A stretch of DNA of 64,000 nt from NCBI GenBank assembly GCA_963709405.1, contig CAVPXM010000030.1, positions 193,785 through 257,784 on the forward strand, written 5' to 3'. This DNA comes from an uncultured Nitrososphaerales archaeon (GTDB lineage Archaea; Thermoproteota; Nitrososphaeria; Nitrososphaerales; Nitrososphaeraceae). Every line of letters starts with the position of its first letter. Position 1 is the stretch's first letter. Positions 1 through 64,000 of the stretch are shown here, one piece after another. The notes below the pieces were generated by a model. That model did not search any database and was not told the origin of the DNA. It saw nothing but the letters and a program-made list of their open reading frames with translations. The translations under genes and the position numbers were made by a program.

Positions 1-253
1 AGACGTTCAGCTGGAAGAAGTAGCTTATTCGACCAAAGGTTTTAGTGGGGCTGACTTGGTCGCGCTTGCGAGGGAATCAGCGGTAAATGCAATGCGGAAC
101 AAGTCCATGGTTATTTCGAGGGAAGATTTTGAAAAGGCACTTCGCCTCGTGAAACCATCGATAACTAAGGAAATTGAGGATTGGTACGAAAATATGCGAA
201 AATCAGTCACTTACAGTATCCCTAGACCTTCAGACAAATCGTTCTATAGCTGA
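1..253 (+). CDS. CDC48/VCP-type AAA ATPase, C-terminal end (partial)
   Basis: GFSGADLVALARESA...EDFEKALRLVKPSIT is the AAA lid motif; the gene runs off the window edge. Confidence 0.85.
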   Translation, partial: DVQLEEVAYSTKGFSGADLVALARESAVNAMRNKSMVISREDFEKALRLVKPSITKEIEDWYENMRKSVTYSIPRPSDKSFYS

Positions 254-373
254 AGCGTTTCATTACACACTCACCTCCAAACTTTTATGACGACACGCTC
301 TAATGATGGTGGTAACCGCGTGTTACGATTTCATACTGTTGATATATAGCTGTTGTACACTTTGCAATACTAG

Positions 374-580
374 ATGAAATATCCGCTGCGTAACTTGATT
401 TATGAAAAGATAAAGGAAACCGGCAATACCACTGACGCAGATCTGATGAGTGGCTTGACTAGGGACAATATTTCACTTACTCATGCTGACCTCGATAAGA
501 CACTACTGGATCTTGAAATATATGGTCTGATCAAAGTATCTTGGATTACTAAGGACAAACGTAGAATCGAGTCTGTTTAA
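374..580 (+). CDS. small winged-helix-like conserved protein
   Basis: 68 aa with ATG start; LDKTLLDLEIYGLIKV resembles a wHTH recognition helix and wing. Confidence 0.7.
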   Translation: MKYPLRNLIYEKIKETGNTTDADLMSGLTRDNISLTHADLDKTLLDLEIYGLIKVSWITKDKRRIESV

Positions 581-661
581 TTTAACTTCATCTCTGACTA
601 GCAAGATGCAATGTAGAACGAGTATTTGTTATGGCTAGTGTGAGTTTGAGCCTGTGTACAT

Positions 662-1549
662 TTATAATCTATAATAAAACAAGGCATCCAGTGCTAATCC
701 AATGAAAACCACTACTAAATACGGGGCTGTGACTTTGTAAGCCTTCCAAGCATATTCTGACGTAGGATTTTTAGTTAATTTATAATGGTATATTAACATT
801 AAGGAGCCTGAAAATGCAGCAACTACCGTATATAATAGACCTAGTCCAAAAAAATAAAGAGCAATGGAGTAGGGTAAAAGAATAAGAGTACTTAAAAAGA
901 TGTAAGTAGCTGCCTTCTGGTTGCCGACTAGAACTGGCAGCATTGGGACATTAACACTAGCATACTCCTCCTTAGCCTTAATAGCCAAACACCAAAAATG
1001 AGGGGGTGTCCACATAAAAACTAGCCAGCCTACCAAAAAACCTAGAAGGTCAATAGAGCCAGTAGCAGTTGCCCACCCCGCCATAGAAGCTGCACTCCCA
1101 GCAAATCCACCAATTACAATATTTGAGGCATTACTTCGCTTGAGCCACAACGTATATACAATAACATAAAAGAATATTCCAAGTATAATCATTCCAGTTG
1201 CTACAGGATTTAGGGTTATCCATGCAACGCCGACAGCCAGCAGGCACGTGCACAGTCCGTAGGCTAAAACATTTCGTGGAAGCAATCTACCAGCAGGGAG
1301 AGGTCTTTGCGATGTTCTTAGCATCATCTTGTCGATGTCTCTATCGTAATAATGATTAAGAGCACTAGATCCCATCGATGCTAGAGCACCAGCCAACGAA
1401 AGAAAACCTATTTGCCAAAATGAAACATCCCAACCTACTGCGGGTGTATTATCGAATCGGCTACCCGCGAGTAAAGACGCGATTGCAGTGATTAGTAAAA
1501 CTATTAAGATACGCGGCTTCGAAACTTCCACATAGTCACTAATACTCAC
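662..1549 (-). CDS. ctaB: protoheme IX farnesyltransferase (heme O synthase)
   Basis: KPRI, NHYYDRDIDKMMLRT..RPLP and WTPPHFW motifs; multiple TM helices. Confidence 0.95.
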   Translation of the reverse strand: MSISDYVEVSKPRILIVLLITAIASLLAGSRFDNTPAVGWDVSFWQIGFLSLAGALASMGSSALNHYYDRDIDKMMLRTSQRPLPAGRLLPRNVLAYGLCTCLLAVGVAWITLNPVATGMIILGIFFYVIVYTLWLKRSNASNIVIGGFAGSAASMAGWATATGSIDLLGFLVGWLVFMWTPPHFWCLAIKAKEEYASVNVPMLPVLVGNQKAATYIFLSTLILLPYSIALYFFGLGLLYTVVAAFSGSLMLIYHYKLTKNPTSEYAWKAYKVTAPYLVVVFIGLALDALFYYRL

Positions 1550-1802
1550 TGTTCAAATACCTTAATTTTGGTCTCGTAAACCTACCATTTAATTTATTCG
1601 CTCTAAATACGCAGCAGAGATTTTCGTTATATATTATTTCGATTTTCTTCGAATCTGAATTAGCAACCTATCCATGTGAAAAATAACTAACATCCATAAT
1701 TCTCTAGTATCATTAGCGTTGAATGTATCTTTATTCCATCCTCTTATCCACTTTATTCGGACTAAGTTACGTATCTATCGAGGTGTAATTTTGCTTCGCA
1801 TA

Positions 1803-2132
1803 TCACTCTCTTATGCTTTCCAGAGTTGATACTACTTGCCAAAGCATTGTTCTTATATGAGATTCCATTTGTCTGCTTTGCGTTAGACTCTCTAACATAC
1901 TAATCGCGTTAGCTGCTCTTACCGAAATACTCCCTCCTTTTTCATCAGTAAGGGTAGAAAGGACTTCCTTCACCAGGTTTCTGGTATTCCTTTGAATATC
2001 TCGATTTTTTATAATCGCTTCTAGTGTGACGATCGTCTTGGAAAGGCGCTCTTCATTGGCCTTCTCCTTCAACTCTTTTTTCTTTGCGCTCATAATACTA
2101 TTGCTAAACAACATACCGTTATTTGTATTCAT
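1803..2132 (-). CDS. UPF0147 family protein
   Basis: SISVRAANAISMLE...HIRTMLWQVVSTLESIRE; the true start may be the internal MSAKK. Confidence 0.85.
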   Translation of the reverse strand: MNTNNGMLFSNSIMSAKKKELKEKANEERLSKTIVTLEAIIKNRDIQRNTRNLVKEVLSTLTDEKGGSISVRAANAISMLESLTQSRQMESHIRTMLWQVVSTLESIRE

Positions 2133-2200
2133 TCATCCAAATTCTGTCTTTTCTGAGAATAAAGAAATCTCTTTATTGAATTGTGTAGAATGAGAAAGCA

Positions 2201-2827
2201 ATGCTTACGAATGTGAAAGCTTCCTTAAATGAAATTAGCTTTGATCTTAAAGATATAGAAATCAGGCGTGATGCCCTCATAAAAAACACACGAGATGTAC
2301 TCAATGATTGCAGCAAATCAATAATATCTCTGCATAGGTCTGAAATAGGCAATGCGACGCAACAAATGGAGAGAGCAAAGAATACATTAGATGCTCTAAG
2401 ACAACAGGCCAGAACCGACCTTTATAAATATATCATTGTCCCTGAACAAGAGCTGGTCGAGGCTTACATGTTACGAGCTATAACAGAGGAAACACTCTTA
2501 CCAAGTTTCAAGGAGCTTAGTGTTTCAGGGTCCTCATATTTAACGGGTGTTCTCGATTGTATAGGAGAACTCAAGCGAATGGTGTATGATAGACTGAGAG
2601 TAGGAAAACCAAACGAAGCCACAAAACTATTTTTAATAATGGAAGAACTTTATAGCCTAGCTTATCCGTTTGCCGTGTATGATAATATTGTGCCAGGATT
2701 GCGGAGAAAGTTGGATGTTGCTAAGGTTTTGATTGAAGATATTAGAGCTATTATAACAGAAGAAACGCGACGACAAGTAATTATGACGGCTATGGATAAT
2801 CTGAAAGATAAGCTTGAGAAAATATAG
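2201..2827 (+). CDS. translin/Trax (C3PO)-family RNA-binding nuclease
   Basis: QELVEA and YLTGVLDCIGELKR motifs; LRRKLDVA. Confidence 0.85.
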   Translation: MLTNVKASLNEISFDLKDIEIRRDALIKNTRDVLNDCSKSIISLHRSEIGNATQQMERAKNTLDALRQQARTDLYKYIIVPEQELVEAYMLRAITEETLLPSFKELSVSGSSYLTGVLDCIGELKRMVYDRLRVGKPNEATKLFLIMEELYSLAYPFAVYDNIVPGLRRKLDVAKVLIEDIRAIITEETRRQVIMTAMDNLKDKLEKI

Positions 2828-2898
2828 CTCCGGAGAGGAATCTACAAGACAGGAAAAAGCATTGATTCTCAAAAAAAAACTATCATCATGAGGTACTC

Positions 2899-4359
2899 TT
2901 AATTTCGAAATTTTGCAAATGCTTCTTTCAGAATATGTTCTAAAGTCAAATGCCACTGGGGAAATCCTCCAGGATCTTCAGGGTAATTGTGGTAATGCTT
3001 AACCAATTTCTCATTCATCTTGGAAGTATGGCTTAGATTTTCAGCCAAAGTCCTGTTAACTACGCCTTTGATGAACATTGATAACTTGTCAACAGCACTG
3101 AACTCAGGATGTTCGCCATCAGTAATTTTTTCAACATCCATCTTAGAGAGAAAATGCTTCATACCATAATTAATTTGATCATTAGAAAGACCTTGTAGCA
3201 TTCGACGGAACACTTCCAAACCTGCTGTCTTGTATCCGTACTCATTCATAAAATCCTTATTATATTTCCACAGACCTCTTTCAGTGACATCCTCTTGTTG
3301 GATAGCTTCAACTGCATCTTTTCCCACAATGGTGCTTGCTATTATTGCAGGCCCAATTCCGCCAGCATCGATAGGCTTAGGCATCCATGCAGCATCCCCA
3401 ACAAGCATGTATCCATTTGCGACTAGACAATCATTCTGCCTACGAACTGAAACCTGCCAGGTCCCCCATGAATTTCCTTCATCTGCTTTTTCGTTAGTCA
3501 TTTTCAAGTCCTTTAAAACCGGATTAGATAGAACATATTCATCAATCAAAGACTTGAGATCTTTGTTCGTACCGTTTCTTTTATTCATGGACTCTAATGC
3601 TTTTTGCTGAACGCCCAGCCCGATGTTCGCCTTATTTTCTCCCTTGGGGAATACCCACGCATAACCACCTGGAGCGATCTCTTGATCTAAATGGATAATA
3701 CAGTAATTCGGATCAAAATAAGTCCTATCATGTTTGGCGATATCGAAAGTATAGATATATCGCCCCGTGGCTTCTAAATCATTTCGATTAATTCTTTTTT
3801 CGATATAAGACTGGATGGGCAAATTTGCTCTGAGAACCGATGTTACTCCAGTGCAATCGATAACCAATTTTGCTGTTCGTTTGAATACGGTTTTACTGTC
3901 GAGCTCCTCGCCCAGAATACCAACGACCATATTGTCCTCAAAAATCAAGGATCTCAATGCTACCTTATCTTTAATTTCTATTCCTAGGTCAACTGCATCA
4001 TTCAGTTGCTTTTGTGGCAGAACTTTTCTATTTAAGAGATATCCTTCGCCATCAAATGAGACACCAGTTTCATGGTCAGGAGAATACGCAACCACCCCTT
4101 TTACGTTGTGTTCTATTTCAGGGCTCTCCCATCTGATTCCGATTCTATTTGACATGTAATCGACTGCTTTCTTACCTACGGCGTCACCACAGATCCAACC
4201 TGTGATCGTTTTCCTCCCCAAGCTTAACAGTGGATTTCGATCTATCACAAGAACTCTAAGAGACTGATTTGAGTAGAAGGCAACTGAGCATGCAGTAATC
4301 ATACCAGCTAGGCCGCCCCCTGCTATTATAACATCATAATCTCTTTTACCAACGGACAT
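2899..4359 (-). CDS. geranylgeranyl reductase family FAD oxidoreductase
   Basis: GGGLAG FAD loop, ICGD, PGGYAWVFP (YxWxFP) and GDAA motifs. Confidence 0.88.
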   Translation of the reverse strand: MSVGKRDYDVIIAGGGLAGMITACSVAFYSNQSLRVLVIDRNPLLSLGRKTITGWICGDAVGKKAVDYMSNRIGIRWESPEIEHNVKGVVAYSPDHETGVSFDGEGYLLNRKVLPQKQLNDAVDLGIEIKDKVALRSLIFEDNMVVGILGEELDSKTVFKRTAKLVIDCTGVTSVLRANLPIQSYIEKRINRNDLEATGRYIYTFDIAKHDRTYFDPNYCIIHLDQEIAPGGYAWVFPKGENKANIGLGVQQKALESMNKRNGTNKDLKSLIDEYVLSNPVLKDLKMTNEKADEGNSWGTWQVSVRRQNDCLVANGYMLVGDAAWMPKPIDAGGIGPAIIASTIVGKDAVEAIQQEDVTERGLWKYNKDFMNEYGYKTAGLEVFRRMLQGLSNDQINYGMKHFLSKMDVEKITDGEHPEFSAVDKLSMFIKGVVNRTLAENLSHTSKMNEKLVKHYHNYPEDPGGFPQWHLTLEHILKEAFAKFRN

Positions 4360-4472
4360 ATCAATAAAGCGAGGTTTGTTATTTTTTATCTCTATTTAAA
4401 GTTAAGTCGTCCAATCCATGAATTTGCTAGACATGATTTACACTAGATAACTAATCCCAGCCAAATTTAACT

Positions 4473-6237
4473 CTATTTCACAGTCACGGATTTTGCCAAA
4501 TTGCGAGGGTAATCTGGATCGGCATTGCTCACAAGTGCAAGGTGATAAGCCAGAAGCTGGAAGGGAATTACTTCTATGAGTGGATAGAGAATCTCATCTA
4601 CCTTTGGGATTCTTATGAGGTAATCAAACATACTATTCCTCACATCCGAGATCCCAATTATCGTAGCGCCCCTCGCTTTGATCTCATGTGCATTTGAGAC
4701 AATATCATTATAGGTGGAATCAGACGGATTAATCACGATTACCAATGTATTTTTATCCACCACTGCTAATGGTCCATGTTTTAGTTCACCAGTCTGCTAT
4801 TCCCTCAGCATGAACATATGTTAACTCTTTAATTTTTAACGCTCCTTCAAGCGCTATAGGATAATGCAGTGATCTCCCCATGATGTATATGTCTTTGAAG
4901 TTTTTGATGTTGTTAGATATTTTTTCTATTTCAGATTCTAGCGAAAGAGTTACCTGGGTAGGCTTTGCCAGATCACCTAAACTATTTGAAAGTTGGACGT
5001 CCTTACAGATATTGTTGGTAATTCTATATAACAAGGAGAGCTGCGACGTAAAACTTTTTGTAGCTGCCACACCAATCTCTGGGCCGCAACCAATCTCCAA
5101 GAAAGAATCACTTATTCTAGCTAACGATGAAGTAGTTATATTGACTAGCGAGAGAATCGTCGCGCCTTTTTGTTTAGCCGATTTCACTGCCTGTAGCACA
5201 TCAGCAGTCTCTCCGCTTTGCGAAATTGCGATTACTACAGAGTTGTCATCAATGAGATCCTGCACGTACTGAAATTCGCTTGACATCACACACTCGGCCC
5301 TAATTTTGGGATATTTTGCAAAGAGATATTTTCCAATCAAAGCCGCGTGATAGCTGCTTCCACTTCCGGTAATGTATACACTTTCAGCAGTCGATAAAAA
5401 GTTACAAAATTGGTTCAACTTTTCTTCATCCTTATTGCTGGCCGCAAACATGCTTTTACTTTGCTCATGTATTTCCTTTATAGTATAGTGTGCGTATCTC
5501 CCCTTATCAGCAGCACCCAGCTCCCACGCAACTACAGTGGGGTGACGATTGACAGGATTTCCATCGAAATCAAATAATTGGACACCAGATTTATCTACAA
5601 TTACGATATCTCTGTTATCAAGAAAAATTGCTTTATCTGTGTATTTTAGGAATCCTAAAACATCGCTCGAAATAAAGCAACCGTTTTTGTCAAGCCCTAC
5701 AATTAGAGGTTCGTCGAATCGCGCACCGCCTAAAGTGCCATTTTCATATACTGAAATAAAGGCAAAGGCCCCCTTTAGTCGTTTACAGGTTTTTATCATG
5801 GCGGATTTAATATCTTTATCCGATGAATGATGCTCTTCAAGTAAATGAGCAATGACTTCGCTATCGGTATCACTTTTAAATAAATGTCCTCTGCTCCTCA
5901 ATTCTATCCTCAATTCCTCGTAATTTTCTATGATACCATTATGAACTATTGCTATACTTCCACTACAGTCTGTGTGAGGATGAGCGTTTACATCATTGAC
6001 ACGACCATGCGTGGCCCACCGTGTGTGCCCGATGCCTGTCTTGCCGGGCATTCCATTTAAGTCTAAGTTCTTACTGACTTCAGACACTTTTCCTACGCCC
6101 TTGCGTACAATCATGGTACCATCATCAATAGTACTAATGCCTACGCTATCATAACCTCTATACTCCATTCTCTTGAGACTATCAATTAGAACAGGAGCCG
6201 CATAAAGGTCACCCTTATATCCGATAATCGAACACAT
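4473..6237 (-). CDS. glmS: glutamine-fructose-6-phosphate transaminase, +1 frameshift at about 4793 (probable read error)
   Basis: MCSIIG, EYRGYDS, GHTRWATHG, SQSGET and PRNLAKSVTV motifs; removing one base restores HAEGIAAGELKHGP. Confidence 0.95.
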
Positions 6238-6399
6238 AATAAATAAAGAAATACAAGTCCTTTTAAAAATTATGAAACTATATACGTACCGTTATAATTT
6301 TATTTATCCTGGTTTGCACACCACATTTTGAGAACCAGTTACCTATAATGACTCGACTTTAATTGGATGGTACCACTATATATCATTATATAACACATT

Positions 6400-7371
6400 T
6401 TGAAAAAAATATTGTTGAAGAAAAAAACCCTAGTATACGATATCGAAAAAGGGTTCATGGCAAAAGAAATAATCATTTTTGACAGCGTGGACCAATTGAG
6501 AATCCTCTCTAATCCGACCGCTTGGAAAATAATGCAGCTTTTATCAACTAGACCAATGTACACTGCACAAGTTGCTAAAGAACTAAAAATATACGAACAG
6601 AGTGCATATTATTACACACGCAAGTTGAATTCCATCGGCGCTTTACACGAAGTTGGAACAGTGCTTGTTCGGGGCGGAACTGCCAGGTTATTCCGATCAT
6701 CATGTCCTTCGTTCGGAATAGAAATGGACTGGGGTGAAAAAAAATCAGATATCTCTATTGACCGTGAAAATAAGAGACAATATATCAAGGATTTTTTCAG
6801 CGATTTCATCACGAACGATTCCTTTAATGGTCTTATTGTTGTGGGGGCACCAGACCCTCATGGTCCATACAGATCATCTGCAAGGGATGGTCACTACGCT
6901 GTTCAGTTGGCGTTTTTCTTGGGAACATTTACTAATATTCCATCGGAATTTGTGGTCAAACTTGATGCCGATGCAAAAGCAGAGAAAGTTTTGGACGGTC
7001 GAAACATAATTTCCATAGGCGGGCCTGGAACAAATATCGTTACTGCAGAATTTAACAAATATTTGCCCATAAAATTTAATGAATCAAATTTCTGGGCGGG
7101 TTTGGTAAAAGACTCGCATGAAATATATAACTTGGATAGTCAAGGGCTAATCGCAAAAATAAGAAATCCTTACAGCAACCGCGGCAGCATAATTGTAGTA
7201 GCAGGAGTTAGATCAATTGGTACTAAATCTGCAGTTATAGCACTTACAAACTTTAGTGAGAAAATTCTAAAGAGTTATCAAAATAAGAAGGAATGGGCAA
7301 TTGTTGTTCAAGGATTCGATATGAATTCAGACGGGAAAATAGATCATGTTGATGTGATCTCGGAATATTAA
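6400..7371 (+). CDS. ArsR-like HTH regulator with C-terminal domain of S-layer-like type
   Basis: LSNPTAWKIMQLL...AKELKIYEQSAYYY HTH; C-terminal IISIGGPGTNIVT and VVAG motifs. Confidence 0.7.
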   Translation: MKKILLKKKTLVYDIEKGFMAKEIIIFDSVDQLRILSNPTAWKIMQLLSTRPMYTAQVAKELKIYEQSAYYYTRKLNSIGALHEVGTVLVRGGTARLFRSSCPSFGIEMDWGEKKSDISIDRENKRQYIKDFFSDFITNDSFNGLIVVGAPDPHGPYRSSARDGHYAVQLAFFLGTFTNIPSEFVVKLDADAKAEKVLDGRNIISIGGPGTNIVTAEFNKYLPIKFNESNFWAGLVKDSHEIYNLDSQGLIAKIRNPYSNRGSIIVVAGVRSIGTKSAVIALTNFSEKILKSYQNKKEWAIVVQGFDMNSDGKIDHVDVISEY

Positions 7372-7395
7372 ATAAGCATATGCAGTTAAGGGAAT

Positions 7396-7902
7396 CTATC
7401 CTTGAGGAGTTCCCGAGGAGCTTTTGTGCACATCTAAATGAACCAAAATCTGTTGTTCCTCATGCTTTTTCACCAAATAACCAGGCAGATTGATGAATCG
7501 ATTACCAATCGAAACATGATTATGCACGACCAATTGTCTTGATTGATATGGTGATTTCGTCCCTGTCTTTCTCATTATTATATTCTGCAATCTCCTCTCA
7601 AGCAAATCTTCGATCTTGAGATTTAAGATATCATCGAGAGTTGCGCCTTCCTTCACAAGGCCCAAACGGTTTAAATAGTTTAGTAGTTGAGTCTCTTTTT
7701 CGTGGCGCACTTCAGTCGCAAGAGATAGCAATGCACGAGCTTGGTTTCTAAATCTAGCTACTTCAGTCTGAGCTTTCCATAGTTCTCTCTTGTTTCTGAG
7801 CCCATATGTTCCTACCAGATAAAGTTCAGCACTCAGCTGATCTGTGGTCCACATTCTCCTTGGTCTACTATATGTCTTCTTTGGTTTACGAGGATCACCC
7901 AT
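7396..7902 (-). CDS. rps4: 30S ribosomal protein S4 (uS4)
   Basis: MGDPRKPKK, YGLRNKRELWK and LERRLQ motifs. Confidence 0.97.
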   Translation of the reverse strand: MGDPRKPKKTYSRPRRMWTTDQLSAELYLVGTYGLRNKRELWKAQTEVARFRNQARALLSLATEVRHEKETQLLNYLNRLGLVKEGATLDDILNLKIEDLLERRLQNIIMRKTGTKSPYQSRQLVVHNHVSIGNRFINLPGYLVKKHEEQQILVHLDVHKSSSGTPQG

Positions 7903-7918
7903 AGCTACTCAACATATC

Positions 7919-8485
7919 CTACTTGTTGGCTCCACTCGAGGCCGTTTCGGTTCCTGATTTGACGGGCGTTGAACTAGCTGGCGTGGGTGCTGCAGTGCTC
8001 ACAGGCGCAGCTGGAGCTGCAGCTGCAGCGCCTGGTTTGGATATTTTCTTCACTCCGACCGCGCCGCCTTTTCTTCCTGATGTCCTCGTATGCTGCCCTC
8101 TCACTTTTAATCCGAACATGTGTCGGTAACCACGCCAGCTCATCACTGATTTTTCACGTTCTATGTCATTCGAAATCATGAAATCTAGATCAGAAGTAAT
8201 CAGGTGTTTGTCTGTGCCAGTATCCATATCTTTTCTTCTATTGAAATACCATGAGGGGATTCCTACTCTTGATGGGTCCTTAATCGTTAATTCAATTTCT
8301 TTCAGTTCACTCTCTGTCAAGAATCCTACTCTTATATAGGGATTTATATTAAGAGATTGAAGCAAAACCTGGGCAATATTATAGCCTATACCACGTATCA
8401 AGCTTAATGCAACAATAATTTTCTTACTCCCATCAATATCTTTACCAGATATTCTTAGGATATGACGGTACTCCGAAGCAGACAA
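7919..8485 (-). CDS. rps13: 30S ribosomal protein S13 (uS13) with A/P/S/T-rich tail
   Basis: IRGIG, NRRKD and WRGYRHMFGLKVRGQHTRTSGR motifs. Confidence 0.97.
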   Translation of the reverse strand: MSASEYRHILRISGKDIDGSKKIIVALSLIRGIGYNIAQVLLQSLNINPYIRVGFLTESELKEIELTIKDPSRVGIPSWYFNRRKDMDTGTDKHLITSDLDFMISNDIEREKSVMSWRGYRHMFGLKVRGQHTRTSGRKGGAVGVKKISKPGAAAAAPAAPVSTAAPTPASSTPVKSGTETASSGANK

Positions 8486-8789
8486 ATCAGAATCACGAGG
8501 AAGAATCCGAAATAAAAACCATGCTAACGTAAGAATTTTGCATAGATTGTTGGGTTATTAATTCGTTAACAAGTCAAAGGTATTTTACATATATTGATAG
8601 AAAAAATGAGGCAAAAAAAGTATCACAAACACAATTGGAGATTGGTAAAAGCAAATATTATCCTAGTTTAGTTTTAAGTAAGTACGCACAGAAATCTTAA
8701 CGTTCAAAAAATTTTTAACGAAATTAAATAAGTAAATAAGATATCTGCGTTTGAGAAGTTTAGGCAGAAATTATTAGGGATTTAAATAT

Positions 8790-10466
8790 ATGAATACTTC
8801 AAAACATCACATCTATCTTATGAACTCGATAAAAGACCTTGTACATATTTCTTATTCTTCTGCTCCAAATTATCATGAATTAACGCCTGGTGTCCCTACT
8901 GACTTTAAGCAAATTAGGACTCTTGGTGATTTGTTAAGGATAAATTATAAGTCCACTACAATTGAACAACAGATTCGGGGTAATCTTATTATTAAAATCC
9001 AGAGTGGCCAAAATCCATATCCTGGAATTATCGGATATGATGGTGATGTTGTCCCAGCATTGAATAGAGCAATTTTGTCAGGACATGACCTTCTTCTAGT
9101 AGGGCAGATCGGTCAGGCTAAAACAAAGATTGCAGAATCTATTGCAAAGAACCTCCTATCGCCAATTCCAGTAGTCAGAGGAACTCTTACTAACGATATA
9201 CCGGTTACAATTCCAGAAGAAGAATTAATTGCGATGCTAAATGATGTCGATATAAACAGGATATCGCCCGTATTTTCTGTTTCAGCGGAGTGTGAAACTA
9301 CAATTAGAGATCATAAATTGGACACAAAGATTGATTGGATTGATGGTCCAAGTCGGTATCGGTACATTCTTGCTACTCCTGATATTTCTGTAAAGGATTT
9401 GGTGGGACAGATTGATGCAATTAAAATCGCAAGGAAAGGCATAGAAATATACAATATCGAATCTTATTCTGCAGGCCAATTGTTACAGGCCAGACATGGA
9501 ATTATTTGTATAGATGAACTTCCAGTCCTAGATCCTAGAAAGCAAGTGGCTTTACTCAGCATCCTGCAAGAAGGAAAGTTTACCACAGGATCTTATCCGA
9601 TTATATTCAGACCTGATGTTAAGGTCGTAGCTACAGCTAATCCTATAGATTACACACATTCTGGTAAAATTATTGAACCATTGTTTGATAGGCTCAAAAG
9701 TCACATAAATACCCACTATCCAAAGCATATTATCGATGAAATGTTAATAATGTCACAAGAGGTAAAAATTGCTGACGAGGACAATGTTTTCTTGCCTGTC
9801 CATATATTAAAGGCTATGGCCAAGATAACGCAGATTACTAGAGCACATCCCGACATTAACCATGATAGGGGTGTTAGCGTCAGAATGGGAGTTCATTCTT
9901 TGGAACTGTTGATTGGCGAGACTGAACGAACGAGGTCAATAAAATATAAAGTTAGGGTTATCCCAAGATTTTGTGATTTCCACAGCATACATCAGTCATC
10001 GAAATTTGAACTTTCGGAAGTTGAGGATAGCTATGAAAATCGAATGAATATATTAAACCTCATTATAGCAGATGCCATTAAACAAGTCTCTGCTGAATAT
10101 ATTCAGAAAATCCCTATTGAAGAGTTATCAAAAATTAAAAATGAGTTTACCAAAAATAAGACCTTTGAGGTGTCACAGAGCATCATAGGTCAAAAGAAAA
10201 CTGATTCTATTGATTACGAATCTCAATTGGCTAGGTTCCCTGTATTGAAAAAAATTGTAAATGAAATGCTTGTGATAATTAAAGGAGAACAAGAAGAGTT
10301 CGTAAAAGCTGCCAAGATACGTGAAATCAGTGTTGACAATCTAATCCTCTCTCGGAACATGAACGGTGAACTTACAGCCTCAGTCATTGAGGTAGTTTTA
10401 GAAGGCCTCAGGTGGACTCAACCACCAATCTTGGAGAAAAAAGATAATTCATATGCATCAGCATGA
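8790..10466 (+). CDS. Mg-chelatase-like AAA+ ATPase
   Basis: Walker A variant GQIGQAKT, Walker B ICIDELP, ATANP and LFDRL motifs. Confidence 0.85.
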   Translation: MNTSKHHIYLMNSIKDLVHISYSSAPNYHELTPGVPTDFKQIRTLGDLLRINYKSTTIEQQIRGNLIIKIQSGQNPYPGIIGYDGDVVPALNRAILSGHDLLLVGQIGQAKTKIAESIAKNLLSPIPVVRGTLTNDIPVTIPEEELIAMLNDVDINRISPVFSVSAECETTIRDHKLDTKIDWIDGPSRYRYILATPDISVKDLVGQIDAIKIARKGIEIYNIESYSAGQLLQARHGIICIDELPVLDPRKQVALLSILQEGKFTTGSYPIIFRPDVKVVATANPIDYTHSGKIIEPLFDRLKSHINTHYPKHIIDEMLIMSQEVKIADEDNVFLPVHILKAMAKITQITRAHPDINHDRGVSVRMGVHSLELLIGETERTRSIKYKVRVIPRFCDFHSIHQSSKFELSEVEDSYENRMNILNLIIADAIKQVSAEYIQKIPIEELSKIKNEFTKNKTFEVSQSIIGQKKTDSIDYESQLARFPVLKKIVNEMLVIIKGEQEEFVKAAKIREISVDNLILSRNMNGELTASVIEVVLEGLRWTQPPILEKKDNSYASA

Positions 10467-11847
10467 TACCACGGCAGATACAAAAAATTTTATCTATTTT
10501 GGAAAAAAACATGAGCAGAGTGAAAAGAACACTCCAGTTGATTTAGAAGAAGCAGATCAAAATTTAAGCAGATTTAAGGACAAGTTACTTGAAGTTATTG
10601 GTAGAGAGGTCCTAAAAGAACAAACCCCAACTCTTCAAGAATTAGAATACACGTTGCAGGAGGCACTATCGCAAATTTCACCCTCTTACAAGCATAATGA
10701 AGAGAAGAATCAAGATGACACCAAAGTGGACCAAAATTATTCTAGTACCGGCACGTCAGCATCGATAATTGCACAGTTGATCCAGAGTGGATACATAAAA
10801 AATGATGATGCAAAATGGCTTACTTCGAAAGCCTTTGTAACTATTGGAGAAAAGATCTTAAGGGATTTTATGCGATCGTTGAAGAAGGACGGTTTTGGTC
10901 TCCATGAATCTAACCATCTGGGACATGGCTCGGTTATTTTGGATACAACTAAGAGATACGAAGTTGGTGATGATATCAAATTAGTGAACGTCCCTGCATC
11001 CCTGCTAAATACTGTTCAAAGGATTGCTAAGTATCGAGAGTCAGTTATGCTTCCACTTCAGATTACTATAGATGATTTTGAAGAATTCGAAACGAGACAA
11101 GATCTCAGAGTTGCAGTTGTATATTGTATAGATTTGAGTTCAACAATGAGATATTCGACTATGTATGGGAATATGAGTAGGATAGAAGCTGCGAAGCGAG
11201 CACTCTGGGGCATAGTTACATTGAATAGAAAATTCTTTCCCTCCGACTCGATATATGTCGTAGGTTTTGGCGCACTAGCCTCGAAAATCTATATAAACGA
11301 TATTCCATATTTGAAAACTTTCGAACCCGGTGCTAATCTACTACATTATACGAACTACCAGGCGGCGTTCCGACTTGCAACTAAGATATTGCAAAAAGAT
11401 ACTGCTATGAATAAAAGAATCGTTCTGATAACTGATGGACATCCTAGTGCCTGCTTTATAGACGATGACTCAGAGCAGAACAAGATATTATCCCAGAGGC
11501 CGTATTCCTATTTTTATTCGCCAGACAAGGGTGTCATTGATTCGGTGAAAGCCCATCTCTATATGGACCTTGACGTAAAATCGGGTAATCTTGTTTATCT
11601 ATGCTATCGATATAAGCAGGTGGACCAGTACATAGGTGAAAAAACAATATCAGAAGCGAAAAGGAGTCATAGGTTAGGTATTGAAATCGATACTGTAATG
11701 ATCAGTGAAGAAGACTCCCTATTAGGATATGTTAACGATATGGAAAGGTCGGTTAAAGGAAGATCTTATTATATCAATCCTGCAACAATAGATAAGGTTT
11801 TACTAAATGACTACTTGTATAACAAAAGATTGATAATGACCAAATAG
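10453..11847 (+). CDS. vWA domain protein
   Basis: MIDAS motif DLSSTM, YTNYQAA and ITDGHP; overlaps the upstream AAA gene. Confidence 0.88.
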   Translation: MHQHDTTADTKNFIYFGKKHEQSEKNTPVDLEEADQNLSRFKDKLLEVIGREVLKEQTPTLQELEYTLQEALSQISPSYKHNEEKNQDDTKVDQNYSSTGTSASIIAQLIQSGYIKNDDAKWLTSKAFVTIGEKILRDFMRSLKKDGFGLHESNHLGHGSVILDTTKRYEVGDDIKLVNVPASLLNTVQRIAKYRESVMLPLQITIDDFEEFETRQDLRVAVVYCIDLSSTMRYSTMYGNMSRIEAAKRALWGIVTLNRKFFPSDSIYVVGFGALASKIYINDIPYLKTFEPGANLLHYTNYQAAFRLATKILQKDTAMNKRIVLITDGHPSACFIDDDSEQNKILSQRPYSYFYSPDKGVIDSVKAHLYMDLDVKSGNLVYLCYRYKQVDQYIGEKTISEAKRSHRLGIEIDTVMISEEDSLLGYVNDMERSVKGRSYYINPATIDKVLLNDYLYNKRLIMTK

Positions 11848-11898
11848 AGTTTTGTATGCATCAGCTAAATCCGATCCATTAGTTTTTATGTAAATTAT

Positions 11899-12727
11899 TT
11901 GTCACATAAAAAGAGATTCGATTTGAGTATCGAAGTAAATTACCTTGATTGGAATAACGCTCTTCCGATACTGAATAAGGCTCATGAAGCTGGTTTATTT
12001 TCAATAATCATTGGACCGAAGGGAACTGGCAAGACAACACTTGTGAGGAAATTCGCATCACTAAACAAAAAGGATTTATATTCAGTAAATTTTAGCCTTC
12101 GAACTAGGGAGTCGCATCTTGTTGGTACAAGTACCTATCGATAAAGGTGAAATTAGTTTTGTAGAAGGGATCCTCGTTAAATCTATGCGAAGTGGCGGAC
12201 TGTTATACTTGGACGAGCTAAATGCTGCAGAAGCTGACGTGCTGCTGAGGCTTGATGAAGCGTTGGATGATAGAAGGCAGCTAGTATTAAAAGAAGCTGA
12301 AGGACAGACCATAAATGCCGATCCTAATTGGTCGGTGGTGGCTACAATAAATCCATTATCACATGTAGGAACTAAAGAGCTTCCTCCTCAACTGCTTAGT
12401 AGATTCCCTGTTAGACTCAGGTTAGAATATCCTCCAGAGGATGTTGAGCTAGAAATTGTCAAAAGACATGTTGACTTAGAAAACTCAAAGCTTGATGCAG
12501 TACGCAATGCTATTCGCCTTGCTAAGAATCTCCGCGAAGCGGCTGCAGTAGAGGAACTATATTACAGTCCAAGTTTAAGAGAGACTATCGCTTATTCAAA
12601 GATTCTGAAGAGCGGTCTTTCTGCAAGGGAATCTGCAGAAGTGGTATATGCCAATGCTTATGATCAATGGGGTCAAGTTGAGTATCGCAAAGTGATGGAT
12701 ATGATAACTTCGATATTTGGAACCTGA
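11899..12727 (+). CDS. CbbQ/NirQ/NorQ-type MoxR AAA+ ATPase, +1 frameshift at about 12135
   Basis: GPKGTGKT in the first ORF; LYLDELNAA, ATINP, SRFP and SLRET in the second ORF. Confidence 0.88.
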
Positions 12728-12730
12728 ACC

Positions 12731-14326
12731 ATGTGTAGCCATTTAGAGAGAAGTCCTTCATTTTTAAAAATGCGGAGTGACGTCCTGATTGATATCGGTA
12801 CTTTTTTGGCTAGGAGATGGTCTGGACGAGCAAAGGTAGTCATAACGCTGAATCAAGACAAGATTCCGTTGGCAAAGCCTGAAAAGAATCAGATAGCCCT
12901 GCCCTTTCTAGAATATTATCCTGGAACAGATTTCCAAAAATACAGGCAGTGGAGGGTAGCATTATGGTACGAATCTATGCGCATAGGTAAATCTACGAAG
13001 GTGCTTAGTTACGAACACGCATATGGATTTATACTCAATACTGTTGAAACTAAGCGTATAGAAATACTAGGTTTGAACCTTTGGTATGGAATGTTAAATG
13101 AGCTAATTTTTAATGAAGCTGTATCATGGGTAGGGAGACCACTCCTTAATTCCATGTACGGGCGTCATAAGATTATCGAAGCCTTTTCTCAATACTTTTC
13201 TACCGGTTATATCAAAGGAGAATTATTTGGTCGAGATTTTGAAAAGGTAAGACAAGCCGCAGAATATGCCAACAATATAGTACAGGAAGCGATAACATGT
13301 TCATATTCCACTGATTGGGTCGAGAAACACGTACCAGAGTTGATCAAGATACTAGAACTCAACCCTTTACTTACAATTCCAATTTCCGCTCTAAGAACCA
13401 AATTTGGTTTTTCGATGGCACAAAGTGACATTTTAAAACAGGTTGAGAGGATCGTGAAAAAAAGAAATAAAGACGAAGATATTGCAAAGACTTCCAAACA
13501 GATTATTGAGGGAAATGAAGTTCTAGGCGAGTTTGATACGCTCATCAAGGAAAGTAAAAAAACCGAAATCAAAGGTTATGAGAGTTTAGAGAATTTTGGT
13601 TTAAGTATTCCAGAAAAAATGGATATTGACGAGAGTTCTATGTATGACCCAATTCTTATCCAAAAGATAAAATCGAAATTTAGGGATTGGAAAACAGGGT
13701 GGATAGAAAGGCATGATTATACAGGTGAAGAGTTTGATCAAGAAGTCTACATTGAAAGGCTTCCTAAACCTTTCTTAGCCGATTTCAAACTCTCAATTAA
13801 AACTAAAGTTGCTATTCTACTTGATCACTCTAGCAGTATACAAGACGTAGAGTTAAAATACAAGCAAGCTACGGTAGCGCTTTGCGAGGCACTTTCTTAC
13901 TTAAATATTAAATTCGCTGTTTATGCATTCAGTACGGAGTCAAGACAGGTAAAATGTTGGGTAATAAAACCTCCTAACATAAAGTGGTCAACTATATGTG
14001 TACGTCGCCTGGCCCAAATTAAGGCAAGCGGCGGCACACCTCTGGCTGAAATTTATGCACTGCTTCAACCAATGATTAACTTGTTCAAACCTGATATACT
14101 AGTGACGCTAACTGACGGCGAACCTTCGGATTTTGATGCAGTAAGATCTATGGTCTTATCCTATAAGGAATCTGGCATACACATGGTCGCTTTAGGACTT
14201 GGAAGGAACATTCTCGATTCAATCAACGTGGGTCAAAACTTGAAATATCTAAATTATGAGAAGAGCTTGGCTGTCAGTAGACTAGAGGACATTCCGCAAA
14301 AAGTGTTAAGTCTACTTCGTCATTAA
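12731..14326 (+). CDS. NorD/CbbO-like vWA partner protein
   Basis: C-terminal DHSSSI, GGTPL and LTDGEP motifs; directly follows the CbbQ/NorQ-like gene. Confidence 0.82.
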   Translation: MCSHLERSPSFLKMRSDVLIDIGTFLARRWSGRAKVVITLNQDKIPLAKPEKNQIALPFLEYYPGTDFQKYRQWRVALWYESMRIGKSTKVLSYEHAYGFILNTVETKRIEILGLNLWYGMLNELIFNEAVSWVGRPLLNSMYGRHKIIEAFSQYFSTGYIKGELFGRDFEKVRQAAEYANNIVQEAITCSYSTDWVEKHVPELIKILELNPLLTIPISALRTKFGFSMAQSDILKQVERIVKKRNKDEDIAKTSKQIIEGNEVLGEFDTLIKESKKTEIKGYESLENFGLSIPEKMDIDESSMYDPILIQKIKSKFRDWKTGWIERHDYTGEEFDQEVYIERLPKPFLADFKLSIKTKVAILLDHSSSIQDVELKYKQATVALCEALSYLNIKFAVYAFSTESRQVKCWVIKPPNIKWSTICVRRLAQIKASGGTPLAEIYALLQPMINLFKPDILVTLTDGEPSDFDAVRSMVLSYKESGIHMVALGLGRNILDSINVGQNLKYLNYEKSLAVSRLEDIPQKVLSLLRH

Positions 14327-14983
14327 TTATGCCAACAAATCTTTATCAATTTTCTTCCAATCAGACAGGAATGAATTAAGACCGATCTCAGTAAGGGGAT
14401 GTTTCATCATCTTCCCTAAGATTTCCGGAGGGAGGGTCACCACATCTGCTCCAATCTTGGCTGCCTCGATGACATGTAGTGGATGTCTAATGCTTGCAAC
14501 TAGTGTCTGAGTGTCATATTGGTAATTTCTAAAGATCTGAACTCACTCTTTAACGAGGAGCATTCCCTCTTGTCCAATGTCATCAAGACGTCCGATGAAT
14601 GGACTCACGTACGAAGCACCTGCCTTTGCCGCCAAAATTGCTTGATTAGCAGAGAATATCAGAGTTACGTTAGTAGGAATTCCTTCCTCTTTCAGTCTTC
14701 TTACAGCTATCAGACCGTCAGGTATCATAGGTATTTTAACAACAACATTTTTACCATATTTCACTAATCTGCGAGCCTCCAAAATCATCTCTTCTGACTT
14801 TGTTCCTATCACCTCTAGGCTGACTGGTCCTTTTATCAGGCCAACAATTTCACGCATAATTGCATCAGGATTTTGCTTTTCTTTATAAAGAAGGCTTGGA
14901 TTTGTCGTGATCCCATCTACAATTCCCATATCGTTAAAGGTCCTTATAGAAACTAAATTGGCTGTATCTAAAAATATCTTCAC
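14327..14983 (-). CDS. tal: transaldolase (TalC/FSA type) with an in-frame TGA at 14543-14545
   Basis: IFLDTA, TTNPSL, VKIP and SPFIGRLDD motifs; the same frame continues past the TGA as VQIFRNY...ASIRHPLHV...HPLTEIGL...DW to a TAA. Confidence 0.92.
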
Positions 14984-15954
14984 TTTCTAACTCCTCTCTT
15001 GGAATGAAGTACAGTCTCAACTATCTTCATTGCGCTTAGACCATACTTTTCAAATAAGCTGTCGATCTCGTCATCTCTTGCCGACTCTCCAAATGTGTCC
15101 AGTACTCCTAATCTCTTTACACTGACTGGATATACTTCGGCAGATACTTCTGTCACCGCTCCACCTAGGCCTCCCAAAATGTTGTGCTCTTCTATAGTAA
15201 CAATTGTACCAGTCTCCCTCCCGCACTTCTCTATTAATTCTCTGTCGATTGGTTTAATAGAAAACATATCTACTACTCTGCAACGCAGACCGTGGGTGTA
15301 TTCCAATACCTCGGCTCCCTCTAATGCCTTTACTACCATTAATCCGCATGCCATAATAGTTGCGTCATTCCCATCTCTTAGGATATTTCCTCTTCCAATC
15401 TCAAATGAAGCCTCTTCTTCTGTATATATTATCTTGCCGGATGGTCTTGCAAGCCGAATATAAAATGGCCCAGAAGTGTCAACTATCCTTCGCACGAGAT
15501 GTCTAACTGCAGTTGCATCCGCTGGTACAAGAACCCTCATATTGGGTATAGCTCTCATTGTTGAGATATCTTCGATCTGTTGGTGCGACGCCCCATCCGG
15601 TCCAACGGAAAGCCCGGCGTGAGAAACTACAAGCTTGACGTTAAGGTTAGGATAACATATAGCATTTCTAATCTGATCAAGGCATCGGCCAGGAAGAAAA
15701 GCTGCATACGTACTAGCAAACGCTATTTTACCTGTCATAGCTAGACCTGCTGCTATAGAGACTAGGTTTGCTTCAGCGATCCCAATGTTAAACATCCTTT
15801 CGGGAAATCTATCGCCAAATTTTTTTGTCTTGAGCGACTCAGTAGTGTCTGCACCCACGCAAACTAAGTTAGCATACTGAGCACCTAATTCGACGAGTGT
15901 TTGACCAAATGCCTCTCTCATGTCGGCTTCCTTTCTTTCGTTACTTAATAGCAT
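14980..15954 (-). CDS. transketolase C-terminal subunit
   Basis: GIAEAN, VGPDGASHQ and EEHNILGGLG motifs. Confidence 0.95.
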   Translation of the reverse strand: MLLSNERKEADMREAFGQTLVELGAQYANLVCVGADTTESLKTKKFGDRFPERMFNIGIAEANLVSIAAGLAMTGKIAFASTYAAFLPGRCLDQIRNAICYPNLNVKLVVSHAGLSVGPDGASHQQIEDISTMRAIPNMRVLVPADATAVRHLVRRIVDTSGPFYIRLARPSGKIIYTEEEASFEIGRGNILRDGNDATIMACGLMVVKALEGAEVLEYTHGLRCRVVDMFSIKPIDRELIEKCGRETGTIVTIEEHNILGGLGGAVTEVSAEVYPVSVKRLGVLDTFGESARDDEIDSLFEKYGLSAMKIVETVLHSKRGVRK

Positions 15955-17623
15955 GGAGCTCCTCCTCTATTCCTAACTCACTTGCAAAAGGAATCAATAT
16001 ATGTTTACGTGCCTTCAACCAATCGGTTCTAGTTCCTATTTGACTTGCATTTTCCAGTAGTGTCTTTTCTAAAACGACATTCGCTGTATGTTTTAACTGA
16101 ATGATCGCACCGTTAATATCTGAGCTACCGTATACTGCGTTACCTGCAACCATTATTCTGGCTCCGGCGGCATAAACTTGTTGAAGCGTTGTGGCGTCGA
16201 TTCCTCCATCCGCTTCTAGATACCCAACAAAATCATGTTCGCGAAGCTTTCGACTTATTGTCATCATCTTGGGTAACACCTCAGGTATGAATTTCTGACC
16301 AGCGGAGCCAGGATTTACCGACATTACGATTATCACATCTATTTCTGAGAGGTGGTGATATAACCAGCCGGGAATATTCTTTGATGGGTTAATTGCAATA
16401 CCTGGACTAATGCCATTCTTGAGTAATTTGGATGTAATCACTGAAAACGAATCTTCGGTGCAAGTTTCAGCGTGAACGGTAACAATGTCGCAACGAGCAT
16501 CTATGTATTCTTGAATATGTTCAAGCGGGTCTTCGATCATGAGATGAACATCAAACGGTAAGGTAGTAAGTGGCCTTAGTTTTCGAATGGTATCTGCAAA
16601 GAATGTGACGTTGGGTACAAAGTTACCATCCATCACATCTAGGTGAATCATGTCTGCGCCGGAACGCTCGGCGATTCTAATTTTTTCTTCATAGTTTTCA
16701 CGCTGACCAGCAATGATGGATGGAGCGATCAGAAATTCACTTTGTAGCTCTTGGAGGAGAATAGGGATGTGCTTCTTCGGAGGCGCCTTCCCATGCCATT
16801 GTGGATTGTTTGTCATATGTTTAATTCCATAGCCCTTAACGGTATTGGCGATAATGATAGTAGGCTTATCTTTAACTTCATAGGCCTTGTTGATAGCTTC
16901 GATCAGTTGTTCAACTTTGTGTCCGTTTATCTCTACAACATTCCAATTGAATGCTAACCATTTGTCACGAACGGGGTCAAGTGGCATTATATCTTCAGTA
17001 AATCCATCTTGTTGTATTCTATTACGATCAAGAATAGCTGTGATGTTGTCTAGCTTGAACTTGGATGCAGCCATAGCTGCTTCCCATACCTGACCCTCGT
17101 TTGATTCTCCATCGCCAATGAGAGTGAATATGTGATTTTCTTTTCCATCAAGTCTTGTGGCTAAGGCGATCCCCAAAGAGACGGACAGGCCAATACCCTC
17201 AGAACCACCAGAGTACTCAGTACCTGGCACACTGTATTTTTCTTGTTCTTTTGAATATCTTACAGGATGACCTTGTAACCTGGCACCAAGCTTACGCAAG
17301 GTATCCATCTCACTAATAGGAAAATATCCCGCTACGGCAAGAGTTGCAAAGAACCCTGGAGCAGAATGAGCTTTAGAATTTACAAAATAGTCTCTTTCAT
17401 GCCAGTGCGGTTTTAATGGATCATGTTTCATTTTTCTAAAATAAAGTCCACCCATGATTTCAGCCGCGGAAAATGACGCGCCAGGATGGCCAGATCCAGC
17501 TTCTGCTATGCCTCGGATAGCCAACATGCGGACACTTCTGATCTGCTGCTTTAGATTAAGATAACGCATTTTTAGACCCATTGCAAAACACAACCGCCTA
17601 GCATTTTCTTGGAAATCATACAT
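15941..17623 (-). CDS. transketolase N-terminal subunit fused to ribulose-phosphate 3-epimerase
   Basis: SGHPG and GDGE..EGQVWEA (ThDP motif), then APSI, HLDVMDGNFVPN, MSVNPG and DGG (Rpe) in one frame. Confidence 0.93.
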   Translation of the reverse strand: MYDFQENARRLCFAMGLKMRYLNLKQQIRSVRMLAIRGIAEAGSGHPGASFSAAEIMGGLYFRKMKHDPLKPHWHERDYFVNSKAHSAPGFFATLAVAGYFPISEMDTLRKLGARLQGHPVRYSKEQEKYSVPGTEYSGGSEGIGLSVSLGIALATRLDGKENHIFTLIGDGESNEGQVWEAAMAASKFKLDNITAILDRNRIQQDGFTEDIMPLDPVRDKWLAFNWNVVEINGHKVEQLIEAINKAYEVKDKPTIIIANTVKGYGIKHMTNNPQWHGKAPPKKHIPILLQELQSEFLIAPSIIAGQRENYEEKIRIAERSGADMIHLDVMDGNFVPNVTFFADTIRKLRPLTTLPFDVHLMIEDPLEHIQEYIDARCDIVTVHAETCTEDSFSVITSKLLKNGISPGIAINPSKNIPGWLYHHLSEIDVIIVMSVNPGSAGQKFIPEVLPKMMTISRKLREHDFVGYLEADGGIDATTLQQVYAAGARIMVAGNAVYGSSDINGAIIQLKHTANVVLEKTLLENASQIGTRTDWLKARKHILIPFASELGIEEELHAIK

Positions 17624-17818
17624 TGAAATGCCGCAATATGAAAGATAAAAAGATATGGCTCAACAGTGCCAGTATCACCTAGATTCATTAGAATCTCAGA
17701 AAGAAGCTTCCATAGAAGCCAGATCCAATACTGTCAATGTATATTTTTCCACAATGGAATTTCGTTAAATGCTATGATGGAATAGTTTAAAATAAAGTAT
17801 ACAAACAAACAAGATCTT

Positions 17819-19316
17819 ATGATCCGAATCAAACTAGAAAAAGTCAAGGCGGGTATAAAACAAACTCAACTTTTGGCTCTAGGCGTTTTTGAAGGAGAAC
17901 CAGACTTCCACTTCAAAGGATTGGAGAATAATTCGTCGTCTGCAATCAAGGAAATAGTCGGAAATGGTGAATTCACCGGTAGCTTCGGGTCTAGCTATTT
18001 GTTACCTACCTTTGGAAAGGTGGCCGCCAAAAGGATTATGCTGATCGGGCTGGGCAAGAAAGAAAAGTATACAAACGAACATGCAAGAATTATTGCGGGA
18101 AAAATATCCCTTAAGGTTCAAGAACTTGGATTGAAAGAGTTTAGTCTCGTCCCTTTCTCCATCTTGGATGACGGCCTCACCGAAGCAATTTTCGAAGGAA
18201 TTTCACTGTCTGTATACAAATTTAATAAATATAAATCAGCCCCAGGTGAGCTGACGTGAACTGAACGAAGTAACAATTTTAGTAGATTCGGATGATTCAG
18301 ACATGCAATCCGTCTTGGATAAATCAAGTCAGATAGTTGAGGCAGTGAACTTTTCACGCGACCTGTGTAACCTTCCCCCCAATGAGTGTCCTCCAGCGGA
18401 ATTGGCAAGGGTAGCTATGGCATTGGCAAATGAATACAACTTAAAAATAAGAGTCATAGAGCGCTATGAAATGGAATCGTTGGGCCTAAATGGTATTGTA
18501 TCTGTTGGGAAGGGAAGTAATAATCAGTCAAAACTTATTATTGTGGAATATCAAGGTGCATCAGACAATCAAAAGCCATATCTTCTCGTAGGCAAAGCAG
18601 TCACTTTCGATACTGGTGGGATATCCTTGAAACCGGGTGACAAGATGGATGAGATGAAATTTGATAAATGTGGGGGCTGCAGCGTATTAGCAGTTATTAA
18701 GGCTGCCGCATCTTTGCGTCTACCTTTAAACGTCGTAGCCTTAATACCGTCAGTTGAAAATATGCCATCTGGTAGTTCGTACAGACCTGGAGACATAATC
18801 AAGATGTATAATGGGAAAACCGTGGAAGTCGCCAATACTGATGCTGAAGGGAGAATTATCTTGGCCGACAGCTTAGCATTTGGAGTAAAAACATACGATC
18901 CTAAGGCCGTTATTGATATGGCGACCTTAACTGGAGCTGCAATAATCGCATTGGGAGCAAACGTTGCAGCAGCAATCGGCAATAATACATCTCTCATGGA
19001 TAAATTGAACAAGGCTTCTGAGAAGACTGGTGAAAAATTATGGGAGCTGCCACTATATGAAGAATTTCATGATCAAATTAAAAGTCACGTAGCCGACATT
19101 AGGAATCTAGGTGGAAGACAAGGAGGGGCAATTACAGCTCCGGCATTTCTTGCTAATTTTGTGGGCGATAGACCCTGGGTTCACTTAGACATAGCAGGAA
19201 CCGCCTGGACACAGGACGGAACCTACGAAAAAAGCTATAATCCTAAAGGTGCTACCGGTTATGGAGTTAGAACTCTGATAAGACTTTTACAAGACAATGG
19301 AAGATCCAAAGAATAA
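17819..19316 (+). CDS. pepA: leucyl aminopeptidase (M17), +1 frameshift at about 18254
   Basis: GKAVTFDTGG, MKFDKCG, NTDAEGR and WVHLDIAG motifs; the N-terminal M17 domain lies in the upstream ORF. Confidence 0.93.
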
Positions 19317-19609
19317 TCAACTAATAATAGAAGAATTTACATAAAATTGCAATTATTTTTGCACAACCTAAAATCTACGCTAAGGTGGAATCATACGGTC
19401 CACTACGGGAGACGCCTTGATAATTCATATTGGAAAAGTCCAATGGATTTGTAATTACTAGACCAAACGACAGTAGAGTTATGGGATGCAGATTCGTCCC
19501 CCCAAAGCCCTGCTGAATCATAAAGTTAGATTAGAGTATACCTTTATTATCTAGCTGCATACCAAATTACGTTGTAATCCCTGGGTGATCTGAATTTCCA
19601 TTATTTTCA

Positions 19610-20164
19610 ATGGATGGCCTTGTACTGGAATTGACAGAGTTAGGCGTCATTTGCAGAGTGGGTGATATTGAACGTGACATCGCCATTGAAAGGCGGCCTT
19701 ACTTCGATAGATGGTTGTCAAATAGGGATGGTTTTATTAAACTTAGGGCTGCGAATATTGACTACATTGGAGTAGAAGAGGTGATGCGAATGGGAGCATT
19801 CTTTGATGTATATTGTCTGATTGAAAACCAATTCGTCAGCGAAAATGATGATAATTCCTATACTCTCTTTCAAGCCAGCCCATTCTTCACTTTGCGAAAT
19901 GGTATTTTAGAAACGATGGGATGGAGCGGAGGAGTACTTGCAGGCATTCTTTCAAAAGACGGAATATTAAATGAATTTTTTCGAAAAAGCATCATGGAAG
20001 AGCAGACACGAAGGATTTCTGTTAGGGTAGCTAATCTTGCATGTATTATTCAGACTCGTATTTGGGAATATCATGATCTGGCATCCATTTACAGTATTTT
20101 AGATAGGATAGCCTTGAATATCAGAACCCTAACTGAGCAAATCCATCTTGGCGAGAATATCTAA
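19610..20164 (+). CDS. hypothetical protein
   Basis: 184-aa ORF with ATG start and no recognised motif. Confidence 0.65.
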   Translation: MDGLVLELTELGVICRVGDIERDIAIERRPYFDRWLSNRDGFIKLRAANIDYIGVEEVMRMGAFFDVYCLIENQFVSENDDNSYTLFQASPFFTLRNGILETMGWSGGVLAGILSKDGILNEFFRKSIMEEQTRRISVRVANLACIIQTRIWEYHDLASIYSILDRIALNIRTLTEQIHLGENI

Positions 20165-20280
20165 TTCGACAAAAGACCTAGTATTCCTAACGCTGTCTAT
20201 ATCTAGATTCCAACACTTTTAATGCAATGATATCAATCATCATCAACTCGAACAGAAAGCTATTCAACCTTAAAGTTATA

Positions 20281-20398
20281 GATGCCAGCACTGCTGATTC
20301 CCAACCGCTCACGCAGGTAAGTAACACAGCAGCGACAATAGGTTTGACTTCCGGGTTCGGAATGGGTCCGGGTCGCACCCTCTTGCTATGGCCGGCTT
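20281..20398 (-). rRNA. rrf: 5S rRNA (unlinked from 16S-23S)
   Basis: GCCGGCCATAGC...CCCATTCCGAACCCGGAAGTCAA...GTGCTGGC with pairing ends, about 118 nt. Confidence 0.95.
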
Positions 20399-20678
20399 AA
20401 TGTAAGTGAGAACAAAGGGCAATTTAACCTTATAGCTTGCAATGTAGGCTAAGAGAGTTGAAATTTTACTTTAAAAATCTGCTTAGTATAGCTAAATCGT
20501 GAAGATTAGTCCAGTCATCATCATTCTACATCGTAAATTATTTATTGATAACTTTCAAATTTCAATGGAATTATGTGAATAGTGACATGCCAAGCTATGA
20601 TATTTATTGTGTTCATCAGTACGATAAACAAATATGTGTTCAGAACGCATATAATGTACAAATGTGCAATTAGCATAA

Positions 20679-22487
20679 TTGGGAGATTTAAAATCATCTA
20701 CGCACAGGATAGCTGTCCTTGATCAAGAATTATGCCAGCCAAAGAAGTGTGGCCTAGAATGCATAATCTATTGTCCAGTGAACAAGACTGGGGGAGAATG
20801 TATAATACAGAACTCAGAAGATGGCAAGGCAGTTATTTCAGAAGAGTTGTGTACAGGTTGTGGTATTTGTATTAAAAAATGTCCGTTTGATGCGATAGTA
20901 ATTGTTAATCTTGCAAAGGAATTGGGCGAAGACAAGATCCATCAGTTTGGTATAAATACATTTAGGCTTTACCGTCTCCCTTCGTTAAGGAATGGTTCAG
21001 TCGTAGGTCTTCTAGGAAGGAACGGAATGGGAAAGACGACGATCGTAGATATTCTGGCTGGGAACACGAAACCAAATTTTGGACTATACGATGAGAATAT
21101 CAGCTGGGACGAAGTGATAAAAAAATTTCAAGGGACTGAATTGAAATCTCATTTCGAAAAAATTGCCAATGGCGAATTACTTGTCTCCATTAAACCACAG
21201 CATGTATATATGATTCCAAAGGCTTTCAAAGGAACAGCAAGAAATCTTCTACAAAGATATAATGAACGCAACGTCCTTGACAAACTAGTCTTTGATCTAG
21301 ATTTGAAATATGCCCTCGATCGAAACGTTGCTGATCTAAGCGGAGGAGAATTGCAGAGACTAGCCGTGGCAATAGCCGCTAGTAAGGAATCTGACTACTA
21401 CTTCTTTGATGAGCCCTCTTCTTACAATGATGTTTATCAGCGTCTTGCTGTGGCAAGAGTCATACGAGACCTTGCAAATTCAGGTAAGAGTGTTATGGTA
21501 GTCGAACATGATATTACATTGCTGGACTATCTTTCTGATTATATTCATATTCTTTATGGAGAGCCAGGTGCTTATGGCATCACTTCAGTGCTTCAAAGCA
21601 CAAAAATGGGTATTAATAACTTCCTAGATGGCTTCCTGCCAAGTGAAAATGTGAGGTTTAGACAAAAAGCATTCAGATTCGAAACAACGAGTACAACTGA
21701 TGATATGATGCTTGATCTACCTGTTGCACGCTATTCAAGCCTAACCAAAACCTTCCCTTCATTTAATTTGAAAATCTCTGACGGGCAAGTCAGAAAAGGT
21801 GAAGTTGTTGGAGTTGTAGGTGCTAACGCATTGGGTAAAACTACGTTCATGAGGATGTTAGCAGGAGTCGATAAACCCGACTCTGGTAGTTTGGAGATTA
21901 GTGCAAAGGTGTCTTATAAACCACAATATCTAAATCAAGAATATGATGGGTCAGTAAGATCGATACTTTCAGCAGCATATGATAATCTGATAGAGGGATC
22001 TCTTATTGAGGAACAAATTCTGAGTCCTTTGGGACTAAAGAAGCTGTATGAAAAGACTGTGAGGAACCTTAGCGGTGGAGAATTGCAGAAGGTGGCTGTT
22101 GCTTCTTGCCTTATAAGAAAAGCTGATATCTATGCTCTTGACGAACCTTCTGCATTCTTAGATGCTGAGGATAGAATTGCACTAGCAAAATTCATTCAGC
22201 GCTTCGTTAGAGCGAATGATAAGTCTGCAATAATAATCGATCATGATGTTCAACTAATCGATCTGATGGCAGATTCATTAATCATATTTGAAGGTATACC
22301 AGGACTCAGCGGTAATGCTAGTCAATCGTTATCTAAAGAAGTAGGAATGAACAGATTTCTCAGGAACTTGTCAATAACTTACCGAAGGGATGAAACCACA
22401 GGCAGGCCTAGGGTTAATAAAGACGAGAGTAGACTAGATAGATCTCAAAAGGAATCCGGCAATTATTATTATATAAAGAATAGATAG
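20679..22487 (+). CDS. ribosome recycling ATPase ABCE1/RLI
   Basis: N-terminal 2x[4Fe-4S] cysteine pattern and two ABC domains with LSGGELQ. Confidence 0.97.
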   Translation: MGDLKSSTHRIAVLDQELCQPKKCGLECIIYCPVNKTGGECIIQNSEDGKAVISEELCTGCGICIKKCPFDAIVIVNLAKELGEDKIHQFGINTFRLYRLPSLRNGSVVGLLGRNGMGKTTIVDILAGNTKPNFGLYDENISWDEVIKKFQGTELKSHFEKIANGELLVSIKPQHVYMIPKAFKGTARNLLQRYNERNVLDKLVFDLDLKYALDRNVADLSGGELQRLAVAIAASKESDYYFFDEPSSYNDVYQRLAVARVIRDLANSGKSVMVVEHDITLLDYLSDYIHILYGEPGAYGITSVLQSTKMGINNFLDGFLPSENVRFRQKAFRFETTSTTDDMMLDLPVARYSSLTKTFPSFNLKISDGQVRKGEVVGVVGANALGKTTFMRMLAGVDKPDSGSLEISAKVSYKPQYLNQEYDGSVRSILSAAYDNLIEGSLIEEQILSPLGLKKLYEKTVRNLSGGELQKVAVASCLIRKADIYALDEPSAFLDAEDRIALAKFIQRFVRANDKSAIIIDHDVQLIDLMADSLIIFEGIPGLSGNASQSLSKEVGMNRFLRNLSITYRRDETTGRPRVNKDESRLDRSQKESGNYYYIKNR

Positions 22488-22503
22488 GTATTACTATAGT
22501 ACG

Positions 22504-23349
22504 ATGGCTCGGATGCTAAAGACTGTCCTTAGCGAGACTCTATCAGCAGAGGAGACAGCTAATCTGTATTCTTCGTTTGATATAATTGGAAATGTTGTAA
22601 TCATAAAAATATCGGAAGCTCTAGCCACAAAAAAGAATTTGATCGGAGAGAGTATATTAGAAGAAATTAAATCTGTGAAATCTGTATTTGCACAGGTATC
22701 TTCTGTTAAAGGAGATTATCGACTACGAGATCTGGAGCATATTGCAGGAGAAAACAATACTTTAGTGGAGTATAGGGAGCACGGATGCAGATTCAGAGTC
22801 GATCTTATCAACACTTACTTTTCACCGAGGTTATCTACAGAAAGATTGAGAATCGCTAATCTGACGTCAGACAACGAGATCATCACGAACATGTTTGCAG
22901 GTGTGGGAACATTTTCCATTATTACAGCAAAAATGCATAGTCACTGCAAGGTCTTTAATATTGACATAAATCCGGTGGCTATAGAGCTGAGTATGTCTAA
23001 CTCCAAGTTGAATGGAGTAGAGTCGCAAGTAATCCCAATCTTGGGTGATGCAAAAGACGTTATAACAAGAGATATCCGATCTCAAGCAGATCGAGTATTA
23101 ATGCCACTTCCAGAGAAGGCAAATGAGTATGTAGACTGGGCTGTACGAGCTCTTAAAGACCGCGGAGGCATAATACATTATTTTGCGCATATCAAAGCGC
23201 TTGGAAAAAAATATGCCTTAGAGCAAAGTTTCCTAGACGCCAAGGCCGCATTTTCGAATTACGATATCGAAGTTCGATTTAGCAGAGTCGTTAGAGAGGT
23301 AGGACCCAGATTGTATCAAGTTGTCACAGATGTTTACGTTCGCAAATAG
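22504..23349 (+). CDS. Trm5/Taw2-family tRNA SAM-dependent transferase
   Basis: FDIIGN, YFSPRLSTERLR, NMFAGVGTF and RVLMPLP motifs. Confidence 0.88.
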   Translation: MARMLKTVLSETLSAEETANLYSSFDIIGNVVIIKISEALATKKNLIGESILEEIKSVKSVFAQVSSVKGDYRLRDLEHIAGENNTLVEYREHGCRFRVDLINTYFSPRLSTERLRIANLTSDNEIITNMFAGVGTFSIITAKMHSHCKVFNIDINPVAIELSMSNSKLNGVESQVIPILGDAKDVITRDIRSQADRVLMPLPEKANEYVDWAVRALKDRGGIIHYFAHIKALGKKYALEQSFLDAKAAFSNYDIEVRFSRVVREVGPRLYQVVTDVYVRK

Positions 23350-23352
23350 GAC

Positions 23353-23568
23353 TTATTCCTTGTCCGCTACGGAAGTGGTAGACATTGTATATCCTATCCA
23401 TGCCATAACAGATACAACTGCGCCAACTGCAACAATAATACTAATCTTTAGGACTAAGATATCCCATTTACTAGCCAGTATTAGATATAGGTATATGACG
23501 AAGCCTATGATTGACATTGCTAGGATCATAATCCCAGTAATTCTAGAACGCGTAGGGCTCGGTTTCAT
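23353..23568 (-). CDS. small two-TM membrane protein
   Basis: two hydrophobic helices and AWIGYTM; co-oriented with the acetyltransferase. Confidence 0.75.
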   Translation of the reverse strand: MKPSPTRSRITGIMILAMSIIGFVIYLYLILASKWDILVLKISIIVAVGAVVSVMAWIGYTMSTTSVADKE

Positions 23569-23598
23569 TAGATAATGGATAGGGTTTCTATCTTAACC

Positions 23599-24120
23599 TC
23601 AATTAAATTCCAGGGCCATCAGAAAGGCGTCTTCTCCATCTCTATAGTACGAGCGTAATTTGGATTTTATTTGAAAGCCAAGATTTTCATACATTATTAT
23701 AGCTGGTTTGTTACTGAGACGCACCTCTAGATAAATCTCATCGCATCGCCGATTAATGATTCCATTAATACCTTCAACCATTAGTGCTTTACCAAGACCC
23801 TTCGTACGATGCTCCTCCAACACCGCAACTGAAACTACGTGGCCTTTCTTAACAAAGCCAAGTTTTCTGAAATTGGAAAATCCATACTCAATTTTACACA
23901 TGATATATCCGACAACCTTATTTTCTAATTCCGCAACAATGAACGATTCGGGTAGTTCTCTTAGTGTTGATTCAAAGAAATAATCAGAGTAGTGTTCAGG
24001 TAGAGTATCAATATTAACATTAACTACGGCTTCCAGATCCTTCATTTCGCAACGACGGATTAGATATTCTCGTACTCTCCTGAGGGTTGATTGCAAATTG
24101 ATGAACTTATGACAGAACAA
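23599..24120 (-). CDS. rimI: N-terminal acetyltransferase Ard1/RimI
   Basis: LPEHYS, GHVVSVAV, LEVRLSN and YYRDGEDA motifs. Confidence 0.92.
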   Translation of the reverse strand: MFCHKFINLQSTLRRVREYLIRRCEMKDLEAVVNVNIDTLPEHYSDYFFESTLRELPESFIVAELENKVVGYIMCKIEYGFSNFRKLGFVKKGHVVSVAVLEEHRTKGLGKALMVEGINGIINRRCDEIYLEVRLSNKPAIIMYENLGFQIKSKLRSYYRDGEDAFLMALEFN

Positions 24121-24172
24121 ATTATTTAACCTTACCAGGCATGGCTCTCAATAATTGCCCATCACTCTGAGG

Positions 24173-24886
24173 TTACAAATTCTTCGTAACGTCTTCCTTA
24201 CTTTTGAATCTAGACATAAGAAAGGGCTGATCCAATTTCAGTAGATTTGCTAAAATCAAACAAATAATTAATCCCCACACAAAGCCACCAATTATGTCCG
24301 AAAGGTAGTGCTCCATCATATATAATCTGGCAAAGGCGTTTATTATAGGGAATAGCCATATTAGTAAGCCTCCTATCATTGATCTCCTGGAAATTACAAA
24401 ACCCGCGATAAAAGCTAATGCCGTAGTCGATGCTACGTGGTTCGAGGGATAGCCAAAATCCCGTGCAGATGGCGCAAAGCTATCATCTTCTATCGAAAAA
24501 TGTTTGGGAATGTGCAATACCGGTTTGTATAAATGTGAGGGAGAGGACCTTCCAAAGAGCGTTTTCAAGTACATCGTTGAGATGGAAATAATTACAATTG
24601 CCATCAAAAAGACCAATCCTGCCTTACGTGTTCGTCTAATTATTGTCAGTACTATAGCTACTATAAGCAAAGAAAAAATGTCGCCCAAAGATGCAATGCC
24701 AATCATTAATTGATCAAACTGCTGGCTGCCCTCTAGCGATAGAAAAAATTTGGCGACATTGCTATCGATTGTTGACATGAGGCCTGTTTCTACTGCAATA
24801 CTAAATATAGTAAAAAAAATAATCAAAGATACAAATTGTGGAGAACGAAGACTAAATAGCCAAGGTGTCGATGTCATTTCTGGCAC
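24173..24886 (-). CDS. PAP2-family membrane phosphatase
   Basis: K..FGR, YPSNH and ARLYMMEHYLSD motifs; TM helices. Confidence 0.85.
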   Translation of the reverse strand: MPEMTSTPWLFSLRSPQFVSLIIFFTIFSIAVETGLMSTIDSNVAKFFLSLEGSQQFDQLMIGIASLGDIFSLLIVAIVLTIIRRTRKAGLVFLMAIVIISISTMYLKTLFGRSSPSHLYKPVLHIPKHFSIEDDSFAPSARDFGYPSNHVASTTALAFIAGFVISRRSMIGGLLIWLFPIINAFARLYMMEHYLSDIIGGFVWGLIICLILANLLKLDQPFLMSRFKSKEDVTKNL

Positions 24887-25254
24887 TGAAAATTCTATGA
24901 TTACAAATTCGTCTTATTTGCTTTATTTGTTTTGTTTATCGAACATGTCATGCAGGAGTAGCAATATGTTCGTTATTATTATTATATCTCGGTTGCTCCC
25001 ATATCTCTATCTAGGAATATGATAGGCTCTGAAGTTTGTACGATTATCTACAGATGTTATTAATCTCCGTATTTGAGATTCTGGGATTAGAATCAGGATG
25101 TGCTGTAAATTCTATCCTCCAATATGTGGTTGCTGTCATGGCCCGCATAACTCCGTAACCCGACGTCCTTGGTTCTGAGCCATGGTTATTCGCAAACCTT
25201 CATCTCGCATTATAAACCTCTTTTGAAGGTTATTCAATCTTCAAATGCGATTTT

Positions 25255-25683
25255 TTAATAGAGTTTTGATTCATCTTGAATTTTTTTTGCGGATCCGGGA
25301 TCTTTATCTGCATAATACTTTACCATACCTAACTTTAGGACTTTGAGTGAAAGCAGTGCACATTTTATTCGTGCGGGGCCTAAATTCATTAGTCCAATAT
25401 TCTCCAATACATCCTCCTTTGCAATGTCCTTTACGGCACTCAGTGGCTTGTTGAGAACTTGTTCAGTTAACATAGAGGCGCTTGCTTGACTTATTGCACA
25501 CCCCCTGCCTTCAAATTTGATGTCTTTTATTATATCTTCCTCTACTTTGAGATGAATGTCAATTTCATCTCCGCATAGTGGGTTGCTATCATGTATGCTT
25601 ATATCAGCATTAGGCAGATTGCCCTTATTTCTTGGATTTCTGTAATGGTCGAGTATGATCTCTCGATAAATGTCTTCACTCAG
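25255..25683 (-). CDS. sufU: SufU/IscU scaffold protein, apparent CTG start
   Basis: the frame extends above the listed ORF as SEDIYREIILDHYRNPRNKG..NPLCGDEI..GRGCAISQASAS..ARIKCALL; an in-frame TAG lies 6 codons above the CTG. Confidence 0.92.
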   Translation of the reverse strand: MSEDIYREIILDHYRNPRNKGNLPNADISIHDSNPLCGDEIDIHLKVEEDIIKDIKFEGRGCAISQASASMLTEQVLNKPLSAVKDIAKEDVLENIGLMNLGPARIKCALLSLKVLKLGMVKYYADKDPGSAKKIQDESKLY

Positions 25684-26936
25684 ATCCCGAATAACCTCCT
25701 AGCATCGTTAAGCGCATTTATGAATATATCTATCTCTTCTCGTGTGTTATAAATATAAAAGCTTGCTCTGGATGTTGCCGAAACGTCAAATTTCTCCATC
25801 AAAACTTGAGCGCAATGATGACCAGATCTAATAGCAATACCGTGGTCGTTTAAAATCGTAGCGAGGTCGTGCGGATGAATGTCACCCAAGTTAAATGAAA
25901 TGACTCCTCCTTTATTTTTGGTATCCAGCGGACCATATAGAGTCATTCCCTTGATATCCTTCATGGCTTCTATTGCATATTTAGTTAATTCAATCTCATG
26001 ATCTCTAATCTTATCCATTCCAAGTTGATTCAAATAATCTATAGCGGCTCCAAAACCAATCACATCCGCAATATTCGGTGTGCCTGCCTCGAATTTATAC
26101 GGAAGATCATTATATACTGTCTCGTACTTGTGGACTTCCTTGATCATGTCTCCTCCGCTTATAAAGGGCGGCAACTTTTCCAATATATTCTTCTTGGCAT
26201 ACAAAACACCTACTCCGGTAGGCCCTAACATTTTATGAGCAGAGAATACCATAAAATCACAATCTGTAGCTTGCACATCTACAGGCATATGGGGTACTGA
26301 TTGTGCTGCATCAATCAATACCGGTACATCTCGTTCATGAGCCATCTTGATGATCTTTCTAATAGGCAGTATTGTACCCAGCACATTTGACATCTCGCTA
26401 ATGGAAATCAACCTCGTATTCTTTGCCTGGAGAATTTTCTCGCAACCATCCATATCCAAACAGCCCCGATGGTCGACTTCGATATAGTTCAAAGATGCTC
26501 TCTTTTGTTTACAAAGTATCTGCCATGGGACAATATTGCTATGGTGTTCTAGTTCGGTTATAACGATCTTGTCATCTTTGTGGACATTTTCAGAACCCCA
26601 AGCATGAGACACTAGGTTTATTGCTTCGGTGGCGTTTCGAGTGAATATTATCTCGTCAGTAGAAGAAGAATTGATAAATTTTGCAACTTTGTCTCGCGTA
26701 GCTTCGTAGGCATGTGTTGCCTCTTCTGCCATCTGATGGACTGCCCTATGAATATTAGAGTTATAATTCATATAGTAATCTCCGATTGCCTCAATCACAG
26801 ACAAGGGTTTTTGTGTTGTAGCTGCATTATCAAAGTACACCAGGGGCTTACCTCTAATCTTCCGACTAAGTATCGGGAAATCCTTTCTAATCCTGTGAAC
26901 ACTAAGTGCCCCCTTTTGCATCAATCCATAATTCAC
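25680..26936 (-). CDS. sufS: cysteine desulfurase
   Basis: YFDNAATTQKP, FSAHKMLGP, EAGTP and RSGHHCA motifs. Confidence 0.97.
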   Translation of the reverse strand: MNYGLMQKGALSVHRIRKDFPILSRKIRGKPLVYFDNAATTQKPLSVIEAIGDYYMNYNSNIHRAVHQMAEEATHAYEATRDKVAKFINSSSTDEIIFTRNATEAINLVSHAWGSENVHKDDKIVITELEHHSNIVPWQILCKQKRASLNYIEVDHRGCLDMDGCEKILQAKNTRLISISEMSNVLGTILPIRKIIKMAHERDVPVLIDAAQSVPHMPVDVQATDCDFMVFSAHKMLGPTGVGVLYAKKNILEKLPPFISGGDMIKEVHKYETVYNDLPYKFEAGTPNIADVIGFGAAIDYLNQLGMDKIRDHEIELTKYAIEAMKDIKGMTLYGPLDTKNKGGVISFNLGDIHPHDLATILNDHGIAIRSGHHCAQVLMEKFDVSATSRASFYIYNTREEIDIFINALNDARRLFGI

Positions 26937-27055
26937 TGGTAAGTAGACAGAATCGATATGAGCACTGTGATATTTAAATTAGATTTCAGGGAATACTCAA
27001 TTATCAAAAGAAGTCGTCAATGCAATATGTTACCCAAAAATTCGAGATTCCATTT

Positions 27056-28036
27056 TCACTTATAAAGCCAACACCGGACGAATCCATTTTCGAGTTCGAT
27101 CTGAGGAGGATCTTTTCTACACAACTCTTTGGCGTGTGGACAGCGCGAAAAATATTTACATCCAACAGGAAGCTCGAGCATGTTTGGAGAACTTCCGGCA
27201 ATAAACTGTAAGTCTTTATGGACAGAATGGAGTCTAGGAATGGAACCGATTAAGGCTTGAGTATATGGATGTTTGGGACTAACATAAAGGTCCTTTGAAC
27301 TGCCAAATTCTACCAGTTGGCCAGCATACATTACCCCTATCTTGTCAGCAAACTCTAAAATCAAATTTAGATCGTGAGTTATAAGTATGACTGTCAAGCC
27401 TCTCTTCTTCCTTAATGTTTTGAGCAAATCCATAATCTGTGCTTGAACCAAAACGTCTAGAGCAGTCGTGGGCTCGTCTGCAATCACTATATCTGGATCA
27501 AGTAGCAATGCCATCGCTATCACAACCCGTTGTTTCATGCCGCCACTCAATTCATGGGGATATCTAGACGCGATAGACGGATCGAGACCTACTTGCTTCA
27601 ATGAATTATAGATTAGTGGCTCCTGATCAATATCGATTCTGTGCTCCCTGAGGATTTCGCTCATTTGGCTTCCGATCGTATAAACAGGATCTAAAGTGTT
27701 CATCGCACCTTGAAAGACCATGGCAATTTTTTTCCAGCGTACTTTTTTGTCAAAGTCAGCGTCTGTCATTTTAGAAATATTCTGTCCACGGAGTAGAATA
27801 TTACCACCAACGATCTTGCCTGGCGGCTGCAATGATCTCAAGAGGGCTAAACCAAGGGTGCTTTTGCCAGATGCTGTTTCGCCAGCTATACCAATTGACT
27901 CATTTTCTCTGATCTCAAAGCTCACTTTATCTACCGCTTTAATAATACCTTCTCTTGTGACATAATGCGCTTCAAGTGAATCAACTACCAGCTTTCTTGT
28001 CTCAGACATTATTAGTGTTAAAAGAAAATTCACCAA
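27056..28036 (-). CDS. oligopeptide/dipeptide ABC transporter ATP-binding subunit
   Basis: GETASGKST, YPHELSGGMKQR, DEPTTALD and HPYT motifs; C-terminal Cys cluster. Confidence 0.93.
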   Translation of the reverse strand: MVNFLLTLIMSETRKLVVDSLEAHYVTREGIIKAVDKVSFEIRENESIGIAGETASGKSTLGLALLRSLQPPGKIVGGNILLRGQNISKMTDADFDKKVRWKKIAMVFQGAMNTLDPVYTIGSQMSEILREHRIDIDQEPLIYNSLKQVGLDPSIASRYPHELSGGMKQRVVIAMALLLDPDIVIADEPTTALDVLVQAQIMDLLKTLRKKRGLTVILITHDLNLILEFADKIGVMYAGQLVEFGSSKDLYVSPKHPYTQALIGSIPRLHSVHKDLQFIAGSSPNMLELPVGCKYFSRCPHAKELCRKDPPQIELENGFVRCWLYK

Positions 28037-28244
28037 TCACCGATAATAAATGATCTGCGTCTATGGAGCAAAAAATATTTGCAACTTATAAAGGATGGAA
28101 ATAGATAATTCATAAAAGCTTTAACTAGTTCCAAATTGGGTTTCGTAGCCACAGCTTGCTTATTGGCTTTACCTGTCGAGAGAAGAAAAATTACATAAGA
28201 GGTTATATAACAGAAAATTCTCAGATATCATAATTCTATGATGA

Positions 28245-28772
28245 GTGATTGCTTTGAAAACGCCTATATGTTCTTTTGATGCCAAAACCGGGGTCCTCTG
28301 TGCTAAATGCGAGTCAAAGGTCAACTCTGGGCTCCTAAAATCCTCTGACGTGGAGGCGGCCATGAAGCTAGCCAAGCTTGCCGAACACGATCCCAATATA
28401 AATCGATTCACTTTAATTGGTGCGAACAAGGTTGATGACGTTTTTGTATTGATTTTGAAAAGTTCAGATATTATGTTGATCAGAGGAAATTCCGATGTAG
28501 AGAAGAAAATCAAAAAAGAATTCCAGTCTAGAGTATGGTTTGTCGAAGGGGATTCCACAGATAGAAAGTTTATCGAGAATCTTTTCTTCCCAACAAGAGT
28601 TCTAAATATAAATCTGATCTGGCTACCCGGTGGCAATAAAGTTACGAAGGTCATAGTTGAACCTAACGACGATTTAAGATCTCAGCTAGATTCGAAGATG
28701 ATCCAGAAGATTGCCGAGAAAGTGAAGAATATGGAGTTGGTAATTGAACTTAAACATGCAAAGAACAACTGA
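28245..28772 (+). CDS. NusA-like KH-domain protein
   Basis: PICSFDAKTGVLCAKC N-terminus and NLIWLPGG. Confidence 0.75.
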   Translation: MIALKTPICSFDAKTGVLCAKCESKVNSGLLKSSDVEAAMKLAKLAEHDPNINRFTLIGANKVDDVFVLILKSSDIMLIRGNSDVEKKIKKEFQSRVWFVEGDSTDRKFIENLFFPTRVLNINLIWLPGGNKVTKVIVEPNDDLRSQLDSKMIQKIAEKVKNMELVIELKHAKNN

Positions 28773-28784
28773 GACTGAAAAGCT

Positions 28785-30092
28785 ATGACCAGTAATGATA
28801 CTATTCATAGATCACACTTCGCAAACCAAATTGACAAAACCCGGCTGGGGGAAAGAGTGCATATTGCTGGCTGGGTAGACGATATTCGTGATATGGGAAA
28901 GCTGGCCTTTTTACTCATTCGAGACGTAACTGGAATAGTACAAACGGTAGTTACTGGTGATCACCTCCTGGTCCTAAAGGATCTAACAAGGCACAGCATA
29001 GTCATTGTCTCCGGCGTTATTCAGACTGGAAAAGCAAAGGATTTTGACGTAGAGGTTAAAGTAGACCGTGTTGATATCCTTTCCAAGGCAGTTCACCCTC
29101 TTCCTTTAGATCCAACTGGAAGGATTGACTCTGCATTAGATACGCGTTTAGATTCAAGGGCACTAGATCTGAGGAACCCTAAGGTTTCAGAAATCTTTCG
29201 TTTGAGATCTTATGTAACTCGGGTGATTAGATCCATATTGCAATCTAATCGATTTGTTGAAGTATCTACTCCAAAAATCATTGGCACCGCTAGCGAAGGT
29301 GGAGCGAATTTGTTTTCGGTAAAATACTTTGATACGGTAGCTTATCTGGCCCAGAGCCCGCAACTCTATAAAGAGCAACTAATTTTGTCGTTGGATAGGG
29401 TATTTGAAATTGGTCCCTATTTTAGAGCTGAGAAGTCACACACGGTAAGACATCTCAGCGAATTCGTCAGCGTTGATATTGAGGCGGCATTCCTTGATGC
29501 TACTGACGTGATGGACATAGCAGAGCAGCTAATTGTAAATGTTTTGAAAGAGGTCCAACAGACCATTGAAGAGGGTAGATCAACAAATTTAGACAAAGAC
29601 ATGATTCGTAGTCTGACCCAATCCAAAATTGAGCGAATATCATACAAATATTGTATAGATGAATTGAATGATGAAGGGGAACAAATCGAGTTTGGCGATG
29701 ACTTGTCTGACGCGGCATTACGAAAACTCGGTCAATTTCATAAGGGGTTTTACTTCATAACTGATTGGCCTTTAAAACTGAAACCATTTTACATCCACGA
29801 GAAGGAGAACGATCCGTTTCTTTCAGAATCTTTTGACTTGCAATTCGGATACCTTGAATTGGTATCTGGAGGAAGGAGACAACATGATTATGATAAACTA
29901 CGTCGAAGAATTATAGATCAGGGATTAGATCCTGCCAGGTTTGCTGATCATCTGAAGGCGTTTGAGTGGGGGATGCCCCCGCATTCAGGTTGGGGTCTTG
30001 GGCTCGACAGGTTGATGATGATATTAGCAAATGCACAAAATGTTAGAGAAGTAGTGTTGTTTCCCCGAGATACTCAACGTCTGCGTCCTTAA
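28785..30092 (+). CDS. aspS: aspartyl-tRNA synthetase (archaeal, probably non-discriminating)
   Basis: OB domain, EGGA, LAQSPQLYK, FRAE and GMPPHSGWGLGLDR motifs. Confidence 0.96.
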   Translation: MTSNDTIHRSHFANQIDKTRLGERVHIAGWVDDIRDMGKLAFLLIRDVTGIVQTVVTGDHLLVLKDLTRHSIVIVSGVIQTGKAKDFDVEVKVDRVDILSKAVHPLPLDPTGRIDSALDTRLDSRALDLRNPKVSEIFRLRSYVTRVIRSILQSNRFVEVSTPKIIGTASEGGANLFSVKYFDTVAYLAQSPQLYKEQLILSLDRVFEIGPYFRAEKSHTVRHLSEFVSVDIEAAFLDATDVMDIAEQLIVNVLKEVQQTIEEGRSTNLDKDMIRSLTQSKIERISYKYCIDELNDEGEQIEFGDDLSDAALRKLGQFHKGFYFITDWPLKLKPFYIHEKENDPFLSESFDLQFGYLELVSGGRRQHDYDKLRRRIIDQGLDPARFADHLKAFEWGMPPHSGWGLGLDRLMMILANAQNVREVVLFPRDTQRLRP

Positions 30093-30505
30093 ACTGGTTC
30101 TATATCAACATCTTCTAATTCACCTTCGAGGATAAACGCCCTAAATTCACGTGTTGTACTAGAATAAATTAGCCATACCATGGGATTAATTCTCATGAAT
30201 TCCTTGTCGGTCGAAGATGGGCTGGGTCTCGAAGGATGTGAATGGAATATGCCAACTATTTGCAGTCCTCTAGCTTCGGTTTTCTCGTATATCTCAATTA
30301 GCTCCATTTGATCTATACTGAAGCTTATAATAGACTGATCAGCATTTCTAGCTGTGACAATATCGAAAACCCGTACCTCTTTCCCTTTTTCAAAGTCTTT
30401 GACTTGACCAGCCAACATAGCACAGGATTCATTTGGGAGACAAGATGTCGCAATATTTGCTAAATTATTGAGATGGGTCTGGCTTATTCTCAGGCTTGTT
30501 TTCAC
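30089..30505 (-). CDS. JAMM/MPN+ metalloprotease (M67)
   Basis: PNESCA and FHSHPSRPSPSSTD JAMM motif. Confidence 0.92.
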   Translation of the reverse strand: MKTSLRISQTHLNNLANIATSCLPNESCAMLAGQVKDFEKGKEVRVFDIVTARNADQSIISFSIDQMELIEIYEKTEARGLQIVGIFHSHPSRPSPSSTDKEFMRINPMVWLIYSSTTREFRAFILEGELEDVDIEPV

Positions 30506-30610
30506 TCAGCTTACTCTTATTGTATCAACCACTGACCCTCTAAAATAGATTGCAAATAAATAGTCAATACTCAAAGAGATATTCTAGAATCTCAGCGATG
30601 ATCTCGGCGT

Positions 30611-31466
30611 TCAGGCTTTAACCGTAAAACTTGCTTTCATGAATGGATGAATAGTACAGAAATAATCATATCCGCTAGGTGCCAGCTTCGAAACGTCCAA
30701 AGTGAACGTTTTCTTTGGCATCATGATGGAAGAGTCAAATGTTTTTCCTTGATCCTTAAAGCTCGTGACCGTGTGAGGAACATTGTCATTGTTCGTCCAA
30801 ATTATGCCGGCGTTTTTGGTTACAAGAATGGCCTTGGGATCAAAATTTGGATTTCCCTTTGCCGATGCTCCAGGCAATATCGAAATCTTTGATATCAAAG
30901 TACCTTTCTTTAAGACCACAGCCTCGGGTGCACCTGAACCAGCTTGCGCACTATTTGTAGCATTCTGACTCTGAGCCGAAGGAGGTTTCGGGGTTACTAG
31001 CCCAAAGGCATAAAAGGTTATACCTCCGACTAATGAGGCTGAAATGAACATCACGGTCAAAGCTTTTATGTATGGTGTTCTCTTGGCCGACGCCACTGCT
31101 ATTACTGCAGCCGGAATTCCTATTATCATCATTAATCCAATATAGGCAAATATACTTGGAACTTGTGCACTGACGGTTACTGCGGTCTGCCACACCAAAC
31201 GTAACCAAAAATCCCAATGTAATTAGAGTAGCAGATTTAGCTTTGCCTGAAGACGGAAATCCATCCTTGAAAAGACCGGACGCAAGAAAGATCATTCCAA
31301 TTAGCATTGTCAAGAGGGAAACGGCGTGCATTCCTTCCACGAATGTCTTCGCTATCCCAGCGAGCGAAATTCCTACCCCCACTATCCCAATTGATGTCAA
31401 ACCGATACCGGGAGTAAGAAGATCCCAATCAGTCATACTACTATACTCAGGTGGGAGAGGCTTCAC
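30611..31466 (-). CDS. multi-TM membrane protein with C-terminal cupredoxin (type 1 Cu) domain, +1 frameshift at about 31186
   Basis: TM helices in both ORFs; WTNND..PHTVT and YFCTIHPFM copper ligands; repair gives FGVAAAVTVSAQ. Confidence 0.87.
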
Positions 31467-31516
31467 ATAATTAATCTTTTCCCGAAATGCTAAATAAATG
31501 ATGTTACAGGGTTCTA

Positions 31517-32192
31517 GGCTGTGTGAACTTAAAGAAAATCCTATAGCTGAAGATGAGGTCCTATCTCTTTAATATGGTTGCTAAAAGAAATAGGACACCT
31601 TCAAAGCCTGTTGGCTATGGATTGTACTTGTACTTTCTAGGTTTATCATATAGGAATACTTCAAAGGCATTTATCCGGATTCATCAAAGGAAGTAATGTA
31701 TCCATCTGGAAATGGATTCAAAAGTACAGACCTAAAAGAATCAAGCGAAATAGAAAAGGACAACGGAATTTATCATTCATGAAACTATGATAAAAAAGAT
31801 TCGTTCTAATTACATGTGGATTTGGGTTGCAATAGAGTCTGAATCCAAGGAAATTCTTGGAATTAGTGTATCAAAAGAACGAAATATGTTCATTGCAGAG
31901 CGTTTTATTTCATCATCGATAAAAGAATATGGTAAGCATTCAATATCTACAGATGGTGGTACGTGGTATCCACAAGCTTGCAGATTCTTGAGACTAAAGC
32001 ATCACACGCATTCCACATTTGAGAAAAGTCTTGTTGAAAGAACAATGCAGTATATCAAGGATAGAACCAAGAGTTTTGACGACTATTTCCATTGTAGAAA
32101 AGAGAATTGTAGACTAAACATGTACAATATGGTTGACCCTTTTCGTAAACGTGCATAACAAGGGGGAAATAAACGCTTAAGGTAACAGAGCT
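31517..32192 (+). mobile_element. degenerate IS6-family element
   Basis: DDE fragments WIWVAIE, STDGGTWYPQAC and ERTMQYIKDR; imperfect IRs GGCTGTGTGAACTTAA / TTAAGGTAACAGAGCT; 8-bp direct repeat GGGTTCTA at 31509-31516 and 32193-32200. Confidence 0.9.
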
Positions 32193-32243
32193 GGGTTCTA
32201 ATGAATAACACTTAAAATTAGGGGTAATTACTCTTCGCTTAAT

Positions 32244-32402
32244 ATGGCGGCCAGGAAGAATACTTCGAGAAAAAAGAGACTGCTAAGAAAGACTAAACAA
32301 AACAGACCAGTGCCGGCATGGGTTATTATAAGAACTCACAGACATGTCAGAACTAATCCGAAACGTAGATTATGGCGTAAAACAGATGTAAATGTTGGAT
32401 AG
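32244..32402 (+). CDS. rpl39e: 50S ribosomal protein L39e (not in the ORF track)
   Basis: MAARKNTSRKKRLLRKTKQNRPVPAWVIIRT...NPKRRLWRK. Confidence 0.95.
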   Translation: MAARKNTSRKKRLLRKTKQNRPVPAWVIIRTHRHVRTNPKRRLWRKTDVNVG

Positions 32403-32418
32403 AGGATGCGTGAGTTAG

Positions 32419-32751
32419 ATGTCTAGTTCTGAGGAAAGCGAAAGTCGTGTGTATACAATAAATTTAGGCAAGGCATGGATAACCCCTTGCTACAAGAGGA
32501 CGGATAGAGTAATTAGAATGATAAGGGAATTTGCGATAAAGCATATGAAGACTGAAGATGTTAAACTTGATCAAGATCTAAATAGACACATTTGGAAAAA
32601 AGGAAAGACGAATCCTCCAAGAAAGGTACGTGTAAAAATGGTAAAGGATGAGGACGAAACGACAGTCGTATCTCTATTTGAAGAGACGAAGTTAGAAGCG
32701 GTAACGAAACCCTCCGACACTGTCGCTCCTGAACAGACAAACCAGTCCTAA
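32419..32751 (+). CDS. rpl31e: 50S ribosomal protein L31e
   Basis: RVYTINL, LNRHIWKKG..NPPRKVRV motifs; follows rpl39e. Confidence 0.95.
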   Translation: MSSSEESESRVYTINLGKAWITPCYKRTDRVIRMIREFAIKHMKTEDVKLDQDLNRHIWKKGKTNPPRKVRVKMVKDEDETTVVSLFEETKLEAVTKPSDTVAPEQTNQS

Positions 32752-32929
32752 TATCATCACGATGAGGAAAACTCCTTAAAACAGAGTCTATAGAGAAATG
32801 GCAATCTCAGATTTTTGGACAACCACCGATGATCACTTTTGAGTTTTTTTATGATACACCTGCTTCACGCAATTATTACAAGAATCAATAGAATCTTATA
32901 CACGACAACAACATAGCCAATTCATACAA

Positions 32930-33556
32930 ATGCGAATGTGCATAGATCGAATGCTACTAATAACGACCTTGGCAATATGTATTCTAACCTCAGTGATGGT
33001 TATCTCTTCTGTTTCATTTGCTAAAGTCATAGCACAGATGGAACATATGCACAACAACAATGCGACTATTGACACAGGGCCGAAGGCTTACAAGATGTAT
33101 GAAAATTCAACCCTAGGAATCAAATTGCAACACCCAAGAGACTGGCCAGTGTCAGCTCATAAAATAGGGCCCACTATGGTTATTAAATTTAATTCGACTA
33201 GACAAAGTGAAATGGATACCATTCCGCCGGTTGTACTCATCTCAATAGGGAAGTTGCCACCAGGTAATAAGACACTAGCTGATTTGACTCGCATAAATAA
33301 GGCTGAGGCCGCAAAGACGAAGGGGTTTCACCTAATCGAGTCAAATGCGACTAAACTCGGAGGTCTTGATGCGAAAAAAATAATTTACTCTTACAATAGC
33401 TATGACCCCTCACTGACTTTTCCTCTTAATTCTATGGATATTTGGACAGTAAATAATGGTAAGAAATACACGTTTTCATTTATCGATACCCAACACGAAT
33501 TTACGAAACAATTGCCTACAGTAAAAAAGATTCTCGACTCGCTTGAGATAAAGTAA
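32930..33556 (+). CDS. secreted PsbP-like protein
   Basis: signal peptide; YENSTLGIKLQHPRDW, TKLGGLDA and KILDSLEI pattern. Confidence 0.72.
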   Translation: MRMCIDRMLLITTLAICILTSVMVISSVSFAKVIAQMEHMHNNNATIDTGPKAYKMYENSTLGIKLQHPRDWPVSAHKIGPTMVIKFNSTRQSEMDTIPPVVLISIGKLPPGNKTLADLTRINKAEAAKTKGFHLIESNATKLGGLDAKKIIYSYNSYDPSLTFPLNSMDIWTVNNGKKYTFSFIDTQHEFTKQLPTVKKILDSLEIK

Positions 33557-33587
33557 CGATTCTAATTAGATGTGTGCTGCCGCTCTA

Positions 33588-35036
33588 TCATTGCAGCAGG
33601 CTACCACATAATGCATTCGGAGAGACACTCTGTACTCTTACTTGCAATTCTGCGCCAAGAATGTTATCGGCAGACTCCTTTGACAATCCGCACTGCGTGA
33701 ATGGTATAAATATTGGCTTATACGCATAATTCCTTCCCACCAGTGCATCTTTTGTTACTTCATCGACCAAAATTTTGCCTACCCAATTTTTCCAAAATTG
33801 ATTTTGCTCATAACATATTTTTTTTACTAATAGATGAAGTCTCTCTGTTCTCCTCTTTACTACTTGTGAATCTATCTTGTTCCTTTCAGAAGCTCGTGTT
33901 CCTGGCCTAGAACTATATTTAGAAATATTCACAACATCAGGCCGAACCTCTGAAATTAAAGAAAGCGTATCTTGAAAGTCTGCCTCTGTTTCGGACGGAA
34001 ATCCAACAATTATATCCGTTGCGATAGTGATCTCGGGTATCTCGTTTCTAAGCATCTTGACGATTTTTCTAAATATGTCAACTGTGTGACCACGCTTCAT
34101 CATTTTTAGTATTCTGTCACTTCCGCTTTGAACAGGGATGTGAATAAACTTGAAAATCTTTTTATTTTGTTCAAAAACCTTCACTAACTCTTCTTCCATG
34201 CTTGGGATATACATAGGATTCATCATTCCTATTCTTATCATAAAATTAGCATCAATTTCTACACATGAATTCAACAGATGAACCAAGTCTACTCCAATGT
34301 CTCTGCCATAGCAGCCATTGTCAGTGGAGGACAGCCAAATTTCCTTGCACCCTTCAGATATATCTCCACTTATTTGTCTAGTTATCTCACCGACGCGATA
34401 ACTCTTTAACCATCCTCTGGCTAGCTTCGTCTGGCAAAAAGTACATTCACTAAGACATCCTGTTGATATTTCTACTATTGATATAATGCGATTAAGTCGA
34501 ATTCTGGGTATATTCAGTTTAGATAATACCGAGTCCTCAAGCGCTACCATTTTTTCACTATTAAGAGCAGATCTTACAACTTGGACTGTCTGATCGATAG
34601 AATTAGGACCAATCAAAGATGCACTCAGATTCGCTGATTCAACTTTACTTCTGTCTGCCTTTGCAAGGGAGCCTGCAACAACAATTGGTCTCCTCGACTT
34701 TGTAATTTCATTAATCCGATGAATCATTCTATGTTCAGTTGAATCCTTAACTGAGCACGTAACTATGATACTGGCATCTGCTTCCTTTTGATCTACTGCC
34801 ATATCAAACCCATCAGCTGTGAGTAATCCTTTAATTATTTCAGAATCCGCAATATTTGAAGGACAACCATAAGCTTCGATCCATATCTTTCGTTTTGAAG
34901 TGGACTCGCTCAGAACTCTGCTATTTACAGGGCTTGGATTGGCTAGACTATTCGAGATAGCTGGATATCCATAATTTTGGTCGTTTTTTTCTGTAAATGC
35001 TCTCTCATCTATTATTTTTTTTTCAGACCGCAACAA
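33588..35036 (-). CDS. mtaB: archaeal tRNA t6A methylthiotransferase (MtaB/MiaB-like radical SAM)
   Basis: YGCPSN, TCSV, GCLSECTFC, HIPVQSGSD and DIIVGFPSET motifs; TRAM-like C-terminus. Confidence 0.9.
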   Translation of the reverse strand: MLRSEKKIIDERAFTEKNDQNYGYPAISNSLANPSPVNSRVLSESTSKRKIWIEAYGCPSNIADSEIIKGLLTADGFDMAVDQKEADASIIVTCSVKDSTEHRMIHRINEITKSRRPIVVAGSLAKADRSKVESANLSASLIGPNSIDQTVQVVRSALNSEKMVALEDSVLSKLNIPRIRLNRIISIVEISTGCLSECTFCQTKLARGWLKSYRVGEITRQISGDISEGCKEIWLSSTDNGCYGRDIGVDLVHLLNSCVEIDANFMIRIGMMNPMYIPSMEEELVKVFEQNKKIFKFIHIPVQSGSDRILKMMKRGHTVDIFRKIVKMLRNEIPEITIATDIIVGFPSETEADFQDTLSLISEVRPDVVNISKYSSRPGTRASERNKIDSQVVKRRTERLHLLVKKICYEQNQFWKNWVGKILVDEVTKDALVGRNYAYKPIFIPFTQCGLSKESADNILGAELQVRVQSVSPNALCGSLLQ

Positions 35037-35155
35037 AATACTTTAGAATCACGGTTTCTAATATATCAACCAATCACAAAATAATCAGTAGAGCTTTCGT
35101 CTAAATGTCTATGAAACCTGTTCCAGTAACGACCAAATTCGCGTAGATGGTATAG

Positions 35156-35347
35156 TTAAGTTTCTACCGTTTTAACTTGATTTCTTGGGTTGCTTCGTAT
35201 CGGATTGGAGGCCGAAGTCCAACCTATAATTTCACAGTCGCACTTATCATACTTTCTCATAAATCGACCACATTTTTCGCAAATCTTTATGGCATATAGA
35301 TTTACCTCGTCCACTTCTTTGGTCATTATAAGAACGGACATGTACAC
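35156..35347 (-). CDS. small Cys-rich hypothetical protein
   Basis: CEKCG...KCDC; the only ORF in this gap. Confidence 0.4.
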   Translation of the reverse strand: MYMSVLIMTKEVDEVNLYAIKICEKCGRFMRKYDKCDCEIIGWTSASNPIRSNPRNQVKTVET

Positions 35348-35517
35348 TTACTTCTACTGTCTAATATAAAAATTTTGTACTCTAATGAAGTCTGGCTGAT
35401 GTATTACATATTTCGCACTAAAATGTCAATATTTTGAACGATATTAACAAAAGTTAACAAATTTATGATTGTGCTAATTGTATGTAGATATTGAAAATTT
35501 CGAGAATAGACAAGGAA

Positions 35518-36886
35518 TTACTTGTTAGCCAAGGAATTTTTGGACAGAAGACGGCGAGTAGAATCTAGTAATATCTCAACATCACGCTCAGTATGAGCCT
35601 CTGAAAATGCGCCCATCTTTAGAGGAAGGAAAAATATTCCATGGTTTGACATCAAAGCAAAATGATATCGTCTTAACATATTTCTATCAGACAGGCCCAC
35701 GTCAGTGGCATTATGAATCTGGTTCACTTTATCATTCAGAAAATGGGTACAGAAAATAGAACCAACCCCAGTAATATCTACTGGAACTCCTGCCTCGGAA
35801 AAAATTTTGCTCAAGCCTCTCCTTGTTTGATTGCCAAGTTTATCTATTTTTGAATATAAAGAATTTTTATTTTTGATAAGGTAAGTGAGATTAGCAATGC
35901 CTGCTGTCATTGTCATTGGATTTGCAGAAAAAGTCCCACCGCCGATAGCACAGCATGACTCTTTGGAGTCTCTTTTCACAGGATCCGCAAGGGACATCAC
36001 TTCTCTTTTGCCACAAAGCACTCCTATCGGCATTCCTCCGCCGACTATTTTACCTAAAGTGAATATATCTGGATCCAATTTATAATAATCAATGGCGCCT
36101 TTTAGAGATAACCTGAAGCCCGTTACGATTTCATCAACTATGAACATGCTGTCGTTTCTCCTTGCAAACTCTTGAAGACCTTTTAAGTAACCTTCCACTG
36201 GTGGGATGCAACCTGCCCCCCCTAGAACGGGCTCAACAATTATGCCAGCTCAGATCATCTTTGATAGCTTCAAGAATCATTAGAGAGCGGTTCAGATCGT
36301 TAAATGGAATAGACTCAATGAACTGCTCCTCGTCCTGGATTAAGCCGGGGCCTTCATCAAATTCGAACGGGTAATTTACTGATTGCAGCAATGGAGTATT
36401 AAACCCATGCCAACCTCCGATTATTTTAGCAATCACTCTTCTGCCTGTTCTGGCACGTGCCAGGCGGACAGCATACATTGTTGCCTCCGATCCAGTACTA
36501 CTAAAACGCAGAAGTTCTGCATGAGGCATGATCTTTTGAATCAAACCGCCAAGTTCTACACTAGCATCGTTTACTGTTCCGTACAGCGTACCTTTTCTTA
36601 CCTGCTTTGACAATGCATCAGTGATGGGCTTCGACGAATGTCCAAGTATGAGAGCCCAATGACCCATCCAGTAGTCAGTATATCTATTGCCATCAATATC
36701 GTACAAAGATTTCCCTTTAGATTTATTAACAAAGAAAGGATATGGTTGGAAGTACCGAATATTGTGACTTATGCCACCTGGAAAGATATTTGCAGATTTA
36801 TGATAGAGATGCCATGACTTTAATGTATTACGTTTATACGCGCCTTCAAAGTTAGAATAGCTCATTTGTAACAGGCAAGATATCAT
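35518..36886 (-). CDS. hemL: glutamate-1-semialdehyde aminotransferase, +1 frameshift at about 36245
   Basis: PGGISH, SSTGSEA, DEIVTGFR, LGKIVGGGMP and GGTFSANP motifs; repair gives DDLSCIIVEPV. Confidence 0.92.
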
Positions 36887-37213
36887 TTGCTTGTATCTTT
36901 ATTTGTTTGTAAACTAAACGTACACGATAATATGGAGGAGTTACTGTCAAAAGGATCATTATACATTTATTTCAACTTATTATGTCGCATTTCCATGATA
37001 TTTTTCAAGCAAGATCTGCAGATCAGAGTGAATGATTAAGGCCAGTTTACGAAGTGCTCATTCTTGCGAAGATTTATATTCTAATCATGTAAGAGAACAC
37101 TAAACGCAATGTAAAAGGCGGCGTTGGTGATGACTTTGGTCTTAGTGCCATGCAATGATTCACTGACCTCCAGTTGCGCTTATAATATGGAGATTCAATT
37201 CAAAAGAATTGGA

Positions 37214-37261
37214 TCTGACGATCACACAACCCGCACAAAAACAAGTTATCCGGCCGTACTC
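37214..37261 (+). other. 5' arm of the 16S pre-rRNA processing stem (bulge-helix-bulge)
   Basis: pairs with 38755-38801, with staggered AAA bulges. Confidence 0.8.
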
Positions 37262-37283
37262 TTTAAAATCACGAAATGGATTG

Positions 37284-38753
<1,470 letters not shown>

Positions 38754-39090
38754 CGAGTCGAGGCCGGGTAACTTTGTGTAAAGGGTGGTGTGATCGTTAG
38801 AGTAAAGAGGAGAAGAACAATGCAGTTCTCTATCGTATAAATAGAGAATGAAGGACAGAGTGATCTAGAAGATCGCTATGAGAGTCGTGCATAGGATCAA
38901 TCAACAGCCACAAATAATGTTATTAGAATGCATGCATAATGCATTCTAGTAACTCTGACAGAAGTTAATTATGTGGAGAGGTTAGACTTTGAATATTTGC
39001 GTGCATATATTCGCGTAAACCTCTGATGTATTATAATGCTGACTAACCACTAGAACTTAGCGAGAATTGTAAATCCCTGATAAGATAATT

Positions 39091-42048
<2,958 letters not shown>

Positions 42049-42099
42049 TAAATTAGCTGTATTATCCAAACGATGGACATATCATGGTGTCGTCGTTTG

Positions 42100-42215
42100 T
42101 GAATTCTGCAAGCAGTGGTTTACCATTGATAGCTGGTTAGTCACGGATAATGCATCAGAATACGTAAAGGATGTATGCACTCCTGTATTCATGTGTTGTG
42201 TTGATTGATCCTGTG
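42100..42215 (+). other. 3' arm of the 23S pre-rRNA processing stems
   Basis: TGGTTAGTCA..ATGCATCAGA..TATGCAC pairs with about 39001-39050; TTGATTGATCCTGTG pairs with about 38890-38906. Confidence 0.75.
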
Positions 42216-42382
42216 TAACTTTTTTTCATTATTAAATACAAATCTGAAAGTATAGTTCTTGTCTTTTTAAATCCTAGAGAAAGAGATACAGACATTAGGA
42301 AAAATCTTATTTTGTTGTGTTACTAGGGGTACGATTAGATTAAATTTAGGGTGATACACGTCCAGATCGAAAGTAACAAGTA

Positions 42383-43478
42383 ATGGCATCTTTGTCTTTA
42401 TCCAGTACAATAGAGAATGAGCATCCTAGATCGGTCTCTGCAGCAATCTCTGACAGATCTCCCCATATTAAAAAACCAAGGGTGATTTGTCTTTCCCATA
42501 AGGAGGACGTGGATGGTTTAGCTTCCTCTGTATTGATTACAGCAGCATACAAGTCAGCAATCTCAGTTATGCTTGTAGATTACGCGAATATTATCTCAAG
42601 GCTGAATCAAATTGTTAGTATCACTTCAACACCGGATGGAAATGGAAGATCTGGAATGCTGTTTATTTGCGATCTTGGATTGAATAAAAAAGTTGAAAAG
42701 AAGTTCATCGAAAATATCGAAAGAATTATTGCAAATGGTTACAGGGTAACATATATAGATCATCATGATTTGAGTCAAGATACTCGTAATGCACTAAAAA
42801 AAATTGGTGTGAAGCTAATTCATTCGCTTCAAGAATGTACAAGTGTTCAAATTTATAAGATATTCAAAAAGAGGCTCGACCCGCGTGCGTCGTTCTATGC
42901 TGCTGCCTGGTGCTCTAACTGACTACATGGAGGATAGACCGATCGCCTCCTCTATTTCGTCTAGATTTGACAGACAGTTTCTGATGCTGGAATCGACAGT
43001 ATTATCTTATATCATCTCGGCAAATCAACATGATGATGAATACTTGTACAATTTAGTAAATGATTTGTCTCAGATGAAATTTCCACATGAGATTGAAGGA
43101 GGTTTTTCGATTGCCCAGAGGTATGCAAAGAAAATTTCTGAAGGTGCGAAGTTACTTTATGACTCAATTGTTAAGCGCAAAAATATCGCATATGCTCATA
43201 GCAACTTGGATCTATCTTCTAGTATGGTGGTCAACTTTGTGTTAGGTGCGTCTGAAAAACCTGCAGCAATGGTCTATAAATTCAGAGATGAAATCAAGTC
43301 ATATGTTATTTCAATCCGCGGTTCAAAGGATTGTAAAACTCATCTAGGTAGATTAGTCAATGATGTTGCGTTAGAGATTGGGGGAAGTGGGGGAGGTCAT
43401 GATAAAGCATGTGGAGCGGTTGTCCCCAGGGATAAATTAGAATTGTTTATTGAACGCCTGGATAGTGGTATAAGATAG
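42383..43478 (+). CDS. DHH/DHHA1 family phosphoesterase, +1 frameshift at about 42906
   Basis: DVDG, ICDLG, IDHH and GGSGGGHDKACG motifs; repair gives FYAAAGALTDYME. Confidence 0.9.
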
Positions 43479-44067
43479 TCTTTAGCCGTTGACTTCAAGG
43501 TTGAAAAGTGATACAGTAACGAACTATTCGATGTAACTTTGCTCTTATATAAGAGCTGGCAGAACTAATATTTTGGCTAGGTCGATGAGGAAAGTATAAG
43601 TTGACCATCCAAAATCTAGGAAACTACTACAAAATTAGAGTTAGAACAGAATACCTTATGATTCTATAAACGAAACTAAGGATAAGCTCTAACATATGCA
43701 TATGCATACAAACGATATGATTAAGAGTCTTGTAATATCGCATGTAATTAGTTTGTAAAGTGAATATGATTACTACTTGGTCGACGTGATTCCTCTGTCT
43801 AAAGTATGACTGATGGTTATGAGTTAAGATTCCAACTTGATGAAGTTAGTTGCTCTATAGAAAACCTATGAAGCATCAGTTTTTTAATTCTAATTAACCA
43901 TCTAGGTTTTACAGAAAAAGAGCACCTCCTACTGTACAATGCTATTAAGCAAGAGCGGAGGGGATTAGATAGCAAATATTGCGAAGAATCAGTACCATCC
44001 ATTTACACGTTATTAGTTTGACAGAAACTGAGACGAGTTGACCATCTTTCGTGGAACGATGATCAAT

Positions 44068-45108
44068 TCAGGAGACTCCTATCCATCCCACGTGTTTGAA
44101 GTATAGGAGCATAAGTGCAGTAGATATTACGGTGGCTGCTAGGAGAACAATAAAAGTGCTGTAGGGGCCCAAGAAAGTCCAGGGCCCAGTTTGGTTGTCA
44201 CCTGGAATATGTACATTCATCCCATAGAAAGTACTGATCACAGTAACTGGGATAGATAACGTAAATAGAATCGTTAGTACCGACAAGATCTTGTTGGATT
44301 TCTCGCTACTTAACATGAAATCAGTGTCCTTATAGATCTCTATTGTCTCTCTTGATCCATCCAGTGTTTCAAGTACCTTGTCTATATGGTCCTTTACGTC
44401 ATAAAAATATCTGGTAAGGTCTTCATTAGAAAATTGTTGTACATCCCTTGCCAATTCACCGACAATTCTTCTTAGAGGCATTACAATCCGTCTTAAGACG
44501 GTTATCTCCCTTCTCAGAACAGAAATTTCCCTTGCTTCAGATATTTTGGCATCGAATACCGCCTCTTCTATATCATCTAGATTGCCTACGATCTTCATGA
44601 GGATGTGAAAAAGATCGTCAACCAACACGTCTATTATTGTGTGCAATAAATAGCCGGAGGTCTTGCCCATCAGATTTTCACGTTGCTTGGCATCATTGGA
44701 GCAGACCTGAAACAACTCGATTAATGGTTCTAATTCACCTTGGTGAATTGTGACTAGATAATCAGTACCAAGAAAGATGGATAGCTGACTAACTTTCGGC
44801 ACATTTTTTTCCTTGTCTTTGGTTGGAAAATGTAATATGATAAATATATGATCTTTGTATCTGTCAATTTTTGGAAGTTGTGTTTTAGAAAGTGAGTCTT
44901 CTAGGTTTAGATCGTGAAACGAGAACATTTTTTCGAGATATCCCATATCCTCGCGAGTAGGCCTGGGTAAATCTATCCATTTCAGGCCATTATTACTAAT
45001 TGTATTCAACGCCCTATGGAAGTTTATCTCCATTCCAAATTTTCGCTTCTTGCTCTTCCAGAATAATGAACCCTTATATTCCATTCTTTTTTTCCTCTCG
45101 CTACTCAC
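44068..45108 (-). CDS. corA: CorA Mg2+/Co2+ transporter
   Basis: WIDL and YGMN signature; two C-terminal TM helices. Confidence 0.93.
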   Translation of the reverse strand: MSSERKKRMEYKGSLFWKSKKRKFGMEINFHRALNTISNNGLKWIDLPRPTREDMGYLEKMFSFHDLNLEDSLSKTQLPKIDRYKDHIFIILHFPTKDKEKNVPKVSQLSIFLGTDYLVTIHQGELEPLIELFQVCSNDAKQRENLMGKTSGYLLHTIIDVLVDDLFHILMKIVGNLDDIEEAVFDAKISEAREISVLRREITVLRRIVMPLRRIVGELARDVQQFSNEDLTRYFYDVKDHIDKVLETLDGSRETIEIYKDTDFMLSSEKSNKILSVLTILFTLSIPVTVISTFYGMNVHIPGDNQTGPWTFLGPYSTFIVLLAATVISTALMLLYFKHVGWIGVS

Positions 45109-45221
45109 TTTGAATGAGTTAGTTAGCTGGGATCGCTGTTAATACATGCATTGAGACTAGTAAAATTGAATCACAAGTAATGAATAATGAATAAATATGG
45201 AATAGGAGTCAGCTACTGCTA

Positions 45222-47049
45222 TTGCTTAGTCGTTCGAATAGCTATATATCAATTTTTACAGCCTTATTCTTTGTAGCGCTTTTAGTTTCGACCTCTTTAT
45301 TTATATCTGAATATTTTAATCAAAAAGCTTTTGGAGACGGGCTTACTCAAGAAAATCTTCCCCCTGCTACGGTTGGAAATAGAAAGGCGAGTCTCTTTGT
45401 TAAAGTAAGCCCGCCAATTCTAACTACTGATACTCGAGGTAATACCTATCTGCAACTTCGCTTATTTGACGCTAATACCAACGAAACTATCCAGCATGTT
45501 ACTTACGATATTTCAGTTACTAAAGGCACCACCCAAGCAGGACCGGGAACAAAGCCAATTTTGAGGGACTTCTTCCATGCTCACAACGGTTTATTGACTT
45601 TAAAAATACAACCAGTCAATAGCAGTGGTGGACAAGTTACAATTTATGGTGAAAGAGATCCATTTCAAAATGCATGGGTAGCCGATCCAGGCGGTTCAAT
45701 TAATATAAGAGGCCCAGTCTTGCTTGGCGGAGGACTGTATCATATTCATATAGAAATCTTTGGAATTGATAACGATAGAAACCTTTTCATACCTGATCAA
45801 GCACCAAAATATGATTCTTATCTTAGTGTAGGTGATGTTTATCGTAACAACATAGCAGATCCTAGCAGTGGTCAAAAATTTAATACGACGCTTATCTCAT
45901 ACTACGACAAAATTAACGATTTCAAATTTGATCCAAATACAAAGAATATAACCTGGCAGATGCCCTTTGATTGGAACTTGTCACGAATCAAGAAGCAGAA
46001 CATATTTGTACACGAAGAGCTTAGGTTGCCAAAATCCTGGAAGGGCTTTGTGGGCAGTGGATTTGCTGGTTCGTTCAATGCTACAGTCAATGGTATTCCC
46101 ATAACAGGACGATCATTGGCCATAGATCCATTCTCTTATCCAAATGCTCTGGTTCTACATTATCTAATTAACAAAGATGAACTCATAAAGATAGCAGAGG
46201 CAAGACAACAACAACAACAAGGACAGCAAGGACAAGGAGGGCTAACCGCAAATAGCTCTTCTCTCAATGCTGCTAATATTAATAATAAAACATCAACAAC
46301 GGTATCGAATTCAACTAAAGTAGGATCTTCATCTGCGACTGTTAATAAGACGGCCTACCACAATGGAGGTATCTTAATGAATAAGGGTAATATTTACAAT
46401 CAGAATATAGCTAGACCAAAACTTATTTTGGTGGCAGACCAACAGTAACAATACCATTAATAATAACAGTAGTTCGATTAGTTCTCTCAATAGACAAAAA
46501 GTATCAAGCGAAGGTGTAATGTCATTTACATTAATGAGCAACACTGAATCTAATAAGACAGCTTCTTCTGCTTCTGCTTCTGCTTCTGCGCAAACCTCTT
46601 CAGATTTAGTTACTGATACGGGGGCAATTCATGTAATTGTTACTTGGTCACCTAATCCACTGGCACCCTCTAAGGAATCAACTGTAAAAATTCAATTCTC
46701 TGATGCTCTGACCTCAGGACCATTGAATGCAGATGTAAAGTACGATCTAATGATACTTAATAAAAATGGTACAACGGCGATAAAAAAAGATAATCTTGTA
46801 GCCAAAAATGGAACAGGGACACAGACAGTTACATTTCCAGCAAAGGATGTATATCAATTAGAGATACGTATAAAGGCCTTACAAAGAACAGGACAATCTG
46901 TACCGGATTTAACTAGAAGTGGAATTGCAAGAGGATATGTGGTAGTTCCAGAATTTCCATCAGCTACCGGGGCAGCACTCTTGATAGGGGGCTTATTCGT
47001 AGTTGCAATTTTCTTTACCCGTAGATTCAAAACCTCTTATAAAATCTAG
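45222..47049 (+). CDS. secreted surface protein with PEFG-CTERM-like anchor, +1 frameshift at about 46438
   Basis: signal peptide, Q/N/S-rich linker, and C-terminal VVPEFP plus TM helix plus RRFK; the frame is open from 46411 into ORF 46519. Confidence 0.8.
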
Positions 47050-47379
47050 AATTCGCAAGATTGATTGATCTCCATTTGATATTAATGTGCAAAAACAACA
47101 GAATATTTGATACTCCTTGTAGTCATCTTGGATCCAATCTCTATCATATTGTGACTTGTTGTTTTTATGATAGGATTCGCAAAATGTCCGGTTCTACGTG
47201 GCATATCTGGAAATAGAAAAAATCGAGCGTGCATACTGATGTAGCCGATAGTCGGTTACATATCGATCCTTGATTGGATATTGGTTCTTATACAATCCAT
47301 GTGCTTCTATCTATTCTTCCGTCATGATAGTCTATACCGGTATATTCATAATGGATGAAAACCCTCATCGGAATGAGTA

Positions 47380-47781
47380 GTGTTGGCAGTGCTATTCTTT
47401 GATGATATCTCTCGGAAATTATTTGATGAATTACCACAAAGTAATGTCGCCAGTTCTAAGGTAATGTTGAATATTGATTCGTTTAATATTGGTCAGAGTT
47501 ATGTGACCGCGAAGATTGAAAATAAGTTTGGAGATAATATCGAGATGAATATTCAAGGAGGAAAAGGCGGAATAGAACTCCAGGAAACCCTGTTTAATAT
47601 TCCCAGGTTAGATAAGCCTCGCTTTGCTTATCTTGCGACTACGATTAAGGATAACGGATGTTTGTTATTGAGAAAATTGCCGATATTAGGAATCAGAGAC
47701 TGGCTCCTTGTCTATGACGATACCCTTTTTCTTTTGGCGGTTAAGGACGCCTACGATGAGCTAGAGATACTTATTGTGTGA
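47380..47781 (+). CDS. hypothetical protein
   Basis: 133-aa ORF with globular composition. Confidence 0.6.
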   Translation: MLAVLFFDDISRKLFDELPQSNVASSKVMLNIDSFNIGQSYVTAKIENKFGDNIEMNIQGGKGGIELQETLFNIPRLDKPRFAYLATTIKDNGCLLLRKLPILGIRDWLLVYDDTLFLLAVKDAYDELEILIV

Positions 47782-47916
47782 TTAGATGCGAAAAAGAATC
47801 TTATCCGTCGAATAAACAAGATTGCGTCATACCTCGATTCGCACATGCCTTTGAAATATTGGAGATTTGCTCTCGTCACATATACATACTTCCTGAAACT
47901 AAATACAAAACAAATT

Positions 47917-47960
47917 TGACTGGATAGTACTATCGTAATCGTAATAGTACTATCCAGTCA
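47917..47960. repeat. perfect 17-bp inverted repeat with 10-nt loop
   Basis: TGACTGGATAGTACTAT-CGTAATCGTA-ATAGTACTATCCAGTCA. Confidence 0.95.
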
Positions 47961-48214
47961 TGTTCCCCATCGGTTTGGTCGATGTAATTCTCCATACTAT
48001 CAAATCCAATTTAAATGTGATGACCAAATCAGATATTGGTACAAGATGAATGAACGAACAATATCTACCAAACATTTACTCCAACTATAGTGATGCGTCA
48101 TCACAAACCAAGAATTGGTATAAGATAAATCCAAATGCCAACATATTATATAATTTTTTCAAGGCATTACAAATCATCAAAAAGGATAGTATTTAATATA
48201 GTAATACTGCATAT

Positions 48215-48541
48215 ATGAGTGAGCAATTGAGTAGCAATAGAGACTTTCTTTCACAACAGCTATTATGGATAGCTATATCACTTGGAATCAGTCTTGCTAT
48301 ATCGTTATTTATACCATTTCCATTCTCATTACCGATCATCATCGCAGTATTTATACTACTTAGCTTTTACATGAGAAAAAGAGCATTGAAAAAGATGGGC
48401 TTGTCTGGTTCCTCGATGTTTGGTGGATATGGTAGTGGTGGTGGCAGTTCCCTAAGTTATTATTGTATGAGCTGTGGAACAAAGCACAATCAAGCTCCAT
48501 GTCCCAGGTGTGGTTCAAAGATGAAAAGGGTAGGATCCTAA
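48215..48541 (+). CDS. two-TM protein with C-terminal zinc ribbon
   Basis: two TM helices, Gly/Ser linker and CMSCG...CPRCG. Confidence 0.8.
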   Translation: MSEQLSSNRDFLSQQLLWIAISLGISLAISLFIPFPFSLPIIIAVFILLSFYMRKRALKKMGLSGSSMFGGYGSGGGSSLSYYCMSCGTKHNQAPCPRCGSKMKRVGS

Positions 48542-49030
48542 GGATTCATTCGGTAAAATACACCTAAATTTTTTAAACTCACATAAGTCGACACAAGGCA
48601 GGTCAATTTCGAGATTTCATGCAGTCACATTGTAATCCTTAGTTCCAGAGGAATTGTTGAAATAATGAATAAACATTATGGAAATCATGCTCCATTCTGA
48701 TAAAGCATCGTGAAAGCTCGAATAGGTTCTACTTTAAGAGTCGAACACGCGCGCCATATATAATCGAAAAGGAAGGAATTGGATGTGAAAAAATCCAAGT
48801 ACGTTCAAGTTGGGTTATTAGCAACAAAAGTGATTAATAAAAAATGTTAAACCAGCTCCAGATCCTGAGGTCCACTGTCTATGTGTCTATCCTCTAAATC
48901 CTCAAAAGAAATAATTAGAAATTAAAGTCAAAACTTTTGATTTTTCATATACTTATACTTTTTGTACAGCGCAAATACTTACATGGTAGGAAGTACGTGC
49001 TGGTAATTCACAACGTGTATGTGACTTGTG

Positions 49031-50761
49031 TTATCCAGAGAACGTACCTGCTAGCGTTGTGTTGTTTAGCAAAGACTTTGATTTGTTAGGTAGTGCCTCC
49101 TCGTTTAGCACTCCGGGCGTTCCCAGTATAATTTGATTTAATCTCTGATCCTTATCAGGGTACCAATAGAGAATTTGATTTTCTTTATCCCATCTGACAT
49201 TTTTACTTGTAGCCCAAACAGCAAACTCAGGAGAATAGTGGATATGAAACGGGACATAAATGACTGTAGGATATGACTCTGAAGCTTCGCCCTTCAAAAT
49301 CAAAGCTGAATATTTGGACTTGTGGTCAAAAAAAAGCACTATCGGTTCTGCAGAACTACGCATCGGATATGGACGTACTATAACATCAATGTTCCTCGGC
49401 GTACGGTTTGGTCCCAAGAGTGAATAGTTCTCCAAATTCCAATTGTCTTTCCCTTCTTCTGTGTTATAAAGGTCATAATTCCAGAAGGTTGAATTCAGTA
49501 AGAAGGATTCAATTTGGTTAAAATTTAAGTCAAGGTAATCTCGGATTTGTTCAGCGTCCTGAAGACCTCCAAATTCAGTTAAGAATGGAACAAAGTCGCG
49601 TTCTTCTGCTCCCTCTACTAGTTGAGCAAAGATATCTGGCCATAGCCTTTTAATTCTAGTCAAGTTCTCAGGTATCTTCAGGTAAGAGCCTGCGATAGCC
49701 ATAACATCGTAATAATGGAAAGACAAAACACCTCTAGGTGAAATGCTTTTAAGTAATCCTCTCTCCGATGGCAGGTTTGTTCGGATTTCCTTGTGTTCAA
49801 GCTTGCCTTCAACCATGACATTCCTAATAAATCCTAGGTTAAACGTGCGTTTAGCGCTAAATACCGATTTTCCCATAAGTGATTTACTATCACTTGCACT
49901 GGAGACAGTCCAGTCAACCCTAGGCTCCATGAACAAAAACAACCGATCGTCGTACGATCGTAATTCAGATTCTATACTTAAGTAATATTTGTAAAGAAAC
50001 TCTTGTTCAAATTTATCAGGCTCAATACCTACTGGATGTGGTTCGTTAAATGGTTCTATTCCTAAAATAGCCGGGTGACCATCATTATTATTTGAAGCCT
50101 TGAAGAATTTAACTGTCTGACCTATTGTCTTTTCGAGATGAGTTCTAACAGGAAAATTCTTCAGCCCTGCCACTTCATTCGTCAAATCATTTTGCCAAAA
50201 GGATTTTAAGGTATGTCTCACAGACTTATTGATCATGTAGGCCGTTTGCCATTTCTTATCTCGCATGTTGGAAGGCTTTGGAAGCTTATTTTTACCATCT
50301 ATTGCTAACGCCCAGTCTGGAAATCCGTCTCCTCCGTATATTTCATGAGCTATATCCTGATGGAAGTCAAGTATTACATATAATCCTCGTTTATATAATG
50401 TGTCGATAATCTCCTTCAGTAGAACGAGGTAGATCTTACCCTCATCTTCAATATCATCCAGATTCTTGTTGGGATATGGTTCAAGTGCTTTCCATGACAC
50501 CAAGAGTCTCACAACATTAAAACCCCATTCCTTCAATCGATCCAAGTCAGTACTGACAGATTCTATTTCCTTCTTTAATTCATCAAGACTCATTTGAGTT
50601 GTGCCGAGTCGAGCTATCGGCAGATATGGAGGCAACTTGCTACGCGAGCCAAAGTTCACACCACGAAATAATAGATATCTATTCTGCGAATCCTTGAACC
50701 ATTTTCCATCTTTAGAAAAGCTTCTGGCGGTATCGATCTGCAAATCTCCGTGATCAGTCAA
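49031..50761 (-). CDS. glycoside hydrolase family 5, endoglycoceramidase-like
   Basis: FRGVN, GFNVVRL, LDFHQD, FNEP (acid/base), SFHYY, TEFG (nucleophile) and RPYP motifs. Confidence 0.88.
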   Translation of the reverse strand: MTDHGDLQIDTARSFSKDGKWFKDSQNRYLLFRGVNFGSRSKLPPYLPIARLGTTQMSLDELKKEIESVSTDLDRLKEWGFNVVRLLVSWKALEPYPNKNLDDIEDEGKIYLVLLKEIIDTLYKRGLYVILDFHQDIAHEIYGGDGFPDWALAIDGKNKLPKPSNMRDKKWQTAYMINKSVRHTLKSFWQNDLTNEVAGLKNFPVRTHLEKTIGQTVKFFKASNNNDGHPAILGIEPFNEPHPVGIEPDKFEQEFLYKYYLSIESELRSYDDRLFLFMEPRVDWTVSSASDSKSLMGKSVFSAKRTFNLGFIRNVMVEGKLEHKEIRTNLPSERGLLKSISPRGVLSFHYYDVMAIAGSYLKIPENLTRIKRLWPDIFAQLVEGAEERDFVPFLTEFGGLQDAEQIRDYLDLNFNQIESFLLNSTFWNYDLYNTEEGKDNWNLENYSLLGPNRTPRNIDVIVRPYPMRSSAEPIVLFFDHKSKYSALILKGEASESYPTVIYVPFHIHYSPEFAVWATSKNVRWDKENQILYWYPDKDQRLNQIILGTPGVLNEEALPNKSKSLLNNTTLAGTFSG

Positions 50762-51038
50762 CGCACTCTCTCACTTTGTTTTTCTTAGAATAGCCTATTT
50801 ATTCATTTACTACTGTCTCTACCTGTCTGGGTATCTGAATTTCCCCAACATGATCGTTGGTATTCTTAAATGGTTAAAAAGGTGGAAGATGACTCTAGAT
50901 CCCTAATATGTCATATTTTGTATAAAAGTACGTGCCAAAAAAAGAAAAATTCGGACCCTAATTAGTAGTTTTTCTAGTGCTGTTGTAACCACTGAGATAT
51001 CGATTCAAAAACCAAAAATAATTATTAATGTACCTCGG

Positions 51039-51608
51039 TTAGAAATGTCTTCTGACCCGTCTTCCTGTAGTTCCCACGATTACAAGCTCTATGCCAGTAA
51101 GTAATAAAGCAATGGATACCATCAGCAGCAAAAGAACAAATCCAGTCGTTGGACTTACTAGAACAACTATACCTATCGCCACGCTCAAGACACCTATGCC
51201 AGTCCGAAATATTCCTGTGCGCCTATCATATTCGTCGTTCCTTAAACCATCCAAGATTCTCACGGCACCATTAGCCAATAACCCAAATCCGAGAATAAGC
51301 ACGATGTATTTTATGGCAAAACTCGGAATTATAATTCCAGGGATTAGATATCCTACTAATCCCGCTCCTATTGCTATATTAATAATTCTAGAGGATCTTT
51401 TCAGGCCTTTTGCCCGAATTCCGGCAATGAGTCTTTCTATCCCAATTATCATTAGAGCGACCAATGCGAAAAGTACTATTGCATACTTTCCAAAAGAAGA
51501 TGACTCTGCTATTACAAGGATGGATAATATGATACATGTCAGACCTACAGCGACCTGAAGTATCCTAAACCATTTACGCGGACTTTCGATACCTTCAGCT
51601 GCCCTCAA
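51039..51608 (-). CDS. HdeD/DUF308 family membrane protein
   Basis: six TM helices with repeated G-I-E-R-like turns; paralogue of 56106. Confidence 0.8.
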   Translation of the reverse strand: MRAAEGIESPRKWFRILQVAVGLTCIILSILVIAESSSFGKYAIVLFALVALMIIGIERLIAGIRAKGLKRSSRIINIAIGAGLVGYLIPGIIIPSFAIKYIVLILGFGLLANGAVRILDGLRNDEYDRRTGIFRTGIGVLSVAIGIVVLVSPTTGFVLLLLMVSIALLLTGIELVIVGTTGRRVRRHF

Positions 51609-51755
51609 TAGGATACAGTCAGACTCCCTGACGAGTCCAATTTATAGATATTGGAAGTTGAACTCGTATTTTACTAGGCAAACATGAAACAGAATATTCA
51701 CAGGTGTCAATAAAAATAATCTGCGGTGATATAGAAAGACCTTCGAGTTTATTTG

Positions 51756-51856
51756 GGCCCTGTTAACTTATCGGAATAGTCGGTAGATATCGCTAGAGAT
51801 TTCATACTTGGATTAGGATCAATCTTACCCACATTATTCCTTAAGTTAACAGCAAC
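51756..51856. mobile_element. 101-bp IS6-type MITE
   Basis: IRs GGCCCTGTTAACTTA / TAAGTTAACAGCAAC; 8-bp direct repeat TTTATTTG at 51748-51755 and 51857-51864. Confidence 0.85.
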
Positions 51857-52282
51857 TTTATTTGCAGTATGATAAAAGATGATATGAGCGACAAAATGCT
51901 GAAAGGTATCTTAATTGTCAGTGCTAGCAACATTGAGAGATTATAAACGAAGTAAATTTACCGACCATATTCTAGACATTTCTCAGATTGGATACGGAGC
52001 GGGTGCTAGTTAGTTAGTTAGTTAGAAAAATAATATGCTTATCTCTCTTGTAGGGGTAATCTGTCATCGCTATGCTTGTTTTGAATAAAAATATAGCATT
52101 TTCGATAAACGTCGACCGGTGTAAATCGCTATCTTTACATGTTTTTACCTTACGATGGGATTAAAAACGACGCTTTATTGATTAAGTGATCAAACTGGTA
52201 ACAATAAACAAATACAATTAATCAGAGATCATGAGAATGATTAACACCGACATTGCAGCGAGTTTTTTGAGTCATCTACTTA

Positions 52283-52914
52283 GAACGTATTCCAAAAGTA
52301 ATTGATTTTAGTCAAGTTAGAAGCAACCTGTATTAAAGAAAGAGCTAAGCATTCAAGCGAAAGTAGACTATGGCTTCTGAGGGTATAATAAAAAGACCAG
52401 TATCAATCGGAAATGGCAAGATAGGAATGGTACGATCACAGAAGCACCTCTTCCCAGAAAAGCGAGGCACTACATACCACAGATAGATCTAAATCGGGTA
52501 CTAAACGTAGTATCTTGACAAATGATAAAGGCCTATCTCCAGATGTAGTGATAGGTGGTGCCAACAGCCATGACATGAAAATGAATAAAGCAAGACCGTA
52601 AAAAGTCATCCATAGACCTGAATCTACAATGAACCAGGACACGTGCATGGACAAAGGTATACGATTTACTGAAAAGTCTGTTCATACAAGTCGCATCAGA
52701 TTAAGAGGAAGTGAAAGAAGCAGCAGCAAAGTAAAAATGAAGCAATGGAATACCAAAATGCAGAGCTAGACGGTAGGTTGTTGAAAACATTTGTCGATGA
52801 ACAGGTTTACATGAATATTAATTAGATGGGAAAAGAGGATACAGAACTATGGAATGTTATACTTAGCTTATGCATGGATCACTTATAGAAGAAGTGAACA
52901 TTTCGGATAGTCTC
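52283..52914 (+). mobile_element. IS5-family relic with internally deleted transposase pseudogene
   Basis: fragments TDRSKSGTKRSILT, GANSHDMK, MDKG, RARR*VVE and LIRWEK; IR-like ends flanked by TA. Confidence 0.8.
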
Positions 52915-52941
52915 TAGACTTAAAAATATGTCAAGTACCTC

Positions 52942-53199
52942 CTAGACACCTATCTTTTTTGCCAGAGCTACCACTTTTTTGCCATCCACTGTTAATTTGT
53001 TGAACACCTTATTCTTGTTTACTTTTCTTTGTACGAGACCTATGTGTTCAGCCCTTACTAGTAGTTTATGTCCGTAGCCATATGCACCCAATTTGTTTAG
53101 TAGTTCTCTTGTTGGGTAATCTGCATTACCGATTGTCTTAAGTAGTCTTACAATTGCTCTCTCCTTTATTAATATCCGCAACAGTTGAGTCTCTTTCAT
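52942..53199 (-). CDS. small winged-helix-like protein
   Basis: 85 aa, basic; RAEHIGLVQRK...NKLTVDGKKV wing pattern. Confidence 0.65.
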   Translation of the reverse strand: MKETQLLRILIKERAIVRLLKTIGNADYPTRELLNKLGAYGYGHKLLVRAEHIGLVQRKVNKNKVFNKLTVDGKKVVALAKKIGV

Positions 53200-53555
53200 G
53201 ATATGCTCTATGTTAACAAGTTATTTAACCGTTACCCCATTCTAGGAACATAAGAGTTAGGTACAAATAGTAACAATAATTAAAATGCTTGTAAGATCTT
53301 AAAATAATTTTAATAACAAAGATATAATTGATATAATTTACAAAAAAAGAAAAAGGCACTTATTTATCACCTTTTCTACATGACCCCACCGATACATATT
53401 GATCTCCACTCGAACATTTAGAACGTTACGTTGCAGAAGATAACTTCACCTAGCTACTGTTTGTATGCCAGAATGAATTTTTCAATGAATCCTACCAGCT
53501 CGATCCACCATGCTGTCAGCTTTGACTTCAACAGCAACTAATACTATCATTATTA

Positions 53556-54479
53556 AGAGCCTATCGCAAATTAGTCAGACATACAGCTTGTGACTTTCCT
53601 CTCATAAGTGTGACTTATAGTCGAATCACACGCTTCCGACTGTCAAAAGAATTCCAGATGACTTATAAAATGAGGTCAGTTTGAGACTTCCACCAGAAAA
53701 AACCAAATAATACTATAGGATGTCCAGTAGTATCATATATAGGAAGGTATTGCTGGACGGCACTCTTTTTGTGTTAAGAGCTGGGTATCAATTGAAGATG
53801 TTGTCAAGAGAATATGGCTTCGAATTCCACATGCCATAGATAATTCCAAAGTGATCTGCATCTAAGGTATTGCATAGATTATGGATTAGGTTGCTAAAAG
53901 TACATGATGGTCTAGTAGGCATTGGTTGGAAGTGGCAATCACTTGATAGTATATCTATAAAGACACATTTAGGGGAGAAATGACCCGCTGGTCCTAATCC
54001 TACAGATAAAAGAGGTAAGTTGGAGACAAAACGTCATTTATCGAGATCAAGATGGCATATCACCATTATCTGTTGTTATTACTGCTGCTAATACACACGA
54101 CGTGAAGAGTACAACAGAAGCTGTTAACAAAATGGTAATAAATAGAAAAACCTTTGCATTAAGATGTTCAAAATCACTTTCTGTCTTGACAAAGGATATG
54201 ATTCCAAAGAGATTGAATATAATAATGTTATCGAAAGAGGATACATGTACCATATTCGATATAACTGTAAGACGGCTACACCAGAAATCAGAATGACCAT
54301 CATCATAATTCTAGAAGATGGATTGCAGAAAGAACCCAACCTTTGATATAACGGGCTCAGAAAACTGTTTGCGAGGTATGAAAAGAAATATTAACATTTT
54401 CCGGTTATTTTTGGCTGATAATTTAGATCCTTAAAATAACTAATATATGCTGAGGAATGAAAATATTAGGTACGGTTCT
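53556..54479 (+). mobile_element. IS5-family relic (transposase pseudogene, ends approximate)
   Basis: fragments LDGTLFVLRAGYQLKML, WKWQSLDS, GPNPTD, TAANTHD, CLDKGYDS and ARYEKK; left end AGAGCCTATC resembles the right IR of the upstream IS5. Confidence 0.82.
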
Positions 54480-54716
54480 GAGCGCAATTACATAGCCCAA
54501 ACCAAAGAGATATCATAGTATCCCAATGAAAAACATGTCACATAGCATCAATAAAAAACGTTTGAGTCTGGAAAGCCTGTATATCCTTTGCACTATTGTT
54601 TTTGTGGGTTTTTAATTTTAGACTCTACATAATTTCTAATTAGACTATTCATTGAATTATGCGCATACTGCCTCCAGTCATAAAGTATAATAGAGATTGC
54701 CCTTTACAAGGGGATA

Positions 54717-55154
54717 ATGAGACAAGAACATGTAACTCTACAAAATGTAGAGGTTTCACAAGTATATGATCAAATCAAAAAATATCTCCAAGGGCTCAAA
54801 CTGGACATAATCCATGAAGAGAAAATTGAAAATTATTGGGATCTAAAGGCGCATAAAGGTACTAAAGGTAGTGTTATCATTGGGAATGTAAGAGATGTTG
54901 AAGTAATGATAAGCGGCACTGAGGGTAATTATGATTTAATCTTGCGAACTGGTGCATGGGGCAAGGACATTATCGTTCCAACAGCTATAGCAGGTGTTCT
55001 GACTGCAGGAGTAGCTGTAATTCCTGTAGCTGCAGTGTCAGGATATAGAGCACACGCGTTTGAGAAAAATTTCTGGAACTTTATCAAAAAGACACTGGCC
55101 GACACCGGAAATGCAAATGCAACAATGTCTGAACCTGTAACAGTGACGCATTAG
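54717..55154 (+). CDS. hypothetical protein with one hydrophobic segment
   Basis: 145-aa ORF with ATG start. Confidence 0.7.
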   Translation: MRQEHVTLQNVEVSQVYDQIKKYLQGLKLDIIHEEKIENYWDLKAHKGTKGSVIIGNVRDVEVMISGTEGNYDLILRTGAWGKDIIVPTAIAGVLTAGVAVIPVAAVSGYRAHAFEKNFWNFIKKTLADTGNANATMSEPVTVTH

Positions 55155-56105
55155 ATTAGGAGTGTAAGCTATGGCTGTAGCTATATTGTCACCTATGGTG
55201 ATGAATTCAACAATTAATATACAAAAGACGTAATATGGCATCGGCAAGGATATTTGTGCCGAATTGTCCTTGCGCTTGCGCCTTTTTTAAATAGTCGCTA
55301 TTATACCAAAACTATGCATAACAAGTCAGATACAGGCAAGATATGATGAATTTCAGGAAGCCTATAAGACTATACTTGCTAAAGTAGATGAAATCTAATT
55401 AACCTTAGATATGCTCCACGGAAAGAACAATTTTATAGTCAATTATACCCTAAATTTAAAGTAGATCGAACGATTTGTGATACCTATGAAGCCGACGCTT
55501 CATTTCTTTTCGCAAATAACTAAGAGATGGGATGTCTTTATAGTCGGCATTGGCATGACGGCTCCCTATATACTTCTTATTTTGAAGTTACTTGGGCATG
55601 CATTCTAAATATCAAAGAACGATTCCGCCTTTAAGAAATCCTCCTCTCAATGCCTTTACTAACCATTAGAATCTTTGCATTCCAATTTCGTAAAATTGTT
55701 AGTATCGAAGGTGGTTCTATGCATCAGAAATCATTGATATCTCTACCTTTCCTCTTCCAACTAGCTTGTTACCAGAGCTTGAGTAAATTTTCTACTCTTT
55801 TAAGCGAATTGATATATCAGTTAGAAAAACTACATAGATCTTACACTATCTTAGATAAAATTCCAAGATTTCTTCCACACGGTGGTTTATTTATGATCAT
55901 GATACAGTGACAAATTAAAATAGCGAAGCTTGTCTATAAGACAACAGAAATGTCGCTTAGAAACTAGATTTGGTATTGGAGCACTGAAAGTCATATATAA
56001 ACATTTTTACAGCAGTTGTCTAATGAGAACAAAAAGCGATCGTGAACGATTTAATCTACGGGAATTTATGTACATCTAGATCTTCTTAAAAGGATTTATA
56101 TTGAC

Positions 56106-56687
56106 ATGCAATATGTAGAAACAATAATGAGTGAAAGTAAGTCGCCTGGATGGATGCGTTTCGCCCAAATTGGGCTAGGAATTATAGCTGTGATATTATC
56201 CATAACGATATTGGTTTATCCTCGAGGGTCAGTGGTAACAATTGTATATCTTGCCGGTGTTGTCCTTTTAATAGTTGGAATTGAGAAGGTAATTACAGGC
56301 TTTTTTGTTCGTAGCGGGTCTCGAATGGCTAGTATTGGATTGGGCATACTCGTGATCATACTGTCACTTATTGTTATGGCGTTTCCACACGGAACTGCAG
56401 TATTTCTAGTAGTAATGTTAGGAGTCGCCCTTCTGGTATATGGTATTGCTAGGATCATCCATGGAATCGGTGACAGAGAAACCAGCGGATGGGCCAGATG
56501 GTCAAATATTGGTGTGGGTGTACTAATGCTAATTATCTCTGGTCTGATATTCATACCGGGCCTTGGAATCTATTTTGTAGGGATCTTGATCGGCATAGCG
56601 CTCTTAATTGCTGGAATACAGATAATCGCAGCTGGCTTTTCAGGGAGGAAGATGCGGCTCTTACCAGGTCGTGATCGTGGTATTTAG
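56106..56687 (+). CDS. HdeD/DUF308 family membrane protein
   Basis: KSPGWMR followed by six TM helices; paralogue of 51039. Confidence 0.82.
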   Translation: MQYVETIMSESKSPGWMRFAQIGLGIIAVILSITILVYPRGSVVTIVYLAGVVLLIVGIEKVITGFFVRSGSRMASIGLGILVIILSLIVMAFPHGTAVFLVVMLGVALLVYGIARIIHGIGDRETSGWARWSNIGVGVLMLIISGLIFIPGLGIYFVGILIGIALLIAGIQIIAAGFSGRKMRLLPGRDRGI

Positions 56688-57314
56688 GATAGGAGAAATT
56701 CTAAACCGGTCTTATACACCGGTCCAGAAAAGGTACAACCACAATATTGAGCGATAATGCTCTTATTGACCTTGGTAAGCATGGGAAACGTACTGATCTG
56801 AATACTCTTCTGATTTCTTATCACAACTTATGAGCAATTTTCTGAATCTGCTATGTCGTGTGTATAAAACCCATCTTTAAGTACGATGATGACGATGATG
56901 ATAAATGACAATATCTTTACTAATTATTGTTAATTGTCGTACTCAACGAGCTGGGTTACAATAAAGCGAACTAGCAGTAAGTGAACAAACCTTGTAAGTG
57001 TGGTGAACAGACGATAGTGTACGTAAGAAGAATATGTTTGTGCGAACGGAAATACGGGAGTACTGCCTGCAGGTGTGTGTAGGACAGACGAACACATATC
57101 CAGAGCTAACGAATTCTTTGATAGCCTTAATCGAAGTAAAAATACTATGACAGTGATGGAATGATCTGATAGGTAGTAACATATAACTAAAATTAGACAA
57201 AACCTTCAATTGAGCCAACGATTATTGCGAAGAATTGTCGAATACTGTCAAATACTATCCAATCCCTTTCATAATGTTTATAGTTCTGCGAGAGCGGCTA
57301 GATGACAATATGAG

Positions 57315-58263
57315 ATGACGGAAAACAACAAATCACAGTCGAAAAATTTTGACACAGGAGTGATTATAGATAAAATTTCTAAAGCGGCTGCGGAGCTAAG
57401 CAATACTACCAATCCCTTGAATTTCATTGAACAGATGATCTCCATCAGTGTGCTATTAATCGAATATGACCCACCTTTGTCAGACATAATCCGAACTATA
57501 GATGAAAAAGCGCAGGATCCTAGTTACTTTATCGCTGCCTACTTTGATACAAAAGATGTAACCAAAGCATTGTGGATCTATAGAATAGTTCGGTTGTTAG
57601 CTAAATATATTCTTCTTTCCGATAGATTTTATGAGATAGGGAATGATAAATATGCTTTGCTCGCAGAACGAGTGCGTCAATCAGTAAATGAATATCTCAG
57701 ATCCGAAAGTGATACACAACATCTTAGTTATTCTATACCTTATTCCTTAGAGCAGTTTTCGACATTTTGGAAATTTGAGCAGATCGTAAAATCTCGTATA
57801 CTTGGAAATTATGCTTTCTCGTACACTGAAATAAGACATTTTAATCTATCAAAGTCATCAGATGCATCGATAGTCTATGCAAAAGTTTTAGATGCCAAGC
57901 TCCCCAGCTTTAATGAAAATGTCTGCTTTAGTTCTTCATTACAATCAGGCGTTGCTTGATATACACGATGACTGGGAGGATATAGCGGATGACGTTCAGG
58001 AAGATATGCCCAATATCTTCGTTATGGCTGCACTTGAGAATATTCCTTACAACATCATAAAAAATTCCAGCCATGAAATGATTAGAGATGTTGTATTGAA
58101 TGGAGCAGATATATCAAGTGCACAGATTATTAGGTTAGTAAACGATATCCAGGCATCAGTCAGGAACGTTTCTATTCCTGACAACTTTAGCTTCTTAAAA
58201 TCCCTATCTGATCGTTACGCTGATAATTTGAGAAAGACCATATCTGTAGCATATTCTCAATAA
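57315..58263 (+). CDS. class I isoprenoid-synthase-fold protein, +1 frameshift at about 57922
   Basis: predicted helical; DIHDDWEDI (DDxxD); repair gives NENxALVLHYNQALLD. Confidence 0.6.
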
Positions 58264-58492
58264 ATGTATTGCTATTCAGTATGACGTTAGGTTGCATTTA
58301 ACGCCCTTAATCTAAGCTAACTTCACGGGGTCTCACAATATTAGGTATAGAACGGTAATATCTGTACTAGGAGAGACAATACTTGATCCAAGATTAAACA
58401 ATAGATTTAATAAAAATCTCGTATCTGATCGATTAAGCAAGTAATGCCCCCAAATTTTTATCTCAAAAAAAGGTGACCTTTTAAGGCACCAA

Positions 58493-59359
58493 TTACTTCA
58501 AGGCAGGTATAGGTCCAGGCGCTGTTGCATTTTGGGGTTGAGCCCCGGTTGCATTTTTGATTGGTATAGGTCCAGGCGCTGTTGCATTTTGAGGTTGAGC
58601 CCCGGTTGCATTTTTGATTGGTATAGGTCCAGGCGCTGTTGCATTTTGGGGTTGAGCCCCGGTTGCATTTTTGATTGGTATAGGTCCAGGCGCTGTTGCA
58701 TTTTGGGGTTGAGCCCCGGTTGCATTTTTGATTGGTATAGGTCCAGGCGCTGTTGCATTTTGGGGTTGAGCCCCGGTTGCATTTTCAGGCAAATTCGGTG
58801 ATAGCTTTCCTGCCACTATGCCAAGTGGAAATTTAATAGTGTCAATTCTTACAATCACATTTCCAGCAAGGATATCTCTTACAAGAGATGGCATGTCCTC
58901 CCCACGTCCACGAAGGAAATCAGCAGAGGTGAAATTTCCTGCCAAAGACGCTGATTTCGCCTGGCCACTCAATCCTTGCTGAGTACCACTCCTCAAGACG
59001 ACTATATCAGTACATCTTCCTCCCGTCGAATGACACAGCGTCGCTCCTCTGACATTATCCACAGGGCCCCCTGTAATATTATAGGACATAGTTTTTCCGT
59101 CACCTAATAAAGCAAGTTCTGCTCTTCCTGTAGCATTAGTCTTTACTGGAGGAAAAACATTATCGCCAGTCAGTTTTGCAAAGAAATGTGGCCTACTCGT
59201 GTTAGATACGTCGCTCGATTGGGCGTATAATGCTGGAGACATATTAGTAACCGCAGTTGCACTAATCATTGTCAGAGACATTAGGCTAGCCAACACTAGC
59301 AGCTTAGGAACATTCATAGTCGAGTATATGGTTAGGTTACTATATATGCATATTGTCAA
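58493..59359 (-). CDS. secreted CHRD-domain protein with 19-aa repeat tail
   Basis: signal peptide and FAKLTGDNVFPPVKTNATGRA; likely start MNVPK. Confidence 0.8.
   Translation of the reverse strand: MTICIYSNLTIYSTMNVPKLLVLASLMSLTMISATAVTNMSPALYAQSSDVSNTSRPHFFAKLTGDNVFPPVKTNATGRAELALLGDGKTMSYNITGGPVDNVRGATLCHSTGGRCTDIVVLRSGTQQGLSGQAKSASLAGNFTSADFLRGRGEDMPSLVRDILAGNVIVRIDTIKFPLGIVAGKLSPNLPENATGAQPQNATAPGPIPIKNATGAQPQNATAPGPIPIKNATGAQPQNATAPGPIPIKNATGAQPQNATAPGPIPIKNATGAQPQNATAPGPIPALK
58506..58785. repeat. 57-bp tandem repeat, about 4.9 copies
   Basis: near-identical units start at 58506, 58563, 58620, 58677 and 58734; they encode NATGAQPQNATAPGPIPIK. Confidence 0.97.
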
Positions 59360-59523
59360 TGTTCTGTGATATTAGTCACAGGTTTTGTCGTATTAGTTCT
59401 AAGTAGCGATAAATTTCAATTCAAGAAATATCACCTCCTGTAATGTTTTCATTGCTTATCATATAATTTATTAATATGGTTAATCCTAAGAGTCTTAGAA
59501 AAAATGTCCAGGAGCGATTTTGA

Positions 59524-59862
59524 ATTAAGCGCGGTATAGCAGTTTTAATAGCTGGTGGAGTTCTTCTACTGATTGGTTTAGCGGTGGTAATCCCTTCCCT
59601 CTCTTCCCTTGTCTCAGTAGCCGATTCACTACCCCCAATCTCAGCAAAAGATTTGATAAGATCAAGTGTCGGAAACTTTGTTAAAGGCAACCAGACGGCT
59701 ATCAAAGATACTCTGAAGAGTATAGGTTATGACATAGCACTTAGTTCCTTCGGGATTCTGGTAAGTATAATACTTGTAATTAATAGCATAATCGCCTTTG
59801 TGGGAGGGATTATCATAGTTATATATGACAGAAGATCTAAGAGCAAGCCTCTTACAAAATGA
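59524..59862 (+). CDS. small membrane protein (start uncertain)
   Basis: the frame is open from ATT 59524 (IKRGIAVLIAGGVLLLIGLAVV); second TM segment near the C-terminus. Confidence 0.6.
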   Translation: MKRGIAVLIAGGVLLLIGLAVVIPSLSSLVSVADSLPPISAKDLIRSSVGNFVKGNQTAIKDTLKSIGYDIALSSFGILVSIILVINSIIAFVGGIIIVIYDRRSKSKPLTK

Positions 59863-60136
59863 TAAGACAACATTGGTAACATTGATTCGGGTAATCTAGG
59901 CAAACCTCGAGCCAAATAATTGTCTGGCTGCCTGATACAATGCTGGTAAGTGCAGTCTTGGACACATATAAAAAAACATTTGCCCTGAAAAATACACAAT
60001 CACCAGACACACATTGCTATGGCCCACCTGTTCATACAGTATGAAGGAATGTTTGCAAGTTAGATCAATTGTTCAGTTAACAGGGCCGAATTCCCTTTCC
60101 GAAAGTATATTAACTACGTATACTTTCTTATAAATT

Positions 60137-60443
60137 ATGAGAGGGAGATGGGCTTCAGCGAGCTATAGGAGCAAGCGTAGCAAGAAGTCGCGCCGGCGCT
60201 CAGGCGAATCAACAATCACAAGCAGCACAAGCTCAACAACAAGCAGCACAACAACAGATAGAAGCACAGCAAAGGCAAATAGAAGCACTACAACAACAAA
60301 AACAACAACCCCAAACCCAAACCCAACCACAGCAGGAAGATATCACTCAGAAGTTGCAAAAATATGCTGATCTCCACCAGAAAGGAATATTATCTGACGA
60401 GGAATTCCAGAAACTCAAGGCGGAATTGTTATCTAAGATTTAA
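60137..60443 (+). CDS. Gln-rich SHOCT-domain protein, +1 frameshift at about 60160
   Basis: after removing one base: MRGRWASAAIGASVARSRA..QQQ..LQKYADLHQKGILSDEEFQKLKAELL. Confidence 0.85.
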
Positions 60444-60900
60444 TCTAAAAGATGCAGTTAGACGAACGGTTAATCTTTTGACTATAATTTTGTAATATTC
60501 ATAATAACGCAATTTTTTAGAACAAATTTGAAAATTCATCAAATAGCCTCGTGACTTTGATACTTAGATCTCTTTATATTATCAAATTTAGTCCCGCTCT
60601 TGCGCATAAAAATAATTAGCATAGCAGTTTGCGAACAATACCTAGATTTCGTAATTCCAGCTTTCTTGCACGGATAGTAACCACCAATACTCTCACTGGT
60701 TCTATATGGGATACTCGGCAAAGATAAGGCTGAGAAGAACCACTATCATTCAACATTTATAGCTAATTTGTCCAAATGGATGAAGAATATTAATGGGATG
60801 AGTATAATGGCTATATCACAAGTGTACTGGTATTAGATGAGTTGCTTCTAAAAGGTGAATCCCAATATAAATAGAGAAGTAGTAACTTTCAAAACAATAA

Positions 60901-61293
60901 TTACTGGGCCAAGTCAGCCATGTTACAAATTGTCCATGCCTCCTTAATTTTGTCTCCCTCAAAATGAAGAATTTCGACTCCTTGAGTCTCAAACTTCTTA
61001 TGAGTGGCAGAAAAGTCAGCAAAGTCCTTTTCATGTGTAGCTTTTAAGGCCCATCTTATGGCAATTTTGTTCTCTTCTCCAAAGTCATCTAGTATTGTGA
61101 CCTTCATATCTGGAAATGCGGAGAGATCTTCAGCCACCCACTGTTTGAAATTCTCAAGACCACTAACCTCCTCAGCCATCCCATGGTAATTTATATCAGG
61201 CATAAGGTAGTTCTTTGCCATCTCTGTTTTCCTGCCGTTAAATATATCTTCAATAAATCTTCGAGCTATTGTCTTGTATTGCGTATTGGACAT
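60901..61293 (-). CDS. SnoaL-like ester cyclase / NTF2-fold protein
   Basis: IARRFIEDIFN, AFPDMKVTI and HFEGDKIKEAW motifs. Confidence 0.88.
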   Translation of the reverse strand: MSNTQYKTIARRFIEDIFNGRKTEMAKNYLMPDINYHGMAEEVSGLENFKQWVAEDLSAFPDMKVTILDDFGEENKIAIRWALKATHEKDFADFSATHKKFETQGVEILHFEGDKIKEAWTICNMADLAQ

Positions 61294-61690
61294 ATCCTAT
61301 AACGATCATACGTTACCATTAAGCTTTGCTGTTTATTTATTGAAATTTTCGTCAAAATCCAAAAATGTAATACAAAAGAGATGAAAGAAACAAGCAGGAC
61401 TAGAACTAGAAAACAAGAGGAGGTGATAAAATATCATTTCGTATCAAGGTAGGAATTGCTATATTTGGTATGATATGTATCACCATAGCAATAGTGGGAT
61501 ACGAAAACCTCAAAATAAAAGTAAAAACCGTGATATCTTATCTCGTTATGAGATAATTGAAAATCCAAGGAATTTAGCCTTTACATTTACTTTGTGTATG
61601 CAAGAGTTTTTTGAATCTATTCCCCAAGATCAATGGAAGATAAAAAGATCCTGCTTTTATCAAGCAATCTGAAGTATTTGCAATATCAAT

Positions 61691-62800
61691 TTAAAATACT
61701 ATATACATAAGAAAGCAACGCTCTTTGATTCTGTTATCTTTTGTTTTAACTCGAAATGTTCCAAAAGTTCCTTTTGCAGTCTTAACAAAATCAATCAACT
61801 CATCATTGTTCATTACAATTGATTTCTCAAGTTGTTCTTCTTCTTTGATTATACGATAAGCCCAATTGTTTTCTTTTATATTGGTTAGATCTATCTCTTG
61901 AGTTGATAACAATGGATCTTTATTACTATTATTAGTAGCACTGACTGCACATTACTATCATGTTTTCCAGCTGTCAAATCAGAAGGATAGGACGGAGGGA
62001 CCAATTCTTCAGCCTTTAAATACATATTCCTTTGAGAAAACAAGGCACCAACTGTCAAATATCTGAGCTAACATCACCAGAAAATCGATAAACTCGCTGT
62101 ACAACTCATTTTTCTTACTTTGAATATCCAAAATATTTAGGGCATGTGCAACTTTGTTAGGATCGCATTTATGATTAGGTTTAACTTGTATTAGTGATTT
62201 CATATCTCCTTGGTTGGACTGGGCCCAATAAGACAAACAGTTATAACAAATGTATCCTCGAAATCCAACAATATTTTTATTAGTGCCCCACATATTTCGT
62301 ATTGTTGAATTATTACAAGAATTCAATAAGTTAGGGGGTGATGGCGTAATAAAACCGCTAAATGGCCACGATATACCTCCTTCTCCTATAGCTGATGGTT
62401 GCCAGAAAGTGGGTCGACGTCGTTGTTTTGTGATATTTATTATTTCAACTGCTTGACGTATGGTTTCTAGTAGTTTATGGCCTGCATCTCTTTTTTTGAA
62501 AGATGATGATTCTTTTAATTTCTTAGAATCTAGTTCTGAAAAATGACCATAAGATGGATAAATTTGATGATAGCTGCCATTATTATTATCAGGATGATAA
62601 TAATGCCTATCATTTGTCGTTGGCATATTACTCACATCAGAACTACTGAATTGAGTACTAGTTGCATATGACCGTGGTGTTGCTGGTTTTGCTTTTCCAC
62701 TATGCTTTCTCTGAATATGTATCTTTAGATTCCAGTTTGTAGAACAGGTCTTAGTGCAATAAGGACAGAGAATTTGTTTTTTCTTTCCAGTCAAGCACAC
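61691..62800 (-). pseudogene. C2H2 zinc-finger protein, split across reading frames
   Basis: CPYCTKTCSTNWNLKIHIQRKH and a second CYNC..HKC site; a bridging frame MYLKAEEL leads towards ORF 61691-61912. Confidence 0.55.
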
Positions 62801-63104
62801 TCACTCCTGAAAGTGTTTTGTACGTCATGCTCGTCATCTCCTTTACTGCAGTCACATTCAAAGTATTTCATATGAGTAATTATATAACCTACGAATAAAT
62901 AATGACGAAAAAATTAAACCATAAAATTCATATCTTATCAATAAATTGCCTAGAACAAAATTTCTAGAAAGATACTCAATTAATATTATATGTCTTCCAG
63001 GAAATTAGGCTCGTCATAAGATCTTTGAATAAGGGCTGGGTGGGTCTGTAACAAGAGGACCACCCATAGTCGTCTTAGACGTAATCATTGTTAATCGTGT
63101 CATT

Positions 63105-63221
63105 TCAAGATCGCGCGCCATACCAGGATTCCACAATTAAGGCCACTACCAACCCTACAAGTCCTATGGTTATGAGCAAGTTCGAGCCTTTAGTGTTCTT
63201 CCGCAGATTCTTTAGCAACAT
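63105..63221 (-). CDS. possible 38-aa single-TM peptide
   Basis: MLLKNLRKNTKGSNLLITIGLVGLVVALIVESWYGARS; GC-rich hairpin downstream at 63037-63066. Confidence 0.35.
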   Translation of the reverse strand: MLLKNLRKNTKGSNLLITIGLVGLVVALIVESWYGARS

Positions 63222-63498
63222 CCGCTCTGTACTTAAAGATCATTTCAGATAGTATGGGGCATAAACGAATCGAGTTCCGCTCATGGAAGAGGATCACTCG
63301 CCATTGGAAATCACATTCCGTTTCCTTATGGCGTTCGAAATGTTATAACGGAGTCTCATTCTTATCTAGTCAGGACTTTTGCAGTTATTAGTTTCGCCCT
63401 AGATTCATATATCTTAAGGAATAGCCGTCGACAATAAAGAGACGAAGAAGAAGAAATCGAATATCTTAAATAACGGGCGTTCCGGACCTACAATATTT

Positions 63499-63864
63499 AT
63501 GACTGCAAGTCCCGATGTTAAGAAAAGAACATTTACTCAAGAGTTCATGGACTTCTTGAAGACTTTTGGAGTCATTGGACTTGCTATTGCCTTCGTAATA
63601 GGAGTGGCAGCTTCTGCATTAGTAAACTCATTAGTTAAGGATATAATCGATCCCTTGATAGGCCTGTTTCTTCCTGCGGGTAGCTTAGCAGCACTAACAG
63701 TAACAGTTCCAAATCTAGCGGGAACAACTACTGTATTCAGATATGGCGATCTTATTTCGAATATCATTAACTTCTTGGTCATAGCCATGGTCGTATTTCT
63801 TGCATACAAGCAGCTTTCAAAGTATAACCTAGTAGAGGATAAGACAAAGGGAGAAAAGAAATAA
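63499..63864 (+). CDS. mscL: large-conductance mechanosensitive channel
   Basis: EFMDFL, IGLAIAFVIG, VNSLVKDIIDP and YGDLISNIINF motifs. Confidence 0.92.
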   Translation: MTASPDVKKRTFTQEFMDFLKTFGVIGLAIAFVIGVAASALVNSLVKDIIDPLIGLFLPAGSLAALTVTVPNLAGTTTVFRYGDLISNIINFLVIAMVVFLAYKQLSKYNLVEDKTKGEKK

Positions 63865-64000
63865 CGTATTCTTAAGCTGACCTCAAAATATCCATTCAAT
63901 ATATCTTTATGTTAATTTTATAAACAATAACATCCTTTACAGAATTAAACACATATTCACCTGATCAAATGTTCGCTTCTGATAGAGTTATTATAAATCC

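Follow-up and report, generated by a model that had tools for sequence, protein, structure and literature searches.

The 64,000-nucleotide stretch analysed here (the window) carries a series of protein-coding genes that are each interrupted or altered by a change of a single base, namely glmS, pepA, mtaB, hemL and the genes for a cupredoxin, a DHH/RecJ-like protein, a PEFG protein, an isoprenoid-synthase-like protein, a SHOCT protein and a cbbQ-like (AAA_5) protein, as well as a tal gene with an in-frame stop codon. It is part of a metagenome-assembled genome of an uncultured Nitrososphaeraceae archaeon (4.83 Mb, 91% complete, 3.67% contamination). The contigs of this bin reach 456 kb, which suggests long reads as the data type. 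In a listing of sequencing runs, 21 rows from 8 studies contain part of the window. A sequence-only reading of the window had placed eight frameshifts and two substitutions at the palindrome GCWGC, and all ten motifs that it quoted are present at their coordinates. Pfam confirmed that glmS, pepA, hemL and the DHH gene are split.

To place the lesions, each base of an ambiguity window was removed singly and the resulting read-through was scored against near-identical full-length proteins. The references were near-identical proteins of other assemblies, the genome's own paralogue and same-genus DNA. Guided by these homologues, six of the eight frameshifts were located at GCWGC (glmS, pepA, cupredoxin, DHH, PEFG and SHOCT), while hemL and the isoprenoid-synthase-like gene were not. 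A 6-mer of the type used in the sequence-only reading is expected by chance in about 1.8 of 8 ambiguity windows, in agreement with these two misses.

The glmS lesion (4792..4797, GTCTGC) splits the SIS domain. The extra T at 4793 was the unique best deletion with 4/4 references, its removal restores GCTGC, and the repaired protein is identical to P0130 and matches P0123 at 586/587 residues. In pepA (18250..18255, GCTGAC), the extra base is 18253 or 18254, and loss of the A gives GCTGC. A tblastn search with P0001 left exactly one base unaligned, 18254, and the deletion scan with the same reference put the best position at 18253/18254; P0163 and P0169 read GELREL, and one reference, P0164, preferred 18252 by 1 score unit. 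The cupredoxin lesion (31185..31190, GTCTGC) was resolved to the extra T at 31186, the unique best deletion within a 275-nt ambiguity window for 6/6 references, and its repair yields GCTGC. Only the downstream open reading frame of this gene has a Pfam match, and the split is evident from full-length homologues. In the DHH/RecJ-like gene (42902..42908, GCTGCCT), the extra base is a C (42906/42907) or a T (42908) directly 3' of GCTGC. The deletion scan agreed in 5/5 references, and the repaired protein is identical to P0146 at 364/364 residues. The PEFG-protein lesion (46434..46439, GCAGAC) has an extra A at 46438, the unique best deletion with 2/2 references, and reverts to GCAGC; at the identical site P0152, from another assembly, reads VGAN, a substitution of the GGAGC type. 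The SHOCT lesion (60158..60163, GCGAGC) has an extra G at 60160 and is repaired to GCAGC. The genome's own paralogue on contig C91 (97% identical protein) and the same-genus sequence L194 read TCAGCAGCTATAGGA, where the window has TCAGCGAGCTATAGGA; the paralogue and one same-genus relative thus read GCAGCT in place of GC[G]AGCT.

The two substitutions that had been proposed to revert to GCWGC are supported by the residues of relatives. In pepA, GCTCC (19137..19141) stands for the expected GCTGC, and C19140 yields Pro for Ala, i.e., ITAPAFL in the window vs ITAAAFL in P0001 (96% identical over the fragment); P0164 also has Ala. In mtaB, GGAGC (34668..34672) stands for the expected GCAGC, and G34669 yields Ser at a conserved Cys, which was found in 160/160 aligned relatives. 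These relatives, from metagenome and genome contigs, have an identity of at most 58% and were used only for the Cys column and the hemL context.

The remaining lesions lie away from GCWGC. In hemL (36244..36252), the extra base is 36250/36251, beside AGCT and outside the G[C]CAGC claimed earlier: five same-genus DNAs place the gap there, and 6/6 close homologues (77–96% identical) read DDLAGIIVEPV. Judged by these sequences, the hemL lesion is not a GCWGC lesion. Likewise, the isoprenoid-synthase-like lesion (57921..57926), with an extra base at 57923 or 57924 and a true sequence of GTYGCT (V-A) by homology, is not a GCWGC lesion; P0157, P0156 and P0159 read NENVALVLHY, and five same-genus DNAs read GTC-GG, GTT-GG or GTT-TG. 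The cbbQ-like lesion (12130..12136, AGTACCT) has one extra C (12134/12135), and 5/5 same-genus DNAs have exactly one base fewer at this site, giving AGTACT, which holds GTAC. It had been listed as a misfit to GCWGC, which it is, but it does fit a second error motif: AGGTACT/AGTACCT was found in extra-base windows at 20/596 occurrences, 5.3 times the expectation. The tal gene was likewise noted as an exception, and its in-frame TGA (14543..14545, minus strand), which separates two TAL_FSA halves lying in one frame, is indeed away from GCWGC.

The clustering at GCWGC was then examined genome-wide, with junctions between open reading frames as the test unit, divided into extra-base and missing-base classes with windows of at most 100 nt. 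Removal of repeats before the final counts left 736 extra-base and 583 missing-base windows. A ranking of 5-mers created by repair was dropped, since stop-codon words in narrow windows and GC-rich windows open in two frames confounded it, and occupancy and matched-control tests were used instead. GGCAGC, GCGAGC or GTCTGC was present in 124/736 extra-base vs 23/583 missing-base windows (Fisher p 1.3e-14, odds ratio 4.9), so the clustering proposed from the window alone holds across the genome, far beyond chance. The signature 6-mers took the top rank in two unbiased rankings, with 72/1430 occurrences of GCTGCC/GGCAGC inside extra-base junction windows (9.3 expected), 38/819 of GCGAGC/GCTCGC (5.3 expected) and 30/1431 of GCAGAC/GTCTGC (9.3 expected). 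With interior windows of the same genes as controls, the signature counts were 63 vs 10.9 and 38 vs 7.3. Signature junctions occurred on 21/24 contigs of at least 50 kb. Among 20 signature junctions sampled at random outside the window, 15 were represented by recorded fragments, and spanning homologues existed for 10; repair restores GCWGC in 7 of these 10 informative junctions but not in the other 3.

The consensus errors at GCAGC/GCTGC consist mainly of one extra base, [G]GCAGC, GC[G]AGC or GCAG[A]C (= G[T]CTGC), and less frequently of the substitution GCAGC to GGAGC. The earlier description, which put each lesion at or beside the inner C and often made it an extra T, is true of the G[T]CTGC class alone; genome-wide, the strongest classes are [G]GCAGC and GC[G]AGC. 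GCWGC occurs roughly 7,000 times with an observed/expected ratio of 1.15, i.e., it is not avoided, and about 1–2% of the sites are affected. Homopolymers of at least 6 showed only mild enrichment after de-duplication (7.4% vs 4.0% in controls). In missing-base junctions, a repeated element was the main source of the apparent homopolymer and ATCGCC signals, which were set aside. A second species in the genus carried the signature in 7/38 extra-base and 0/30 missing-base windows. The signature was found in 0/9 extra-base windows of another genome of the genus (G001), a small sample of 80 kb, and in 0/10 extra-base windows of a genome of another genus with long contigs (G017, 240 kb), which offered only 10 + 9 junctions. 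The outgroup G020 contributed only 47 kb.

Full-length versions of several affected genes are on record elsewhere: glmS (587 aa), the DHH protein (364 aa), pepA (498 aa), the cupredoxin (284 aa) and ribosomal protein L4e (271 aa). For glmS, DHH, L174, L185 and L190, repair yields a protein identical to an independent database entry. One 90% cluster contains five N-terminal pepA fragments, that of the window included, which stop at the identical GCTGC with four kinds of ending (GELT*, GE*, GEST* and GEAT*), and P0252, like P0152, has a substitution of the GGAGC type at a GCWGC site. Intact proteins in other assemblies, of this organism or one very close to it, support the view that these genes are intact in nature, and the broken genes are most likely sequencing-consensus errors, as judged from sequence comparison. 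True pseudogenes, or hypermutability of GCWGC in vivo, are hardly credible, as nothing but the assembly itself speaks for them, while the affected genes include essential single-copy ones (glmS, hemL and L4e), a single-base repair returns proteins identical to those of other assemblies, and the lesion sequence varies between assemblies at one site.

The pile-up of errors at GCWGC suggests that this motif is chemically marked. We consider it probable that a base modification at GCWGC gives rise to nanopore miscalls there; the platform is likewise inferred, as are the existence of a modification and its chemical nature. The modification would shift the nanopore signal, and the basecaller and polisher would then miscall the modified motif.

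A sequence-context effect at GCAGC in basecalling or polishing, independent of DNA modification and expected as a generic platform artefact in any genome sequenced in like manner, is an unlikely source of the same pattern. It would accommodate the dependence of the error rate on flanking bases, as AGGCAGCA was found in junction windows at 23/209 occurrences, and the source genome has no methylase assignable to GCWGC and no C5 methylase that could be found. The motifs reported as methylated in this order also produce few errors: the indel enrichment was 1.0-fold for GATC, 1.1-fold for CGCG, 1.4-fold for AGCT and 1.1-fold for GTAC, which means that methylation by itself is no predictor of errors. 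The signature in the second species could reflect either a shared platform or a shared methylase. Against a generic bias, GCWGC errors in Listeria have been described in isolates with a GCWGC restriction-modification (R-M) system, in the available text of that report (10.1101/2024.07.12.603236), and the 0/10 windows of G017 point the same way, although weakly given its few junctions and a platform that is not known.

A chimeric consensus of co-assembled strains that differ by real indels or variants is very improbable. The source is a metagenome bin with some contamination, and close relatives with 96–99% protein identity co-occur in public data, but real variation would neither pile up on one 5-mer nor frameshift glmS, pepA and ribosomal protein L4e, and it would not give differing wrong sequences at an identical site across independent assemblies.

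If GCWGC is modified, as we favour, the enzyme responsible may be sought among the methylases of the source genome. A profile search of the 4.83-Mb, 91%-complete genome gave 0 matches to the C5 methylase family PF00145, so the C5 methyltransferase of the M.ApeKI type that had been suggested was not borne out; among 6 same-genus genomes, only 1 had a match, a partial one. The proposed search for a C5 or N4 enzyme did return seven loci of PF01555 (N4/N6-type) methylases, at C61:83684-84583, C21:264208-264930, C21:107765-108494, C21:164190-165096, C55:172233-172937, C55:375939-376187 and C29:30274-30762. Two of these loci are split or interrupted, and one amounts to a fragment. The genome also has one D12 (Dam-like) methylase gene. 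No Pfam-recognisable endonuclease adjoins any methylase locus, where several neighbouring open reading frames have no family. The phosphorothioation gene DndB had no match in the source genome, nor did DndE, but the DndE search matched no control genome either and so carries no weight. Because a C5 methyltransferase gene was not found, the likeliest writer of the mark would be one of the seven PF01555 loci, and the mark would be m4C. We propose only tentatively, from gene content, that the genus marks GCWGC with a base other than m5C, most plausibly m4C set by a PF01555 orphan methylase. If true, m4C would account for the much stronger disturbance of basecalling at GCWGC than at GATC, AGCT and CGCG. 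Alternatively, GCWGC may bear a bulkier or unknown modification.

In practical terms, some hundred genes or more in a public genome appear broken yet are not, and at least one sister species bears this signature too. For bins of this kind, the consequence is a bias in pseudogene counts, pathway calls and completeness estimates, and motif-aware polishing could repair most of these errors. The lesions are an artefact that incidentally reveals a motif; for an uncultured archaeon from soil, such errors offer an inexpensive way to read out a motif that is likely epigenetic, and they point here to GCWGC modification without a C5 methylase. As nanopore consensus errors caused by modified motifs have already been described, the present case is useful rather than surprising.

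The closest parallel is Listeria monocytogenes, in which the available text of one report links ONT R10.4.1 errors at G5mCWGC to an R-M system and gives about 2% of methylated GAAGAC sites as miscalled (10.1101/2024.07.12.603236). This documents the earlier statement that long-read errors can be tied to methylated GCWGC. As in that account, the residual errors here concentrate on a short motif, GCWGC being among those in Listeria, where it is methylated, whereas methylation is inferred here; few sites are miscalled (about 2% in Listeria and about 1–2% here), and homopolymers are a minor error class. Unlike the 2–4 errors per genome given for Listeria, those in the present metagenome bin number in the hundreds, and most of them disrupt genes by the insertion of a single base. 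REBASE predictions of GCWGC m5C systems, as excerpted in the source, include the thaumarchaeon Nitrosoarchaeum limnia BG20 (PMC11033074). M.ApeKI of Aeropyrum pernix (TseI type) has the identical recognition word, so that archaeal examples are known, but PF00145, the defining domain of such m5C systems, was not found in the source genome. According to the accessible part of another study, M.AbaBS3I of freshwater Chloroflexi is an m4C GCWGC methylase (PMC6329791); GCWGC can thus carry m4C, and the seven PF01555 (N4/N6) loci of the source genome are candidates for such an enzyme. In the portion available, a study of Nitrososphaerales assigns to their conserved orphan methylases GATC (m6A) and GTAC, AGCT and CGCG (m4C) (PMC10609329). 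GCWGC is not among the motifs of the conserved set in that portion, and an archaeal m4C-GCWGC system, if true, would lie beyond this set. The D12 and PF01555 genes of the source genome are compatible with the conserved methylases as listed there, and the second error motif, [G]GTAC, coincides with a motif reported in the same text to be methylated across Nitrososphaerales (PMC10609329).

Lesions in the window do cluster significantly at GCWGC, although two of the eight frameshift sites were misassigned. The sequence-only reading had placed eight frameshifts and two substitutions on this motif, and all ten of the motif words it quoted were found where it had located them. For glmS, pepA, hemL, DHH, and the cbbQ-like AAA_5 gene, Pfam matched the two open reading frames (ORFs) to successive stretches of a single family. 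Because database proteins from other assemblies are 90–100% identical to the window fragments, the deletion sites could be tested directly; each base of the ambiguity window was removed singly, and the translations were scored against full-length relatives. The best deletion was unique for glmS (4793; 4/4 references), cupredoxin (31186 in a 275-nt ambiguity window; 6/6 references), and the PEFG protein (46438; 2/2 references). For DHH, it fell at 42906–42908, immediately 3' of GCTGC (5/5 references), and for pepA at 18253/18254 with the database protein P0001; P0163 and P0169 have GELREL there, and P0164 favours 18252 by a margin of one score unit. The SHOCT gene carries an extra G at 60160, where the window reads GCGAGCT and both its own 97%-identical paralogue and the related locus L194 read GCAGCT.

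Deletion scans and DNA comparison thus placed these six frameshifts at GCWGC but moved hemL and the isoprenoid-synthase-like gene off it. In hemL, the best repair is at 36250/36251, where six of six close homologues have DDLAGIIVEPV and five same-genus DNAs show a gap. Read on the minus strand, the extra base is CTG[A]GCTGG or CT[G]AGCTGG and adjoins AGCT. The best repair of the isoprenoid-like gene (57923/57924) yields Val-Ala, with the extra base as GTC[T]GCT or GT[C]TGCT. Six-mers of the type used in that reading number 14,099 in the genome and predict ~1.8 chance matches over eight ambiguity windows, so that two false assignments among eight are the expected number. Both substitutions were confirmed (Ser in mtaB versus Cys in 160/160 relatives, and Pro in pepA versus Ala in P0001), and they share one change, GCTGC read as GCTCC. 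As had been noted, tal and the C2H2 zinc-finger gene do not fit GCWGC. The former has an in-frame TGA at 14543–14545 (minus strand; LLVKE*VQIFRNY), probably a substitution error, and the latter has a missing-base frame change near AGGAGTGAGTGTGC (about 62800–62830, minus strand). The cbbQ-like lesion also lies outside GCWGC but is not unexplained, as it matches a second motif, GTAC: one extra C is present in AGTACCT (12130–12136), and this base is absent in 5/5 same-genus DNAs.

Across the genome, same-strand ORF pairs (≥60 aa) joinable by deleting or inserting a single base gave 952 extra-base and 759 missing-base candidate junctions, many of which are ordinary adjacent genes that only dilute the signal. 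All 6-mers were ranked by occupancy of extra-base windows (≤100 nt). GCTGCC/GGCAGC (72 of 1430 occurrences, 9.3 expected) and GCGAGC/GCTCGC (38 of 819, 5.3 expected) were the top two, and GCAGAC/GTCTGC ranked lower (30 of 1431, 9.3 expected). The first-ranked 5-mer was GCAGC (120 of 6918, 46 expected). GCAGC is GCTGC read on the opposite strand, so that unequal counts among the derived 6-mers indicate only where the extra base landed. After repeat collapse (1,711 junctions to 1,502 clusters), these signature 6-mers occurred in 124/736 extra-base and 23/583 missing-base windows (odds ratio 4.9, p 1.3e-14). With windows taken inside the same genes as the control, the respective counts were 63 vs 10.9, 38 vs 7.3, and 27 vs 11.8. 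The expected genome-wide enrichment was borne out with both controls, and signature junctions are present on 21 of the 24 contigs of at least 50 kb. A moderate flank effect was seen (AGGCAGCA lies in junction windows for 23 of its 209 occurrences), and no longer motif around GCWGC lesions emerged from the flank analysis of this genome. Homopolymers were mildly enriched in junction windows (7.4% vs 4.0%); a false homopolymer signal before de-duplication was caused by a repeated element with CATCGCCCCCCTAAAGG, found 11–17 times within missing-base junctions of this genome, perhaps an insertion sequence in which a C6 run carries a programmed or miscalled frameshift.

The second motif takes the form of an extra G:C pair adjoining GTAC (A[G]GTACT / AGTAC[C]T). 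AGGTACT/AGTACCT is 5.3-fold enriched in extra-base windows, with 32 AGTACC (11.8 expected) and 27 AGGTAC (10.4 expected). The available text of PMC10609329 lists GTAC among the m4C motifs of Nitrososphaerales.

Twenty signature junctions outside the window were sampled at random, and the upstream fragment was on record for 15. Near-identical longer relatives spanned 10 junctions, and all 10 aligned across the junction. The best deletion restored or abutted GCWGC in seven (L173, L174, L175, L179, L183, L185, and L190). L172 was ambiguous, with a single reference differing by a Pro/Ala change of the GCTCC type, as was L177, with a deletion-score margin of 1; the lesion of L187, an IS5 transposase, lies at GTAC. 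In the sister species G004 (C84 and C38, L221–L236; contigs up to 576 kb), the signature occurred in 7/38 extra-base and 0/30 missing-base windows.

Base modification at GCWGC would lead to motif-specific miscalls in the consensus, and the sequence pattern makes such modification plausible in this organism. A generic platform context bias at GCAGC, which needs no modification, is a less likely cause of the lesions. That they are mutations is very unlikely: five pepA N-terminal fragments of one 90% cluster (P0162 of the window and three named others, P0165, P0166, and P0168) all stop at one site but differ in how they end (GELT, GE, GEST, or GEAT), and several mismatches in other assemblies likewise fall on GCWGC (e.g. 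P0152, P0252, and P0195). Judged from the sequences, this is the behaviour of systematic miscalling. Single-base repair gave proteins identical to database entries for glmS (P0130), DHH (P0146), L174 (P0186), L185 (P0258), and L190 (L4e; P0281). Together with the variously miscalled pepA site, this makes the proposal of a consensus artefact in intact genes well supported.

The window (64 kb) is G000:C30:193785-257784 of a genome of 4.83 Mb (100 contigs, GC 37%, completeness 91%, contamination 3.7%), whose genus is shared by six GTDB species; the names carried by some close protein and contig matches point to Nitrososphaeraceae. Window genes include L31e, S4/S13, cupredoxin, mtaB, and a split transketolase. 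A 572-aa ORF (15944–17659, minus strand) has a transketolase N-terminal domain (residues 38–298) followed by ribulose-phosphate 3-epimerase (311–510), and the transketolase C-terminal gene is next to it; the ORF is either a true fusion or two genes merged by assembly error. The SHOCT-domain protein (60141–60440) is one of a small family, for which this genome gave 8 matches (the 97%-identical paralogue is at G000:C91:1991-2275); of six further genomes of the genus that were searched, five gave 2–7 and the sixth (75% complete) none. An IS240-type DDE transposase fragment lies at 31754–32155 (plus strand), and a full copy on C21 (L003, G000:C21:106265-109894) adjoins an interrupted PF01555 methylase.

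A C5 methyltransferase had been proposed for GCWGC, but this suggestion is not supported: a profile search with PF00145 (C5 methylase) gave no match in this genome (91% complete). Relatives had a match in 5 of 31 genomes, and within the genus in one of six (partial). For the N4/N6 type, the search gave seven PF01555 loci as candidates. One D12 methylase was also present, and no type I methylase was found in this genome. An m4C GCWGC enzyme is on record from Chloroflexi (PMC6329791, available text), which together with the PF01555 loci and the lack of a PF00145 match favours m4C as the better guess for the putative mark. Methylated motifs reported across Nitrososphaerales include GATC, CGCG, AGCT, and GTAC (PMC10609329, available text), and these were little enriched here (GATC x1.0, CGCG x1.1, AGCT x1.4, GTAC x1.1, and GGTAC x1.6). 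The Dam-like D12 adenine methylase (300 aa; G000:C30:61548-62312, minus strand), located upstream on the contig of the window at a distance of some 132 kb, is probably the phylum's conserved GATC m6A enzyme.

This class of artefact is already known, and the biological yield is modest. In Listeria R10.4.1 assemblies, residual errors are described at GAAGAC and G5mCWGC in isolates with matching restriction-modification systems, and about 2% of methylated GAAGAC sites are miscalled (10.1101/2024.07.12.603236, available text). The error pattern found here matches that artefact.
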